NCBI GenBank assembly: GCA_038245905.1 | Contig: JBBRRY010000001.1 | Coordinates: 128,001-192,000 of the forward strand | From: Thermoanaerobaculia bacterium | Lineage (GTDB): Bacteria > Acidobacteriota > Thermoanaerobaculia > UBA5066 | Length of the DNA: 64,000 nucleotides | Direction: 5' to 3' | Part shown: positions 1 to 64,000 of the stretch, piece by piece | Position numbering within the stretch: the stretch's first letter is position 1 | Layout of the letters: every line of letters begins with the position of its first letter | Notes under the pieces: model-generated | Told to the model about the DNA's origin: nothing | Database searches by the model: none | The model's input: only the letters and a program-made list of their open reading frames with translations | Made by a program: the position numbers and the translations under genes

Positions 1-731
1 AAACGCTTCGAGAGCGAGTCCACGACCACGACCTCGTCCTCGAATCCCGCAAGCGAGAGGGCACTCACGGTCTTCCGGTTGTCGTAGAGAAACTCCCGGT
101 AGACCTCGTCGGACACGAAGAAGAGGCCGTGATCCCGGCAGAACTCGGCCGTGTGGACGATCTCCTCCTTCGAATAGACGGTCCCGGTCGGGTTGTTCGG
201 ATTGCAGAGGAGGACGAGACGGGTCTTCGGCGTCAGCGCCTTCTCCCACTCGGCGCGAACCGGAAGGTGGAATCCATCCTCACCGCGCGTGACGATGGGC
301 TTGAGCGTGAGGCCCGCCATTTGGGCGAACGAGCGATAGTTCGTGTACAGGGGCTCGACCGTCAGGATTTCGCCGCCGGGATCCGAGCACGCCATGAAGG
401 CGAAAAGCAGCGCCTCGCTGCCGCCCGTCGTCGCGAGAATCTCTCGGGTCTCGAGCGCAATCCCGAGCTTCGCGTAGTACGCGCGAAGGAATGCCAGGTA
501 CTCGGGCGTCCCGTTGGACGGCGAGTAGGCGTAGACCTTGTCCTTCAAGGCGGCGAGCCGGCGCCTCATCGGCTCGGGCGTCTCGAGGTCGGGCTGGCCG
601 ATGTTCAGGTGCAGGACCTTCACCCCGCGCTTCTTCGCCTCTTCCGCCAGCGGCATTAGCTTGCGGATCGGCGAGGCCGGCATGTCGAGGCCGCGCTGGG
701 AGACGCGGGCGGCTGTCTTGGTCGTGCTCAT
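1..731 (-). CDS. PLP-dependent aminotransferase class I/II (runs off the window edge)
   Basis: Manual translation from ATG 731: MSTTKTAARVSQRGLDMPASPIRKL...LNIGQPD...LLCNPNNPTG...SDEVYREF...DSLSKR, the class I/II motifs. Absent from the ORF track because it has no stop in the window. Confidence 0.9.
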   Translation of the reverse strand, partial: MSTTKTAARVSQRGLDMPASPIRKLMPLAEEAKKRGVKVLHLNIGQPDLETPEPMRRRLAALKDKVYAYSPSNGTPEYLAFLRAYYAKLGIALETREILATTGGSEALLFAFMACSDPGGEILTVEPLYTNYRSFAQMAGLTLKPIVTRGEDGFHLPVRAEWEKALTPKTRLVLLCNPNNPTGTVYSKEEIVHTAEFCRDHGLFFVSDEVYREFLYDNRKTVSALSLAGFEDEVVVVDSLSKR

Positions 732-737
732 GGCCCG

Positions 738-1745
738 TCAGGTTAGCAAAAGAACGCCCGCCTCGAGCCCGGCTGCCGAGAGCAGACCAGCGATGTCCGC
801 CGGGACGGGCGCCGTGAAGGTCATTTTCTCGCCCGTGGTCGGGTGCTTCAGCGTGAGTCGCCATGCGTGGAGCGCCTGCCGGGAGAAGGTCTTGCAGGCA
901 TCGGCGAGCGTGACGTCCTTGAGGCCCTTCCAGCGGGGCGATCCATAGACGGGATCGCCGACGACGGGCAGGTTCATCGCCTTCAGGTGCACCCGGATCT
1001 GGTGCGTGCGGCCCGTGACGAGCGTGCACTTCAGGAGCGTGAGGCCGGAACATGAGCCCGAAGATTCGGATAGAATTTCATAAAAAGTGGAAGAGTCGCG
1101 GCCCTCGCTCTTCGAGACCGCCATGCGTTTGCGGTCGGCGGGATCGCGGAGGATCTTGAAGTCGATGCGCCCCTTTCGGAGAGGCGCCTTGCCGTAAACC
1201 ACGGCCAGATATTCCTTTTCAAGGAGTCTTTCCTTCATTGCCCGCCCGAGCACCGCCATCGCCCGCTCAGTCTTCGCGATCACGAGGACGCCCGACGTGT
1301 CCTTGTCCAGCCGGTGAACGAGACCGGGTCGGTCGGCGGGGCCGGCCCAGTCCTTCGAGCGAAAGAGCAGGGCGTTGACGAGAGTGCCGTCCCAGTGGCC
1401 GGCCGCGGGATGCACGACGAGACCGGGGGGCTTGTTCAGAACGAGGATTTCGGAGTCTTCGAAAAGGACGGAGAGCGGGATGTCCTGCGGGACGATTGCG
1501 GTCTTTGGCGGACGCGGCGGCGGCAACTCGATCTCGATTTCGTCTCCGGTTTTCACCTTCTCGGAAGTCTTCCCTGGTCTTTTTCCCGCGATGGTCACGT
1601 TCCCGTTTTCGATCCACTCCTGGATTCTCGTTCGCGAGGCCTCGGGCAGGTCGTTCAGGTGGCGGAGGAGGACGCGGTCGACGCGCTCGCCGGCATCCCC
1701 CCGATCGGCGCGAAAGGCACGCCGAGGCCGGGGCGCGTCGCTCAC
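738..1745 (-). CDS. rluD: RluA/RluD-family 23S rRNA pseudouridine synthase
   Basis: S4-like N-terminus, NKPPGLVVHP, catalytic HRLDKDTSG, TGRTHQIRVH, QALHA. GTG start at 1745 overlaps the lgt stop. Confidence 0.9.
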   Translation of the reverse strand: MSDAPRPRRAFRADRGDAGERVDRVLLRHLNDLPEASRTRIQEWIENGNVTIAGKRPGKTSEKVKTGDEIEIELPPPRPPKTAIVPQDIPLSVLFEDSEILVLNKPPGLVVHPAAGHWDGTLVNALLFRSKDWAGPADRPGLVHRLDKDTSGVLVIAKTERAMAVLGRAMKERLLEKEYLAVVYGKAPLRKGRIDFKILRDPADRKRMAVSKSEGRDSSTFYEILSESSGSCSGLTLLKCTLVTGRTHQIRVHLKAMNLPVVGDPVYGSPRWKGLKDVTLADACKTFSRQALHAWRLTLKHPTTGEKMTFTAPVPADIAGLLSAAGLEAGVLLLT

Positions 1746-2533
1746 GCCGCTCGAACGGCGGCCGGCGCGGGCGCCGTCTTGCGGCGCAGGGCCCAGATCG
1801 CGGCCGCCGTGGCGGCGAGGCACAAGGCGATGAACTGCGAAGTCGACAGAGCACCGAAGACCGAACCGCGCGGATCGCCGCGGAAGATCTCGATCGTGAA
1901 ACGGAGGACCGCGTACCCGAAGAGGTAGCGCACGAACGTCTCCCCGGAGTATCGGCGGCGCTCGAACGCGAGGAGGAGGAGACAGAGGGCGAGAGTGCCG
2001 ACGGCCTCGTAGATCTGCGTGGGATGGAGCGGGACTCCGAGCGGGACGCCGACATTTTCGTTCGCCTTCGGGTCGGAGAAGGTGATCGCCCAGGGCAGGT
2101 CGCAGTGGCGGCCCCAGCAGCAGCCCGCGAGGAGGCAGCCCACGCGGCCCAGGGACTGCCCGAGCGCGATCGACGGCGCCGCGCTGTCGGCGAATGTGAA
2201 GAAGGGGATCCGACGCTTCCGAAGGAGGATCGCCGTGCCCACGACCGCGCCGATCAGGCCGCCGTAGAAGACGCCGCCTGCCCGTGCGAGATCCTTCAGG
2301 CCGTCCCAGGACGACACGTAGTGCGGCCACTCGACGATGACGAGCAGCAGTTTTGCGCCCACGAGACCCGACAGAAGAAGCCAGATTCCGACGTCCGACG
2401 CTGCGTCCAGCGCGATCCCGAACCCGGGCGCCCGCTTTCGGAGGAGCCACAGCGCGGCGAGGAAGGCGAGCGCCATCATCAGGCCGTAGCTCGGCAACGC
2501 GAACGAACCGATGTGGATCAGTTCTGGGTGCAT
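1742..2533 (-). CDS. lgt: Prolipoprotein diacylglyceryl transferase
   Basis: MHPELIHIG...YGLMMALAF, GGVFYGGLIG, GRVGCLLAGCCWG, HPTQIYE, RFTIEIFRGD; follows lspA. Confidence 0.93.
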   Translation of the reverse strand: MHPELIHIGSFALPSYGLMMALAFLAALWLLRKRAPGFGIALDAASDVGIWLLLSGLVGAKLLLVIVEWPHYVSSWDGLKDLARAGGVFYGGLIGAVVGTAILLRKRRIPFFTFADSAAPSIALGQSLGRVGCLLAGCCWGRHCDLPWAITFSDPKANENVGVPLGVPLHPTQIYEAVGTLALCLLLLAFERRRYSGETFVRYLFGYAVLRFTIEIFRGDPRGSVFGALSTSQFIALCLAATAAAIWALRRKTAPAPAAVRAA

Positions 2534-3018
2534 GTCTCGGGCTCTTTCCCCGGATGGCGCCAGATGTCCCAGGCGAGAAGGACGACGCCCACGCTGATGG
2601 CGCTGTCGGCTACGTTGAACGAGGGCCATTCCCAGCGACCCACGTAAAATCGCAGGAAGTCCGTCACCGACTGGAACCGGACCCGGTCGATCAGGTTTCC
2701 GACCGCTCCCCCGAGGACGAGCGCCAGAGCCGTCTGGAGCCGCGTGAGCGTCGCGGGCGAAGAGAGGGACCAGGCGAGAACGGAAAGAAACACGCCGCCG
2801 GCCACTAGCGTCAGGATCGTCGCCCGCGCGGGCGAGCTGAACGACGCAAAAATGCCGAACGCCGCGCCGGGGTTTCGCACGTGCGTCAGGTCGAAGAAGC
2901 CCCGAATCACGGGAATCGTGTCGTGAAGCGGGATGCGCGCCGACACGACCGCCTTCGTGATCTGGTCCAGAACCACGACGGCGATGGAAATTCCGAAATA
3001 GACGAGCCGGCGCGGCAC
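2518..3018 (-). CDS. lspA: Signal peptidase II
   Basis: DQITK, NPGAAFG, GAVGNLIDR, FNVADSAI motifs; downstream of ileS. Confidence 0.95.
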   Translation of the reverse strand: MPRRLVYFGISIAVVVLDQITKAVVSARIPLHDTIPVIRGFFDLTHVRNPGAAFGIFASFSSPARATILTLVAGGVFLSVLAWSLSSPATLTRLQTALALVLGGAVGNLIDRVRFQSVTDFLRFYVGRWEWPSFNVADSAISVGVVLLAWDIWRHPGKEPETCTQN

Positions 3019-3027
3019 GGGAGGATT

Positions 3028-5985
3028 CTACTCCCCGACGACGCGCCGGCAGCGCGCGCAGATTCCGTCGTCTCCGGGCTCGACGTCCTTCCGGACCTGC
3101 CAGCAGCGCGGGCACTTCAGGCCATCGGCGGGGCGGACCGCGAAGATCTCCGTCCCGCCCTCCCGCACGACCGATGGCGTTCCGAAGAGGTCCGCGAGTT
3201 TTTCTTCTGAAAGGGAAAGAATGGCGAGCGCCTCGTCGACCTCGCCGCCCCGGCCCACGACGGGCGTCGCCTGAGAGGCGGAGCCGACCTTTCCTTCCCG
3301 GCGAAGGGGTTCGAGCTGCGCGAGGAAGTTCGCTCGGAGCGCGAGCATCGTCCCCCAGGCCTTCCTCTCATTCACAGAAATCTCCGGTAGCCGGAGGTCG
3401 CTCCAGCTCTTCAGGAAGAGCGCGGACGAATCCCCCGCGTACCCTGGGACGGCCTCCCAGATCTCCTCGGCCGTGAACGGGCAGATCGGCGAGAGCGCAA
3501 GTGCGATCGTCTCGACGAGTTTCCAGGCGGCCGTCTGGGCGGAGCGCCGGACGGAATCGTTCGCCGCGAGGACGTAGAAGGCGTCCTTGCGGACGTCGCA
3601 CCAGAAGGCCGAGAGGTCGATCGTGACGAGGTCCAGGAGCCGGCGCGCGACCGCATGGAACTCGTAGCGCGCGTACGCGTCGCGCGCCTCGGCCGCGAAC
3701 CGGGCCGCGGCGTCGAGCACCCAGCGGTCGAGCGGCTCCATGCTCGCGGCCGGCACCGCATCCGTCGCCGGATCAAAATCGAAGAGGTTCGAGAGGAGGA
3801 AGCGCGCCGTGTTCCGGATCTTCCGGTAGGCCTCGGCGGTGCGCAGCAGGATCTCCTTCGAGAGCGGGTCGTCGCTCGTGTAGTCGAGCGAGGCGACCCA
3901 GAGGCGGATCACGTCCGCGCCGTCCGTCTTGAGGAGCTCCTGCGGCTCGATCGTATTGCCGAGAGACTTCGACATTTTTCGGCCGTCGCCCGCGACGACG
4001 AATCCATGGGTAAGAACGACGTCGTACGGCGCGCGGCCGGTCAGCGCGACGGACGTGAGGAGCGACGACTGGAACCACCCGCGGTGCTGGTCGTGCCCTT
4101 CGAGGTACATGACCGGCACCGGCGGCTGAGAAAGGTACGGATCGGCGAGGCCGTAGTCGCCCGAACGCAACACCGCGGCGTGCGAAACGCCGGAGTCGAA
4201 CCATACGTCGAGGATATCCTTGAGCTTCTCGAACGACGTTCCGCCGCAGCGCGAGCACGCTGGAGAAACAGAAGAGGAAGATTTGCTTAGGAAGTAAGAG
4301 GGAGGGAACGCATCGTCATACCAGGCATTCGCACCGTGCTCTCGGAAAGTACCTCTTACACCTTCAAAGAAATCTTCTCTTTCTTTCTTGTCTTTGTCGG
4401 GTATGTCGCCTACGACCCGCGGGAAGTGGCTGACGACGCCCTTCTCCTTGCAGTCGACGCACCGGAGAAACGTGATCGGCGACCCCCAGCGGCGCTGGCG
4501 GGAGATCGTCCACTCCAGACGGTTGTCCACCATGGCACCGATGCGGTTCTCGCTGTACGACGGGATCCACTCAACATGGCCGCGGATCTCCGACATCGCC
4601 GTCTCGCGGAGCGCCCCGAGGTCGATGAACCATTGATGCGTCGCCCGGAAGATGACCGGGTTCTTGCAGCGCCAGCAATGGGGATAGGAGTGAGGGGATT
4701 TCTTCGAGCTGAGAAGAAGAGCGCCAGACGCTTCTCCCTTCGTCAACTCTTCGAGAACTGCCGCATTCGCGTCGTCGGCAGGCGTCTTCGGTGTGACGAC
4801 GCGCTTTCCCCGAAACTGCTCGGGGGCGTTCGCGTCGAAGTACCCGCCCTCGTCGACCGGGCAGAGCGCCGGGTCGTCTACCTTCTTACCGGCCCGTTTG
4901 ACGACCTCGTAGTCGTCGCGGCCGTGGCCGGGCGCCGTGTGGACGAGGCCCGTGCCGTCCGACGTCGAGACGTGCTCGCCGAGGAGGAACCCGAAATTGT
5001 CGAATGGATCGGACGCGAACGGGCGGGCGTATCGCAATGCGGGCGTTGCCGCGGCAATCGATTCGCCGCTCTTTTTCGAAAGGGGAAGAGGGGTGGCGTC
5101 GCGCCATCCCAGCGCGGCCGTCACTTGCGGCACGAGCGCGTGGGCGACGAGGTAGGCGGCGCCCGGCTCGGATTCCCTTCTCAGAAGAACATATTCGATC
5201 TTCGGACCCAGCGCGATGGCCCTGTTGGCGGGCAACGTCCACGGCGTCGTCGTCCAGACGAGGGCGTAGACGCGCGGCGATCCGACGGCCTCCAGCGCGT
5301 CGCCCCACGTACCCCTCGAAGAAATCTCTTCCACAGGCATTCCGACGTAGATCGACCAGTCCGTCTTGTCTTCGTACTCGATCTCCGCCTCGGCGAGCGC
5401 CGTGCGGTCGTGGACGCACCAGAGGACGGCCTTGAAGCCGAACGAGACGAGGCCCTTCTCGACGAACCGGCCGAACGCCCGCGCGATCTCGGACTGGTAC
5501 GAGAAGTCCATCGTCTTGTACGGTGACTGCCAGGCCCCGAGGACGCCGAGGCGCATGAAGTCGGTCCGCTGGACGTCGATCCACTTCTCCGCGTACGCCC
5601 GGCAGGCGTCGCGGACCGCGACGTCGGTCATCGCGCGCTTCTTCGGGCCCAGCTCCTTGTCGACCTTGATCTCGATCGGCAGGCCGTGGCAGTCCCAGCC
5701 CGGCACATAGGGCGCGTCGAAGCCGGCGAGCGTTTTCGAGCGGACGACGAGATCCTTGAGGATTTTGTTCATCGCCGTCCCCATGTGAATCCGGCCGTTC
5801 GCGTAGGGCGGTCCGTCGTGCAGGAGAAACTGCGGGGCGCCCTTGCGGGCGGCGCGGATGCGGCCGTAGAGGTCCCCGTCCACCCAGCGCGCGAGTCGCG
5901 CGGGCTCCCGCTTCGGGAGGTCCGCTCTCATGGGGAACTCCGTCTGCGGGAGCAGGAGGGTGGATTTCCAGTCGCGTCCGCTCAT
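3028..5985 (-). CDS. ileS: Isoleucine--tRNA ligase
   Basis: [14 protein letters not shown] (HIGH variant), [37 protein letters not shown] and C-terminal CPRC/CARC zinc finger. ATG 5985 chosen; the ORF-track extension is antisense to the next gene. Confidence 0.97.
4271..4387. repeat. Convergent pair of the AT-rich motif inside ileS
   Basis: + GAAGAGGAAGATTTGCTTAGGAAGTAAGAG (4271-4300); - GAAAGAAAGAGAAGATTTCTTTGAAGGTGTAAGAG (4387-4353). Confidence 0.7.
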
Positions 5986-6081
5986 GTGAGCCGCGGAGGT
6001 TACGCGGTCGCCCCGCGCGCGGCAACCCGGCGAGGCACGCGCGGGTTGCTTCCGCGTGGCTTCCTTTACACTCCGGCCCGC

Positions 6082-7026
6082 ATGGTGAAGATCCGCACAG
6101 GCATCGTCGGCTGCGGCTATCTCGGCCGGCACCACGCGCGGATCCTGACCGAGCTCGAAGGTTCGGAGCCCGTCGGCTTCGTCGACGGAGACGACGCCAC
6201 GGCCCGGGCAATCGAAGCCGCGCACGGAGCAAAGGGTCTCGTGAGGAGAAGCTCCGTGAAGGAGCTTCTCGACGCGGGCGCTCGCGCGGTCGTCGTCGCG
6301 TCGCCGACCTCCACGCACGCGGAGGTGGCGGAGGAGCTTCTCGAAGGAGGCGCCGACGTGATGGTCGAAAAGCCCATCACCGTGACGCTCGCGGACGCCG
6401 ACCGGCTCGTCGCCCTCGCACGGGCCAAGGGGCGCGTCCTGCAAGTGGGCCACATCGAGCGTTTCAACCCCGCCGTCGTCGCCGTTCGCCCGCTCGTGAC
6501 CAACGTGAAGTTCATCGAGGCGCACCGGCTCGGGGTGTTCGTGCCGCGCGCTCTCGACGTGGACGTGGTCCTCGACCTCCTCGTGCACGACCTCGACATC
6601 GCGCTCGACCTCGTGGGCCGGCCCGTCACCGAAATTCGGGCAGTCGGCGTTCCGATCCTGAGCGAGAAGATCGACATTGCCTCCGTGCGTCTGTCGTTCG
6701 AAGGCGGCTGCGTCGCGAACCTGACGGCCTCGCGCGTCTCGCAGGAGAAGACCCGAAAGTTCCGGTTCTTCCAGCCCGACTGGTATTTCTCGATCGACAC
6801 GCAGAATCGCGACGTGACGGCCTTCCGTCTCGATCGGCTGAGCGGCCCGCCGCGCATCGTGCCGTGGCCCGTGGCGGTCGAGCCCGCGGACGCGCTCACC
6901 GCCGAGGATGCCGCGTTCCTGAAGGCCTGCGCCGAACGCAGCGAGCCCGAAGTCACGGGAGAAGCCGGCCGCGCGGCGCTGAAGCTCGCTCTCGACATCC
7001 TCGAGGAGATGGGGCGGGGGAGATGA
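6082..7026 (+). CDS. Gfo/Idh/MocA-family oxidoreductase
   Basis: GIVGCGYLG Rossmann fold, [20 protein letters not shown]. Confidence 0.9.
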
Positions 7027-7883
7027 CGAAAGAGATTCACCGCATCGGCCTCATCGGAGGATCGGGCCTGTATTCGCTGCCCGGTCTCGAGGTCACCCGC
7101 GAGATCAGGCTTCGGACTCCCTTCGGCTCCCCGTCCGACTCTTTCATTCTAGGAAATCTCTCTTCGGTCCCCGTGGCGTTCCTCGCCCGCCACGGCCGCC
7201 ATCACTTGCTCCTGCCGGGTGAGGTCAACTACCGCGCGAACATCTGGGGCTTCCGGAAGCTTGGCTGCTCGTGGCTGATCTCGGCTTCCGCCTGCGGCTC
7301 GATGAAGGAGGCGTACAAGCCGGCCGACATCGTCCTTCCGGACCAGTTCATCGACCTGACGAAGCACCGGGTCTCGACGTTTTTCGGCGGCGGCTGCGTG
7401 GGTCACGTCTCGTTCGCATACCCGGTCTCGACCGTCCTGCTCGATGCCCTCGCAGCGGCCGCAAAAGTTGAGGGCGCGGTATGTCACGGCGGCGGGACGT
7501 ACCTTTGCATCGAAGGACCCCAGTTTTCCACGAAGGCCGAGTCGTCGCTCTACCGCTCGTGGGGTGTCGACGTGATCGGCATGACGAACGCCACCGAAGC
7601 AAAGCTCTGCCGGGAGGCCGGAATCGGCTACGCCTCCATGGCCCTCGTCACCGACTATGACTGCTGGCACGAGGAGGAGGCCGCCGTCTCGGTGGAGGCC
7701 GTCCTCGCCGTCCTCAAGCAGAACGCGGGCACCGCGAACCGCGTCCTCGCGAACGCCGTGCGGCACCTCGATCCCGATCGGCCGAGCGACTGTGCGGATG
7801 CTCTCGCGTGGGCCGTCCTCACGGCGGAAGAACGCATTTTACCCGCCGCCGCGAGGCGCCTCGCGCTGTTCCTGAAGAAATGA
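7023..7883 (+). CDS. mtnP: S-methyl-5'-thioadenosine phosphorylase
   Basis: [47 protein letters not shown]. Confidence 0.93.
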
Positions 7884-7899
7884 AGAAGAAAGAGGTCAG

Positions 7900-8910
7900 A
7901 TGACTGCACGCCGCATCGTCGTCACTGGTTCCGTCGCCTACGACTACCTCATGACGTTCCCGGGGAAATTCCTCGATGTCGTCGTGCCCGACCGAATGGA
8001 CCGACTCTCCGTCTCCTTTCTCGTGGATTCGATGCGGAAAGTGCGGGGTGGGGTAGCCCCGAACATTGCCTACACGCTCGCGCTCCTCGGCCACAGGCCC
8101 GTCATCATGGCAACCGCGGGCGTCGACGCGCTCGACTACAGCCGCTGGCTGGCCGAGCAGGGCGTGGACACCTCGAGTCTCCACATCTGCGACGACCTCT
8201 ACACAGCCTCGTTCTTCGTCTCTACGGACCAATGCCAGAACCAGATCGCGACGTTCTATACGGGGGCCATGGCTCGCGCGGCGACGCTCTCATTCCGCGA
8301 TCTCTCCCTGAGCGCCGTGAGTCTTGCCGTCATTTCGCCGAACGACCCGGAGGCGATGGCGAAGTACGCGAAGGAGTGTCGCGAGCTGCACATCTCCTAT
8401 GTCTACGATCCGAGCCAGCAGGTCGCGCGACTCTCGGGCAGCGACCTCCTCGCCGGGCTGAGAGGCGCCGCCCTCCTGATCGCGAACGAGTACGAGTTCG
8501 GCGTCATCGAGAAGAAGACAGGCCTTTCGGAAGCCCAGATGCTCGACGAGGTGCCCGCCCTGATCGTGACGCGAGGCGCCGAAGGCTCCACGATCGCCCT
8601 CCAGGGCGGACAACCCGAGGCGGCCGCGGGCGCCACCACCTTACGGATCCCGCCGGCCAGCTTGCGCGGTCCCGCAGTCGACCCGACGGGCGTGGGCGAC
8701 GCCTTCCGGGGCGGGCTCCTCGCGGCAAGGCACCTCGGGCTACCGTGGGAGGTTGCGGGCCGGGTCGGCAGCGTCGCCGCCGTCTATACGCTCGAAGCCC
8801 TCGGTCCGCAGCCGGCGCGCTACGCGCTCGCCGACTTCGTCGCCCGCTATCGCGAGAATTTCGGCTTCGAGGGACCTCACGCGCGAGTCGGCGAGCTCCT
8901 GCCACGCTGA
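7900..8910 (+). CDS. PfkB-family carbohydrate kinase (adenosine kinase-like)
   Basis: GSVAYD, GGVAPNIAY, DPSQQ, ANEYE, DPTGVGDAFRGG; adjacent to mtnP. Confidence 0.88.
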   Translation: MTARRIVVTGSVAYDYLMTFPGKFLDVVVPDRMDRLSVSFLVDSMRKVRGGVAPNIAYTLALLGHRPVIMATAGVDALDYSRWLAEQGVDTSSLHICDDLYTASFFVSTDQCQNQIATFYTGAMARAATLSFRDLSLSAVSLAVISPNDPEAMAKYAKECRELHISYVYDPSQQVARLSGSDLLAGLRGAALLIANEYEFGVIEKKTGLSEAQMLDEVPALIVTRGAEGSTIALQGGQPEAAAGATTLRIPPASLRGPAVDPTGVGDAFRGGLLAARHLGLPWEVAGRVGSVAAVYTLEALGPQPARYALADFVARYRENFGFEGPHARVGELLPR

Positions 8911-8932
8911 GGCTGATACAATCTCCGGTCCC

Positions 8933-9430
8933 ATGAACGTGATCGAAGGCCACCTCTCTTCCGCAGGACGCCGATTCGGCATCGTGGCCGCTAGGACGAA
9001 CGACCTCGTGGTGTCGCGCCTCGTCGACGGAGCCCTCGATGCGTTCCGCCGGACCGGCGCAGCCGACCAGGACGTCGTCCTCGTCCGCGCTCCCGGCGCC
9101 TGGGAGATCCCGCTCGTCCTCCGCGATCTCGCACGTTCGGGCAGGTTCGACGCGCTCGTGGCGCTGGGTGCCGTGCTGCGCGGCGGTACGCCGCATTTCG
9201 ACTACGTGGCGGGGGAGACGGCGAAGGGCGTGTTTCAGGTCTCCCTCGAGATCGACCTTCCCGTCGCGTTCGGCGTCCTCACCTGCGATACGCTCGAACA
9301 GGCGCTCGAGCGCTCCGGTGCAAAGGGCGGGAACAAGGGCTTCGAAGCGGCCATGGCCGCCGTCGAGTCCGCGAGCCTTCGCGCGAACCTGAAGCAGGCT
9401 CCCGCCAAGTCTTCGCGCCCCGCGCGCTGA
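8933..9430 (+). CDS. ribH: 6,7-dimethyl-8-ribityllumazine synthase
   Basis: PGAWEIP, LGAVLRGGTPHFDYV, FGVLTCDT, GNKG; ribH-nusB synteny. Confidence 0.96.
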   Translation: MNVIEGHLSSAGRRFGIVAARTNDLVVSRLVDGALDAFRRTGAADQDVVLVRAPGAWEIPLVLRDLARSGRFDALVALGAVLRGGTPHFDYVAGETAKGVFQVSLEIDLPVAFGVLTCDTLEQALERSGAKGGNKGFEAAMAAVESASLRANLKQAPAKSSRPAR

Positions 9431-9452
9431 CGGCCGGGCGAAAGGGACGCGT

Positions 9453-9890
9453 GTGAGCGGCCGCCGGCGGAAGTCCCGAGAGCTGGCGCTTCAGCTCCTC
9501 TATCAGAACGACCTCGCGGGAACGCCGCCCGAGGAGATGTTCACGCGCACCGAGGAATACGTCCTTGCGCGTCCCGAGGTCCAGGAATACGCCCAGCGCC
9601 TCGTCCTGGGGACGCTCGCGAGGCGCGACGAGCTGGACGTGAAACTGTCCGAGCGGTCCGAGCACTGGCGGCTCGGCCGGATGGCGGCGGTCGACCGCAA
9701 TCTCCTCAGGCTCGCCCTCTACGAGCTTCTCTTCGAGGAAGACATTCCGGACGCCGTCGTGATCGACGAAGCCGTCGAGATCGCGAAGAAGTTCTCGACA
9801 CCGTCGTCCGGCCCCTTCGTGAACGGCGTCCTCGACGCGATCCGCCGCGCCACGTTCGGCCCGCGGATTCCCGCCCGAGAGGGCGGCTGA
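9453..9890 (+). CDS. nusB: Transcription antitermination factor NusB
   Basis: RRKSRELALQLLY, DRNLLRLA, IDEAVEIAKKF, FVNGVLD. Confidence 0.96.
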   Translation: MSGRRRKSRELALQLLYQNDLAGTPPEEMFTRTEEYVLARPEVQEYAQRLVLGTLARRDELDVKLSERSEHWRLGRMAAVDRNLLRLALYELLFEEDIPDAVVIDEAVEIAKKFSTPSSGPFVNGVLDAIRRATFGPRIPAREGG

Positions 9891-10792
9891 TGCGGCGCCA
9901 CGCGCCGCTCTGGGTCTTCGCCCTCGCGTGTGCCAGCATCGCCGCCGCGGCCGAGAAGGCTCCGTCTCCGGGGGAATGGGCCCGCTACCGCCTAGAGGGA
10001 GTCGCACCGTGGCGCTATGCGCGCCCCGTGGAGGGCGCCGGATATCGCATCGCTCTCTCCTCGCTGGACGGGCGTTCGCTGGAAGCGCGCGTCGAGGTCG
10101 ACGCGGCCCCGCTCATCTCGGACGCCCCGTTTCCTCCGCCGCCGGCGACCCTCTCTACGGAAGGCCGGGCGGTGCTCGCGGATTCGCTCCCGGAGGATTC
10201 CGAGCTGGATTCGCTATCCCGGCGACTCCTCTCGGACACGAAGACGACGCTCGAGGCCGTCGAGCGCGTGATCGCCTTCACCGCCAATCGCATCCGCTAT
10301 GTGCTGCCGGACGGATCCTCCGAATCCGCGTCGGCCACCCTCCGCTCCCGCCGGGGTTCCTGCGTGGGGCGTTCGCTCCTCGCGGCCGAGCTGCTGCTTC
10401 GGGCTGGGGTTCCCGCCCGGCAGGTCACGGGCATCCTCGCCGCCCGGCGTGCCCGGGAGCTCACGCCCGACTCCCGAAACGTCTTCAACGCGGAGCTCGG
10501 CGGTGTCCGTCATCGCTGGATCGAGGTCTTCGTTCCGGGGCTGGGCTGGGTGCCCTCGGATCCCGGTGGACTCGCGAACACGGTCACGGCGCGGCACCTT
10601 GCGCTCGACCGACAGCCGCCCGCAGGCTTCCACGTGGACAGCGCCGAGCGTTCGGCCGAGATGAAGCGGCCCGTCCTCGAGACGGCCGAAGGTGGCCTGA
10701 CCCTCTACCGCCCGCGGGGCGCGAGCGTCGTGGAGGCCGTCGAGGGCGCGCCCCTCGATCCGCGGGCTCTCGCGGCACGCCCGCGCCGCTGA
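9890..10792 (+). CDS. Secreted transglutaminase-like domain protein
   Basis: Signal peptide; Cys-His-Asp pattern GSCVG / HRWIEVF / WVPSDP. Confidence 0.8.
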
Positions 10793-10829
10793 CGCGAGGC
10801 CGTCCTTGTCGTTTACACTCGCCGGCTCG

Positions 10830-13382
10830 ATGAGCAGCACGACGACGAAGAGCGACGAAATCCACCGGATCGAAGCCAAGTGGCGCGAGCGCTGGGAAGC
10901 GGATCGCGCCGCCTTCGTGGACACGGGAAAGCCCGCGGGCGAAGGAACGTACCTCCTCGTCATGCTCCCTTACCCGTCGGGCGACCGCCTGCACGTCGGG
11001 CACGCCCGGACGTACTTTCTGACCGACGCTCTCCACCGCTTTCTCAGGCAGACCGGCGTGACCGTGTTCTGTCCCATGGGCTGGGACGCCTTTGGCCTTC
11101 CCGCGGAGAACTACGCGATCCAGAAGGGGATTCATCCCCGCATCTCCACGCTTGCGAACATCGCGGCGATGAAGGAACAGTTCCGGGCGTGGGGAGTTCT
11201 CTACGACTGGACGAAGGAAGTCACGACCTGCGAGCCCGAGTACTACCGCTGGAACCAGTGGTTCTTCCTCAGGCTCCTCGAGAAGGGTCTCGCGGTCCGG
11301 AAGAAATCGGCGGTCAACTGGTGCCCCTCGTGCCTCACGGTTCTCGCGAACGAGCAGGCCGAGGGGGGCGTCTGCGAACGCTGCAAGACGCCGGTCGTCC
11401 AGCGCGAGCTGGAGCAGTGGTTCCTGAAGATCACCGACTACGCCGAGCGGCTCCTGGAAGGCCTCGACACGCTCGGCGCATGGCCCGAGAAAGTCGTCAC
11501 GATGCAGCGCAACTGGATCGGCAAGTCCACGGGCGCCGATCTCGACTTCGCGATTCCGTCGCTCGGGGAGACGGTGCGCGTCTTCACGACGCGTCCGGAC
11601 ACCGTGTTCGGCGCGACGGCGCTCATCCTTGCCCCCGAGCACGCGCTCGTGCCGCGCCTGCTCGACAAGCACCCGAAGCGCGCCGAGCTCCAGGCGTGGG
11701 TCAAGTCCGTACGCGACCAGGAGCGCATCGCTCGCGAGGCTGAGGGCGCCGAGAAGGACGGCCGGGACACGGGCGTCAAGGCGGTCAACCCGTTCACCGG
11801 GCAGGAGATTCCTGTATGGATCGCGAACTTCGTGATCGCGAGCTACGGCACAGGCGCCCTCATGGCTGTCCCGGCGCACGACACGCGCGACTTCGAGTTC
11901 GCGAAGAAGTACGACATTCCGATCGTGAAGGTCATCGAGGAGGAGAGGAAAGAAGAAGAGGAAGAAGATTTGCTTAGAAGGGAGGAGGGGGAGGGGCGCG
12001 CGCCGGGAGCGGAAAGCCTCGGCGGGTCGACTGCCTCCGCTTATACGGGCGAAGGCCGCCTCATCGCCTCCGGACCATTCTCAGCAAAATCTTCCTCTTC
12101 CGCTCGCGAGCTGATTGCGGCGGAAGCGGCTCGCCGAGGGATCGGCGGGCCGCGCGTGCGCTACCGGTTGCGCGACTGGCTCATTTCCCGCCAGCGCTAC
12201 TGGGGCACCCCGATCCCCATGATCCACTGCGAGAAGGACGGCTGGCTCCCCGTCCCCGAGAAGGACCTGCCCGTGGTCCTGCCCGCCGACGCGCCGTTCA
12301 CGGGCACGGGAGGCAACCCGCTGGAGAAAGTCGCCTCGTTCGTGAACACGACGTGCCCCCGATGCTCCGGCCCCGCGCGCCGCGAGACGGACACGATGGA
12401 CACCTTCGTGGACTCGTCCTGGTACTACCTGAGGTACCTCGACCCGAAAAACGCCCGGGCGCCGTTCGACCCCGCCATCGCGAAGGAGTGGGCGCCCGTC
12501 GACCAGTACATCGGCGGGATCGAGCACGCGATCCTGCATCTCCTGTACGCGCGCTTTTTCGCGCGCATCCTGAAGGACCTTGGCCTCGTGACGTTCGAGG
12601 AGCCGTTTTCCGCGCTCTTCAACCAGGGCATGATCACGCGCCAGTCCCCGACCGGGCGCGTCGAGAAGATGTCCAAGTCGCGCGGCAATGCGGTGTCGCT
12701 CGACCCGCTCATCGCCGAGAAGGGTGCCGACGCCGTCCGCGCGTTCATCCTCTTCCTCGGACCGCCGGAGAAGGACTCCGAGTGGAGCGACGAGGGGATC
12801 AGCGGCCCCGAGCGTTTCCTCTGGCGGGTGCGGGCCACAGTCGACCGGTTCCTTCAGGCAGGCTCCGATCCGAAGGGCCAGCCTGCGAAGGTCGACACGC
12901 CCGCGGCGCGCGCGCGCCATATGGCTGTGAAGAGGGTCACGGAGGACTTCCGGGCGTTTTCTTTCCACACGGCCGTGGCGCATCTCATGGAATTCCACAA
13001 CCATGCGACGAGTCTCGCCGGCGACGCCGACGCGGACGTGGGGGAGACCGCGACGACCCTCCGGACGCTCGTCACCCTGCTCCATCCCATTGCGCCTCAT
13101 CTGTCCGAGGAGCTTCACGAGCGGATGGGCGGCGCGAAGAGCCTCCTCTTGTCGGGCTGGCCGGCCTTCGATGCGGCGCTCGCGGTGGAGGAATTCGCGT
13201 CGATCGCCGTGCAGATTTCCGGGAAGGTCCGGGCGGAGATCAGGCTCCGACGAGGATCTTCTGAGAAGGAAGCCGTGACCGAGGCGGAATCGAACGGGAT
13301 CATCGTGAAGTGGCTCGACGGCAAGCAACGTGTGAAGACCATCTGGGTGCAGGACCGCCTGCTGAACATCGTGGTGAAGTGA
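10830..13382 (+). CDS. leuS: Leucine--tRNA ligase
   Basis: [49 protein letters not shown]. Confidence 0.97.
11941..12100. repeat. Convergent pair of the AT-rich motif inside leuS
   Basis: + GAAGAAGATTTGCTTAGAAGGGAGG (11961-11985); - GAAGAGGAAGATTTTGCTGAGAATGG (12100-12075). Confidence 0.7.
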
Positions 13383-13900
13383 AACTCTCTGTCTTCTTCT
13401 TTGTCTTTCTGTTCGCGCTGTCATCTTCGAGTTGCGGCTATGGGTTGGTCGGGACTGGGTCGAGCGCGCTTCCCGCGGCCGTCAAGACCGTTTACGTGGC
13501 GCAGTTCGTCAACGACACGACGGCCGTCGGCCTGGAGCAGCGCCTCACGGACGCCGTCATCCGCGAGTTGTCTGCGCGCGGGCGCCTAAAATCGGTTTCG
13601 GACCGGTCGGCAGCGGACTCGGAGCTCGTTGGGCATCTGACGTCCTGCAACGTCGCGCCCGTGCGCTTCGACGCGAACGGGATCGCGGTCGAGTATCAGG
13701 TGACTGTGACGGGAAAGTTCGTCCTCACGGATAAGGCGACGGACAAGCCGATTTTCGCGGAGCCCGCTTACCTGTTCCGGCAGCCGTACACGGTGCCGTC
13801 GAGCGCGAGCTCGTACTACGACCGGGAGCGGGAGGCCATCGACGCCATGGCCCGCCCGTTCGCGCAGAACCTCGTCACGACGATTCTGGAAGGGTTCTAA
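13379..13900 (+). CDS. lptE: LPS assembly lipoprotein LptE family
   Basis: Lipobox SSCGY; GTG start overlaps the leuS stop; conserved leuS-lptE order. Confidence 0.8.
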
Positions 13901-13918
13901 CCGGCGAGCCGCCCGCGT

Positions 13919-14197
13919 TTACTTTTTCGCGACGGACTTCTTCGCCTTGTTCACGGTCTTCGAAATGCGTGATTTCAGGCGGGATGCTGTCTTCCTGTGG
14001 AGGACGCCCTTGCGGACGGCGACGTCGAGGTCGGAGACTGCGTTCGAGAGGAGATTGCCTGCTTTCTCGGCCTCGGTCTCCGCCGTCTTGCGCAGGTTCT
14101 TCACGAGATTACGGACCTTCGTCACGACGGAGCGGTTGCGGACCCTGCGGCGATCGCTCTGCGCGGCGCGTTTCTTGGCTTGCTTGGTGTTGGCCAT
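13919..14197 (-). CDS. rpsT: 30S ribosomal protein S20
   Basis: MANTKQAKKRAAQS...RNRS...KGVLHRKTASRLKSR. Confidence 0.97.
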   Translation of the reverse strand: MANTKQAKKRAAQSDRRRVRNRSVVTKVRNLVKNLRKTAETEAEKAGNLLSNAVSDLDVAVRKGVLHRKTASRLKSRISKTVNKAKKSVAKK

Positions 14198-14221
14198 GGG
14201 AGTTCGGGTGTACCTTTCTGT

Positions 14222-15124
14222 TCAGCGGGAATCGCCGCCGAGGGACTTGAGGCGCTGGCGCGCGCTCTTGGCCTCGTCGGAGCCAGGAAACTGGTTGACG
14301 ACAAAATTCAACTCGACCATGCCCTGAGCCTTCTCTCCCAGTTCGAGGTGGGCGATGCCCTTCTTGAGGTGGGCGGCCGGGGCCTTGTCGCTCTGGGGGT
14401 AGGAGCGGAAGAGCTTGTCGAACGCGGCGATCGCTTCCCGCGGCTTCTTCTGTGCCGACCAGCATTCGCCGGCCCAGTAGAGGGCGTCATCCGACAGGTC
14501 GGTGTGCGGGAACTTATCGGCGTAATCCTCGAAACCCTGCCGCGAGAGGTCGTATCGGCCCCGCTGGTAGTCGGCCGTCGCCTGAGCGAAGAGGTCGGCG
14601 GGCGTGATGCCGCCGCCGCGCGGCGCGGTGCCTGCTCCGGGCGCGGCAGCGAGACCCGCACCCACAGGAGGCGTTCCGCCGAGCGCCGAAGCGGCCGAGG
14701 GAGCGGAGGTGGGCGCGGAGGGGTTGCCCACGGTGGTACCCGCGGGCGCGGTCGAGGTATGCGTCTGCGATTCGGCGATCTGCTGCGAGAGCTGAGTCAG
14801 GCGCCGGTTGGCGTCCTCGAGCTTGCCCGCGAGAGCCTGCATCTCGCGCGTCAAGTCGTCAAATTTCGTTCCGAGATCGGCATTCGAGCGCAGCAGAGTC
14901 TCCGCCTGTCTGGCGAGCCTCTCGCTCAGCTTCGCGACCTCGTCCTTGGAAGACGATTGCTTGGCGACCACGTCGACTTCCTTCTCGACTGTCGAAAGGT
15001 GCTTGTGAAGGCCGTCGATGTCGCTCCCGCTGACGCACCCGACGGCCGCCGCGAGAAACCCCGCGGCGGCGACGGAACGAATGGCGCGCGAGGCGCGCTC
15101 CCCGTTCACTTCCTCCCCGTTCAT
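14222..15124 (-). CDS. cpoB: Tol-Pal system protein YbgF/CpoB (coiled coil plus TPR)
   Basis: Lipoprotein-like signal, coiled coil, TPRs (DALYWAGE, YPQSDKAPAAHLKKG); directly after pal. Confidence 0.88.
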   Translation of the reverse strand: MNGEEVNGERASRAIRSVAAAGFLAAAVGCVSGSDIDGLHKHLSTVEKEVDVVAKQSSSKDEVAKLSERLARQAETLLRSNADLGTKFDDLTREMQALAGKLEDANRRLTQLSQQIAESQTHTSTAPAGTTVGNPSAPTSAPSAASALGGTPPVGAGLAAAPGAGTAPRGGGITPADLFAQATADYQRGRYDLSRQGFEDYADKFPHTDLSDDALYWAGECWSAQKKPREAIAAFDKLFRSYPQSDKAPAAHLKKGIAHLELGEKAQGMVELNFVVNQFPGSDEAKSARQRLKSLGGDSR

Positions 15125-15675
15125 TTACCGGTGACGACGAAGTGGGCGCGGCGGTTCTTCTGCCACGAGTCTTCGTCGTGTCCGGTGGCGAAGGGACGCT
15201 CTTTGCCGTACGAAACGGTCTTGACCCGGGACGCGTCGACGCCGAGGGAGACGAGGTAGTCCTTCGCGGCGTTCGCGCGGCGGTCGCCGAGGGCGAGGTT
15301 GTACTGCGCCGTGCCGCGATCGTCGGTGTGGCCTTCAATCGTGAACTGAACGGAGGGGTACTTCTTCAGCCAGGTCGCGTTCGTGGCGAGGACGTCGCGA
15401 GAGTCGCCACGGATGTCGGCCTTGTCGTAGTCGAAGAACGCGGGCTTGAGCATGCCGCTCAGCTCGTTGATCGACCTCCCCGAAATGTCCGCATCAATCT
15501 TCGGCGTCGGCTTCGGCGTGGGCGTGGCGACCGGCTCGACCGTGACGACGGTGGGCGTCGAAACGGGCGCGGGCGTCGGCGCGGGCATCGGCGCGGCGGG
15601 TGGTTTGCTGGAACACGCCACGACGAATGCGACGGCAGCAAGGGTGATGGAACCGGCCTTGAGGGAATGCTTCAT
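15121..15675 (-). CDS. pal: Peptidoglycan-associated lipoprotein
   Basis: Lipobox VACSS; FFDYDK, IEGHTDDRGTAQYNLALGDRRA, SYGKERP, NRRAHF. Confidence 0.95.
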   Translation of the reverse strand: MKHSLKAGSITLAAVAFVVACSSKPPAAPMPAPTPAPVSTPTVVTVEPVATPTPKPTPKIDADISGRSINELSGMLKPAFFDYDKADIRGDSRDVLATNATWLKKYPSVQFTIEGHTDDRGTAQYNLALGDRRANAAKDYLVSLGVDASRVKTVSYGKERPFATGHDEDSWQKNRRAHFVVTGK

Positions 15676-15737
15676 GGATCGAGCCTCCGTTAGTTGCAGG
15701 ATGGGGGGAAAGCCGGGCGGCGCTCCCCGTGGGGTCA

Positions 15738-17144
15738 CTATTCTAGCGTCTTGACCCACGAGGGGGAATAATTGTTCCCGGAAGACGTCACGTTGCGCGC
15801 CGTTCCACTTCCGTCGGCGTTTCCGACGGCAATCTGGGTCGAGCTGCCGCGCTGCACTTCCCAGGCGATCTTCGAGCCGTCCGGGGACCACGTGGGCCCT
15901 TCGTGGGCGCCGGGCCCGCTGGAAATCTGCACCGTCCGGCCTGAGGAGAGATCCATGACGCAGATCTGAAAATCGCCCTCGTTCCGGCAGGCGAACGCAA
16001 GGCGCCCGCCGTCCGGGGAGAACGCGGCCTCGTCGTTCCAGTTTCCGGCCAACGTCACGCGCCGGACGTTCGCGCCCTCGAGGTCCATCATGAAGATCTG
16101 CGGCGAGCCCTGCCGATTGGACGTGAACGCGAGCTCCCGGCCGTTCGGGGACCAGCGGGGCGTGGAGTCGATCGCCGCGTTCTCGGTGAGGCGCTTCAGA
16201 GAGGAGCCGTCCGTCTGGACGGTGAAGATCTCCGTGTTACCCCGCACGCTGCCACAGAACGCAATCGTCCTGCCGTCGGGGGAGAACGACGGGGACGCAT
16301 TGAGCTGCGTCGGGACCGGAATGGGCCGCTTGTCGGTCCCGTCCTTGCCGATGAGCCACAGACCCGGCGTGTCCTTCTCGTAGGACTGGTAGACGATCTT
16401 CGTCCCGTCGGGCGACCAGTCGGGAGCGAGCGACAGCGTGCGCGAGCTCGTGATGCGCCGTTGGTTCTCACCGTCGAAGTCCATCGTGTAGATCTCCTTG
16501 ACGCGCGGCTCGTCGCGGTCGGAGGAGAAGGCGAGCTTCGTGAGGAACGGCCCGGGCTTGCCGGTGAACTGGCGCACGAGGTCGCTCGCCAGCGTATGGG
16601 CAATGCGGCGCGCGGCGCGGTTCTCGCCCGTGTACTTCTTGCTCAGGATGGACCTGAGCGTGCCGAGGTCCCACAGCAGCGCCTCGACGATCACGTTCCC
16701 GCCGTCCGGCGACATGTGCGTGTCGAGGAGGAACTGGGCAGACGTGGCTTTCCACGCGTCGCCCTCTTCGCGGTTCTGCGGAGGGCGCATCGCCTTCGGG
16801 TAGAGCGTCGGATCGGCCACGACGAAGACCCCCGAACCCGCGAGGTCGTCGGACAGCGTCGTGTAGAACGGATCGACGGCCCTCGTCTGGAGATCCGTCT
16901 GGAGCGGCGCGATCGTCATCGGGATCGCGAGCGGGCGGCGCGCGTTCGAGCTGCCCGTGATCGTGATGTCGATGTTGGAGGCCTGCGGGAAACCGGAGGG
17001 AGTCGAGGATGTCGAGGACGTCGCCGGGGCGGGCGCCGAGGGCCGAGTCGCCGACTTCGGCGCCTGCCCGAGGACGGGAGCGGCACAGACGAGAGCAGCC
17101 GCAAGCATCAGCGCGCCGGCTCTCCTGAATCCCTCGAAGAACAT
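15738..17144 (-). CDS. tolB: Tol-Pal beta-propeller protein TolB
   Basis: PD40 repeats (WSPDG, FSPDG, WSPNG) between tolA-like gene and pal. Start uncertain: ATG 17144 or GTG 17216; the extension is purine-rich motif DNA. Confidence 0.9.
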   Translation of the reverse strand: MFFEGFRRAGALMLAAALVCAAPVLGQAPKSATRPSAPAPATSSTSSTPSGFPQASNIDITITGSSNARRPLAIPMTIAPLQTDLQTRAVDPFYTTLSDDLAGSGVFVVADPTLYPKAMRPPQNREEGDAWKATSAQFLLDTHMSPDGGNVIVEALLWDLGTLRSILSKKYTGENRAARRIAHTLASDLVRQFTGKPGPFLTKLAFSSDRDEPRVKEIYTMDFDGENQRRITSSRTLSLAPDWSPDGTKIVYQSYEKDTPGLWLIGKDGTDKRPIPVPTQLNASPSFSPDGRTIAFCGSVRGNTEIFTVQTDGSSLKRLTENAAIDSTPRWSPNGRELAFTSNRQGSPQIFMMDLEGANVRRVTLAGNWNDEAAFSPDGGRLAFACRNEGDFQICVMDLSSGRTVQISSGPGAHEGPTWSPDGSKIAWEVQRGSSTQIAVGNADGSGTARNVTSSGNNYSPSWVKTLE

Positions 17145-17216
17145 CTTCTCTCTCTGTCTTACCTTCAAAGTAATCTCTTCTTCTCTTTCTTCTTCTCTCA
17201 ACAACTTCCCCTTCAC
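17121..17216 (-). repeat. Three tandem degenerate motif copies at the tolA/tolB junction
   Basis: GAAGTTGTTGAGAG, GAGATTACTTTGAAGG, GAAGATGTTCTTCGAGGG on the minus strand; anchors 17205, 17175, 17145. Confidence 0.5.
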
Positions 17217-17992
17217 TGGAATTTCAGATGCACGCCGAGCGAATCGTTGCGGTAGTCGGGCGGCAACGGCGGGAGCGGGTTCGCGGCGTACACGGCGCGC
17301 GCCGCGGCCCGGTCGTAGTAGCTCACGCCCGACGTGGAATCTACCTTGACCTCCGTCACCTGTCCGGAGCGGAGGACGCGAAAAGAGACGACACAGCTCA
17401 CGCTTTCGGCCGACTCCGGCTTGAACCAGTTCGCGCCGATGAGGGACAGCAGCTGTTCGACGTAATAGGCGAAGGGAAAGTCGGCGTCAAGGGACGTCAC
17501 CGACGCCCCGAAAGAGATGCCGGCGCCCGACGTCGAGCCGTTGGCGACCCCGGCGGCGCTCGGCAGCTCGAGCGCCGGCCCGGTTGCCCTCGGAGCGGCG
17601 GCCGGCAGCTTCGCTTTCTCCGGCTTCGCAGGCTTCTTCGGCTCGGGCAACGCCTTCGCTGAAGGGAGGATCTTCTCCGCGGGTTTCTCGATTGCGGGCC
17701 TGGCCTTGACGCGCGCGGGCAGCGCTTCCGCTGGCGCCGGCGCGGGCGCGGGTGCCGCCTCGGGCCGGCCGAGGAACGCCGGGCTCACGACGCGGACGGG
17801 TAGAGACATCGGCATGAAGACGGGAGTCTTCCGGGGGCGGCCAACGAGGAGCAGCATCGCGAGGAAGCCTGCGTGCGCGAAGACGGAAACGGCAGCCGTC
17901 AGGCCCCGGGGTGCCCGCCCGCCTTTCGCGCGCCGCTCGAGGATGTCCGAGACGGTCGGCGGCCCGGCAAGAGCGGCCGCAGGCGTCGTCAA
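17213..17992 (-). CDS. TolA/TonB-family energy transducer
   Basis: TM helix with S-x3-H, Pro/Lys-rich linker, C-terminal SGVSYYDRAAARAV..PLPPLP. Confidence 0.85.
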   Translation of the reverse strand: MTTPAAALAGPPTVSDILERRAKGGRAPRGLTAAVSVFAHAGFLAMLLLVGRPRKTPVFMPMSLPVRVVSPAFLGRPEAAPAPAPAPAEALPARVKARPAIEKPAEKILPSAKALPEPKKPAKPEKAKLPAAAPRATGPALELPSAAGVANGSTSGAGISFGASVTSLDADFPFAYYVEQLLSLIGANWFKPESAESVSCVVSFRVLRSGQVTEVKVDSTSGVSYYDRAAARAVYAANPLPPLPPDYRNDSLGVHLKFQ

Positions 17993-18411
17993 GGAGCGCC
18001 CTCGCTCTTGAGCTCGGTGACCATCCCGAGGCTCTCGACGCCCAGCCGGTTCAGCGTGTCCATGGTCTCGACGACGACGCCATATGCGAGGTTGCGGTCC
18101 GCCTTCAGGTACACGGCTTTGTCGCGCCGGCGCGAGAGGATGAGCTTGAGCCTCTCCTTGAGCTGCGTCTTCGGAATGGGAGTCTCGTTAAGGTAGTAGT
18201 TCCCGTTCTTCGTGATCGAGAGGATGAGCGGGTCTTCGGGCGTCTTCGGAAGGTTCTGGGCGACGGACTTCGGGAGCTGGACCTCGACGCCCTGGTGCAG
18301 GAGCGGCGCGGTGACCATGAAGATGACGAGGAGGACGAGCATGACGTCGACGAGCGGCGTCACGTTGATGTCCGAGAAGGTGTCCGCGTCGTCGTCGAGC
18401 TTGAAAGCCAC
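17989..18411 (-). CDS. tolR: TolR/ExbD biopolymer transporter
   Basis: INVTPLVDVMLVLLVIFMVTAP, LKADRNLAYG. Confidence 0.9.
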   Translation of the reverse strand: MAFKLDDDADTFSDINVTPLVDVMLVLLVIFMVTAPLLHQGVEVQLPKSVAQNLPKTPEDPLILSITKNGNYYLNETPIPKTQLKERLKLILSRRRDKAVYLKADRNLAYGVVVETMDTLNRLGVESLGMVTELKSEGAP

Positions 18412-18421
18412 GTTCCGCCCT

Positions 18422-19117
18422 CTAGGTGAAGTGGCGCTCGGCCAGGTTCATGAACTCGAGAGCGAAGTCGCGCATTTCCGCGCGCGCGATGCGCATCTTT
18501 CCGCCGAAGTTGTTGTACGCGATGAGCGCTGGCACGGCCGCCACGAGGCCGGCCGCCGTGTTGATCAAGGCCTCGGCGATGCCGGGCGCGACGACGACGA
18601 TCGACGTCGAGCCCTTCTGGGCGATCTGCGAGAACGCGATCATGATGCCCATCACCGTCCCGAAGAGGCCGATGAAGGGCGTCGCGGAGGCCGTCGTTGC
18701 GAGAAAAGGCAGCCCGCGCGTGAGGCGAGTCGTCTCGACCCCGGCGGCGCGCTCCAGCGCGCGCTCGATCGACGCGAGACTCTTGACGAAAAGGCGGCCG
18801 GTGTCGGCGGGCGCCACCTCGCGGCCGTCCTTCACCTGCTGGTCCAGCTCGGCGTAGCCCGCGCGAAAAATGCCGACGAGCGGACTCGATTCGCACTTGT
18901 CGCAGATCCCGAGCACGTCGGCGAACTTCCGGCTCTTCCGAAAGTGGTTCAGGAACGCCCGCGAGTCGGATGCGGCGCGTGAGAAACTCCAGATTCGGCC
19001 GATGATGATTGCCCACGACACCAGTGAGAAGAACGCGAGAACGAGCAGGACGGCTTTGGCCGTCGGTCCCGCTGCGGTGAAAAGCTGGACAATGTTCGAG
19101 CCGCCGGTTTCCGTCAT
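18422..19117 (-). CDS. tolQ: TolQ/ExbB/MotA proton channel protein
   Basis: TPFIGLFGTVMGI, APGIAEALINTAAGL, AVPALIAYN. Confidence 0.9.
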   Translation of the reverse strand: MTETGGSNIVQLFTAAGPTAKAVLLVLAFFSLVSWAIIIGRIWSFSRAASDSRAFLNHFRKSRKFADVLGICDKCESSPLVGIFRAGYAELDQQVKDGREVAPADTGRLFVKSLASIERALERAAGVETTRLTRGLPFLATTASATPFIGLFGTVMGIMIAFSQIAQKGSTSIVVVAPGIAEALINTAAGLVAAVPALIAYNNFGGKMRIARAEMRDFALEFMNLAERHFT

Positions 19118-19187
19118 GGGTTCTCGTGACTCCCTCTCGGGATGCGTTCCGCGACGGACCCGTCTCGGGCCGTCCCGTCAAGGTAGC

Positions 19188-21062
19188 ATGGAATCTTCAA
19201 GAGGGTCAAAGGGTTGGCTGCTCCGCGCGGCGGCTCTCGCGCTTCTCGCGACGAGCGCAGACGGGTACGCGCCGGCCGCGCCGCTCGCGGCCGACATCCT
19301 GCCGCTCTCGGCCGTCCGGACGGGAATGAAAGGCTACGGTCTGACCGTGCTTCGCGGCTCCCTCGTGGAGCGTTTCGACGTCGAAGTCCTCGGGATCGTG
19401 CCGAACACCCTCGGGCGTTCGCAGATCATCGTCCGCGTCGGCGGGCTCGGTCTCGAAAAGACAGGCATTCTCGCGGGGATGAGCGGCAGCCCCGTCTACT
19501 TCGAGGGCCGCCTCGCCGGGGCTGTGGCCTCCACGTGGGGCTTCGCGAAGGAGCCCATCGGCGCGGTCACGCCGATCGAATCGATGCTTGCAATCGACGG
19601 CGGGGAAGACGTTCCGCGCGTCGGCGCCGGAACAGCTTCGCGCGTGCCGGTCGCGCCCTTCACGGGCGGATTCAGCGAATTCGCAGCGGCCCTGGCCCTC
19701 CCGGAAGATGAAAGGCTTCTCGCCCTTCGCCGGATCGTGGACGCGCGTCCGGGATGGCCCGCGCACGCCTCCTCCTCGCTCCTGGCCCCCGCCTGCACGG
19801 GTTTCCCGGTCGACACGCTCGGGCGATGGAGCACCGACCTCGCCCGGCTCGGGATCCCTCTCGAGTCGGGAACGCTGCCGGCTCTTCCGGGAACCGCCCT
19901 TCAGGCGACCGAACGGGCACGCCCCGCGGCGCCGCTCGCGCCCGGTTCCGCCCTGACGGCCCTCCTCATCGACGGCGACCTCCAGCTCGGCGCGACCGGG
20001 ACCGTCACGCGCGTGGACGGAGACGGACGGTTCCTCGCGTTCGGGCACCCGTTCCTCGGAGCGGGACCCATCGACCTGCCGGCCGCTCCGGCGGAAGTCG
20101 TGACGGTCTTCCCGAGCGCGATGCTCTCGTTCAAGGTGGCCTACGCTCTAGCCCCGGCTTATCGCCTGACGCACGACCGCGACAGCGGCGTGGCCGGGCG
20201 CACGGACCGGACCGTGCCCCTCGTCCCCGTGCGGTTCCGGCTCGAGTCGGGCGGGGGAAGCGTCCGCACGCTGTCCTGGGGCGTCGCGCGCGAAACGGCG
20301 CTGCTTCCGATCCTCCTCTCGATCTCGCTGGATGCGGCGCTTACGACGCTCGACGCGACGCCCGTCGACCGGACGCTTCGCCTCCGCGTGGCCGTCGACA
20401 CGAAGACAGGGCCCTTCGTGTACGCCGACCAGATGACGGGCCCGCGCGCCAAGGAGCTCGCCCTCATGACGGCGAACGTCCTGACCGGTCTCGTCGCCCA
20501 GAACGAGTACGAGGATCCCGGGATCACCGGCGTGGACGTCTCGATCGTGAGCACTCCCGGTGAGAGGAGGCTGCGGATCGTGGAGGCGGCTCTCTCCACG
20601 CGGAAGGCCGTACCGGGCGAGACGCTGCATGCAACGGTTCGGCTCGTGGATCGCCGCGGCTCCCCCTCGACGCGCGTCCTGTCCCTCACCGTGCCGAAGG
20701 AGACGCCCGAAGGCCGCGCGATCGTTCTCGTCGGAGACGGCAACGCGGCCTCGAGCGCGCATCTTGCGGCCGATCCGGCCGAGCCGCGCAGCCTCGCGGG
20801 TCTCCGCGCCGCGATCGGGCGGCTCGTTCCCGCGGACCGGCTCGCGGCGTTGCTGCTCGTCCCCGCGCGGGGGGCCACGACGGGGGACGGCACCCTTTCG
20901 GCGCTTCCTCCTTCCTTCGCGATGGTCCTCACCGAGGGTAGCGAGGGAAACCCGCGCCCGTCCGTTCCGTCCCGCATCCTCGCCGAAGAAATCCTCGTCC
21001 TCGACCGGCCCGCGTCCGGTGCCGTGCGCCTCGAGCTCGAGATAGAAAGGCCCCGCTCCTGA
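19188..21062 (+). CDS. SpoIVB peptidase S55 domain protein (secreted)
   Basis: Signal peptide; GMKGYGLTV, AGMSGSPVY, GTVT...FGHPF. Confidence 0.85.
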   Translation: MESSRGSKGWLLRAAALALLATSADGYAPAAPLAADILPLSAVRTGMKGYGLTVLRGSLVERFDVEVLGIVPNTLGRSQIIVRVGGLGLEKTGILAGMSGSPVYFEGRLAGAVASTWGFAKEPIGAVTPIESMLAIDGGEDVPRVGAGTASRVPVAPFTGGFSEFAAALALPEDERLLALRRIVDARPGWPAHASSSLLAPACTGFPVDTLGRWSTDLARLGIPLESGTLPALPGTALQATERARPAAPLAPGSALTALLIDGDLQLGATGTVTRVDGDGRFLAFGHPFLGAGPIDLPAAPAEVVTVFPSAMLSFKVAYALAPAYRLTHDRDSGVAGRTDRTVPLVPVRFRLESGGGSVRTLSWGVARETALLPILLSISLDAALTTLDATPVDRTLRLRVAVDTKTGPFVYADQMTGPRAKELALMTANVLTGLVAQNEYEDPGITGVDVSIVSTPGERRLRIVEAALSTRKAVPGETLHATVRLVDRRGSPSTRVLSLTVPKETPEGRAIVLVGDGNAASSAHLAADPAEPRSLAGLRAAIGRLVPADRLAALLLVPARGATTGDGTLSALPPSFAMVLTEGSEGNPRPSVPSRILAEEILVLDRPASGAVRLELEIERPRS

Positions 21063-23284
21063 TGCGACGTTCCGCGCTGACTCTCGCCTTTTTCGCCGCC
21101 GCTGTCCTCGTCGCGTCGCGGCTCCTCGGTGGGACTTCCCGCATCGCCGTCACGGCGGGAGCGCGCGACTTCCTCGCGGGCGACTCAAAGGGCGTCGCCG
21201 TCTCCGCCGACGGAAGGCTCACGCTCGGCGCGGCCCTCGCGGCCCGCTCGTGGCCCGATGACGCGGCGGATGCCGCCGTCTTCGCCGCGGCGGGGAATGG
21301 TGCCGGCAGCATCTTCGTGGCCACGGGCGGTGGGCTGGGCCGGCTCTTCGTTTCGGATGGTGCGAACGTGAAGCTCCTTTTCAGCGCGCCCGAACCGAAC
21401 ATCACGGCGGTCGCCGTGGCGCCGGACGGTGCGGTCGTGTGCGCGTCTTCCCCGAACGGGAAGATCTATCGCGTCGACCCGAAGGCGACGGACGCGGCAA
21501 AGTCCGGTACGTTCGTCGGCGACCCGAAGGAGGCCGCCATCTGGGCTCTCGCCTTCGCGAAGGACGGCACGCTTTACGCGGGGACTGGGAACAAGGGCCG
21601 CATCTATCGCAAGGCTCCCTCGGGCACGCTCGAGCTCTTCCACGAGATCGAGGACGTTCACATCCGTACGCTCGCGGTCGGCCCGGACGGGACCGTTTAT
21701 GCGGGCACCTCCGATCGCGGTCTCGTGGTCGCATTTCCGGTCCACGGCGGTCCGCGCACGCTTTACGATTTCTCCCGCCCTGAGGTCACGGGCCTCGCCG
21801 TGGACGCACGAGGCGTCCTCTATGCCGCGGCTTCGCAGCTCGATCCGTCCTCGGGCCGGCCCGCGTTGACGGACGTTCGGCTCCGGCCCACCCCCACGCC
21901 CACGCCGCCGCCCGCGGGAACAGAGGAAGCGCCGCGCGGATCGGTATCCGTGTCCGCCTCGACTTCCGTGGTTCGACCCCCGGTCGAGCCCCGCTCGGCG
22001 AGCAGCTCGGAGATCGCCGTCATTCAGCCGGATGGCTTCGTGGAGCCCGGCTGGCTCTTCCCGGAGGAGTCGATCCTCGGCCTCCGGCTTGACGGAAACG
22101 GGGCGCTTCTCGTCGCCACGGGCTCCAAGGGGCGCATATACGAGTGGAAGGACCGGCGCGTCCGCCTCGTGGCCTCGACCGGCGAGAAGCTCGCGCTCGC
22201 GGTTCCCGCCGTGGGATCGGGATTCGCCATCGTGACGATGGGCGCGGCGGGAATACTGAGACCCGACGCAGGGAGCCCCCAGGCGGGCACGTTCACGTCG
22301 GCCGTGAAGGACGCCTTGCGTCTGTCGATGTTCGGACGCCTCCGCTGGGAGGGGGAGGTGCCCGCGGGAGCGGCCCTGTCGCTCTCCGTGCGGGCCGGGA
22401 ATTCGGACAAGCCGGACGCCACGTGGTCGGCCTGGATGCCCGTCGGCGCGGACGGAGGCGCACGCCCGCCGGTCGCCCGCTTCTTTCAGTGGAAAGCCGA
22501 CCTGAAGGCTTCGCCGAAGGGCGCATCCCCGGTTCTCGAGCGCGTGGAGCTTGCTTATGCCGAGCGCAACTCCCGTCCGGTCCTCGAGAATCTGACTCTC
22601 CTCGAGCCGGGAGCGGTCTTCGCCCGCGGCGGAACGGGCGTGGGCGTCCTCTCCGTGGCAAATCCCGACGAATCGGGAATCTATTCCGGGCTCGAAACGC
22701 CGCGCGACGGCGTGGGGGAGGGGCCCGGAAAGCGACTTTTCCGGAAGGGATACCGGACCCTCACGTGGAAGGGGACGGATCCGAATGGTGACACCCTGCG
22801 GTACGAGGTGGAGGCGCGGCGGGAAGAGAGCTCGACGTGGTTTCCGGTCCGCAAGGACCTCGAAGACACGTACCTGTCCTTCGACACGACGGCTCTCTCC
22901 GACGGCCGATACCGCTTTCGGGTCACCGCGTCGGACCGGCTCTCGCAGCCCGAAAGCGAAGCGCTCACGGCGCGCGAGGAGACCGGCGTCGTCCTCGTCG
23001 ACAACACGCCGCCCGTCCTGAAGGTGGAGTCGAAGAAGGTCGAAGGGGACGCGGTCGTCGTGACGGTTCTCGCGACGGACGCCCTTTCGCCCGTGACGAA
23101 GGGCGAGGGCGCCGTGAACGCGGATCGGTGGCGCCTCCTTCCTGCGGAGGACGGCGCCGCGGACTCACCGGTCGAGAAGTTCGTCTTCCGGATTCCGAAG
23201 CCCGCTGGACCGGCCGTTCTCTCGGTGCGAGTCCTCGACGCGATGGGCAACGTCGCGGCGGTTTCCGTGGAGTGGCCGTTTTGA
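21062..23284 (+). CDS. Secreted beta-propeller protein with C-terminal FN3/Ig-like domains
   Basis: Signal peptide; repeated blades (DGTLYAGTG, DGTVYAGTS); DPNGDTLRY and DGRYRFRVTASD; ATG overlaps the S55 stop. Confidence 0.75.
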   Translation: MRRSALTLAFFAAAVLVASRLLGGTSRIAVTAGARDFLAGDSKGVAVSADGRLTLGAALAARSWPDDAADAAVFAAAGNGAGSIFVATGGGLGRLFVSDGANVKLLFSAPEPNITAVAVAPDGAVVCASSPNGKIYRVDPKATDAAKSGTFVGDPKEAAIWALAFAKDGTLYAGTGNKGRIYRKAPSGTLELFHEIEDVHIRTLAVGPDGTVYAGTSDRGLVVAFPVHGGPRTLYDFSRPEVTGLAVDARGVLYAAASQLDPSSGRPALTDVRLRPTPTPTPPPAGTEEAPRGSVSVSASTSVVRPPVEPRSASSSEIAVIQPDGFVEPGWLFPEESILGLRLDGNGALLVATGSKGRIYEWKDRRVRLVASTGEKLALAVPAVGSGFAIVTMGAAGILRPDAGSPQAGTFTSAVKDALRLSMFGRLRWEGEVPAGAALSLSVRAGNSDKPDATWSAWMPVGADGGARPPVARFFQWKADLKASPKGASPVLERVELAYAERNSRPVLENLTLLEPGAVFARGGTGVGVLSVANPDESGIYSGLETPRDGVGEGPGKRLFRKGYRTLTWKGTDPNGDTLRYEVEARREESSTWFPVRKDLEDTYLSFDTTALSDGRYRFRVTASDRLSQPESEALTAREETGVVLVDNTPPVLKVESKKVEGDAVVVTVLATDALSPVTKGEGAVNADRWRLLPAEDGAADSPVEKFVFRIPKPAGPAVLSVRVLDAMGNVAAVSVEWPF

Positions 23285-24864
23285 AGAAGCTCGGGCTTCT
23301 CGCCGCCGCGATTCTTCTTGCCGCCTGCGGGGTTCGCGGAAAGAGCCAGGACAGCATCGTCCGCCGCCGCCTCGAAGGCGAACCGAAGACGCTCAACCCG
23401 ATCCTCGCCACTTTGGATCCCGAGCAGATCGTCATCGCGCTCCTCGAGCGCAACCTGCTGGATTACGACGAGAAGCTGAACCTCGTGCCGGGCCTCGCGG
23501 AGGAGGTCTCCGATTCTCCCGACCATCTCGTCTACACGATCCGCCTCCGCAAAGACGCGCGCTGGGAGGACGGCACGCCCGTCACCTCGACGGACGTCGT
23601 ATTCACCTTGACGACGCTCCTCGACCCCAAGGCACCCGCGCTCACACGCCGGGCGCTCTTCGATGGCTTCGTGAGTGCCGAGGCCGTGGACGCCCGCACC
23701 GCGCGCGTCGTCTTCAAATTGGCCGCGGCCGGCCGGCGCGACGCCTTCAACCTGCCGCTTCTCTCCGCCGCCGTGTTTGCAGGCGGCGCTGTGGCGACGC
23801 ATCCGCGCAACCGGAGCCCGCTTGCGAACGGCCCTTACCGGCTGGGCTCCTGGGATGCCGGCCGGACGATCACGCTCGTGCGCAACACGCAATACTTCGG
23901 CGAGAAGGCGGGCCCCGAGCAGGTGATTTTCCGCGTCGTCCCGGAGACGACGCCCTCTTTCGCGGCCCTCGGGACAGGGGACATCGACGAGATGCGCCTG
24001 ACGGCGGCGCAGAAGAAGGACCTGGACGCGAAGGCGGGCACGGCCGGCGCTCCGCGCGTCATCACGTTCGACGAGCTCTCGTACTCCTACCTCGGCTGGA
24101 ACAACCGGCTGCCGGTCTTCGCCGACCGCCGCGTGAGGCGCGCCCTCACGATGCTCGTGGACCGCGAGAGCATCAACCGTAACCTGTACGGGGGCCTCGC
24201 GAAAATCGCGAACGGACCGCTCCCGCCGGCGCACTGGGCGTGGGATGCCTCCCTCGCGCCGTGGCCGTACGACCCGAAGGCCGCCGAGGCGCTACTCGAC
24301 GACGCCGGGTTTCGAAGGGCTCCGGACGGGACGCGGCGAAACGGAAACGTACGCCTCGCCTTCACACTCTCGCTCGGCATGGGCAGCGACATCCAGCGCC
24401 AGCTCGTGGAGCTCGTCCAGCAGTCGTTCCGGAAGGCGGGCATCGAGATGGCGATCCAGCCGCTGGAGTGGGCGACCTTCGGGGCGAGAATGGACGCGGG
24501 AGAGCTCGACGCCTGGGCGGCCGCGCTGATCCTCGATCCGAACCCGGATCTCGCCGTGAGCTGGCATTCCGGCCAGACGCCTCCGACCGGCTTGAATTCC
24601 GCGTTCTACAGGAATGCCGAGGTGGACGGGCTCCTCGACCGCCTCAAGACGACGTTCGACAGGGAGCAGACGCGCACGCTGCTCGCGCGCGTGCAGGCCC
24701 TGATCCACGAGGACGAGCCGGTGACGTTCCTGAACGTTCCGCTGACCAAGTGGGGGATCTCCTCGCGCCTGACGAACGTGAAGACGTCACCGATCGGGCT
24801 CTTCATGTTCTGGCCGGGAGCGGCCGGCTGGCGCACGAGCGCGACCAGGGGTCCGATCTCGTAA
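23281..24864 (+). CDS. Peptide/nickel ABC transporter substrate-binding lipoprotein (family 5)
   Basis: TTG start, lipobox LAAC, LRKDARWEDGTPVTSTDVVFT, NGPYRL, VRRALTMLVDR. Confidence 0.9.
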   Translation: MKKLGLLAAAILLAACGVRGKSQDSIVRRRLEGEPKTLNPILATLDPEQIVIALLERNLLDYDEKLNLVPGLAEEVSDSPDHLVYTIRLRKDARWEDGTPVTSTDVVFTLTTLLDPKAPALTRRALFDGFVSAEAVDARTARVVFKLAAAGRRDAFNLPLLSAAVFAGGAVATHPRNRSPLANGPYRLGSWDAGRTITLVRNTQYFGEKAGPEQVIFRVVPETTPSFAALGTGDIDEMRLTAAQKKDLDAKAGTAGAPRVITFDELSYSYLGWNNRLPVFADRRVRRALTMLVDRESINRNLYGGLAKIANGPLPPAHWAWDASLAPWPYDPKAAEALLDDAGFRRAPDGTRRNGNVRLAFTLSLGMGSDIQRQLVELVQQSFRKAGIEMAIQPLEWATFGARMDAGELDAWAAALILDPNPDLAVSWHSGQTPPTGLNSAFYRNAEVDGLLDRLKTTFDREQTRTLLARVQALIHEDEPVTFLNVPLTKWGISSRLTNVKTSPIGLFMFWPGAAGWRTSATRGPIS

Positions 24865-24911
24865 TTCCATCCGGAATCTTTTTCCCGCCGTAGTGTAAGG
24901 AGTCGACGGAG

Positions 24912-26177
24912 GTGCGTCTGGAAATCGCGGTGATCGGAACGGGGATCTCGGGCCTGTCGGCGGCCTGGCTACTGTCGCGGCGCCATGAGGTCCGCGTCTT
25001 CGAGCGTGAGCCGCGCGCGGGCGGGCACGCCCACACCCAGGACGCGCCCGCCCCGGGGGGAAGAAACGTCGCGGTCGACACGGGATTCCTCGTCTTCAAC
25101 CGCGAGACATACCCGAACCTCTGCCGGCTCTTCGAAACGCTTGGGACTCCGCACCACGAAAGCGACATGTCGTTCTCCGTCCGCTGCGACGCGTGCGACC
25201 TCGAATGGTGCGGAACGGGATTCTCCGGCCTCTTCGCGCAGCCGTCGAACCTCGTGTCGCCGTCGTTCCACGGAATGCTCCGCGACATCGTGCGCTTCAA
25301 TCGCGAGGCCCCACTCCTCCTCGATCGAGCCGACGCGGACGTCCTGACTCTCGGCGCTTTCCTTCGCGAGGGCGGCTTCGGCGACGCGATGAAGCGGTAT
25401 TACCTCGCGCCCATGGCAGCCGCGGTGTGGTCGTCGGGCACGCTCGGGATCGAGGCATTCCCGGCCGCCCTCCTCGTGCGCTTCTTCAAGAACCACGGTT
25501 TCCTCGGTCTGACCACCCAGCTCCGCTGGCGCACGGTCACGGGCGGCAGTCGTCGTTACGTGGAGGCGCTCACCGCGCCCTATCGCGAGAGGATCCATCT
25601 CGCGATGCCGGTGAGATCCCTCTCTCGCGACGGGGCGGGCGTGACGCTGCGCTTTGCCGACGGCGGGACGCAGAGCTTCGGCGCCGCCGTCGTCGCGACG
25701 CACGCGGACGAAGCACTCGCCGTGCTGGCCGACCCGTCCGCGGAGGAAACGCGCCTCCTCGGCGCCTGGACCTATTCGGAGAACGACACGTTCCTGCACT
25801 CGGACGAATCCTTCCTGCCGTCGCGGCGAAAGGCGCGCGCCTCGTGGAACTACCACCTCGCGGATTGCCGCGCCCCGGCGCAGCGGGCCATCGTGACCTA
25901 CGACCTGAATCTTCTCCAGTCCGTTCCGGGTCCGGCCCGGTATCTCGTCACTCTGAATCCCGAGCGCCCTCTCGCCGAGGGAACAAGCCTTCGGAAGATG
26001 GTCTACACGCATCCCGTCTACACGACGAAGAGTCTCGCGACGCAGCCGGAGCTTCCGAAGCTGAACGGCCCGAGACGCACGTATTTCGCGGGCGCGTATT
26101 TCGGAAACGGCTTCCACGAAGACGGACTCAATTCCGGAATCGCCGCGGCCGGCGCCCTCGGAGCAGCCTTTCCGTGA
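24912..26177 (+). CDS. FAD-dependent oxidoreductase (amine oxidase family; UfaD-like)
   Basis: IGTGISGLSAA, GGHAHT, VDTGFLVFN, YPNL, GFHEDG. Confidence 0.88.
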   Translation: MRLEIAVIGTGISGLSAAWLLSRRHEVRVFEREPRAGGHAHTQDAPAPGGRNVAVDTGFLVFNRETYPNLCRLFETLGTPHHESDMSFSVRCDACDLEWCGTGFSGLFAQPSNLVSPSFHGMLRDIVRFNREAPLLLDRADADVLTLGAFLREGGFGDAMKRYYLAPMAAAVWSSGTLGIEAFPAALLVRFFKNHGFLGLTTQLRWRTVTGGSRRYVEALTAPYRERIHLAMPVRSLSRDGAGVTLRFADGGTQSFGAAVVATHADEALAVLADPSAEETRLLGAWTYSENDTFLHSDESFLPSRRKARASWNYHLADCRAPAQRAIVTYDLNLLQSVPGPARYLVTLNPERPLAEGTSLRKMVYTHPVYTTKSLATQPELPKLNGPRRTYFAGAYFGNGFHEDGLNSGIAAAGALGAAFP

Positions 26178-27016
26178 GCCTTCCCGTCCCCGCCATCTAC
26201 ACCGGCGTCGTCCGGCACGAGCGCTTCTCGCCGAAGCCGCACCGTTTCCAGTACCGCGTCTACGAAGTCCTCGTGGACGTCGACGACCTCGACGGGCTCG
26301 CGCAGCGGATTCCGTTCTTCTCGCACGGCCGCGCGAACGTCACGAGCCTCGACGACCGTGACTACATGGGGAACGGCGGCGGGTCGATCCGCGAGAAGGT
26401 GAACGGCTGGCTCGCCGGGCGCGGCGTGGCCCCTCCGGCACGCCTGTTCCTCCTGACGCACCTTCGCGTCTTCGGCTACGCGTTCAACCCCGTGAGCTAC
26501 TACTATGCGTTCGACGAGGCCGGGACGTTCGCGTTCGCTATCGCCGAGATCAACAACACGTTCGGTGAAGGGTATGCCTACCTGATCGAGCGCCCGCCGG
26601 GGGAGAACGGGGAAAACATCGCGGCGCGCTTCCCGAAGGCCTTCCACATTTCGCCGTTCATCGGCATGGACTCGACCTACACCTTTACCGTGACGCCGCC
26701 GGCGGAGTCCCTCCGCACGCACGTGGACGAGTTCGGGGCAGGGCCCGGAGGCGCGAAGTTCTTCGAGGCCTTTTTCGCGGGCCGGCGTTCGCCGTTAACG
26801 GCGCGCTCCCTCGCGGGCGCGCTTCTCCGGCACCCCCTGATGCCGTTTCGAGTCATGGCGTGGATCCATCTCCACGCGTTCTTTCTCCTCCTGAAACGCG
26901 TCCCGTCTTTCACGAAGCCTGCGCCACCCCAGGGAGCGCTTTACACCGGAGGCGCCCCCCCTTCACCGCTTGCCCGGAGAGCTCGGCCAGCCGGGAGAGC
27001 GAGGAACATCGCGTGA
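26174..27016 (+). CDS. DUF1365 family protein (UfaO-like)
   Basis: HERFSPKPHRFQY, GYAFNPVSYYY, EINNTFGE, KAFHISPF. Confidence 0.88.
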   Translation: MSLPVPAIYTGVVRHERFSPKPHRFQYRVYEVLVDVDDLDGLAQRIPFFSHGRANVTSLDDRDYMGNGGGSIREKVNGWLAGRGVAPPARLFLLTHLRVFGYAFNPVSYYYAFDEAGTFAFAIAEINNTFGEGYAYLIERPPGENGENIAARFPKAFHISPFIGMDSTYTFTVTPPAESLRTHVDEFGAGPGGAKFFEAFFAGRRSPLTARSLAGALLRHPLMPFRVMAWIHLHAFFLLLKRVPSFTKPAPPQGALYTGGAPPSPLARRARPAGRARNIA

Positions 27017-28308
27017 GCTCGACCCCTTTCGCCGAAGATCGCTCTCTCGCCCCGGGAGCCGCGGGGCCGTCCGCCGCCGATCGGATCGCGGCGCGTGTCG
27101 TGCTCCATCAGCTCGCCGGGCTGAAGGGGGGCGCGATCCGCCTCGTCCTGCCCGACGGCACCGTCCTCCGCTTCGGGGACTCGTCCACGGGCCTCTCCGC
27201 CCGCATCGCAGTAGCCCGATGGCGGGCCTTTCGCCGGCTCGTCACGGGCGGCGATCTCGCCGCGGCTGAGGGCTTCATGGACGGCGACTGGGACACGGAC
27301 GACCTCGTCGCCGTCGTCAGGCTCTTCATTCTGAACGCGGGGCGTTTCGACCGCGACACTCCGCTCGCGCGCGTCACGAACTGGGGCAATTGCCTGCTGC
27401 ACGCCGCCCGGCGTAATACCCTCACCGGCTCGCGCCGGAACATCGAGGCGCACTACGATCTCGGAAACGCGTTCTACGCGCTCTTCCTCGACGAGACGAT
27501 GACGTACTCCTGTGCGCTCTTCTCCCACGCGGACGAGACGCTCGAGGAGGCGCAGCGAAACAAATGGCGGCGCGTCGCTGATCTCGCGCGCCTCCGTCCG
27601 GGCCTCTCCGTGCTGGAGATCGGATGTGGATGGGGCGGCTTCGCGGCTTACGCGGCGAAAGAGTACGGCTGCCGCGTCACGGGTCTCACGCTTTCGACGG
27701 AGCAGATGGCACGCGCGAAAGAGCACGCGAAAGAGGAAGGCGTCGCCCCTCTCGTGGACATCCGCCTGACGGACTACCGATCCCTGCCCGAAGAGGGGCG
27801 CACGTTCGACCGCATCGTGTCGATCGAGATGCTCGAGGCCGTCGGCCACGAGTACCTCGGCCGCTTCTTCGAGACCTGCGAGGCTCTTCTCTCGCGTGAC
27901 GGCCTCGCCGTGTTCCAGGCCATCACGGTGCCGGACCACAGGCACGACAGGCTCCTTTCGCGGCCCGATTTCATCAAGAAGCACGTCTTTCCCGGCAGCC
28001 ACGTTCCCTCTCTCGCCGCAATCGCGGCCGCGCTCGCCCGGAGCACGACCCTGTTCGTGGACCGCCTCGAGGAGATCGGACCGCATTACGGCGAGACGCT
28101 CCGGCGCTGGCGGACACGCTTCCTCGCGCGCCGAGCCGAGGCGGCGGCACTGGGCTTCGACGAGCGCTTCCTGAGGATGTGGGAGTACTACCTCGCGTAC
28201 TGCGAGGGGGGCTTCGTCGAGCGCTACGTGAACGACATTCAATTCGTCCTCACGCGCTCGGGCAACCGGTCGCTCGGGCAGCTGCCGGCCTACCGGGGAA
28301 CGCCGTGA
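27013..28308 (+). CDS. Cyclopropane-fatty-acyl-phospholipid synthase family SAM methyltransferase
   Basis: NIEAHYDLGNAFY, MTYSCA, LEIGCGWGG, SIEMLEAVG, RMWEYYLAYCEGGF. Confidence 0.9.
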   Translation: MSSTPFAEDRSLAPGAAGPSAADRIAARVVLHQLAGLKGGAIRLVLPDGTVLRFGDSSTGLSARIAVARWRAFRRLVTGGDLAAAEGFMDGDWDTDDLVAVVRLFILNAGRFDRDTPLARVTNWGNCLLHAARRNTLTGSRRNIEAHYDLGNAFYALFLDETMTYSCALFSHADETLEEAQRNKWRRVADLARLRPGLSVLEIGCGWGGFAAYAAKEYGCRVTGLTLSTEQMARAKEHAKEEGVAPLVDIRLTDYRSLPEEGRTFDRIVSIEMLEAVGHEYLGRFFETCEALLSRDGLAVFQAITVPDHRHDRLLSRPDFIKKHVFPGSHVPSLAAIAAALARSTTLFVDRLEEIGPHYGETLRRWRTRFLARRAEAAALGFDERFLRMWEYYLAYCEGGFVERYVNDIQFVLTRSGNRSLGQLPAYRGTP

Positions 28309-28326
28309 GCGGGGAAGAGCTTCCGG

Positions 28327-29139
28327 ATGCCGACTGAGGCCATTCGTCTCCTTCTCCTCGGGACGGGCCTCACCCTCACGATGATGGCGGCGCTCTGGGC
28401 GTGGCATCTCGAGCTGAAGAACGCCGGAGTCGTGGACCCGGGATGGGCGGCGGGGATCGGCCTCGTCTCGCTCCTGTATGCGTTTCTCGGTCCCGGCTGG
28501 CAGCCGCGCCGCGCGGCCGTAGCCGCAATGGGACTCATCTGGTCGGTGCGGCTCACAGTCCATCTCATCCGGCGCATGCGCGGCAAGCCCGAGGAGGGCC
28601 GCTATCAGGCGCTGCGGGCGGAGTGGGCGCGTGGTGGCGCGAACGTCCCCCGGAGGTTCCTGTTCTTCTTCCTCCTTCAGGGGCTGCTGGACGTCTTCCT
28701 GGGCCTGCCGATGCTGCTCGCGGTCCTCAACCCCGAGCCGCGCTTCTCGGGATGGGAGATCGCGGGAGCGGCTCTGTGGCTCGCCTCCCTCGCGGGGGAG
28801 ACGCTCGCCGACACCCAGCTCGACGCGTTCAAACGGGATCCGGCGAACCGGGGCAGGACTTGCGACGTCGGGCTCTGGCGGTATTCACGCCATCCGAACT
28901 ACTTCTTCGAATGGCTCGTCTGGATGGCGTGGCTCGTCTTCGCGCTCGGCTCGCCGTTGGGTCCCGTCGCCGCCCTCTGTCCGGCGCTCATGTTGTTCTT
29001 CCTGCTCCGCGTGACCGGCATCCCGGCCACGGAGGAGCAGGCGCTGAGGTCGCGCGGCGAGGAATATCGGCGCTATCAGCGCACGACGAGCGCGTTCCTC
29101 CCATGGTTCCCGAAGCCGGGTCCCGGTCCGGCGCGTTGA
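28327..29139 (+). CDS. DUF1295 family membrane protein (steroid 5-alpha reductase/ICMT-like)
   Basis: NAGVVD, EEGRY, ADTQL, GLWRYSRHPNYFFE, YRRYQRTTSAFLPW. Confidence 0.88.
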   Translation: MPTEAIRLLLLGTGLTLTMMAALWAWHLELKNAGVVDPGWAAGIGLVSLLYAFLGPGWQPRRAAVAAMGLIWSVRLTVHLIRRMRGKPEEGRYQALRAEWARGGANVPRRFLFFFLLQGLLDVFLGLPMLLAVLNPEPRFSGWEIAGAALWLASLAGETLADTQLDAFKRDPANRGRTCDVGLWRYSRHPNYFFEWLVWMAWLVFALGSPLGPVAALCPALMLFFLLRVTGIPATEEQALRSRGEEYRRYQRTTSAFLPWFPKPGPGPAR

Positions 29140-29158
29140 CGCCGGACGGGATGACGCC

Positions 29159-30208
29159 ATGAATGTCGATCGAATCATCGGCTCGGGCCTCGTGCCGGAC
29201 CTCCTCCTGCGCGCCGCCATCCGACGGCTGTGCGCCGGCCGGCTCGCCGAAGAGCATGTCGGCGACGCAGAAGCCCTACAGGAGCGGCACGCTGCGTTCG
29301 TCGCGGCGATGCGGCAGGGCCCGATCGGCCTCGAGACGCGGGCGGCGAACGACCAGCACTACGAAGTCTCGCCCGCGTTCTTCCGCCTCGCGCTCGGGAA
29401 GCGCCTCAAGTACTCCAGTGCGCTCTTTTCCCCCGGTGTAACCGGGCTGGACGCCGCCGAAGAGGCGATGCTCGATCTCACGTGCCGCCGAGCCCGCCTC
29501 GAAGACGGGCAGGACATCCTCGAGCTGGGTTGCGGCTGGGGCTCGCTGTCGCTGTTCATGGCAGAGCAGTTTCCGAACGCGCGAATCCTCGCGGTGTCGA
29601 ATTCCCGCGACCAGCGCGCCGCCATCGAAGAAGAAGCGCGCCGCCGCGGCGTCGCGAACCTCCGCGTCGTCACGGCCGACATGAACGTGTTCGACCCGGC
29701 GGCGGCATTCGACCGCGTCGTCTCGATCGAGATGTTCGAGCACATGCGCAACTGGGAAGCGCTCCTGGCCCGCGTCGCGACGTGGATGCGGCCCGAGGCG
29801 CGGCTCTTCCTCCACGTGTTCTCGCACCGCGAGGCCGCTTATCCGTTCGTCCCGGACGGCGGAGCCGACTGGATGGCCCGCAACTTCTTCACGGGCGGCC
29901 TCATGCCATCCGATCGCCTCGTCTTCTGCTTCGCGGATGACCTCACCGTGGAGGAGCACTGGCGCGTGAACGGCACGCATTACGCGCGGACGGCCGAGGC
30001 GTGGCTCGAGAACCTCGACGCGCGCCGGGCGGAGGCGCTCGCCGTCTTCGCGGCGGCGGAGGGGGCGCCGGCGGACGCGAAGGCGCGCGTCGAGGCGTGG
30101 CGCGTTTTCTTCATGGCCTGTGCCGAGCTGTTTGGGTTTCGCGGCGGCAACGAGTGGTTCGTGTCGCACTACCTCCTGAAACGACGCGAAGCGAGGCGAG
30201 CCACGTAA
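29159..30208 (+). CDS. Second Cfa-like SAM-dependent methyltransferase
   Basis: ANDQHYE, LKYSS, LELGCGWGSL, SIEMFEHMRN, FFTGGLMPS, WRVFFMACAELF. Confidence 0.9.
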   Translation: MNVDRIIGSGLVPDLLLRAAIRRLCAGRLAEEHVGDAEALQERHAAFVAAMRQGPIGLETRAANDQHYEVSPAFFRLALGKRLKYSSALFSPGVTGLDAAEEAMLDLTCRRARLEDGQDILELGCGWGSLSLFMAEQFPNARILAVSNSRDQRAAIEEEARRRGVANLRVVTADMNVFDPAAAFDRVVSIEMFEHMRNWEALLARVATWMRPEARLFLHVFSHREAAYPFVPDGGADWMARNFFTGGLMPSDRLVFCFADDLTVEEHWRVNGTHYARTAEAWLENLDARRAEALAVFAAAEGAPADAKARVEAWRVFFMACAELFGFRGGNEWFVSHYLLKRREARRAT

Positions 30209-30217
30209 CATCTCGCC

Positions 30218-31189
30218 ATGGTCCCCTATCTGCTGCGGCGGGCGGCCTCGGCCGTCCTCACGCTGCTCGGCGTCCTCGTTCTCGTCTTTGGCCTGGTGAC
30301 GGCCGCTCCCGGCGATGCGGCCGCCCTCGCGGCCCGGGCAGGCGGGAACCGCGCCGTCTCGGTCTCGCCTGAAGCGCTTGCGGCGTTCCGGCATCTCTAT
30401 GGACTCGACCGCCCCGTAGCCGAACGATTCGTCACGTGGACCTGGCGCGCGCTCCGCCTGGACTTCGGTCGATCCCTCGTGGACGGCCAGCCCGTGACGG
30501 CGCGGGTCGCCCGCGTCCTCCCCACGACGCTCGCCTTGAACTTCGCAGCTCTGTTTCTGGCCTGTCTCGTCGGCGTGCCCCTCGGGGTCGGGGCGGCCCG
30601 ACGGCCGGGCGGGCACCTGGACCGGATCTCGGGATTCGTCTGCGATGCGCTCTTTGCGACGCCGACGTTCGTCCTCGGCCTTCTCCTTCTTCTCGTCTTC
30701 TCCGGATGGCTGCGCGTCACGCCTTTCTTCGCCGACGCGGAAACCGGAATTCTGGGCTTCGTGCTGCCTGTCGTCACCCTGACGCTCGCGTCCCTCGCCC
30801 TCGTGGCTCGCTTCGTGAGAGTTTGCGTCGCGGCAGCCCTTGCCGATCCGGCGGCGCGCGCGGGGCGGGCCCGGGGGGAAGGGCCGACCGCGGAGATCCG
30901 GCGCGCCCTCCGCCGTTCGTCGGCTCCGTTCGCCGCAATGGGGGCGGCTCTCGTGCCGGCCGTCGTGTCCGGCTCGATCCTCGTGGAGCGCGTCTTCTCG
31001 CTTCCCGGAGCGGGCGGCCTGCTCGCGGAGGCGGTTTTCGCGCGCGATCTGCCCACCGTACTCGCCCTCACTCTCCTGTCGGCGGCCGTCGTCGTGACCG
31101 CATCGCTGGCGGCGGACCTCGTCACCGCCGCGCTCGATCCCCGCACCGCGCGCGCGGACGACGTCGTGGCGCGAGGAGCCGCCGGATGA
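30218..31189 (+). CDS. Peptide ABC transporter permease (OppB/DppB type)
   Basis: APGD, YGLDRP, LDFGRS, VERVFSLPGAG, RDLP, DLVTAALDPR. Confidence 0.88.
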   Translation: MVPYLLRRAASAVLTLLGVLVLVFGLVTAAPGDAAALAARAGGNRAVSVSPEALAAFRHLYGLDRPVAERFVTWTWRALRLDFGRSLVDGQPVTARVARVLPTTLALNFAALFLACLVGVPLGVGAARRPGGHLDRISGFVCDALFATPTFVLGLLLLLVFSGWLRVTPFFADAETGILGFVLPVVTLTLASLALVARFVRVCVAAALADPAARAGRARGEGPTAEIRRALRRSSAPFAAMGAALVPAVVSGSILVERVFSLPGAGGLLAEAVFARDLPTVLALTLLSAAVVVTASLAADLVTAALDPRTARADDVVARGAAG

Positions 31190-32061
31190 CCGGGGCCCCG
31201 AGCGCTCTCCGCCGCGCCGGCATCGCCTTCGCGTTGTTTCCATTGCTCGCGCTCCTTGCTCCGCTCATCGCGCGCGAGAAGCCGTGGGTCTCCGGCCGCA
31301 CGGGAGAGACGATTCTCAGCGCTCCGGTGCCCTTCGATCCGGACGGCGTGGATCTGGACCGGCGCCTCTCTCCTCCCGGCAGGCGGCATCTCCTCGGCAC
31401 GGACGAGCTTGGCCGCGACGTCCTCGCGCGCGTTCTCCACGGGGCACGGCTCTCCGTCGCGGCCGGCCTCCTGGCGTCCGCGCTCGCGCTCGGATTCGGA
31501 GCGGCGCTCGGGACGCTGGCGGGCTGGGCGGGTGGCCGCGTCGATCGAGCGATCCTGCTCGTTCTGCAAATCGTCCAGGCGCTTCCGGCCCTCGTCCTCG
31601 TCATCGCGGGCGCGGCGTTCCTACGGCCTTCGTTCCTGATCGCGGCGCTCCTCATCGCCCTGACCGGCTGGACGGACGCCGCCCGCCTCGTGCGTGCCGG
31701 CACGCAGCGCCTTCGAAGTGAAGCCTTCGTGGACGCGGCCCGTGCCTCGGGCGCTTCGGACGCGAGGCTCCTGTTCGTGCACGTGCTTCCGCACGCGCTT
31801 CCGCCTGCGATCGCGACGCTGCCGTACGTCCTCGGGTCGGCGGTGCTGACCGAGGCGGGGTTGTCGTTTCTCGGGCTGGGGGCGCCTCCGCCCGCCGCCT
31901 CCTGGGGGCGCGCGCTTGCAGAGGCGCGCAACCTCCTGCCGGGAGCCTGGTGGTGCGTCCTTCCTCCAGGCATCGCGCTTTTCCTCCTCGTCTTTTCGGC
32001 GCGCCGGCTTGGCGATGCGTTCCTCGGAAGGCGCGGGGACGTACAATCCCGTCTCGCGTGA
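31186..32061 (+). CDS. Peptide ABC transporter permease (OppC/DppC type)
   Basis: HLLGTDELGRDVLARVLHGARLS, FVDAARASGAS, EAGLSFLGLG, SWG. Confidence 0.9.
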   Translation: MTGAPSALRRAGIAFALFPLLALLAPLIAREKPWVSGRTGETILSAPVPFDPDGVDLDRRLSPPGRRHLLGTDELGRDVLARVLHGARLSVAAGLLASALALGFGAALGTLAGWAGGRVDRAILLVLQIVQALPALVLVIAGAAFLRPSFLIAALLIALTGWTDAARLVRAGTQRLRSEAFVDAARASGASDARLLFVHVLPHALPPAIATLPYVLGSAVLTEAGLSFLGLGAPPPAASWGRALAEARNLLPGAWWCVLPPGIALFLLVFSARRLGDAFLGRRGDVQSRLA

Positions 32062-32546
32062 AGCGCACCGCCGTCTATCCGGGCACGTTCGATCCCATGA
32101 CGAACGGCCATGTCGACCTGATCCGGAGAGGTTGCCACCTCTTCGACCGGGTTCTGATCGCGGTCCTCATCAACACGGACAAATCCCCGCTCTTCACCGT
32201 CGAGGAGCGGCTCCGCATGATTCGCGCGATCTTCCGGCGCGAGCCGAAGATTGAGGTGAAGTCCTTCAAGGGCCTCCTCGTGAAGTTCATGCGAAAGGAA
32301 AAGGCCCGCATCGTCGTGCGCGGACTGCGCGTCGTTTCGGACTTCGAGCATGAGTTCCAGATGGCCCTCATGAACCGCCGGCTCGGCCCGGAGATCGAAA
32401 CGCTGTTCCTCACGCCCAAGGAGGAGCTCTCCTACACCTCGAGCCGCCTCGTCAAGCAGGTGCACCAGCTCGGGGGAGACGTGACGGGCCTCGTTCCGGC
32501 CCTCGTCCAGCGCGCGCTCGCGAGAAAAGTCCCGAACGGCGGCTAG
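32058..32546 (+). CDS. coaD: Pantetheine-phosphate adenylyltransferase
   Basis: YPGTFDPMTNGH, RGLRVVSDFEHE, SSRLVK. Confidence 0.96.
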   Translation: MKRTAVYPGTFDPMTNGHVDLIRRGCHLFDRVLIAVLINTDKSPLFTVEERLRMIRAIFRREPKIEVKSFKGLLVKFMRKEKARIVVRGLRVVSDFEHEFQMALMNRRLGPEIETLFLTPKEELSYTSSRLVKQVHQLGGDVTGLVPALVQRALARKVPNGG

Positions 32547-32558
32547 AGTTACCCCGCG

Positions 32559-32765
32559 CTACGGGACGACCTGGGTCATCAGGTTGAACTGCTGGAAGCG
32601 AGATCGGGGCTCCTTGACTGCGTTCTGCAGGTCGGCTTCGACAAACAGCGGAACATAGCTAATGCGGGCACAAGCGGCCCGCCGCCGAGCCGCCCAGCGC
32701 CACTATTCACAGGACCTCCGCCGCTACTCGGGAACTCATGCTGTTGACTTCCCTCAGGGTTCGGC
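32559..32765 (-). pseudogene. Collapsed remnant of a second protease-lipoprotein module
   Basis: 32559-32660 encodes SYVPLFVEADLQNAVKEPRSRFQQFNLMTQVVP*, aligning with the lipoprotein C-terminus GYTQFQASGSVQNDVKDHRYRYQDFNFLTQIVP*. 32661-32765 is a diverged copy of about 33329-33432 (protease end plus lipoprotein start). Confidence 0.8.
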
Positions 32766-32769
32766 CGCG

Positions 32770-33405
32770 CTACGGGACGATCTGGGTCAAGAAGTTGAAA
32801 TCTTGGTATCGATAGCGGTGGTCCTTCACATCGTTCTGGACGGACCCACTCGCCTGGAATTGGGTGTATCCCAGCCTGGCGCTTGGATCGACGACGATCT
32901 CGGCCGTGAAAGAGAGCCGGCTGCCGGTCGTGAAGGTACCGCCCCACAAGACGATGTCCCACCCTCCACCCTCGGCACCCGGTGGTGTCGTGCCGATCCG
33001 CACACCTTGAAAAGACAGAAATCGTACGCTTGTGACGAAGCCGTAGACGAAGCTCCAGGTGAGAGTGCTTTTCTCCCACTCTCCGACGCCAGGTTTGCCG
33101 ACGATCGTAGCCGTGAACGTGACTTCCTGGCCGCGATGAATCACGGGCGGAAAGTCGTGTGTGAGGACGACGATGTCGGAACCGCCTGGGAAGGGAGTTG
33201 GAATGGGCGGGGGCGCTGGTGTGGGCGTGCTGGTGGGCGTCGGCGTCGCCAGCTTAACTTCAGTCGGAGTCTCCTTGCCGCACGAGACGGTGCCGCCGAG
33301 CGACGCCGCGACTAGAAGAAGGACCATGAACGCTGGCACGGGCGGCCCGCCGCCGAGCCGCCCAGCGCCACACTTCACAGGACCTTCGCCGCTACTCGGG
33401 AACAT
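32770..33405 (-). CDS. Hypothetical lipoprotein with Pro/Thr linker and beta-rich domain
   Basis: Hydrophobic stretch ending in TVSC, then TPTPTSTPTP. Start uncertain (33405, 33378 or 33327). Confidence 0.7.
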   Translation of the reverse strand: MFPSSGEGPVKCGAGRLGGGPPVPAFMVLLLVAASLGGTVSCGKETPTEVKLATPTPTSTPTPAPPPIPTPFPGGSDIVVLTHDFPPVIHRGQEVTFTATIVGKPGVGEWEKSTLTWSFVYGFVTSVRFLSFQGVRIGTTPPGAEGGGWDIVLWGGTFTTGSRLSFTAEIVVDPSARLGYTQFQASGSVQNDVKDHRYRYQDFNFLTQIVP

Positions 33406-35172
33406 TCACGTTGTTGACTTCCTTCAAGGCAGGCGTAGCTGGGTTTGTCCAGAGCCCCCTCGAGTTGAAGTCGTCATAAAAGGCGTTGAAAGTGAAGTAG
33501 TTCGTCCAGTTATGCAGGAGGCCGAGCGAGTATGTGACGGTGTCGCGACCGGCATCCCGGCCCGAGCCTGCCGTTGGATCGTTCTCTGTGTCGAAGAGAT
33601 CCCAGAAAAAAGCCTGCACGTTTCCTTCTAAACGATAGCCTGGCGCGCAGGTGGTGTAGCACTCAACGTCAGGAAACGACAGGCAAGGGACCAAGTAGTC
33701 ACGGCCATCTGGCTCCCACCATGAGGCGTGCCAGTCGGCGAAGCCCTCGCTGAAGGAGGTCACGTCGCCGGAGCTTATGCAGTACGAGTGAGTGCCACCG
33801 CCAGCGAGCGATCCTCCCTGAAGTTCGTATTGAAAGAAGTGCCCGAATTCGTGGGCCATGAGCCACTTGAACACCCAGCGCCCCGAATCGTTGAATTCGA
33901 CGAGCCCTGGGCTCGTGGGAATGAACGCCGCGTTTGCGTCCTGGAACGTGGGGTCGTATCCAGCCTTGAAAGGCGTGAACGAGGCACCGAAGCCGCTGTC
34001 TGACCACCTTTTCTGGAGGGACTTGATCTCCTCGTTCCAATTGAAGAGGAAGGCGTTCGCGGTGCTGTTCGTATCGAACAGGGGGTACATCATGTATGTC
34101 CCGCCATTCCAGCCACCGAAATAATAGGCGGGCCCGACCTCCTGGGTCACGAGCGTGATTGAGGCGGTACCAGCAGCGCGGCTGCCGGCGTCCGGGGCCG
34201 TTGTCACGAAGGTCACGGCGGGGTTGGGGCCGCCGGGGCCTGTATAGCTGGTCACGTTGATCGTGAAGGTGGCGTTCGGATCTCCCGTCGTCGTCCCGGT
34301 GAAACGCGTAGTCCGGTACTGGTAATAGTCGCAGTAGTTCTCCCAGAGAACCTGGGTGTCCACGCCGACGGCGTACCCCTCCCCAATGCGCTCGATCCCC
34401 TGCTGATAAAGGTTGTAGTAGCTCACAAAGCCCGACACCGGGAAGCTGTAGTTCAGATCGGAAATGTGAAACTTGCCGCAAGGTTCGGGCGGGCTCAGCG
34501 GGCCCACGGATTCCATGCTGGCGAGCCGATCCCACGCCAACTGCGCGGGGCTGTCCGGGACGAACGTGCCAGCGGACGGCTGTTCAGAAGCTGCGATGTC
34601 GCCAGCTGAGGTGGGTACGGGCCTCTTCTTGGCCGCGAGCGTTGCATCCAGCGCTCGCCGCGCGGCCTTCTCTGCTGCGTCAGCGGCGGACCGGCCGGCA
34701 CGGCCTTCGACGATGCCTCGAACTCTTTCGCGGTGACCTGCTTCAACACATTTCCTGGTGTTCGACCGAATTCGAAGACCTCCGCACCAAGCTCCTTTCC
34801 GGCCGGGGAGACCACCTTTACGATAAGCGTCCCAGCCTCGCGGCCACCAACCATCTTCAACGAAATGGGCATGCGAACCACTTGTTCGACGGGAAGGGTA
34901 ACGGACGCCTCCACGGGCAATACCTCGATGTCCCCCAAGGCGTGCGGTACGACACGGGCGGTGGGAATCGCGAAGTGCCGTGCCTCGATCGTCAGAATGA
35001 AGATGCCGTCCGGTCCAGCGGGCGCCGTTTCGAACGAGCCACCGATCGAGATATTCGGCGATACGGTTGCCGACGTGGGCTGACTCCAGGCGATTGCCGT
35101 GGCTGTCGCCAGCAGCGCCAGCCATGAGAAGGACCGCTTTGCACCAAGACGTTTCTTTGCGCTTCTGTCCAT
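33392..35172 (-). pseudogene. Secreted zinc metalloprotease (HEXXH...E), split by one frameshift near 34700-34720
   Basis: N-part (ORF 34495-35172) has a signal peptide and AAGGAG RBS. C-part (frame of ORF 33392-35125) has HEFGH and SEGFADW. The break may be a sequencing error. Confidence 0.7.
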
Positions 35173-35180
35173 CTAAGAAC

Positions 35181-35217
35181 TCCTTGGGGGCTCAGAAGGG
35201 TTCCGCTCCCCCAAGGA
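35181..35217 (-). promoter_or_regulatory. 10-bp inverted repeat overlapping the protease RBS
   Basis: TCCTTGGGGG (35181-35190) and CCCCCAAGGA (35208-35217). On the minus-strand mRNA the 3' arm contains the SD. Confidence 0.45.
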
Positions 35218-35319
35218 ACAGGTATCCGCGACGGACACGGAAAGATGCGGGCGCTTCAACTCTCTCGGCATGCAGGTGCATCGTTGTTCGGCTGTGCCTT
35301 CGGTGTTGGGGTTGAGGCC

Positions 35320-36051
35320 GTGGAAGACGCCGCTCCAGCTGGCCTGACCGAAGACACCGGCGCGTTCTTGCTGAATGAGCTTCGGCGATACTCCCGGATG
35401 GCGCGCGTTCCACGGGAGTCGGAAGACGACGTCGTTGGGGCAGCCACACTGTGGATCGTGAGTCATCGTCAGGCCGGGCGAGCAGTCTCCAAGGGCTGGA
35501 TTCGCGTGGTCCTGTCAAAGTTTCTGGACGCACAAAGGAAATCGGCAGCGCGCGACGCCGTTCGTTTCATACGCATGCCCACGTTCGAGTCAGGGCGGTG
35601 CCGGCCGAGCAGAGCATCTTCTTCCCTGACCTACGACGAAATGACCCGAGCCCTCAGTACGGCGGATAAGGGGGGCGTTGAATCGCTTCTCGCTGGTCAC
35701 ACGTGGAGGGAGACCTTGAACTCGATGGGCGCGACCGCAGGCACCCACACACGATGCAGGGAGCGCCTGCGGCGCCGAATGGCAGAAGCATTGTCAGTGC
35801 TCGGCATCCGAAATGCCCTGGCTCTCGAAGGCGCTGAAACGGGCTATGTGGACAGCCGTCCGAAAGATCGAAACGCGTCCGCGATCGCCTCGGGAACGGT
35901 GCGTGGCTTGCCGGAGCCGTCGAGGAACAGGTGCTGCGTTTCGCCCTCGGCCGCCAGATGGCCGTCCGGCAGGACGACCTCGTATGCGAAAGAGCAGCCG
36001 CGGCTCTTCAGCGAGGTCATCCACGCCCGCACGACGACCGTGTCGCCGTAG
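35320..36051 (+). CDS. Divergent ECF sigma-factor-like protein (possibly degenerate)
   Basis: Region-2-like SEDDVVGAATLW...KGWIRVVLSKFLDAQRK and region-4-like ALSTADK...GHTWRE...MGATAGTHTRCRERLRRRM. The tail runs antisense into the thioesterase gene. Confidence 0.5.
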   Translation: MEDAAPAGLTEDTGAFLLNELRRYSRMARVPRESEDDVVGAATLWIVSHRQAGRAVSKGWIRVVLSKFLDAQRKSAARDAVRFIRMPTFESGRCRPSRASSSLTYDEMTRALSTADKGGVESLLAGHTWRETLNSMGATAGTHTRCRERLRRRMAEALSVLGIRNALALEGAETGYVDSRPKDRNASAIASGTVRGLPEPSRNRCCVSPSAARWPSGRTTSYAKEQPRLFSEVIHARTTTVSP

Positions 36052-36269
36052 CGCACCGAGCGGCGGTACCGGACGCGCACCTCGGTGACGGTAATCAAGG
36101 AGCCTTCGGCCTCCATCTTTGGGTAGGGGTACCCCGCACGTTCGCAGTACGCCGTCCGAGCGACTTCGAACCAGATGACGTAGTTGCCGTGGTAGACGAC
36201 GCGCTGGGCATCGGTCTCGGCGTAGCGCACCTGAATGGACGTCTCGACGGCGGGAGGTGGCGTGCTCAC
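35844..36269 (-). CDS. Acyl-CoA thioesterase (YbgC/4HBT family)
   Basis: VRYAETDAQRVVYHGNYVIWFEVART hotdog-fold motif. Confidence 0.9.
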   Translation of the reverse strand: MSTPPPAVETSIQVRYAETDAQRVVYHGNYVIWFEVARTAYCERAGYPYPKMEAEGSLITVTEVRVRYRRSVRYGDTVVVRAWMTSLKSRGCSFAYEVVLPDGHLAAEGETQHLFLDGSGKPRTVPEAIADAFRSFGRLST

Positions 36270-36288
36270 GATCCCCATAGACTAGACG

Positions 36289-37515
36289 ATGCCAATGAAC
36301 GCGCTCTTCCGGGGGGATGGCTGGGGATTGCAGGACGGGGGAGGACCGGGGAGAGAACCGCGGAGAGAACCGGGGATTTTCTTTGAGGGTGAAGAGGAGA
36401 ATTTCCGGGCGGAGAGGCCGGAGCAGGTGCCCAGCGTCCTCTCTGCGCTCGACGAGATCGCCGCAAGCGGGGATCCAGGCCTTCTCGCCGCTGGATTCAT
36501 CTCGTACGAAGCGGGAGTCTGGCTCGAAGGCTCGACCGCGCTCGTCAGAGAACATGCATTTCTTCCTTTCGCAGAATTCTCCATCTTCAAATCCCACCAT
36601 TCCACCGTCCGTCGCCCCGCACCGCCGCCCCATGCCGGTTTCCCGCTCTTCACAATCAGAGAATCCGCGAGCGCGGAGCGCTCGCTCTCTCCGGACAATT
36701 GGACCCGCGGCGTCGCCGCGATTCGCGACGGGATCGCCCGGGGCGACGTCTATCAAGTGAACCTCTCGAGCCGCTCCCGCTTTCCGGGAGGTGTAGATCC
36801 CTCCTCCCTCGCGCGTGCTCTCTATGACGACAACCCCGTGCCGTTCGCCGTGACGCTCGCGGGCGACGACTGGTCCGTGGTGTCGAACTCGCCGGAGCTC
36901 TTTCTCGACGTCGACCTCGCGGCGCGACGCGTCGTCACGAAGCCGATCAAGGGCACGATCGCGCGCGCACCGGACGAAGAAGGGGACGCACGGCGCCGCG
37001 CGGCGCTCCTCGCCTCGGCGAAGGACGCCGCGGAGAACGTGATGATCGTGGACCTCCTGAGGAATGACCTGGGGAAGGTCGCGGAACCGGGACGCGTCGA
37101 AACGACAGCGCTCCGGGTGCTCCGATCGTTCCGCCATCTGCACCATCTGGAGTCCGCCGTGCAAGCCCGACTCCGCCCCGGCACGGGGCTCGCCGACGTC
37201 CTCCGCGCGACGCTGCCCGGCGGCTCGATCACGGGCGCGCCGAAGCGCGCGGCTCTCCGCTTCATCCATGACCTCGAGCCCGTCGCGCGCGGCGCCTATT
37301 GCGGCGCGGCAGGGTTCGTGCGCGGCGACGGCCGGGCCGTCTTCAACGTGGCGATCCGCACGGCGCTCGTCGGGCGGGATACAGTCGACTACCACGCCGG
37401 GAGCGGAATCGTGTGGGACTCCCGGCCGGGCGCCGAGTGGCGTGAAATGGAATCGAAGTCGCGGGAATTCGGCGCGGCGATGGTCGCGCTCGTCGCACGG
37501 GCCGGAGGAAGGTGA
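36289..37515 (+). CDS. pabB: Aminodeoxychorismate synthase component I (chorismate-binding family)
   Basis: GDVYQVNL, SNSPELFL, KPIKGT, KDAAENVMIVDLLRNDL, PGGSITGAPK, FNVAIRT. Confidence 0.82.
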   Translation: MPMNALFRGDGWGLQDGGGPGREPRREPGIFFEGEEENFRAERPEQVPSVLSALDEIAASGDPGLLAAGFISYEAGVWLEGSTALVREHAFLPFAEFSIFKSHHSTVRRPAPPPHAGFPLFTIRESASAERSLSPDNWTRGVAAIRDGIARGDVYQVNLSSRSRFPGGVDPSSLARALYDDNPVPFAVTLAGDDWSVVSNSPELFLDVDLAARRVVTKPIKGTIARAPDEEGDARRRAALLASAKDAAENVMIVDLLRNDLGKVAEPGRVETTALRVLRSFRHLHHLESAVQARLRPGTGLADVLRATLPGGSITGAPKRAALRFIHDLEPVARGAYCGAAGFVRGDGRAVFNVAIRTALVGRDTVDYHAGSGIVWDSRPGAEWREMESKSREFGAAMVALVARAGGR

Positions 37516-37518
37516 TTG

Positions 37519-38313
37519 ATGGCCGTTGAATACGCTCCCGTCCCGTTCCTCTCTCCCGCCGTCCAGCGCGGCTTCGGTTTTTTCGAGACGGCGCTCCTCG
37601 TGGGCCGGCGGGCGGTCCTTTGGGAACCGCACCTCGACCGGATGGAGCGGATCCTGACGAGACTCGACCTGCCTAAGCCTTCTCGAGAGCGCCTGAACGC
37701 CGCCGCGAGGGCGGTCCTCGACGCGTCGCCCGCGGCTGGACCGGAAGAGCAGCGCGCGCTCCGTCTCACCTGGTTCGCCGAGGGGGACGACCTAGACGAC
37801 GAGAATTCCTTCCGGCTCGAAGCGCACCTCCTGCCGATTCCCGAGAGCCGACTCGCGCGGCGGAAGGGATCGCACTCCGTCTCGCTCCCGCTGGACATCC
37901 AGCGGGACACGCCGGGCGTGAAGTCGACGAGCTACTTCGCCGCGATCCAGGGCGGGCGCCTCGCGAAGAAAGCCGGAGGCGACGAGGGTCTCCTACGCTC
38001 TCTGGGCGGGCACTACCTCGAAGGCACGACGACGGGCCTCGCCGCCTGGAACGGGGGAGCGCCCGTCCTCGCGCCGAAAGGCGCGCTCCCGAGCGTGACC
38101 GCAGCGGCCTTCTTCGGTGGGTCGTCCGGCTCCGCGCCCCTCACTGCGGAGAAGCTTCGAGAAGGGGCGCTCCTCCTCGGCTCGCTCACGATGGCGACGC
38201 CCATCCTGACGCTGGACGCCGTGCCCTGTGCCCTCCCACCGGAGATGCTCGCGCGCATCGCCGCGTTCAATCGGCGGCTCCTTCAGGATCCTTCCTTTGG
38301 CGCGGAGCTCTAG
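37519..38313 (+). CDS. Aminotransferase class IV (4-amino-4-deoxychorismate lyase-like)
   Basis: GFGFFET, HLDR, KSTSY, EG...EGTTT; follows pabB. Confidence 0.78.
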   Translation: MAVEYAPVPFLSPAVQRGFGFFETALLVGRRAVLWEPHLDRMERILTRLDLPKPSRERLNAAARAVLDASPAAGPEEQRALRLTWFAEGDDLDDENSFRLEAHLLPIPESRLARRKGSHSVSLPLDIQRDTPGVKSTSYFAAIQGGRLAKKAGGDEGLLRSLGGHYLEGTTTGLAAWNGGAPVLAPKGALPSVTAAAFFGGSSGSAPLTAEKLREGALLLGSLTMATPILTLDAVPCALPPEMLARIAAFNRRLLQDPSFGAEL

Positions 38314-38335
38314 CAGGGACTACACTTTCCCTGTT

Positions 38336-39463
38336 ATGGCCAAAGCTCGCCCCTCCGTCTCTTCCCGCTCCCCCCGCTCGTCCCGCCACGTCCTGTTCAC
38401 GGGGTTTCCCGGCTTCATCGGGGCACGGCTCATCCCCCGGCTCCTGGAGCTCGAGCCCGGCACGACGTTCCATTGCCTCGTGCAGGAGAAGTTTCTCTCC
38501 GCGGCCGACGCTTCGGTCGCGGCTCTCGGGGAAGAGCATCCCGGCACGAAAGGGCGCATCCGTCTCGTCGTCGGCGACATCACGGCGCCCGGTCTCGGGC
38601 TCGCGGCGTCCCAGGCGAAGGCTCTCCTGAAGGGCCTCGCAGGCTGCTACCACCTCGCGGCGGTCTACGACCTCGCCGTCGCAAAGGACGTCGGGATGCG
38701 GATCAACGTCGAGGGCACGAAGAACGTCCTCGAGTTTCTGGCGGGCGCTGAGGCCTTCGAGCGGCTCGACTACGTCTCGACAGCCTACGTGTCCGGCACC
38801 GCTGTCGGGACGTATCGCGAGACCGATCTCGACGTCGGACAGAAGTTCAAGAACTTCTACGAGGAGACGAAGTTCCTGGCCGAAGTCGCCGTGAAGGAGA
38901 GCGGGATTCCCGCCGCGATCTACCGGCCGGGCATCGTGGTCGGAAATTCGAAGACGGGGGAAACGGCGAAGTTCGACGGCCCCTACTACTCCCTGAACGC
39001 GATGGGCGTGCTCCCGTCCCCCGGTGCGTTCATCAAAGTGGGGACGGGCGACGCCGAGGTGAACCTCGTTCCCGTGGACTTCGTGCTCGAGGCGATCGCA
39101 CGCCTCTCGACGTGGCCGGGCGCGATCGGAAAGACCTACCATCTGACGGACCCTGGCCCCGCGACGGCGTTCGAGATCGAGGAGATGTTCGCGAAGGCGC
39201 TCGGCAAGTCCTTCCTCTACGTCCCGGTGCCTCTCCTCGTCGCGAAGCTGCTCTTCACGCCGAAACAGATCCAGAAGGCGTTCGGGATGCCCGTCCAGTC
39301 GCTCGACTACTTCGACCATCCGGTGCACTACGACGCGAAGCAGGCCACGAAGGATCTCGCGCGCTTCGACGTCGCCTGCCCGCCTTTCGCCGACTACGTC
39401 CAGCGGCTGGTGGCGTTCTGGCGCACGAAGAAGGACGCCATCACGCGCGGCGCGATGATCTGA
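38336..39463 (+). CDS. Extended SDR / thioester-reductase-like oxidoreductase
   Basis: TGFPGFIG, GDIT, HLAAVYD, NVEGT, YVSTAYV, YEETK, RPGIVVG. Confidence 0.85.
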   Translation: MAKARPSVSSRSPRSSRHVLFTGFPGFIGARLIPRLLELEPGTTFHCLVQEKFLSAADASVAALGEEHPGTKGRIRLVVGDITAPGLGLAASQAKALLKGLAGCYHLAAVYDLAVAKDVGMRINVEGTKNVLEFLAGAEAFERLDYVSTAYVSGTAVGTYRETDLDVGQKFKNFYEETKFLAEVAVKESGIPAAIYRPGIVVGNSKTGETAKFDGPYYSLNAMGVLPSPGAFIKVGTGDAEVNLVPVDFVLEAIARLSTWPGAIGKTYHLTDPGPATAFEIEEMFAKALGKSFLYVPVPLLVAKLLFTPKQIQKAFGMPVQSLDYFDHPVHYDAKQATKDLARFDVACPPFADYVQRLVAFWRTKKDAITRGAMI

Positions 39464-39473
39464 GGACGAGGCC

Positions 39474-41120
39474 TTGAAGAAGCGCGCGTTCACGAACAAG
39501 CCGATCATCGACGGGCGGGACGTCGACACCGGGAGGATGTTCAAGGCCGTGAACCCGGCGACGGGCGAGCCCTTCGCGGACGTCTTCCGCGCCGGCCCGC
39601 GCGAGATCGACGCCGCCGTCGCCTCGGCCCGCAAGGCGTTCCTCTCGTGGTCGTCGACGCCCGTCGCCGTGCGCCAGCGCCTCCTCGCGCGTCTCCTCGA
39701 GGAGGTCCGAAAGTCGCACGACGACGTCGCCCGGCTCATCGCGACCGAGCAGGGCAAGCCGGTTGGCGAGGCGCGTGCCGTGGACATCGTCCCGGCCGCG
39801 GACACGCTCCGTTACCTCTCGCGGCATGCGGGCAAGATCCTCGCCGAGCGGTCGGTGGACTACGCGCAGATCCTCTTCTCCCACAAGTCGGGTCTGGTCC
39901 GGTTCGAGCCTCTTGGCGTCGTCGCGATCGTCACGCCCTGGAACTTCCCGTTCGGGATCCCGTTCGTCGAGGTCGCGGCCTGCCTCGCGGCCGGAGACAC
40001 GGTCGTCCTCAAGCCCGCCTCGGCGACCGCGCTCACGGGCCTCGCCGTCGGCGACCTTTGCCGGCGCGCAGGGATCCCGCCCGGCGTCGTCAATGTCGTA
40101 ACGGCGAGCGGTGAGGACACCAATCGCCTCGTGGAGCACGCGGGGATTTCGAAGGTCCTCTTCACAGGCGGCGTGGAGACGGGAATCGGCGTCATGCAAC
40201 GCGCCGCGAAGAACCTCACGAGCGTCGTCCTCGAGCTCGGCGGCAAGGACCCTGCCGTCGTCGCGGCGGACGCGGACCTCGACCGCGCGTCTTCGGGCCT
40301 CGTCTGGGGCGCGTTCGTGAACGCGGGGCAGGCCTGCGGGTCCGTCGAGCGCGTCTACGTCGTGAAGGACGTCGCCGAGGAATTCCTCGGGAAGGTCGTC
40401 GCGAAGGCGAAGGCGCTGAGGCTCGGCGACCCGCTCTCGCCGACGACCGACATGGGCCCGCTCACGACGGAGGCTCAGCGCACCCTCGTCGAAGCCCACG
40501 TGGCGGACGCGAGGGCGAAGGGCGCGAAGATCCTGACGGGTGGCCAGCGGCCGCGCGCGAAGGGCTGGTGGTACCCGCCGACCGTCCTGACGGACGTCGA
40601 CCACTCGATGCGCTGCATGCACGAGGAGACGTTCGGCCCCCTCCTGCCGGTCATGGTCGTCGATTCCCTCGACGAGGCGATCCGCCTCGCGAACGAATCG
40701 GAGTTCGGCCTCACCGCGTCCGGCTGGACGCGCTCGCGGCGGACGGCTCGGCGTCTCGCCGAGGACCTCCACGCGGGCACGGTCACGATCAACGACCACC
40801 TGTTTTCGTTCGGCGAGCCCACGGCGACCTGGGGCGGCATCAAGAAGTCGGGTGTCGGGCGCAGCCACGCGGCCTTCGGCCTCCACGAGCTCGTCAACAT
40901 CAAGCACGTGAGCGTGGACATGGGCAAGGCCGCCGCCATGCCGTGGTGGTATCCGTATGACTCGGCTTTCCACACCTTCACGAAGAGGGCGTTCGGGACC
41001 CTCTACTCGAACGACCCCCGGACGAAAGTCCCCGCCGCGCTCGGCCTCCTTGGCAGCGGCCGCTTCTTCGGTTACGTGAAGGTCTCGACGCTCGCATCGC
41101 GGCTCGGGAAAGTGTTCTAG
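39474..41120 (+). CDS. Aldehyde dehydrogenase family protein
   Basis: PWNFP, LKPAS, FTGG, LELGGKDP, NAGQAC, EETFGP. Confidence 0.93.
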   Translation: MKKRAFTNKPIIDGRDVDTGRMFKAVNPATGEPFADVFRAGPREIDAAVASARKAFLSWSSTPVAVRQRLLARLLEEVRKSHDDVARLIATEQGKPVGEARAVDIVPAADTLRYLSRHAGKILAERSVDYAQILFSHKSGLVRFEPLGVVAIVTPWNFPFGIPFVEVAACLAAGDTVVLKPASATALTGLAVGDLCRRAGIPPGVVNVVTASGEDTNRLVEHAGISKVLFTGGVETGIGVMQRAAKNLTSVVLELGGKDPAVVAADADLDRASSGLVWGAFVNAGQACGSVERVYVVKDVAEEFLGKVVAKAKALRLGDPLSPTTDMGPLTTEAQRTLVEAHVADARAKGAKILTGGQRPRAKGWWYPPTVLTDVDHSMRCMHEETFGPLLPVMVVDSLDEAIRLANESEFGLTASGWTRSRRTARRLAEDLHAGTVTINDHLFSFGEPTATWGGIKKSGVGRSHAAFGLHELVNIKHVSVDMGKAAAMPWWYPYDSAFHTFTKRAFGTLYSNDPRTKVPAALGLLGSGRFFGYVKVSTLASRLGKVF

Positions 41121-41129
41121 CCTTCCCTC

Positions 41130-42965
41130 GTGGGCGCGCCTCCGGACCTCTCCCTCTATCCCGACCAACCGGGCATCTACCTCTACAAGGATGCGAAGGG
41201 GAAGATCCTCTATGTCGGGAAGGCGCGGTCGATCCGCAAGAGGCTGGCCTCTTATTTCGGCACGGCGCCGAAGCACCCGAAAACGGAAGCGCTTCTCGCC
41301 GACTTCGTGTCGATCGACACCGTCATCGCGAAGAACGAGAGCGAAGCCCTCGCACTCGAGAACGCCTACATCAAGAAGCACAAGCCGCGGTACAACATCA
41401 TGCTCCGCGACGACAAGACGTATCCGTACATCAAGGTCACGACGGGGGAGGACTGGCCGCGCGCCTTCGTGACCCGGCGCGTCCTCAAGGACGGCCACAG
41501 CTACTTCGGGCCCTTCATTCCCGCACGAACGTGTCGCGGCGCGATGAAGATGGTCCAGCGGATGTTTCAGGTCCGAACCTGCCGCATCGAGATCGACGGC
41601 AGACTCCCGCGCCCCTGCCTCTATTACGACATGCACGCCTGCCTCGGTCCGTGTGTCGCGGGCCTCACGACCAGGGCCGCATACGACGATGCCGTCAGGG
41701 ACGTCGTCCTCTTTCTCTACGGGCGAAACGAGGAGCTGCGCCCGCGCCTCGAGGAGAAGATGCGCGCGGCGGCGGGCGCCGAGAACTTCGAGATGGCGGC
41801 CGCCTATCGCGACTGCCTGCGCACGGTCGAGGAGCTCGCCGAGAAGCAGCGCGTGCAATACGTGTCGGGTGAGGATCTGGACGTGTTCGGTGATTTCTCC
41901 GACGGAGGCAGCGTCGCCGCCTCGGTCCTCTTCGTGCGCGGAGGCGTCGTCCTCGACTCGCGCGAGTACTTCTGGGAGAAGCTCGGCGACGTGCCACCGG
42001 AGGAATTCTGGGTCTCGCTTCTCTCGCAGTTCTACGACGGAACCACGTTCCTGCCGCGCGACGTGCTTCTGCCCGTCGACCTGCCCGACGAGGCGCTCGA
42101 ACCGATCGAGACATGGCTCACGGAGCGGAAAGGATCGCGCGTCACGATCAAGACGCCCCGCCGCGGGGCGGCATTCGAGCGTGTGCAGATCGCCCGCGAC
42201 AACGCGCGCCAGAACCATCTCCGGCGGTTTCGAAGGGCGCTGGAGCAGGGCGAGAAGGCGACGCTCGCGCTCGCCAAGGCGCTCGACCTCGACCGCCGCC
42301 CGTCCCGGATCGAGTGCTTCGACATTTCCCATTTGCAAGGAAACGAGACGTACGCGTCCTGCGTCGTCTTCGTCGACGGAGAGCCCGCGAAGGACGAGTA
42401 CCGCCTCTTCAAGATCGAGAGCCCGGGCATCGACGACTTCGCGTCGATCGCGGAGGCCGTATCGCGCCGCTACACGCGTGCGCGGGACGAAGGCAGGCCT
42501 CTGCCCGACCTGCTCCTGATCGACGGGGGCAAGGGGCAGCTCTCCGCGGCGCTCGCGGCGCTCGACCGCATCGGCATCGGGATGGCGGCAGCCGGGCTCG
42601 CGAAACGCGAAGAGCAGGTCTTCGTGCCCGGCCGTTCGGCCCCGATCGTGCTCGCAAGGACGAACGCGGGCCTCAAGCTCCTCCAGAGAGCGCGCGACGA
42701 AGCGCACCGATTCGGTCTGAAAACGCATCGCCGAGCGCGCGCCAAGCGCGCCCTCGAGAGCCCGCTTCTCGCGATTCCAGGACTCGGGTCCACGCGGGTC
42801 CGGATACTTCTCTCCGCCTTCGGGGGAGCCGAAGCCGTCTTCGCCGCGACGGACGAGGCCCTCGCGGCGGTCGCCGGGAAGTCCGTTGCCGCGACGATCG
42901 CGCGGTTTCGGCAGGGCTCTACCGGCGAAAGATCCACTGTCGCTGCTACACTTTCGAAGGAATGA
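41130..42965 (+). CDS. uvrC: Excinuclease ABC subunit C
   Basis: GIY-YIG (PGIY...YVGKA), DDKTYP, IECFDISH, DGGKGQL, RDEAHRF, C-terminal HhH. Confidence 0.96.
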   Translation: MGAPPDLSLYPDQPGIYLYKDAKGKILYVGKARSIRKRLASYFGTAPKHPKTEALLADFVSIDTVIAKNESEALALENAYIKKHKPRYNIMLRDDKTYPYIKVTTGEDWPRAFVTRRVLKDGHSYFGPFIPARTCRGAMKMVQRMFQVRTCRIEIDGRLPRPCLYYDMHACLGPCVAGLTTRAAYDDAVRDVVLFLYGRNEELRPRLEEKMRAAAGAENFEMAAAYRDCLRTVEELAEKQRVQYVSGEDLDVFGDFSDGGSVAASVLFVRGGVVLDSREYFWEKLGDVPPEEFWVSLLSQFYDGTTFLPRDVLLPVDLPDEALEPIETWLTERKGSRVTIKTPRRGAAFERVQIARDNARQNHLRRFRRALEQGEKATLALAKALDLDRRPSRIECFDISHLQGNETYASCVVFVDGEPAKDEYRLFKIESPGIDDFASIAEAVSRRYTRARDEGRPLPDLLLIDGGKGQLSAALAALDRIGIGMAAAGLAKREEQVFVPGRSAPIVLARTNAGLKLLQRARDEAHRFGLKTHRRARAKRALESPLLAIPGLGSTRVRILLSAFGGAEAVFAATDEALAAVAGKSVAATIARFRQGSTGERSTVAATLSKE

Positions 42966-44476
42966 CTCGCTCCAACAGCGATAGCCGCGTCAAAAAGATG
43001 TTGACCGGCGGATCCATCGAACGGACCCCGTTTGCCGAGGTCGTGCGAAGTCTCTACCGGGAACGCGCGACGGCGAAACTGCTCGTGTCGAACAAGGGCG
43101 AGGAGCGGACGTGTTTCTTCGACAGGGGCCAGATCCTGTTCGCGAGCTCGAACCGTGAGGCCCAGCTCGTGGGTGAGCTGCTGCGGACGTTCGGTCTCGC
43201 GGAAGAGAACCTCCTCCTGTCGGCATTCGAACAGGCGCTCAACGAGCCCGGGCAGGGCCTGGCCCGAGCTCTGACCGAATCGGGCGCGGTGCCCGGATAT
43301 GTCGCGGAGGCCGCGGTTCGGGCTCTCGCCGAGCGCCTGTTTTTCGACACGTTCAAATGGACCACCGGAATCTTCACCGTCACGCCCCTGGACGAAACCC
43401 CGTTCGTCCCGGCGAAGATGGATCGGCCGACAGGCGGCCTCGTCCTCGAAGCGCTCCGCCGTCTCCCGGCCCCCGCCTCACAACTCAATTCACCCCTCGA
43501 TCCGGGCGCCCGGCCGGTCTTCGCGCCGGACATCCTGTTCCGGTATCAGGCCATTCTCGTCTCGGCCGCGGAGGCGGAAGTGCTCGGGAGAGTCGACGGC
43601 GCGACGACCGTGGAGCAGATTCATCGCGACCAGCGGATCGTCGCCCGGCTCGCGGGAACGGGGCTCCTTCAGCTCGTAGCGCAGGGGCGCCCCATCGAGA
43701 AGAGCGGCGTCGCCGAAGGCCTCCTTTTCCTGAACGTCGAGATCTCTGGCGTGCAGCCTCCAGCGCGCGTGGCCGAACAGAACGAGCTCCAGCGCGAGCT
43801 CGTCTGGAATTCCTATCGCCGGCTGGACTGGGCCTCGCACTACGACCTCCTCGGCGTTGAGCCGCAAGCTCCGGTCGAGGTCGTCGCCAAGGCTCTTCAC
43901 GAGCGCGCGCGCATATTCCATCCGGACCACCACATGAAATCGCACCTGACGGACGCGCGCGAAGCGCTCGAGGCGCTCTTCGCCAGCATCCGCAGCGCCG
44001 AGCGCACGTTCCGGACACCAGAGTCGCGCCAGGCGTACGACCGGACCCTCGAGGTGAGCGCCGATACCATCGCGTTGCCCGGAACGGAACCGACTCTCGA
44101 GGTCCAGAAGGAAATCGCCCGCAAGAACTTCGTGCGCGCGAAGATCCTGTACGAGGAAGAGGATTTCTACCCGGCGTACGAAATGGTCCGGCAGGCCGTC
44201 GAGTTCGACCCAGGCCAGAAGGACTACTGGGTGCTCCTCGCGAGAATTCAGCGGAAGAACCCGAAATGGGTCCGGCACGCGACCGAGACGATGCGGCGAG
44301 CCGTCAAGTTCATCCCCGAGAACGTCGAGTTGTGGTGGGAGCTCTCCGAGGCCTGCCTTGGAGAGCGGAACGAACCGGAGCGCGTGAAAGCCTTGAAGGA
44401 AGTCATGCGGCTCGACCCCGGAAACCGGAGGGCGCAGACCGCGCTTGCGGCCATTACGGCGAAGGCGTCCCGGTGA
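42962..44476 (+). CDS. DUF4388-like + J domain + TPR protein
   Basis: N-terminal FFDRGQILFASSN...LVGELL; J domain HYDLLGV...FHPD...RQAYD; C-terminal TPRs. Confidence 0.75.
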   Translation: MTRSNSDSRVKKMLTGGSIERTPFAEVVRSLYRERATAKLLVSNKGEERTCFFDRGQILFASSNREAQLVGELLRTFGLAEENLLLSAFEQALNEPGQGLARALTESGAVPGYVAEAAVRALAERLFFDTFKWTTGIFTVTPLDETPFVPAKMDRPTGGLVLEALRRLPAPASQLNSPLDPGARPVFAPDILFRYQAILVSAAEAEVLGRVDGATTVEQIHRDQRIVARLAGTGLLQLVAQGRPIEKSGVAEGLLFLNVEISGVQPPARVAEQNELQRELVWNSYRRLDWASHYDLLGVEPQAPVEVVAKALHERARIFHPDHHMKSHLTDAREALEALFASIRSAERTFRTPESRQAYDRTLEVSADTIALPGTEPTLEVQKEIARKNFVRAKILYEEEDFYPAYEMVRQAVEFDPGQKDYWVLLARIQRKNPKWVRHATETMRRAVKFIPENVELWWELSEACLGERNEPERVKALKEVMRLDPGNRRAQTALAAITAKASR

Positions 44477-45087
44477 CGGGGGGAATACCCCAGCTCTTCG
44501 GCACCGGTCTCGGACTCTCGACGGCGGCGGGCCTCAACTCCTACGCGGTGCTGCTCGTCTACGGGGCGATGGCGCGGCTTTTTCCGGAGGACTACACGGG
44601 CTCGATTGCGCGACTCCTGGCCTCGACGCCGGCCCTCACCGTCGCGGCCGTGCTCTTTCTGCTGGAGTTCTTCGCCGACAAGATCCCCGGGCTCGATCAC
44701 TTCTGGCACTTGCTACATTCGTTCATCCGGCCCGTCGTCGGCGCGGTCGTCGCGATCGCCTGCGTCCAGCCCGAAGGGTCGGCTCTCCTCGACGTCGTCG
44801 CCGGAGGGTCCGGCGGGACGGTCGCCCTCGTCTCCCACCTCGTGAAAAGCGCCACGCGGCTTACGTCGACGGCCCTCACGGCGGGCGTCGCGAACGCGGC
44901 GCTGTCCCTCGCGGAGGATATCGTCGCGTTCCTCCAGAGCCTTGTCTCGATTTTTCTTCCACTCGTCGCGCTCGTCGTCGTGATCGCGATCGGGCTCATC
45001 TTCGTCTTTACGATTCCGCGAATGGCGCGCTTCCACGACCTCTTCGGGAGGCGCCGCCCGGGACGCGAGGCGCCCCCGCCCTCCTGA
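44473..45087 (+). CDS. DUF4126 family membrane protein
   Basis: GLSTAAGLNSY, EFFADKIPGLD, IRPVVGA, LSLAED. Confidence 0.85.
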   Translation: MTGGIPQLFGTGLGLSTAAGLNSYAVLLVYGAMARLFPEDYTGSIARLLASTPALTVAAVLFLLEFFADKIPGLDHFWHLLHSFIRPVVGAVVAIACVQPEGSALLDVVAGGSGGTVALVSHLVKSATRLTSTALTAGVANAALSLAEDIVAFLQSLVSIFLPLVALVVVIAIGLIFVFTIPRMARFHDLFGRRRPGREAPPPS

Positions 45088-45114
45088 CCTGTCAGGATTG
45101 GCATCTTCCGTGCA
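45082..45114 (+). promoter_or_regulatory. Putative sigma-54 promoter with adjacent palindrome
   Basis: TGGCAT-CTTCC-GTGCA (GG 45100-01, GC 45112-13, GG-N10-GC) preceded by TCCTGAC-CT-GTCAGGA (45082-45097). Confidence 0.55.
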
Positions 45115-45137
45115 CTTCTTTCCGTCGGAGGCCCCCG

Positions 45138-48100
45138 ATGACGCTGCGCCTGAACCTCCTCCTCGCTGCCGCGGTCGCGGCCCGTCTCCTCGCACATGCA
45201 TCCACGGCTCTGGCCGCCGACGCCGTGATGGGGCCCGATGAGCCGCTGCGCGACGTGGCGCCGGTGCCGCACGTGGCGATCGGGGCGTGGGACATCGCCC
45301 GTCTCGACGGAGATCTGCGCGTCTCGCGCGCCATCCTCGTCCTCCCGCTGCGCGATCGCGATGGCCTCGCGCGCCTCCTCGCGGCGCAACAGGACCCCTC
45401 CTCCTCAGAATTCAGGCGCTGGCTCTCACCCGACGAGTTCGGAAGCCGTTTCGGCGCTCCGGAGGCCGACGTCGCGGCACTGCGCGCGCACCTCGAGGCG
45501 CACGGGCTCGAGGTGGAGGACCCACCGGGGGGCCGGACGGCGCTCGCCTTCTCGGGCCGCGCGGCGGACGTCGAGCGCGCCTTCGACACGGAGTTGCACG
45601 AGGTTTGGGTGAACGGCGTCGTGGGAGTGGCGAACGTGCGTCCCGCGCGGCTGCCCGGGAGCCTGGCCCGCCGGACGGCCGGCCTCCTCTCGCTGAACAG
45701 CCTCGAGCACCGGCGCTCGCTCAGCCGCCGCGCTCCGGAGTTCACGTTCCAGGGTTCGCACTTTCTCGCGCCCGCCGACGTCTCGACCCTCTACGGGATC
45801 GACGCCCTCGCCGCCGCCGGGCTCACGGGTTCGGGCCGAAAGATCGCCATCCCGGCTCAGTCGAATATCGTGCTCGACGACACGCGGTTCTTCCGCCAGT
45901 ACTTCGGCCTGCCCGTGAACGACCCGCAGGTGATCCTGAACGGGCCGGACCCGGGCATCGTGTCGTCGGGAAGCTACGACGACGAGGCCACCCTCGACGT
46001 CCAGTGGTCCGGAGGTGTCGCGCCGGGGGCTCAGATCCTCCTCGTTGTGACCAAATTCGACGACGTTACAGGCGGGGGAGTGGACGCCTCGGCGCTCTAC
46101 GCCGTGAGCAACAACCTCGCGGACATCCTGTCCCTGTCCTACGGATATTGCGAGGCGTTCCTCACCGATGCCGACATCGAATTCTACGCCAACATGTGGG
46201 CGCAGGCGGCGGTGCAGGGAATAACCGTCCTCGTCTCCTCCGGGGACTCGGGGGTAGCCGGGTGCAAGGGCCTCGGCGCGGGAGGCGCCTCGATCGCCTC
46301 CGTGAACGGGCTGGGCTCGTCGCCCTACGCGACTACAGTCGGCGGGACGCAGTTTCTGGACTCGCCCTCCTCGGCATACTGGAATTCGACGAACGACGCC
46401 GTGACGAAAAAGTCCGCCAAGGAGATGATTCCAGAGGCGACGTGGAACGAGTCGTCGAGCGGCGCGTCTGGAGGCGGAGTCAGCACGGTTTTCACCCGCC
46501 CACCCTGGCAGGCGGTGGCCGGCATCCCCGCCGGGTCCATGCGCGCAGTCCCGGACGTTTCCCTCGCGGCGTCGACCAAGAATGCGTACGCTGTGATCAA
46601 GGGCCACACCTCGACGGCGACCGGCCTTGCGTTCTTCGGCGGGACGTCGGTTGCCTCGCCGTCCTTCGCGGGCATCGCAGCGCTCGTCGGGCAGCGCGCG
46701 GGCTCGCGCCTCGGCAACCTGAACCCGCTCCTCTACGCGCTCGGGGCGGCGCAGTACGGCACGTCCGGTGCGGCGTCGGCAGGCGCCGGTCCGTTCCGCG
46801 ACGTCACGACCGGCTCGAACACTGTGCCCGGCGTGACGGGCTACGCCGCGGGTCCCGGCTACGACGCCGCGACCGGCCTCGGGTCAGTCGACGCCTCGGC
46901 CCTGTCGGCGTCGCTTCCGTCGCCTTCCGTCGCCGGCGTGGACCTCGCACTCCTCGCGTCGCCCGCCGTCGTGTCCGTTGCGCCCGGCGGAAGCGTCGCG
47001 GTGTCCTTCGCGCTCACCCAGTCCGCCACCGCAGCCGACGCGGTCGCGACGCTCGCCTTGTCGGGGCTGCCCGGCGGGCTCACGGCGTCTTTCGGTCCTT
47101 CGAAAGTGGACGACGCGACGACCGGCATCGTCTCCCGTGCGGCAAACACCTTCCTGACGCTGACCGCCGCGGCATCCGCTGCGCCCGGCACGTACCGCAT
47201 CGACGCGACCGCGACGTCAGGTGGAGTCTCGCGTCGCGTCGCGCTCTTCGTCACGGTGGGCTCGGTCGCGGCCGCTCCGCCCTCGGGCCCGGGCGTCCAG
47301 GCCCCCGTCGTCCTCGACGTCTTCGGAGCAGGTGGTTCGCACTACACGTCCGACCTGGTCGCCGTGAACCGCGGAGCCGCCGACGTGACACTTCTCCTCC
47401 GCTTCGCTCAGACGCCGGCTCCATCGTCGCCCGGGCCTGTGATCGCCCGCTCTCTCGGCGCGGGCAGGCAGTTCGCCGTCACCGATGTCGTCGCGTTCCT
47501 CGGGGCGAACGGTTACGCGCTTCCGTCGGATGCGTCCTCAAAGCTGGGGACGCTTTTCGCGACGTTCGTCGGAGCAACCGATCCATTGACCATTTACGTC
47601 GGGTCGCGGACCTCCACGCCGAATCCGAACGCGGGCGTCGGAGGCTCCTTCGGCACGTTCTCGGCTGCGGTCACGGTCGGCGCCGCCTCCTCGAGCGACG
47701 CGTGGATTTACGGCCTCCGGGAGAACACGGGCTACCGCTCGAATCTCGCCCTCGTTCACGCGCCCGGTGCTGCGACCGGCGCGACCTCGGGTCCGGTCGA
47801 GGTCGAGGTCCAGCTCTACGACGGCGACAGCGGCGGGCAGGCGGGGGCGCCCCTCAAGCACACGCTCCAGCCGGGGGAGTTCTTCCAGTACGACCGGATC
47901 CTCGACAACACGTCCACGGGCGTCACGAACGGATACGCCCGCGTGCGCCTGACGTCCGGGATTGATCGCTTCATCGCTTACGGGATCGTGAATGACGGTC
48001 CGAGCACGGGCGGCGGGACGTCGGACGGGAGCTTCCTCTCCGCGAACGCGACGGAGGGCCTGGTTCCGATCATCCTCGACGTGCCGGGGCCTCCGCACTT

Positions 48101-48779
48101 CACGACGGACCTGACCCTGACGAACGCAACATCGAGTCCCGTCACCGCGACGCTCACATACACGGCGGCCACGGTGTTCAACTCGAACGGCGAGGGCAGC
48201 GGAACGAAGTCGATAACGCTCGGCAAGCTGGAGCAGCTCGTCGTGCCGAACGCGATCGACTACCTGCGTTCGCTCCTACTCCCGATCCCAGTCGGCGGAA
48301 ACCAGGGTGGCACGCTGCTCGTCACGGGCGCCGTGGCCCAGGCGCGCACGTCGAACCCGAATCCCGACGCGAGCGTCGGCGGCACCTACGGCCTCTCCTA
48401 CCCGGCGGTCGCTTCCCCGGCACGCGCGCGGAGCGAGGCCTGGGTCTACGGCCTTCGCCAGGACGCGAACGTGAGGAGCAATCTCGCGATCGCCGACGCG
48501 CGCATCGGCGGAGGGTCCGTGGACTACGTCCTCGACGTCTTCGACGCCGACACGGGCTCCCCGACGCCCGTCCAGACGCAGACGATTTCGCTGGGCGGCG
48601 GCCAGTGGAATCAGGTGAACGGCATCCTGGCCGGGGCGGGGATCGCGCACGGCTACGTGCGCGTGAGGCCCGCGTCCGGAACGTCGGACTTCGTGGCGTA
48701 CGGCGTCGTCAACGACGGACCCACGGCGGGTTCGCGCACGTCGGACGGCTCGTACATCCCGATGGTCGTCATCAACTGA
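45138..48779 (+). CDS. S53 (sedolisin/kumamolisin) peptidase with propeptide and duplicated C-terminal domain
   Basis: Signal peptide, pro-kumamolisin region (WLSPDEFGSRFG), EATLDVQ, SSGDSG, GGTSVASP, GYDAATGLGS; two ~240-aa repeats at the C-terminus. Confidence 0.9.
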   Translation: MTLRLNLLLAAAVAARLLAHASTALAADAVMGPDEPLRDVAPVPHVAIGAWDIARLDGDLRVSRAILVLPLRDRDGLARLLAAQQDPSSSEFRRWLSPDEFGSRFGAPEADVAALRAHLEAHGLEVEDPPGGRTALAFSGRAADVERAFDTELHEVWVNGVVGVANVRPARLPGSLARRTAGLLSLNSLEHRRSLSRRAPEFTFQGSHFLAPADVSTLYGIDALAAAGLTGSGRKIAIPAQSNIVLDDTRFFRQYFGLPVNDPQVILNGPDPGIVSSGSYDDEATLDVQWSGGVAPGAQILLVVTKFDDVTGGGVDASALYAVSNNLADILSLSYGYCEAFLTDADIEFYANMWAQAAVQGITVLVSSGDSGVAGCKGLGAGGASIASVNGLGSSPYATTVGGTQFLDSPSSAYWNSTNDAVTKKSAKEMIPEATWNESSSGASGGGVSTVFTRPPWQAVAGIPAGSMRAVPDVSLAASTKNAYAVIKGHTSTATGLAFFGGTSVASPSFAGIAALVGQRAGSRLGNLNPLLYALGAAQYGTSGAASAGAGPFRDVTTGSNTVPGVTGYAAGPGYDAATGLGSVDASALSASLPSPSVAGVDLALLASPAVVSVAPGGSVAVSFALTQSATAADAVATLALSGLPGGLTASFGPSKVDDATTGIVSRAANTFLTLTAAASAAPGTYRIDATATSGGVSRRVALFVTVGSVAAAPPSGPGVQAPVVLDVFGAGGSHYTSDLVAVNRGAADVTLLLRFAQTPAPSSPGPVIARSLGAGRQFAVTDVVAFLGANGYALPSDASSKLGTLFATFVGATDPLTIYVGSRTSTPNPNAGVGGSFGTFSAAVTVGAASSSDAWIYGLRENTGYRSNLALVHAPGAATGATSGPVEVEVQLYDGDSGGQAGAPLKHTLQPGEFFQYDRILDNTSTGVTNGYARVRLTSGIDRFIAYGIVNDGPSTGGGTSDGSFLSANATEGLVPIILDVPGPPHFTTDLTLTNATSSPVTATLTYTAATVFNSNGEGSGTKSITLGKLEQLVVPNAIDYLRSLLLPIPVGGNQGGTLLVTGAVAQARTSNPNPDASVGGTYGLSYPAVASPARARSEAWVYGLRQDANVRSNLAIADARIGGGSVDYVLDVFDADTGSPTPVQTQTISLGGGQWNQVNGILAGAGIAHGYVRVRPASGTSDFVAYGVVNDGPTAGSRTSDGSYIPMVVIN

Positions 48780-48791
48780 TATCCTCGGGCC

Positions 48792-49193
48792 GACTCGGGC
48801 CGGACAGGCGGTCGCCGCTCTCGACGCTTCGGCGGAAGGAGGGGAGGAAAGTCCGGACTCCCGCGGGCAGCGTGCCGGAGAAATTCCGGTCGGGGTAACC
48901 CGAAGGAAAGTGGCACAGAGAACATACCGCCGACGCGCCGCAAGGCGCAGGTAAGGGTGAAAAGGTGCGGTAAGAGCGCACCGCGGTTCCGGCAACGGGA
49001 CTGGCAGGCGAAACCCCACGCGGAGCAAGGCCAAATAGGGTGATGGAAGGGGCGCCCGCCCTCGCGGCTTCGGCCGACGTCACCGGGTAGGTCGCTCGAG
49101 CCCGTCCGAAAGGCCGGGCCTGGAGGAATGACCGCCGGCCGGAAGGCGCGAGCCGACCGGTTACAGAATCCGGCTTATCGTCCGGCCCGAGTC
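48792..49193 (+). ncRNA. rnpB: RNase P RNA, class A
   Basis: P1 helix GACTCGGGCCGGAC / GTCCGGCCCGAGTC; GAGGAAAGTCCGGACT, GGTGCGGTAAGAGCGCACC, GAGCAAGGCCAAATAG, ACAGAATCCGGCTTA. Confidence 0.97.
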
Positions 49194-49224
49194 ATTTTTC
49201 CTCTCAAGCTGCGAGAATTCCCCC

Positions 49225-49662
49225 GTGCCCGAGATCGTCGACGGCAACAATCTGATCGGTCGCCTCGGCGGCGGGTCGCGCGAGGGGCTCGTCACGGAGC
49301 TCTGCGAGATCGCGCGGCGAAAGCGAAAGCGGCTGACGGTCGTCTTCGACGGGCCGCCCGAGCCCGGGCGTGCGAAGGTCCAGACGTTCGGCGACGTCCA
49401 TGTCGTCTACGCGGCGCCGCGCTCGGCCGACGAGGAGATCGTGCGCTGCATCCGCGAGGCGTGACGGTCGTGACGGACGACCGGGCGCTCGCGTCCGCCG
49501 TCGCGGCCGCGGGCGCGCGCACGGCCGGGATCGGAGTCTTTCGGCAGGACGCATCCTCCCGCATGGCAGGACCTCCTCCCGCCGCCCCCCAAGCCCTCCG
49601 TGGGCGGCGGCGCGAAGGATTGGGAGCGCTGGTTCTCGGACCCGAAGAACCGCCTCGGCTGA
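49225..49662 (+). pseudogene. NYN/YacP-like PIN-domain RNase with two frameshifts
   Basis: IVDGNNL, TVVFDG, SADEEI in one frame; VTVVTDDRAL in another; ...WERWFSDPKNRLG* back in the first frame. Confidence 0.7.
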
Positions 49663-49721
49663 CCGCGCGCGGCTGCACCTGATACTCTTTCGCGGTCAAT
49701 TCAATCGGGAAAGGAGCATCC

Positions 49722-50777
49722 GTGACCGGACTTCGAAGGGGATCCCTGTATGCCGTTCTCCTTGGCGTCGCATCGTTCGGCGCCGCTCGAAGCGCCGGTG
49801 CCCAGGCGACCGGCATACTCAAACCCGGCAAGGCGATCGCGAAGGCCGCTCCGACCCCGACCCCCGCGAAGAAAGTCCTCGTGAAGCCGACAGTGACCAC
49901 GGGCGGCACCGCAAAGGTGATCTACCCGCCTGGGGCCGCCAAAGCCCGTGAAACGGCCTCGATCCGTGCATCGATTAACGCAGGAGCCGTTTCGACTCAC
50001 ACGAGCCCGGGAACCGTGAGGCTCAACCCGCTCAACAGGGCGCCCGGAATCGAGGGCGTGAACGGACAGGCGGGGGCGTTCACGGTCACGCCCGGGTCTC
50101 ACCTGACGATCAGCGGCTGGGAAATGGGCGACACCCTCGGGCAGGTCAACCTCATCGGCACCTTCCCGGGCGGCGCCGCGCCGCTCACAGTCGTGAACTG
50201 GACGGCCGGCACCATCACCGCAAATCTCCCGAACGGCCCGAACGTGCGTGGCGTCCTCGACCAGGCTGTCACGTTGCAGGTCGTGACGGGGGCGCGCCGT
50301 ACGTACGTCCACGCAGGCAACTTCCTCGCGGCGCGCGAGGAGATCACTGTGACGACGAACATCCCGCGCTTCGTCAGGTTACAGGCCGGAGGAACCTGGG
50401 GGGATTACGTGGGGATGGCCCCGAGTGGAGCCGTCTGGCGCGAGGAGCTCGGTCGGTCAATCACGTGCAAGGCGACTGGCGCGGACACCCTCACGGTCCT
50501 CGATCCCGGACGAGGTTTCGTCGTGACGTCGCTTGCCGCATCCTGGGGCCGCACAGACGCGGGAGACGGTGACCAGGGCGGCCGCGACGGCTCGCGTACG
50601 TACACGCCGGGCTACGATTTTGGAGAATGGCGCGGCGCCAGCATCCCGGTCCGATGGGGGGTTTGGCGAAGCCACAGCTCGCCGACGGCCTCCGGCATGC
50701 CTCCCGATGACGTTTGCCTTTCTTGGTACCAGATCTCCGTCACGGTGAGCGGCCCCGCGGGCGTCTCGCCCTTCTGA
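49722..50777 (+). CDS. Hypothetical secreted protein (possible IPT/TIG-like domain)
   Basis: AAGGAG RBS, signal peptide, PGSHLTISG...VVNWTAGTITANLP. Confidence 0.65.
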   Translation: MTGLRRGSLYAVLLGVASFGAARSAGAQATGILKPGKAIAKAAPTPTPAKKVLVKPTVTTGGTAKVIYPPGAAKARETASIRASINAGAVSTHTSPGTVRLNPLNRAPGIEGVNGQAGAFTVTPGSHLTISGWEMGDTLGQVNLIGTFPGGAAPLTVVNWTAGTITANLPNGPNVRGVLDQAVTLQVVTGARRTYVHAGNFLAAREEITVTTNIPRFVRLQAGGTWGDYVGMAPSGAVWREELGRSITCKATGADTLTVLDPGRGFVVTSLAASWGRTDAGDGDQGGRDGSRTYTPGYDFGEWRGASIPVRWGVWRSHSSPTASGMPPDDVCLSWYQISVTVSGPAGVSPF

Positions 50778-50790
50778 CACAATCGCCGCG

Positions 50791-51511
50791 ATGTCCGACC
50801 TGATCCGCCCGAGACGCCTCTCGCCCGGCGACACGGTCGGCGTCGCGGCGCTGTCCGGGCCTCCCGATCCGGACGCCCTCGCCGCGAGTGTCCGGGCGCT
50901 CGAGGGTTTCGGCTATCGGGTGAAGGTCGCGCCAAACGTTCTCGCGCAGGAGCCGCTCCTCGGCCTCGCGGGCACCGCCGAGGAACGCGCGGCGGGCTAC
51001 CGGGCGCTCCTCATCGAACCGGACGTCAAGGCGATCCTGTTTGCCCGTGGCGGCTACGGCGTCGCCTCCGCGCTCGCGCACCTCGACCCGGCGGAAGCGG
51101 CCGCGCACCCGAAGATCCACTGCGGCTTCTCGGACTTGACCGTCCTTTCCTCGTGGCTCCTGAAGACGGGCGTTCCTTCGTTCCACGGCCCTATGGTCGC
51201 GGCCGATCTCGCGCGCGGCCTCGACCCGCTCTCCGCGTCCTTCTTCCCTTCGATGCTGGAGGGGAGGGGGCCGCGCCCCAGCCGGCGGGGTCATCCTCGT
51301 GGCGGGTGCCGCGTCGGGCAGGCTCGTCGGGGGTTGTCTGTCGCTCCTTGCCGCTTCGTTCGGTACGCCCTGGGAATACGACTACGCCGACGGCCTTCTG
51401 CTCTTCGAGGACATCGCCGAGGAAGCCTACCGAATCGACCGGATGCTCGGGACCCTGATCGATTCCGGCCGATTCGCTAAACTATCCAGCATCTTGATCG
51501 GGTGCGCATGA
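50791..51511 (+). pseudogene. LD-carboxypeptidase (S66), frameshifted and C-terminally truncated
   Basis: RGGYG, GFSDLT (Ser), HGPM; frame change near 51265-51295; GRLVGGCL, FEDIAE (Glu); ends before the catalytic-His region. Confidence 0.75.
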
Positions 51512-52293
51512 AAGTCGTCGTCAAATCGGGAGCGCCGGGCGGGTTCACGGACTACGTCGCGCGATTTTCCGCTGGCCAGCCCATCTTCGAAGAGGGCGAG
51601 GTCGGCAACGAGATGTACGTCATCCAGTCCGGCACGGTCGAGATCTTCAAGCGCGCCAGGCGCGGCGAGGAAAAGCTTCTCGCGACGCTCGAGAAGGGTG
51701 ATTTCTTCGGGGAGATGTCGATTCTCGAGGACGTAGCCCGCACGGCCTCGGCCCGCGCGAAGGCGGACGTCGAGCTCGTCCGGATCAACCAGTCGACGTT
51801 CGACGAGATGCTCCGTCACAACGCGGAGATTGCCGTGCGCATGCTCCGCAAGCTGTCCCGAAGGCTGCGCGAGACGACGAAGCTCCTCGAGCAGTCCACC
51901 GGCGCGGCTCCCGCGCTCGACGAGAGCTCGTCCGACATCTTCGCGAAGGTCTCGGAGCGCCATGACATCTTCCGGCTCGTCGCCGCCGCCGGCGGCGAGG
52001 AGTTCTTCCTGAACCGCGACGGGGAGACCACCGTGGGGCGTGTCGACCCCGTCACGGGAATCAAGCCGGACGTGGACCTCGCAAACCTCGACACGCAGCG
52101 GTCGGTCTCGCGCCGGCACTCGAAGATCGTCCACGAGAAGGGCGAGTTCAGGGTCGTCGAGGAGATCGGCACGATGAACGGCACGTTCGTGAACGGCACG
52201 CGTATCGTCACGGGCCAGCCCGTGACGATCAAGGACGGGGACCGCACGCGCTTCGGGCTCGTGGACCTCACGTTCCGGGTCAGCAAGGCGTAG
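51508..52293 (+). CDS. Cyclic nucleotide-binding domain plus FHA domain protein
   Basis: IFEEGEVG...GDFFGEMS...RTASARA; FHA GR...VSRRH...NGTFVNG. Confidence 0.88.
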   Translation: MKVVVKSGAPGGFTDYVARFSAGQPIFEEGEVGNEMYVIQSGTVEIFKRARRGEEKLLATLEKGDFFGEMSILEDVARTASARAKADVELVRINQSTFDEMLRHNAEIAVRMLRKLSRRLRETTKLLEQSTGAAPALDESSSDIFAKVSERHDIFRLVAAAGGEEFFLNRDGETTVGRVDPVTGIKPDVDLANLDTQRSVSRRHSKIVHEKGEFRVVEEIGTMNGTFVNGTRIVTGQPVTIKDGDRTRFGLVDLTFRVSKA

Positions 52294-52306
52294 GGGGCCC
52301 GTCCCG

Positions 52307-54412
52307 CTGCTCCCTTCTCTTCCATCGCTTGCCAGCCTGCCCGGCATCGGCCCCGCGCGGGCGAAGGAGCTGGCCGAAGCCGGGGTCGAGACGGCGCTCG
52401 ATCTCCTCCTTCACCTCCCGTTCCGCTACGAGGACCGCACCCGGATCGGGCGCATCGCCGATCTCGTTCCCGAGGGCCCCGCCACGACGGTAAAGGGCGA
52501 GGTTCTCTCCGCGAAACTCATCCGCACCCGTCGCCGCGGCTTCACGATCTTCGAGGCGATCCTCGACGACGGCTCGGGTCCTCTCAGAATCATCTTCTTC
52601 AACCAGCCCTACCTTCAGCGGTGGATGCTGCCGAAGAAGGTCTTCTGGGTTTACGGGGCTCCGACGCAGGCGGCGCGCTATCGGCGCGGGCTCGTCATGG
52701 AGAACCCGCAGATAGAAGAGTTCCTAGAAGGTGAAGAGGGGCGGGACCCCCTCAGCGTCGGCCGGGTCGTTCCCATTTACCGCAAGCTGCCGGGCCTGAC
52801 GCCCCGTGCACGCCGCACGGTCGTCTTCCACCTTATAAGAGACTTTGCAGACCACCTCCCCGAGCGTATGCCTCCGTCGAAGCGGGAGGGTCCGAAGCTG
52901 CCCGCTCTTTCCGAATCCCTCCAAGAAGCCCACTTCCCGGGCAGCAGCGGCGGGCCCGCCGACGCCTCGCCCTGGACCGAACGCACCTCGCCCTACCTCC
53001 ACCGCCTCGTGTACGAGGAGTTCCTCGAGTTCCAGGTAGGCCTTCAGCGGCGGCGCCGGGCGCGTGCGGCCGACCCGGCGCCCGTGCTCGCCGCGGACGA
53101 CGCCATTCGCGCGCGGCTCAAGGCGCTCCTCCCGTTCGCGCTCACCGGGGCGCAGAAGCGGGTGATCCGGGAGATCGGCGAGGACTTCCGGCGCGGCAGG
53201 CCGATGCGGCGGCTTCTCCAGGGCGACGTCGGGAGCGGCAAGACGATCGTCGCGGTGCTCTCGGCCGTGCTCGCCGCCGCGTGCGGGTACCAGACCGCGC
53301 TCATGGCACCAACCGAAATCCTCGCCGAGCAGCACGCGGCGACGATCTTCCGCCTGCTCGCGCAGTCGGGGCTCGTGCCCGCGCTCCTCACGGGTCGCGT
53401 CAAGGGAAAGGCCCGCGTCGCGCTTCTGGACCAGCTCGCGGGCGGGCGCGTCAACCTCCTCATCGGGACACACGCGCTCCTGGAAGATCCCGTGGCGTTT
53501 CTGCGGCTCGGACTCGTCGTCATCGACGAGCAGCATCGGTTCGGGGTGGCCCAGCGCACGGCGCTCGCGGCGAAAGCCGTCACGTCAGGCCGAAAGCCGC
53601 ACCTCCTCGTGATGTCCGCGACGCCGATCCCGCGCTCCCTGGCGCTCACGCTGTACGGCGATCTCGACGTGTCGACGCTCGACGAGAAGCCGCCCGGGCG
53701 GACTCCGGTGGCGACGCGCATTCTCCCGGAGTCCGAGCGTGGCGTCGTGTTCCGTGAGATCGAGGCCGAGATCCGGGCCGGGGGCCAGGCCTACGTCGTC
53801 GTTCCCCTCATCGAGGAGTCGGACAAGATCGAGGCGCGCGCGGTCGAAAAGCACGTCGAGGAGATCCGCCGGGCGCTGCGAGGGAGACGCGTCGGGGTCG
53901 TGCATGGCCGCATCCCGCCCGACGAGCGCGAACGAACGATGGGGGAGTTCGCGGCCGGCCGGCTCGATGTCCTCGCGGCGACCACCGTGATCGAGGTCGG
54001 CGTCGACGTGCCGAACGCCTCCTACATGCTGATCGAGAACGCCGAACGCTTCGGTCTCGCCCAGCTCCACCAGCTGCGCGGCCGCGTCGGGCGGGGACGA
54101 CGCGCCTCGCGCTGCGTGCTGCTGTTCGGCCCGGGGATCTCGCCGGAGTCGCGCGAGCGGCTCGCCGTTCTCGAGAGGACGGACGACGGATTCGTCGTGG
54201 CCGAAGAGGACCTGAAGCGCCGCGGCCCAGGCGACGCGCTCGGGACCCGCCAGAGCGGTATCCCGCTTTTCCGGGTCGGCGACCTGATCCGGGACCTGAA
54301 GTGGATGAAACTGGCGCGCGACGAAGCGAGTCGAATGCTCGCGGACGGCACGGACGCGCCGTTCCGCAACGCGCTCTTTCTCCGGGCGGCCGACCTGCCG
54401 GCAGGCGACTGA
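52307..54412 (+). CDS. recG: ATP-dependent DNA helicase RecG
   Basis: In-frame N-terminus LPGIGPARA...HLPFRYEDR upstream of the ORF-track ATG; QGDVGSGKT, DEQH, SATPIPR, QLRGRVGR. Start uncertain (CTG 52307 proposed). Confidence 0.93.
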   Translation: MLPSLPSLASLPGIGPARAKELAEAGVETALDLLLHLPFRYEDRTRIGRIADLVPEGPATTVKGEVLSAKLIRTRRRGFTIFEAILDDGSGPLRIIFFNQPYLQRWMLPKKVFWVYGAPTQAARYRRGLVMENPQIEEFLEGEEGRDPLSVGRVVPIYRKLPGLTPRARRTVVFHLIRDFADHLPERMPPSKREGPKLPALSESLQEAHFPGSSGGPADASPWTERTSPYLHRLVYEEFLEFQVGLQRRRRARAADPAPVLAADDAIRARLKALLPFALTGAQKRVIREIGEDFRRGRPMRRLLQGDVGSGKTIVAVLSAVLAAACGYQTALMAPTEILAEQHAATIFRLLAQSGLVPALLTGRVKGKARVALLDQLAGGRVNLLIGTHALLEDPVAFLRLGLVVIDEQHRFGVAQRTALAAKAVTSGRKPHLLVMSATPIPRSLALTLYGDLDVSTLDEKPPGRTPVATRILPESERGVVFREIEAEIRAGGQAYVVVPLIEESDKIEARAVEKHVEEIRRALRGRRVGVVHGRIPPDERERTMGEFAAGRLDVLAATTVIEVGVDVPNASYMLIENAERFGLAQLHQLRGRVGRGRRASRCVLLFGPGISPESRERLAVLERTDDGFVVAEEDLKRRGPGDALGTRQSGIPLFRVGDLIRDLKWMKLARDEASRMLADGTDAPFRNALFLRAADLPAGD
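52715..52846. repeat. Convergent pair of the AT-rich motif inside recG
   Basis: + GAAGAGTTCCTAGAAGGTGAAGAG (52715-52738); - AAAGTCTCTTATAAGGTGGAAGA (52846-52824). Confidence 0.65.
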
Positions 54413-54452
54413 TGCCCCTCTCGTTCCGGGTTAACATCTCGGGCCGCGCGGT

Positions 54453-55115
54453 GTGACCGCGCTCGAAGGCGCCGTGGACCCGCAAAAAACCCTCGAAATC
54501 GTCATCCAGATCGTCGTGCTTCTGTTCGCCGTCTCGTTCCACGAGTCGGCCCACGGTTACGTGGCGATGAAGTGCGGCGACAACACGGCGCGCGACCTGG
54601 GGCGGATCACCATGAACCCGCTGAAGCACCTGGACCCGATCGGCAGCCTCTTATTCCCGGCGATGCTCGCGTTCTCGGGCCTGCCCGTCTTCGGCTGGGC
54701 GCGCCCCGTTCCGGTCTCGCTCAGGGGCGTCCCGAATCCGCGGCGGGCCAACCTCCTCGTCTCGGCCGCGGGGCCGCTCTCGAACCTCCTCCTGGCCATC
54801 GTGTTCGCGGCGGGCTTCGCGCTCATCAAGGGCATCGAGGTGCCTTCGAAGGCGAGCCCCCTCTACCCGCTGTCGCTGATTTTCGCGCTCTCGGTCCTCG
54901 TGAACGTCTCGCTGGCGATCTTCAATCTCCTGCCGATCCCGCCGCTGGACGGGTTCGGCGTCGTCGAGAGCCTCGCGCCGGCGTCCGCGCTGCCCGCCAT
55001 CATCTGGATGAGGCGATTCGGCTTCATCATCCTCGTCGTCGCGATGTTCACGGGCGCCCTCGGTTTCATCATGCGGCCCGTGCAGAACCTCGTGATCACC
55101 TGGCTGAGATCCTGA
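54453..55115 (+). CDS. Site-2 protease family (M50) membrane metalloprotease
   Basis: HESAH, AGPLSN, FNLLPIPPLDG. Confidence 0.92.
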   Translation: MTALEGAVDPQKTLEIVIQIVVLLFAVSFHESAHGYVAMKCGDNTARDLGRITMNPLKHLDPIGSLLFPAMLAFSGLPVFGWARPVPVSLRGVPNPRRANLLVSAAGPLSNLLLAIVFAAGFALIKGIEVPSKASPLYPLSLIFALSVLVNVSLAIFNLLPIPPLDGFGVVESLAPASALPAIIWMRRFGFIILVVAMFTGALGFIMRPVQNLVITWLRS

Positions 55116-56110
55116 TGTCTTCCTCTTCGAGGCAAATCGTTCTTTCCGGCCTGCGTCCCACGGGTCGCGTCCACCTCGGCAACTACTGGGGCGCCGTCAA
55201 GAACTGGGTCGACCTCCAGGAGACCTACGACTGCCGCTACTTCGTCGCCGATCTGCACGCGCTCACGACCGACTACGCCGACGCCTCCCAGATTCGGCAG
55301 GCCTCGCTGGATGCCGCGACGGACTGGCTGTCGGTCGGCCTCGATCCGGAGAAATCCGTCATCTTCGTGCAGTCGCGCGTCCCGCAGACGGCGGAGCTGG
55401 CGCTCGTCTTCGGGATGATCACGCCCCTCGGCTGGCTCGAGCGCGTGCCGACTTACAAGGAGCAGATCGAGCAGCTCCGGGAGCGCGACCTCGGGACTTT
55501 CGGGTTTCTCGGATATCCAGTTCTCATGACCGCCGATATCGCGCTCTATCGCGCGCACTTCGTGCCTGTCGGCAAGGACCAGGAGAGCCATCTCGAGATC
55601 TGCCGCGAGATCGTCCGGCGCTTCAACGGCTTCTACGGCGACGTCTTCCCCGAGCCGCGGGCGCTCTTCACCCAGACCCCGAAGGTGCCGGGCCTCGACG
55701 GCCGGAAGATGTCGAAGAGCTACGGAAACACGATCGCCCTCTCCGACCCGGCGGCCGACGTCGAGAAGAAGGTCATGGGCATGGTCACGGACCCGGGCCG
55801 CGCGCGCCGGTCCGACCCGGGGAATCCCGACGTCTGCAATCTCTATCCGTTCCACATCCTCTACTCGCCGCCCGAAGAGCAGAAGCAGGTGGATCTCGAG
55901 TGCCGTACGGCGGCGCGCGGCTGCGTGGACTGCAAGAAGCACCTCATCCGCAACATGAATGCCGCGTTGGAGCCGATCCGCCAGAAGCGCGCCGAGATCC
56001 TGGCGAAACCGGGCTATGTGAGGGACGTGCTCGAAACGGGAAACGAAAGAGCGAGAAATATTGCTTCGGAAACGATGGAGACAGTCTCCGACGCAATGGG
56101 GTTGCTGTGA
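55115..56110 (+). CDS. trpS: Tryptophan--tRNA ligase
   Basis: SGLRPTGRVHLGN, YPVLMTADI, VPVGKDQ, KMSKS. Confidence 0.96.
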   Translation: MSSSSRQIVLSGLRPTGRVHLGNYWGAVKNWVDLQETYDCRYFVADLHALTTDYADASQIRQASLDAATDWLSVGLDPEKSVIFVQSRVPQTAELALVFGMITPLGWLERVPTYKEQIEQLRERDLGTFGFLGYPVLMTADIALYRAHFVPVGKDQESHLEICREIVRRFNGFYGDVFPEPRALFTQTPKVPGLDGRKMSKSYGNTIALSDPAADVEKKVMGMVTDPGRARRSDPGNPDVCNLYPFHILYSPPEEQKQVDLECRTAARGCVDCKKHLIRNMNAALEPIRQKRAEILAKPGYVRDVLETGNERARNIASETMETVSDAMGLL

Positions 56111-56120
56111 GAGCCGTCGT

Positions 56121-56143
56121 TCTTCACCTTCTAAGAAATCTTC
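56121..56143 (-). repeat. Best-consensus motif copy between trpS and scpA
   Basis: Minus strand GAAGATTTCTTAGAAGGTGAAGA. Confidence 0.65.
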
Positions 56144-56155
56144 GGTCGTTCTTCC

Positions 56156-56968
56156 ATGGCTGAAGGCATTCGCATCCCAGTCCCCGCCGGCGCGGACCTC
56201 ATGCAGCCCTACCCGGTGAAGCTGCCGATGTTCGAGGGGCCGCTCGATCTCCTCCTCCATCTCATCCGCAAGAACGAGGTGGACCTCCGAAACCTCCCGG
56301 TGGCCGATATCTGCCGGCAGTACCACGAGTACATCGTCCTCATGGTCGAGCTCGACCTCGAGGTCGCGGCCGAGTTCCTGTACGTCGAAGCGATGCTTCT
56401 CCACATCAAGTCGCAGCTCGTGCTCCCACGGGCGGCCGCCGTGGAGGGCGAGCCCCTCGAGGATCCGCGCGACGAGCTCGTGAGGCGTCTCCTCGAGTAC
56501 CGCAAGTACAAAGGCGTCGCCGAGTCGCTGCACGAGATGGAGGCCGTCCGCCTTGGCCTCTGGAGCCGGCCGCCGACGAGGGTCGAGGTAGGGGGAGGGG
56601 AAGCCGAGGAGACCGACCTCTCAGAGGTCTCCCTTTTCGATCTCCTGGCCTTCTTCAAGGGTGCCGTCGACCGATACCGCGCCCAGCATCCGCCATCGAT
56701 GGAGATCGCCCACCAGAAGTTCTCCATCAAGGAGAAGATGGAGCAGATGCTCGCGCGCATCAAGGCCGGGACCGGCAACGTACCGCTTTCGGAAGTGTTC
56801 CGCGGCCTCTCGGGACGCGGCGAGGCGATTGCCATCTTCCTCGCCGTCCTCGAGCTCCTGAGGCTCCGCGTCGTCCGCGCGCGCCAGGACGGCGAATTCA
56901 ACGAGATTTATCTGGACCCGACGGGTGAGTCGGCATCGCTCGAGGGCTACGAGGAGGCCTACCGGTGA
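56156..56968 (+). CDS. scpA: Segregation/condensation protein A
   Basis: FEGPLDLLLHLI, DPRDELVRRLLEY, FLAVLEL. Confidence 0.93.
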   Translation: MAEGIRIPVPAGADLMQPYPVKLPMFEGPLDLLLHLIRKNEVDLRNLPVADICRQYHEYIVLMVELDLEVAAEFLYVEAMLLHIKSQLVLPRAAAVEGEPLEDPRDELVRRLLEYRKYKGVAESLHEMEAVRLGLWSRPPTRVEVGGGEAEETDLSEVSLFDLLAFFKGAVDRYRAQHPPSMEIAHQKFSIKEKMEQMLARIKAGTGNVPLSEVFRGLSGRGEAIAIFLAVLELLRLRVVRARQDGEFNEIYLDPTGESASLEGYEEAYR

Positions 56969-57585
56969 CCACGCATGTGGCGCTCCTCGAGGCCCTCCTC
57001 TTCGCGTCCGGGAAGTCCGCGACCGTCGAGCGTCTCGCCGAGGCCGCGGAAATCACGAAGGAAGAGGTCGAAGCCGCCCTCGACGCGCTCGAGAGCGCCT
57101 GCGAGGCCGAAGGGCGGGGCGTACGCGTGGACCGCGTCGCCGGTGGCGCGCGCCTCGTGTCGCGCAACGAGTACGACCTGCCCGTCCGAAGCCTCCTCGG
57201 GCTCGAGGGCAAGAACAAGCTCTCGATCCCGAGCCTCGAGGTGCTGTCGATCGTGGCGTACCGGCAGCCGGTCACGGCGCCCGAGATCGCGGAGCTTCGC
57301 GGCGTGAGCTCGGCGTCCTCGCTGCGCACCCTCCTCGACAAGAAGCTCATCACGACGGCCGGCCGCAAGGAAGTCGTCGGGACCCCGTTCCTGTACAAGA
57401 CGACGAAAGAGTTCCTCGTGCACTTCGGCCTGGCCGACCTGAAGGACCTCCCGCGCCCGGAGGACCTCGACGCGCTTTATGGGGTCGAGACGAATACGGC
57501 GCAGACCGAGCTGTTTCCGGAGCAGAATTCTGCTGAAGAAGAGAAGGAAACAGGAATAGATAGAGAGAAAGAGGAAGATTCTTAG
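56965..57585 (+). CDS. scpB: SMC-Scp complex subunit ScpB
   Basis: LEALLFAS, LEVLSIVAYRQPVT, RGVSS, YKTTKEFLVHFGL. Confidence 0.95.
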   Translation: MTTHVALLEALLFASGKSATVERLAEAAEITKEEVEAALDALESACEAEGRGVRVDRVAGGARLVSRNEYDLPVRSLLGLEGKNKLSIPSLEVLSIVAYRQPVTAPEIAELRGVSSASSLRTLLDKKLITTAGRKEVVGTPFLYKTTKEFLVHFGLADLKDLPRPEDLDALYGVETNTAQTELFPEQNSAEEEKETGIDREKEEDS

Positions 57586-57635
57586 AATGGTTAATTCCCT
57601 TCCCTCTTCTAAGCAAATCTTTCTTTCTCTTTTCC
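57561..57635. repeat. Convergent pair of the AT-rich motif at the scpB end and scpB-rluB spacer
   Basis: + GAGAAAGAGGAAGATTCTTAGAATGG (57565-57590); - GAAAGAAAGATTTGCTTAGAAGAGGG (57627-57602). Confidence 0.7.
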
Positions 57636-57651
57636 TATTTGGACGTGTGCC

Positions 57652-58479
57652 ATGACCGCTGAGCGTCTCCAGAAGATTCTTTCCGCCGCCGGCATCGCCT
57701 CGCGGCGTGCGGCCGAACAGATCATCCTCGAGGGCCGCGTCACGGTGAACGGCCACAAGGTGAAGGAGCTCGGCGTCAAGGCCGACATCACGAAGGATCA
57801 CGTCAAGGTGGATGGAAAGCTCGTGCGCATCGCGGTCGCGCGGCGCTACATCCTCATGAACAAGCCCAGGGGTCTCATCGTCACGCGCGAAGACCCGGGC
57901 GGCATTCCGACCGTCTTCGAGCTCCTGAAAGGCCGCGTGGGGGAGCGTGTCGTGGCCGTGGGACGGCTCGACGTGGAATCCGAAGGGCTCCTTATCCTCA
58001 CGGATGACGGCCCGCTCGTGCACAAGCTGACGCATCCGTCCGGCGGCTGCCGCAAGGAATACGAGGTCAAGGTTTCCGGCGTGCCGACGCCCGCGCAGCT
58101 GGAAAGGCTTCGGCGAGGCGTCACGCTTCCCGACGACGGCGCGCGGACGTCGCCCGCCGACATCGAGCTCGAGAAGACGACTCCGGAGAAGAACGGAGCC
58201 GGCGGAAACGCGTGGCTCAAGGTGACTCTTGGCGAGGGACGCTCGCGGCAGGTGCGTCGCATGTTCGACCTCGTCGGGCATCCCGTGACGAAGCTCCGCC
58301 GGGTCGCGATCGGCCCGATCCGCGATGCGAAACTCCCGCCCGGCGCCTTCCGCGACCTGTCGCCCGAAGAAATAATGGCGCTGCGCGCGATCCGGCCGGC
58401 GCCGCCGCGCCCGCGGATTGCACGTCATCGGACACACGGAGCGCGGGGGTCCGCTACGCCGACGAGAACCGGGGCTTGA
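57652..58479 (+). CDS. rluB: RsuA/RluB-family pseudouridine synthase
   Basis: ERLQKILSAAGIASRR, NKPRG, GRLDVESEGLLILT, EGRSRQVRRM. Confidence 0.85.
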   Translation: MTAERLQKILSAAGIASRRAAEQIILEGRVTVNGHKVKELGVKADITKDHVKVDGKLVRIAVARRYILMNKPRGLIVTREDPGGIPTVFELLKGRVGERVVAVGRLDVESEGLLILTDDGPLVHKLTHPSGGCRKEYEVKVSGVPTPAQLERLRRGVTLPDDGARTSPADIELEKTTPEKNGAGGNAWLKVTLGEGRSRQVRRMFDLVGHPVTKLRRVAIGPIRDAKLPPGAFRDLSPEEIMALRAIRPAPPRPRIARHRTHGARGSATPTRTGA

Positions 58480-59162
58480 AGGCGCTCGTCGTCGCGATCG
58501 ACGGGCCCTCCGGAGTGGGGAAGTCCACGGTCGGCAAGGCGCTCGCCGCCCGCCTCGGCGTGCCCTACCTGGACACGGGTGCGATGTACCGTGCGGTCGG
58601 ACTCGCCGTGAAACGAAAGGGGATCGCCCTTCCTCTCGAGGACCCCGCCGCCGTCGTCGGCATCGCCTCGGGTGTGGACGTCCGCGTGACCGGGAGCGCG
58701 GAAGACGCGCGGACGTGGCTGAACGGGGAGGACGTCTCGAAGGAGATCCGGACGCCCGAGATCTCGAAGTACGCGTCGGCCGTTTCCGCCCTGCCGGGAG
58801 TCCGGCGCCGGCTCGCTGGCATGCAGCGCAGCCTCGCGCTGGAAGGGGGCGGCGTGCTCGAGGGCCGGGACATCGGCACGAAGGTCGTTCCCGAAACGCC
58901 GCACAAGTTCTTTCTCACAGCTTCCCCTGCCGTGCGGGCCCACCGCCGCTTCGCGGAGCTGTCGGCGAAGAACTCGCTCGAGACATACGAGCAGGTCCTC
59001 GCGGACATGGAAGCGCGGGACCATGCGGACGCGACGCGAGCCGACTCGCCCCTCACGGACGACGGGACGTACGCCCGGCTGGACACGTCGGAGCTCTCGG
59101 TAGCGGAAGTCGTGGAGCGAGTGCTTTTGGCCGTCGAACGACCGGTTACGCCGGCCGGTTGA
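58476..59162 (+). CDS. cmk: Cytidylate kinase
   Basis: IDGPSGVGKST, LDTGAMYRA, EGRDIGT; TTG start overlaps the upstream stop. Confidence 0.95.
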   Translation: MKALVVAIDGPSGVGKSTVGKALAARLGVPYLDTGAMYRAVGLAVKRKGIALPLEDPAAVVGIASGVDVRVTGSAEDARTWLNGEDVSKEIRTPEISKYASAVSALPGVRRRLAGMQRSLALEGGGVLEGRDIGTKVVPETPHKFFLTASPAVRAHRRFAELSAKNSLETYEQVLADMEARDHADATRADSPLTDDGTYARLDTSELSVAEVVERVLLAVERPVTPAG

Positions 59163-59268
59163 CCGGCCTCCCCCCGCCCGTCTAACATCAAGGGTTCCGG
59201 TCGCTTATGCGTTTGCCACGAGGCGATCCAGGCGATCCAATATCAAGCCCGCGAAGGAGCACGCGTAC

Positions 59269-61014
59269 ATGTCGCCAAGGGACCCGAAGAACGACGGTGG
59301 CCAGATGGCCGATGAGGGCGCGCAGGACGGAGAGTTTGCGCGTCTTCTCGCCGAGAGCGAGCGCTCGCTCAAGGAGGGAGAGCTCATCCGGGGCCGTGTG
59401 CTTCAGGTGACTGCCGACGAGATCCTCGTCGACATCGGCTACAAGTCGGAAGGGATGATTCCCCGCTCCGAGTTCCAGCACATGCCGGCCGACCGCCTTC
59501 CCCATCCGGGACAGGAGATCGAGGCCGTGCTCGAGCGCACCGAGGGGCCCAACGGCTACGTCGTTCTCTCCTACGAGAAGGCCCGCCGCGGGAAGGCGTG
59601 GGATGTGGTCGAACAGGCGTTCGCCACGAATTCGTCCGTCAAGGGGCGCGTCCTCGAGCGCGTGAAGGGGGGCCTTTCCGTCGACATCGGCGTCCGCGCT
59701 TTCCTGCCGGGCTCGATCGCCGACTCGCGCCCTCTCAAGAACCTGGACGTCCTCAAGGGGCGCGAGCTCGAGTTTCGGGTCGTCTCGCTCGACAAGAAGC
59801 GCGGCAACATCGTGTTGTCGCGCAAGGCGATCCTCGACGAGGTCGCCGAGGTCAAGAAGAAGGAAGCCTCCGAGGCCCTCGCGGACGGCCGCGTTCTCAA
59901 GGGTGTCGTCAAGAATCTCACCGACTACGGGGCATTCGTGGACCTGGGCGGAATCGACGGCCTCCTCCATGTGACCGACATGACGTGGGGCCGCCTCGCG
60001 CACCCCTCGGACGCCGTGCACGTGGGACAGGAAGTCGACGTGAGGGTCCTTCGCTTCGAGGAAGCGACGGGCCGTATTTCCCTCGGTATGAAGCAGCTGA
60101 AGCCCGACCCGTGGCACGACCTGCCGGCCCACTATCCGGTGGGAGCCCGCGTCCGCGGCAAGGTCGTCTCCCTGACCGACTACGGCGCCTTCGTCGAGCT
60201 CGAGGAGGGCGTCGAGGGCCTCATCCACGTCTCCGAGATGTCGTGGACGAAACGAGTCAAGAACCCCTCGAAGCTCCTGAACGTGGGCGACACGATCGAG
60301 GCCGTCATCGCGGACGTGAATCCCGAGACGCGCCGACTGTCCCTCTCGCTCCGCGCGACGGAACCGAACCCGTGGGAGCAGCTCGCCGAGAAGTTCCACA
60401 TCGGCGACCGCATCACGGGCACGGTCCGCAATCTCACGGACTTCGGCGCCTTCGTCGAGATCGAGGAGGGGATCGACGGTCTCATCCACGTCTCCGACAT
60501 GTCCTGGGGCCGCCGCGTGAAGCACCCGTCCGAGGTCCTGAAGAAGGGCGACGAGGTGCAGGCCGTGCTCACGGCGATCGACGTCGAGAACCGCCGAATC
60601 AGCCTGTCGATCAAGGAATTCCGCCCGAACGAGTGGGAGGAATTCTCCGCGAAGCACCAGCCCGGAGACGTCGTCGACGGCACCGTGGCGAAGGTGGCCG
60701 AGTTCGGCGTCTTCGTGCGGCTGCCCGAAGGCCTCGAGGGCCTGATGCACGTCTCCGAAACGCCGCTCGCGCGTGGAGAGAAGCCGGCATCGCACTATGA
60801 GGAAGGCGACGCCGTTCGCGTCCGCGTCCTCCGGATCGAGCCGGCCGAGCAGCGCATCGGTCTTTCGTCCCGCGACGTGGAGCAGCCCGCGAGAAACGAG
60901 ACCCATGCGCCGGACGAGGACGTGGCGACCGAGCCCAAGGAAAGCATGGCGGAACACACGACGGCGGAGGCGGCCGAAAAAGCCGTTCCGGCCGGAACCG
61001 ATCCGCACGAGTAA
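59269..61014 (+). CDS. rpsA: 30S ribosomal protein S1
   Basis: Six S1 repeats (DIGYKSEG, TDYGAFV, GLIHVSEMSW); follows cmk. Confidence 0.96.
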   Translation: MSPRDPKNDGGQMADEGAQDGEFARLLAESERSLKEGELIRGRVLQVTADEILVDIGYKSEGMIPRSEFQHMPADRLPHPGQEIEAVLERTEGPNGYVVLSYEKARRGKAWDVVEQAFATNSSVKGRVLERVKGGLSVDIGVRAFLPGSIADSRPLKNLDVLKGRELEFRVVSLDKKRGNIVLSRKAILDEVAEVKKKEASEALADGRVLKGVVKNLTDYGAFVDLGGIDGLLHVTDMTWGRLAHPSDAVHVGQEVDVRVLRFEEATGRISLGMKQLKPDPWHDLPAHYPVGARVRGKVVSLTDYGAFVELEEGVEGLIHVSEMSWTKRVKNPSKLLNVGDTIEAVIADVNPETRRLSLSLRATEPNPWEQLAEKFHIGDRITGTVRNLTDFGAFVEIEEGIDGLIHVSDMSWGRRVKHPSEVLKKGDEVQAVLTAIDVENRRISLSIKEFRPNEWEEFSAKHQPGDVVDGTVAKVAEFGVFVRLPEGLEGLMHVSETPLARGEKPASHYEEGDAVRVRVLRIEPAEQRIGLSSRDVEQPARNETHAPDEDVATEPKESMAEHTTAEAAEKAVPAGTDPHE

Positions 61015-61053
61015 CCAGGAGCGGATCATGACCGGCGTCCGGGGATTGACCGC

Positions 61054-61959
61054 GTGAAGCGCTCCACCGTCGCTTGGATCGTCGCGGCCGTCGGTTTCGC
61101 GTTCCTGCTCCTGCTCGTCTCGGCGGTGGCTCTTGTGTTTTCACCGCGTGGCGGCCCACCGTCCTTCGCCCTCTCCGGGCGCGTGGGGGTCGTCGATATC
61201 GAGGGAATCATCCTGTCCGCCGATCGCTTTCGCGAAACGCTCGCCAAGTTCAAGTCCGCGCCCGGCGTCAAGGCCGTGGTCGTGCGCATCAACTCGCCTG
61301 GCGGCGGCGTGGCCGCGTCCCAGGAGCTCTTCAGCGAGATCCGCCGCTTCCGGAAGGAGACCGGCAAGCCGGTCGTCGTCTCGATGGAATCGGTCGCGGC
61401 GTCCGGCGGTTACTACGCCGCCGTGGCGGCCGACCGAATCGTCGCGAACCCCGGCACGATCACCGGGTCGATCGGCGTGATCATGCAATGGATGAACTAC
61501 GGGGACCTCCTCGAATGGGCGAAAGTGCGTACGGTGACGCTCAAGAGCGGCGCGCTGAAGGACGCGGGCAATCCGTCCCGGCCCCTCACAGACGAGGAAC
61601 GGAAGTATTTCGAAGACCTCATCCAGGCGCTGCGCCTGCAGTTCCAGGCGGCCGTGGCTGAAGGCCGCAAAGGACGACTGAAGCCCGAGGCGCTCGCCCA
61701 CATGTCGGATGGGCGCGTCGTAACAGGAGAAGAGGCGGTCGCGTTGGGACTCGTCGACGAGATCGGCGACTACCGCGATGCGGTCGACCGCGCCGCGCGC
61801 CTCGCAAACCTCGCGGTGCCCGCGGAGGTCTGGCATCCGCGGCCCACGAGACCAGGACTCATCGAGCTCTTGACGGGACCTTCGGAATCGACGTGGACGG
61901 GGCGCCTACTTTCGGGCGCACCGGTGGGGGGCGGATGGAACGTCTTCTTTCTGTGGTAG
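61054..61959 (+). CDS. sppA: Signal peptide peptidase SppA (S49)
   Basis: RINSPGG, AASGGYY, TGSIGV, GLVDEIG. Confidence 0.93.
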   Translation: MKRSTVAWIVAAVGFAFLLLLVSAVALVFSPRGGPPSFALSGRVGVVDIEGIILSADRFRETLAKFKSAPGVKAVVVRINSPGGGVAASQELFSEIRRFRKETGKPVVVSMESVAASGGYYAAVAADRIVANPGTITGSIGVIMQWMNYGDLLEWAKVRTVTLKSGALKDAGNPSRPLTDEERKYFEDLIQALRLQFQAAVAEGRKGRLKPEALAHMSDGRVVTGEEAVALGLVDEIGDYRDAVDRAARLANLAVPAEVWHPRPTRPGLIELLTGPSESTWTGRLLSGAPVGGGWNVFFLW

Positions 61960-62330
61960 GCCGCGCGGAAGGCACGACGACGAAGGCGGACCTCGTCGAA
62001 CAGGTCGCCCACGCCACCGATCTGACAAAAAAGCAGGCGGAGATCATCGTCGACTCGGTGTTCGACGGCATCATCGCCTCGCTCCGGTCGGGCGAGAAGA
62101 TCGAGCTCCGGGGATTCGGCAGCTTCCGGCTGCGCCAGAGGGGCGCGCGCATCGCGCGAAACCCCAAACGCAGCGGCGTGAAGGTCATGGTGCCCCCGAA
62201 GCGAGTGCCGTACTTCAAGCCGGGCAAGAAGCTGAAAGAGCTGATCAATCAGACGACACCCGAGGCGCCCGCTTCGTCCGCCGCACCCGGTGTGCCGGGA
62301 ACACGGACTCCGGGAGCCGGCCCGGGCTGA
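61953..62330 (+). CDS. ihfB: Integration host factor beta / HU-family DNA-binding protein
   Basis: TKADLVE...IELRGFGSF...RNPK...PYFKPGK; rpsA-sppA-ihfB synteny. GTG 61953 is the nearest canonical start. Confidence 0.85.
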   Translation: MVGRAEGTTTKADLVEQVAHATDLTKKQAEIIVDSVFDGIIASLRSGEKIELRGFGSFRLRQRGARIARNPKRSGVKVMVPPKRVPYFKPGKKLKELINQTTPEAPASSAAPGVPGTRTPGAGPG

Positions 62331-62818
62331 TGGAGGCGCTTTTCACGCCGTGGCGCGCGGCGTACCTTACGGGTGACGGGGAGCCCGTGACCGGGTGCCT
62401 GTTCTGCGTCCTTCCGGGCCGAACAGACGAGGACGGCCTCATCGTTCACCGGGGCCAGGCGGTGTACGCCGCTCTGAACCGGTACCCGTACACAAACGGG
62501 CACCTGATGCTCGCACCCTTCGCGCACCGCGCGTCGCTATCGGCGATGACCTCGAAAGAGCGTCACGAGCTCGTGGATCTCGCCGCGGCCGCCGAGGAGA
62601 TCCTCGCCGAGGCGTACCGTCCGGACGGCTTCAACGAGGGAATCAATATCGGCCGCAGCGCGGGCGCGGGAGTCGCGGACCACGCGCATTTGCACGTCGT
62701 CCCTCGCTGGGACGGCGACACCAACTTCCTGACGGTCCTCGGCGCCACGCGCACGATTCCCGAGGAGCTCGGGGCGACTCGAACGAAGCTCGCTGCCGCG
62801 TTCGCCCGCCGCCCGTGA
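62330..62818 (+). CDS. HIT-family hydrolase
   Basis: CLFC, NRYPYTNGHLM, GAGVADHAHLHVVPRW. Confidence 0.92.
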   Translation: MEALFTPWRAAYLTGDGEPVTGCLFCVLPGRTDEDGLIVHRGQAVYAALNRYPYTNGHLMLAPFAHRASLSAMTSKERHELVDLAAAAEEILAEAYRPDGFNEGINIGRSAGAGVADHAHLHVVPRWDGDTNFLTVLGATRTIPEELGATRTKLAAAFARRP

Positions 62819-63084
62819 AGCGCCCGGATGGAGAGATCGTCCTCCTGGTGCTCGCGTCGGCCGTCCTTCCGGGACTCGGCCACGCCCTTCTCGGCCGGAG
62901 AGCCAGGGGCAGCGCCTTTTTCGCCGTCGTCCTCGCGACCCTCTTCGTGGGACTCCTCCTCGAGCCCCGGAATCCGACCGCGGCCACGTACGAGTACGGT
63001 CGCACGTATCTTCTCGTCGCCGCGATCATGCAGCTCCTCCTCGTCCTCGACGTGCTGGAGCGCGCATCCGGGAGGCGCGGATGA
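62815..63084 (+). CDS. Small membrane protein, DUF6677-like
   Basis: LPGLGH...YEYG...LLVLD pattern; shorter than I recall for the family. Confidence 0.55.
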   Translation: MKRPDGEIVLLVLASAVLPGLGHALLGRRARGSAFFAVVLATLFVGLLLEPRNPTAATYEYGRTYLLVAAIMQLLLVLDVLERASGRRG

Positions 63085-63263
63085 GTCTCGCCTCCGACCA
63101 TTTTCCGCTTCTCGTCCTCCTCGCGGCGCTCATGGCCTCGTTCGCGGCGCTGCTCTGGAAGGATGACCCGAATGACGTGCGCCGCTTCTTCCTGAAGGCG
63201 CTTCTCGGTCTGGTGGGCTCGGCGGTCGCTCTCGGATTCCTCTTTCAGGCGGTGTCACGTTGA
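63081..63263 (+). CDS. Small two-TM hypothetical protein
   Basis: 60 aa, two hydrophobic helices, start and stop overlap both neighbours. Confidence 0.6.
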   Translation: MSLASDHFPLLVLLAALMASFAALLWKDDPNDVRRFFLKALLGLVGSAVALGFLFQAVSR

Positions 63264-64000
63264 AGCTCCTCGTCGTGGCCGGAGAGGTCTCCGGCGACCA
63301 GCACGCGAGCGCGCTCCTCGCCGCCCTCAGGGACCGAGTGCCGTCTCTCGTTGTATTTGGAGTCGGAGGCGAAAACTGCCGGGGACAGGGCATGCGCCTC
63401 GTCGCGCACCAGAAGGACCTCGCCGTCGTCGGCCTCGTCGAGGCGCTTTCGAAGCTGCGCTTCGCGCGAAGGCTCATCCGGACGCTCGTCAAGGAAGCCG
63501 TTGCGGAGAAGGCCGACGTCGCGGTTCTCGTCGATTCCCCGGACTTCAATCTCCCGCTCGCTCGTCGGTTGACGAAGGCAGGAATCCCGGTCGTCTTCTA
63601 TGTGTCGCCCCAGGTGTGGGCGTGGCGGAGCTCCCGCGCCACGACGATCGCCCGCCTCGGCCGCGCGGTCCTCGTCCTGTTTCGCTTCGAAAAGCGGTGG
63701 TGGGACGCCCGCGGGCTTGGCGAACGGGTCACCTGGGTGGGCCACCCGCTCGTGGATCGGGCGGCCTTGGAGCTTGCCATCCCGGCGGCGCCGCCGGTCT
63801 CGGGGCCTTCAGCGGCGCCGCGGCGTATCGTCCTGATGCCCGGCTCGCGCACGGGGGAGATCCGGCGCAACCTGCCCGTCCTGCAGGGCGCGGTGAGAAT
63901 TCTCAGGCAGAGTCATCCAAACCTCGAGGTTGTCCTCGTGCAGGCCGACTCGATTCCGGCAGACCTCTTGAAGGATGTGGCCGGCTCGGACTTTGCCTCG
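63260..64000 (+). CDS. lpxB: Lipid-A-disaccharide synthase (runs off the window edge)
   Basis: Manual translation: VAGEVSGDQH, VVGLVE, DSPDFN, YVSPQVWAWR, VGHPL, PGSRTGE. Confidence 0.95.
   Translation, partial: MKLLVVAGEVSGDQHASALLAALRDRVPSLVVFGVGGENCRGQGMRLVAHQKDLAVVGLVEALSKLRFARRLIRTLVKEAVAEKADVAVLVDSPDFNLPLARRLTKAGIPVVFYVSPQVWAWRSSRATTIARLGRAVLVLFRFEKRWWDARGLGERVTWVGHPLVDRAALELAIPAAPPVSGPSAAPRRIVLMPGSRTGEIRRNLPVLQGAVRILRQSHPNLEVVLVQADSIPADLLKDVAGSDFAS

Follow-up and report, generated by a model that had tools for sequence, protein, structure and literature searches.

Introduction

The cyanobacterial HIP1, an over-represented oligomer that spreads by substitution, and Chi, KOPS and matS, which are polar or regional signals of the chromosome, are words of 8-13 nt. 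They act singly at the level of DNA, are compatible with coding sequence and are maintained throughout the genome. The uptake signals DUS and USS occur at a density of roughly one per kb. The Rickettsia palindromic element (RPE), a short repeat, is maintained in frame within conserved protein-coding genes, whose products thereby gain odd peptides at their surface. Like MITEs, RPEs insert in one piece, as complete units of 100-150 bp whose internal sequence is common to the family. According to the available part of a study on DUS, these words occupy permissive sites, are highly conserved, are missing from recently acquired genes and form close inverted pairs; such pairs, up to 21 nt apart, serve as terminators, a single DUS suffices, and DUS are explained via mutation-selection balance or molecular drive (PMC2397512). 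REPINs, in the accessible part of their description, are REP doublets that form hairpins and are mobilised by RAYT transposases, with an inverted arrangement in 93% of the doublets and two spacing peaks, 71 and 110 bp (PMC3116915).

Here we describe an A/T-rich word, arranged in convergent doublets, that behaves like a hitherto undescribed kind of lineage-specific, genome-wide recognition signal in DNA. Similar to HIP1, Chi, KOPS and matS, it is a DNA-level word that tolerates coding sequence and is kept genome-wide. Unlike them, it is 23 nt long and forms a dyad-symmetric pair. It also differs from polar or regional words: in this genome arm strand is not associated with GC skew, and there is no regional clustering of copies across contigs. 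Dyad symmetry and the missing association with GC skew both speak against the analogy with KOPS drawn in an earlier sequence-only reading.

Motif and its placement in the genome

The consensus claimed in that reading proved correct. In our profile, it is the word GAAGATTTCTTAGAAGGTGAAGA(GGG), with a loose purine tract 5' of the core. The 18-mer given earlier, with up to 3 mismatches, has 3 matches in the window (the whole 64,000-nt stretch of DNA analysed), whereas 100 shuffles yield 0.02 on average, and the 23-mer has 190 matches in the genome at up to 5 edits, 3 of them exact. A search of the 3.8-Mb genome with an nhmmer profile gave 277 copies at E<=1 vs 2 in the reversed genome, and 379 vs 28 at the laxer cut-off of E<=10. 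Within called CDS, there were 149 matches at E<=1 (219 at E<=10) against 5-11 (14-20) in five synonymous-codon shuffles, a 15-25-fold enrichment; three codon-order shuffles produced 0 (0-1) matches. The 23-nt core holds 35.4 bits of information. GAAGA is present on either side of it, in addition to purine tracts; the arm is palindromic only in TTCTnAGAA, and on its outer side it has a fuzzy purine tract without a sharp terminus. The density of copies in the window equals the genome average (0.073 per kb), so the window is not special.

Inside genes, where 60% of the copies reside, 80 are in sense and 89 in antisense orientation, and every reading frame is used. The frame reading TGA is depleted (4 copies), and the variants TTTGAA or GGGGA appear where TAG or TGA would arise. 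Both orientations, all frames, the stop-avoiding variants and the enrichment over synonymous shuffles establish that the signal resides in DNA and not in protein, as had been proposed from the sequence. Many doublets overlie essential genes. The codons noted earlier as unusual are indeed rare here (per 1000 codons: ATA 0.55, CTA 0.94, AGA 2.24; TTA is at 0.27). Intergenic DNA is enriched 2-3-fold, with 108 of 277 arms in the 18% of the genome without a called gene. No spacer class is favoured: tandem spacers hold 57 copies (background share 0.61), convergent ones 19 (0.19) and divergent ones 15 (0.20). Low-GC 4-kb windows are poor in copies, with 10 matches in 55 windows (~4.5 per 100 kb) vs 11-13 per 100 kb in typical ones.

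Arms in the window

The following arms were found in the window:
1550..1578, - strand, weak arm in an RluD-family gene (nhmmer E=3.7, 10.9 bits); orthologues are equal in length and vary in motif quality
4262..4299, + strand, arm of the IleS doublet, antisense to ileS (..FLSKSSSS.., 7.5 bits); kept in 5 relatives of the genus
4353..4387, - strand, arm of the IleS doublet, sense to ileS (nhmmer E=0.01); a look-alike FFE site is at the equivalent place in the outgroup
5311..5332, - strand, weak arm in ileS (5.9 bits); orthologues range from motif-like to unlike, with length unchanged
7141..7172, - strand, arm in mtnP (nhmmer E=4.9)
11945..11986, + strand, purine tract and + arm of the LeuS doublet (nhmmer E=0.75); seen in 10/10 LeuS genes of the genus when these are read in frame
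12075..12100, - strand, partner arm of the LeuS doublet (3.8 bits); conserved genus-wide
36361..36397, + strand, arm in the N-terminal part of pabB (nhmmer E=0.0013); also in G016, G004 and G011
52708..52741, + strand, arm of the RecG doublet (..IEEFLEGEEG.., nhmmer E=0.0063); one or two tandem copies in relatives
52824..52846, - strand, arm of the RecG doublet, decayed here (4.2 bits); well preserved in G016, G014 and G001
55118..55145, - strand, weak arm on the 5' side of trpS (3.9 bits); stronger in G004 (E=0.1) and G011 (E=1.2)
56118..56151, - strand, strongest arm of the window, identical to the 23-mer (0 edits), in the trpS-scpA spacer (nhmmer E=2.6e-5); also in 4 relatives
57555..57587, + strand, arm of the scpB-rluB intergenic doublet, an inverted repeat (4.9 bits); the TAG in it serves as the stop codon of scpB (ORF 56965-57585)
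57602..57639, - strand, arm of the scpB-rluB intergenic doublet (8.9 bits)

The earlier gene names were borne out by NCBIfam or PDB matches (RluD-like, IleS, MTAP, LeuS, PabB, RecG, TrpS and ScpB), and the odd peptides in IleS and LeuS are present as quoted. As for the 25 copies listed from sequence, 7 reach E<=10 genome-wide (1550-, 4358-, 7147-, 11961+, 36361+, 52708+ and 56118-). All 15 that had been called clear are motif-like on the strand assigned to them (3.8-26.5 bits); for comparison, a score of 4 bits is attained by 0.7% of 3000 genome pieces of 60 nt drawn at random. The 10 called weaker fared less well: 4695 and 13255 reach 4 bits, whereas 1446, 3200 and 56055 have no match at all. 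Several arms that are weak here (4277+, 12075-, 52824-, 55118- and 57602-) have better-kept orthologues in relatives. Some arms have decayed or been deleted in this genome. In all five relatives compared, the spacer upstream of mtnP contains a + arm that this genome lacks, and we read it as the lost partner of the mtnP arm. The scpB-rluB doublet encloses ~50 nt of GC-rich DNA in G011, G001 and G014 that is absent from this genome, and in G016 one of its arms is missing.

Doublet architecture

The convergent doublet is the unit of the signal. Among 111 neighbouring pairs (within 400 nt, E<=10), 85 are +-, 11 ++, 9 -- and 6 -+, so that the order of a + followed by a - copy, noticed before in the window, holds genome-wide. 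The centre-to-centre spacing has a median of 109 nt and an interquartile range of 81-151 nt. Even seemingly single arms often have a partner: 50 of 138 show a reverse-complement match of at least 8 bits 10-260 nt downstream, compared to 2 upstream. Arm clusters take the form ++--, +-- or ++-, with tandem copies 0-20 nt from each other. Helical phasing of the spacing is absent (R=0.06 at 10.5 nt, threshold 0.20), which counts against a rigid looping dimer, for which phasing would be expected. Partner arms are ~73% or more complementary in the inverted-repeat comparison. Partners do not align significantly better than non-partners (score 7.11 vs 6.57, permutation p=0.13; core alone p=0.94), and neither covariation nor compensatory changes were found between them. 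In other words, each arm tracks the consensus rather than its partner.

The DNA between the arms (69.8% GC) is unique and local. When 78 interiors were compared, two kinase paralogues alone matched each other strongly (E=2e-14); the remaining 23 matches listed span 12-21 nt with E from 7e-4 to 9e-3. Interiors of the IleS and LeuS doublets align to solved structures of these proteins, and in IleS, LeuS, RecG and the kinases the interior is provably ancestral coding sequence. There are no IS-sized +- pairs in the genome. Since the interiors are unique and often ancestral, the doublet cannot be a copied unit. The sequence-only reading, which had considered this DNA ordinary conserved coding sequence and an inserted MITE unlikely, is supported on both counts.

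Origin, conservation and taxonomic spread

Arms have two origins: either a look-alike site is converted by substitution in situ, or a short stretch is inserted in frame. In IleS (both arms), LeuS (- arm) and RecG (- arm), ordinary sequence turns into motif across the genera g12, g10 (sister genus) and g1 (carrier genus) without change in length. Eight genomes from three genera have a RecG region of equal length, 387 nt, which means that the - arm replaced AARLLDELG-type sequence; the RecG + arm also has a look-alike site in the outgroup. The replaced patches are ~21-23 nt long and lie within otherwise alignable genes. Segments orthologous to arms are already motif-like in the outgroup in 5 of 18 cases vs ~1 expected, the kinase paralogues span GC-rich look-alikes to the exact motif, and similarity of orthologous sites across genera and species is graded and stepwise. 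On the other hand, net insertions of 4-14 residues account for 10 of the 20 arms alignable to the outgroup, a clean 13-residue (39-nt) insertion among them, and the LeuS + arm lies in an insertion missing from 3/4 sister-genus genomes. In some species, extra copies have multiplied locally within the same loops. The net insertions, which hold about half of the arms alignable to the outgroup, speak against a picture in which the motif was purely written over genes.

The excess conservation of arms over flanking synonymous sites is modest. In six genomes, third-codon identity is 0.74 in arms vs 0.63 in flanks (p=0.002), overall arm identity is 0.85, and the motif is retained in 131 of 194 comparisons between orthologues. 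Every one of the 28 g1 genomes sampled carries it, with 32-185 near-exact copies (a ~6-fold range), and 7 of 8 genomes of g10 have 1-13 copies. Beyond these, it was detected in 1 of 26 genomes of other f1 genera, 1 of 81 in f2 and 0 of 7 in f3. The signal is thus bound to one genus and its sister, with almost none in the rest of the order.

Discussion

We tentatively favour the explanation that the doublets are paired sites for a two-fold-symmetric DNA-binding factor, which we infer, and that they are kept by selection or drive. The recognised unit would be a dyad-symmetric doublet, present in roughly 150-200 instances per genome, whose arms of ~23-30 nt (purine tract, GAAGATTTCTTAGAAGGTGAAGA, GGG) converge across ~60-130 nt of ordinary local DNA. 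Each arm might be read independently on duplex DNA by the sequence-specific factor, the simplest candidate being a dimeric protein or symmetric complex spanning ~110-150 bp, and the constant facing orientation of the arms would mirror its symmetry. Doublets would build up wherever sequence tolerates them, in spacers and variable protein loops, and new ones would come via substitutions at look-alike sites or short in-frame insertions or duplications. Each extra doublet would be favoured, either by drive or by selection, the selected trait being a chromosome function that does not depend on position. Several observations count against binding sites: the spacing lacks helical phasing, the copy-number range looks more like repeat dynamics than fixed functional sites, net insertions and local multiplication of arms hint at a copying process, the excess conservation is modest, and some arms have decayed or been deleted in this genome.

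By analogy with neisserial DUS and pasteurellacean USS, the arms might instead be the preferred substrate of a DNA-uptake machinery, spread by transformation bias and recombination (molecular drive), the doublet form reflecting receptor preference. We consider this unlikely, even though it agrees with a one-genus signal, equal use of strands (196 + vs 183 -), copies that are conserved despite residing in permissive parts of core genes, in-place origin at look-alike sites and depletion in low-GC windows. This genome also has a ComEC-family gene; its presence says little, because 10 of 14 control genomes have ComEC too. However, at only ~1 arm per 10-14 kb the motif is about ten times sparser than DUS and USS at their usual density, and its 23-nt, 35-bit core is much longer and far exceeds the need of an uptake signal. 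The available part of the DUS paper does report a matching combination, in that DUS are lineage-specific words on both strands, conserved in permissive core-gene parts, rare in atypical DNA and at times in close inverted pairs (PMC2397512). Unlike those close pairs, convergent doublets ~110 nt apart are obligate here and standard inside genes too (PMC2397512, as far as its available part goes).

A selfish short repeat of the REPIN, MITE or RPE type, copied by a hypothetical enzyme for which the arms would be recognition ends and surviving in genes by in-frame read-through, also seems rather improbable. The motif resembles RPEs and in-frame MITEs in persisting in frame in conserved genes and adding odd surface peptides. 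It differs from them in that the copies have nothing but the arms in common, the DNA enclosed by the arms is ancestral sequence of the host, and in many cases an arm emerged at a look-alike site without insertion or change in length. Inverted doublets of typical size and spacing, intergenic enrichment without preference for a spacer class, the variable copy number (low in the sister genus), the 39-nt and other net insertions and the extra copies in the same loops would all suit such a repeat. Nonetheless, no Y1/RAYT transposase, TnpB-type gene or Cas1 was found in this 96%-complete genome, and the outer terminus is fuzzy instead of sharp. Judging from the accessible part of the REPIN paper, the two systems share short conserved arms, inverted doublets ~70-110 bp apart that are far over-represented vs other arrangements, long vertical inheritance and a spacer less conserved than the arms (PMC3116915). 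They are set apart by the share of genic copies (60% here vs 14 of 1067 REP 16-mers overlapping genes), by unique host interiors instead of a family spacer, by broad rather than discrete spacing, by an arm not palindromic beyond TTCTnAGAA and by the absence here of compensatory arm changes, common in REPINs (PMC3116915, same part). Taken together, the lack of a shared interior, arm covariation, G.U bias, RAYT, TnpB-type gene, Cas1 and IS-sized pairs argues against MITE, REPIN and RNA hairpin.

Very unlikely, in our view, is templated rewriting or biased gene conversion, in which arm sequence would be overwritten or inserted at partly similar sites by ectopic conversion among ~300 copies, by microhomology-mediated template switching at purine tracts or from a dedicated template. 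Such a process would homogenise copies without need of a cellular function. It is consistent with the swapped ~21-23-nt patches of unchanged length, the preference for look-alike sites, the fit of copies to the consensus and not to the partner, and tandem copies 0-20 nt apart; GAAGA and the purine tracts could supply microhomology. Yet orthologous sites are graded and not all-or-none, and strict convergent pairing at ~110 nt is left unexplained.

Finally, a hairpin of the transcript acting in mRNA processing, stability or translation, with a 5'-purine-arm pairing to a 3'-pyrimidine-arm whichever strand is transcribed, is disfavoured as highly improbable: dyad symmetry giving identical RNA from either strand, arm complementarity, a Shine-Dalgarno-like AGAAGGTGA in the + arm and a - arm resembling the 3' end of the genus 16S rRNA speak for it, but partner arms do not covary, G.U-compatible mismatches are as frequent in sense as in antisense RNA (118 vs 116, p=0.95), the loops would be 60-130 nt of translated sequence, the window has no Rfam match besides RNase P, and pairing alone would need no single genome-wide consensus.

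The genus carrying the signal consists of uncultured Acidobacteriota of soil and sediment.

The motif is a signal in the DNA

The genome of the window is assembled as 3.80 Mb in 113 contigs with 67.8% GC. The A/T-rich motif described in the sequence-only reading does exist in the window, where its 18-mer is matched three times with no more than 3 mismatches, the expected number being 0.02. In the whole genome, the 23-mer GAAGATTTCTTAGAAGGTGAAGA is matched 190 times within 5 edits; 3 of these matches are exact, 12 differ by a single edit and 29 by two. Searching with a profile made from 90 seed sequences yields 277 copies at E≤1 and 379 at E≤10, as against 2 and 28 in the reversed (uncomplemented) genome. 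Further iteration of the profile made the family no larger (255, then 227 matches at E≤1). The 23-nt core carries 35.4 bits relative to genome composition. A scan against codon-preserving shuffles, suggested earlier as a check, came out in favor of the motif: called coding sequence contains 149 matches at E≤1 and 219 at E≤10, compared with 5-11 and 14-20 in five synonymous shuffles, which preserved all proteins and codon usage gene by gene; codon-order shuffles gave 0-1 matches. In view of this excess and of that over the reversed genome, the motif signal resides in the DNA itself and does not arise as a side effect of the encoded protein sequences.

Motif density in the window equals the genome average of 0.073 arms (single motif copies) per kb at E≤1. 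Among the 25 window sites originally listed, seven are significant genome-wide and the remainder fall below that level. All 15 copies then considered clear score 3.8-26.5 bits on the strand assigned to them, a score of 4 bits being reached by 0.7% of random 60-nt pieces, whereas most of the 10 weak ones found no support in this test.

Arms face each other across host sequence

Aligned in one orientation, the copies have in common the core, a loose 5' purine tract of ~10-15 nt and a 3' GGG, beyond which the flanks carry no information content. As had been proposed, a + arm is typically followed by a - arm: the 111 pairs of neighbors within 400 nt at E≤10 comprise 85 +-, 6 -+, 11 ++ and 9 -- pairs. 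A reverse-complement match of at least 8 bits also lies 10-260 nt downstream of 50 of the 138 seemingly single arms, the controls yielding 2 (upstream reverse-complement), 3 (downstream direct) and 5 (upstream direct). A facing partner can be recognized for about two thirds of the strong arms. Taken together, the pair counts and the search for hidden partners thus identify the doublet, a + arm and a - arm facing across local DNA (the interior), as the unit. Larger clusters have the orders ++--, +-- or ++-.

In 78 doublets the centre-to-centre spacing has a median of 109 nt (interquartile range 81-151, range 37-313) and no helical phasing at 10.5 nt. When the 78 interiors were compared, the sole mutual match was between two paralogous kinase genes (E=2e-14), the remaining listed matches being 12-21 nt long with E≥7e-4. 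Interior GC (69.8%) is that of the host, and the IleS interior aligns to solved IleS structures, which bears out the earlier view that ordinary host sequence lies between partners. Similarity between partner arms does not exceed that between non-partners (p=0.13, and p=0.94 for the core). Each arm fits the genome-wide consensus independently, and the fixed mutual orientation makes the doublet two-fold symmetric.

Location of the 277 arms according to a home-made gene finder (2556 genes, 82% of the genome; genic and intergenic shares approximate)
Inside genes, sense: 80
Inside genes, antisense: 89
Between called genes: 108

The 169 arms inside called genes (home-made calls) use all frames, except that the frame reading TGA is nearly empty (4 copies). 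Arms in the TAG frame carry TTTGAA instead or a variant one base longer, and GGGGA replaces GGTGA where needed. Spacer arms show no preference for tandem (57), convergent (19) or divergent (15) gene pairs, these classes following their background frequencies (0.61, 0.19 and 0.20, respectively). Arms likewise have no link to gene ends or starts, with 17 of 277 arms overlapping a gene end and 16 of 277 having a gene start ≤20 nt away.

Strands are balanced (196 + vs 183 -), and arm strand is linked neither to gene strand nor to local GC skew in this genome (Fisher p 0.28-1.0; the skew is weak and gives little power). Orientation by replication direction, as in KOPS or Chi, is therefore not seen here, and a polar signal of this type, of which KOPS was named as an analogue in the sequence-only reading, was rejected for this genome. 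That statement is qualified by a near-complete relative, G011, with 29 well-kept arms forward vs 75 reverse. Thirteen of its reverse copies sit in two tandem gene clusters ~2.6 kb apart; without these paralogue clusters the counts are 29 and 62. On its contig C1 the reverse strand predominates over ~3 Mb (about 0.34-3.43 Mb), with a switch near 3.44 Mb.

Distribution and conservation

A species-level genome collection contains the exact 23-mer in 101 stretches. Among the 80 listed, 79 belong to Acidobacteriota or Thermoanaerobaculia MAGs and one to an A/T-rich SAR86 genome, which is a chance match. Since the MAGs come from many projects and include multi-megabase contigs, an assembly artefact is excluded as the source of the motif. 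Within the order, we scanned 151 genomes for a 20-mer pattern at ≤2 mismatches, a backwards control pattern giving 0-2 matches per strand; the unpublished genomes G019 and G024 were counted solely within the motif-free set.

Occurrence of the 20-mer pattern in the order
Genus g1 (motif-bearing genus): 28 of 28 genomes with a match, 32-185 copies per genome
Sister genus g10: 7 of 8 genomes with a match, 1-13 copies per genome
Other genera of family f1: 1 of 26 genomes with a match, 1 copy
Family f2: 1 of 81 genomes with a match, 2 copies
Family f3: 0 of 7 genomes with a match, 0 copies

One exact 20-mer match in family f2 (G147:C545:190-209) lies on a small contig of a genus that is otherwise motif-free, and may reflect contamination of the bin by the motif-bearing genus.

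Synteny was compared over ~50 kb with five relatives of the genus at 77-88% DNA identity. In 194 orthologous comparisons the motif is present in 131, absent at equal length in 37 and absent with a length difference in 26. Third-codon identity is 0.74 in arms vs 0.63 in flanks (p=0.002), and overall arm identity (0.85) is near that of the first two codon positions in conserved flanks (0.88). Arms are conserved better than neutral sites. They can also decay or disappear: the RecG - arm is decayed in the genome of the window, the + arm upstream of mtnP is missing from it and present in all five relatives, and its scpB-rluB doublet has lost the interior.

Arms originate in place and by insertion

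Three lines of comparison, from IleS, from LeuS and RecG and from a kinase family, show that arms originate in place. The IleS arms flank a segment (10 protein letters, not shown) that aligns to solved IleS structures. At both positions the sequence is ordinary in another genus, g12, and in G074 of the sister genus, intermediate in three further sister-genus genomes (G048, G032 and G123) and motif in g1; length is constant throughout, and both arms ripen in parallel. The LeuS - arm passes at constant length from GPFTGLPSE through GPFTGMSSS to its motif form (10 protein letters, not shown). The RecG region measures 387 nt in eight genomes of three genera, and its - arm goes from an AARLLDELG-type sequence to VFHLLRNFA, again at constant length. 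In the Ser/Thr-kinase family two arm positions flank a conserved RFxREA...LNHP segment, and the paralogues range at these positions from GC-rich look-alikes to the exact 23-mer without change of length. At least 10 such paralogues in the genome of the window share LPEEFFEGEE...YSFEEIP; several lie on C24 (about 11-45 kb), and others are at C11:59590, C25:29420 and C35:12330.

The alignment of IleS, LeuS and RecG with relatives, suggested earlier as a test of lineage specificity, gave a motif graded across g12, g10 and g1 for both IleS arms, the LeuS - arm and the RecG - arm. The LeuS + arm lies within a 72-nt insertion, and the LeuS loop holds one to three arms depending on the species. Locus L216 of G048 has the 72-nt insertion with the + arm, as in g1, three other g10 genomes having a short loop. 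This would mean either an old arm with three losses or an exchange of the segment between genera.

A motif-free outgroup has no profile matches in 800 kb, and 5 of 18 orthologous segments in it are already unusually motif-like vs ~1 expected. Of the 20 arms in blocks alignable with the outgroup, 10 show net insertions of 4-14 residues, 7 a change of -1 to +2 and 3 net deletions; 7 further arms lie outside an alignable block and are not within the 20. One clean 13-residue (39-nt) insertion is exactly tract, core and GGG. The doublet forms around whatever DNA is present and is kept.

Comparison with known elements and signals

Like a MITE, the doublet has terminal inverted repeats at both ends (+- in 85 of 111 neighboring pairs); it lacks a common interior and a defined length (78 interiors, spacing 37-313 nt). 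Outer ends are fuzzy purine tracts at which no target-site duplication is definable, and some clean absences and insertions are present. The genome of the window shows no excess of IS-sized +- pairs (0.8-6.4 kb) that would point to an autonomous element with the same ends. It is 96.4% complete and has no match to RAYT (Y1 transposase, PF01797), for which a control search matched 6 of 14 genomes; neither a TnpB/Cas12f-type domain nor Cas1 was found in it. The extragenic location of REPs and REPINs is not observed, 169 of 277 arms being genic, nor is a REPIN hairpin with compensatory changes, the doublets being inverted with partners not more alike (p=0.13). A MITE or REPIN family was rejected on these grounds: the interiors, some of them ancestral, are unique, the spacing varies continuously, outer ends are fuzzy, and IS-sized pairs, RAYT, TnpB-type gene and Cas1 are all missing from this genome. 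The sequence-only reading had also argued against an inserted MITE.

Rickettsia palindromic elements are inserted in frame as whole units of ~100-150 bp that follow a family consensus. Arms are in frame too; however, no whole in-frame unit with a family consensus was found, since arms alone are shared and interiors are host sequence. An inverton would show both orientations of its interior in reads; the bias of +- over -+ is unexpected for invertons, and no trustworthy inversion or excision joint at arms was found among four sequencing runs (assembled as contigs). In the probable source run, unitigs break at arms (window 4354-4383 and 12098), and a few joints run from an arm in one gene to an arm in another, for example from the IleS arm to the LeuS arm. 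Such cross-gene joints are expected for a repeat, and the length of this one suffices to fragment assembly graphs built from short reads.

As with DUS/USS, the word is abundant and specific to a lineage, occurs on both strands, occupies permissive core regions and is conserved. A DUS/USS has a density near one per kb and a single copy is sufficient, whereas here there are 0.073 arms per kb and doublets are usual. An Rfam scan of the window at gathering scores, also suggested earlier, found no family matching the arms. Its sole match in the window is RNase P RNA, bacterial class A, at 48796-49193 (+), with 264 bits. We found no published description of the motif, or of repeats in Thermoanaerobaculia, in the literature searched. 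None of the repeats and signals compared here has this form of obligate facing pairs around unique interiors.

Possible origin and function

The simplest account, which we favor tentatively, is that the doublet may represent paired binding sites of a putative symmetric, sequence-specific DNA-binding factor. Such a factor would span about 110-150 bp, and new sites for it would be favored wherever tolerated. Arms that follow the consensus independently, a fixed facing geometry and arm conservation are consistent with paired sites. The factor itself is putative, and both the absence of helical phasing and the about 6-fold difference in copy number speak against paired sites.

Uptake-type molecular drive seems unlikely. 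It fits in-place origin, location at permissive sites and lineage restriction (compare, in part, PMC2397512), yet leaves motif length, sparseness and obligate doublets without an account. A ComEC-family gene is seen in the genome of the window; preferential uptake of arm DNA would be putative. We also doubt that the arms are a selfish repeat moved by a putative enzyme, an explanation that accommodates the copy-number swings and insertions (compare, in part, PMC3116915) but fits the unique interiors poorly. Templated rewriting or biased conversion, in which equal-length patches are replaced at look-alike sites, is quite improbable given the graded steps at orthologous sites.

More improbable still, doublets might be the footprint of a natural sequence-writing process that installs the same short template on both strands. 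A putative enzyme would nick both strands ~110 nt apart, and each 3' end would be extended on a common short template, giving a roughly 23-40-nt word on both strands. This would explain why arms always face each other, why they enclose untouched host DNA, why they match a master sequence rather than the partner and why coding sequence is overwritten at partly similar sites. Least probable is a selected RNA hairpin, for which it counts that either strand gives the same RNA, and which we rejected for want of partner likeness (p=0.13; core p=0.94), covariation, an Rfam family and G.U bias, G.U-compatible arm mismatches numbering 118 in sense and 116 in antisense RNA. The remaining weight goes to something else.

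If the paired-site reading holds, a DNA-level force is strong enough to place very rare codons (TTA, 0.27 per 1000) genus-wide and to push altered residues into the essential enzymes IleS, LeuS and RecG across the whole genus, which would be a clear natural example of competition between a genome signal and protein coding. The facing-pair form, being unlike any class compared, would therefore point to a new machinery for DNA recognition, or a new uptake specificity, among the abundant, uncultured Acidobacteriota of the class Thermoanaerobaculia. The length and specificity of the motif suffice for affinity capture, so that the question can be tested directly. The motif would also be a practical marker for binning the genus and for recognizing foreign DNA in genomes assigned to it.

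Other observations

The 16S rRNA gene is absent from the assembly of the window's genome. In four relatives (L167-L170) the genus 16S rRNA 3' end reads ...GGATCACCTCCTTTCTAAGGGATC; the - arm (..CACCTTCTAAGAAATC..) resembles this end minus four bases. The + arm contains the Shine-Dalgarno-like AGAAGGTGA. This likeness may be chance and is too weak to build on.

The ileS frame (window 3028-6588, -) has 1186 codons and resembles solved IleS structures from residue 206; its true start is probably downstream of the open-frame start, the frame being overlong because high GC keeps frames open. The same probably applies to the RluD-like frame at 738-2450 (match from residue 250) and to trpS (match from residue 186). 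Finally, window 32547-35862, with 60-63% GC vs about 68% and no motif copy, has no match listed in the five genus relatives searched, its flanks being syntenic, and is probably a recently acquired island.
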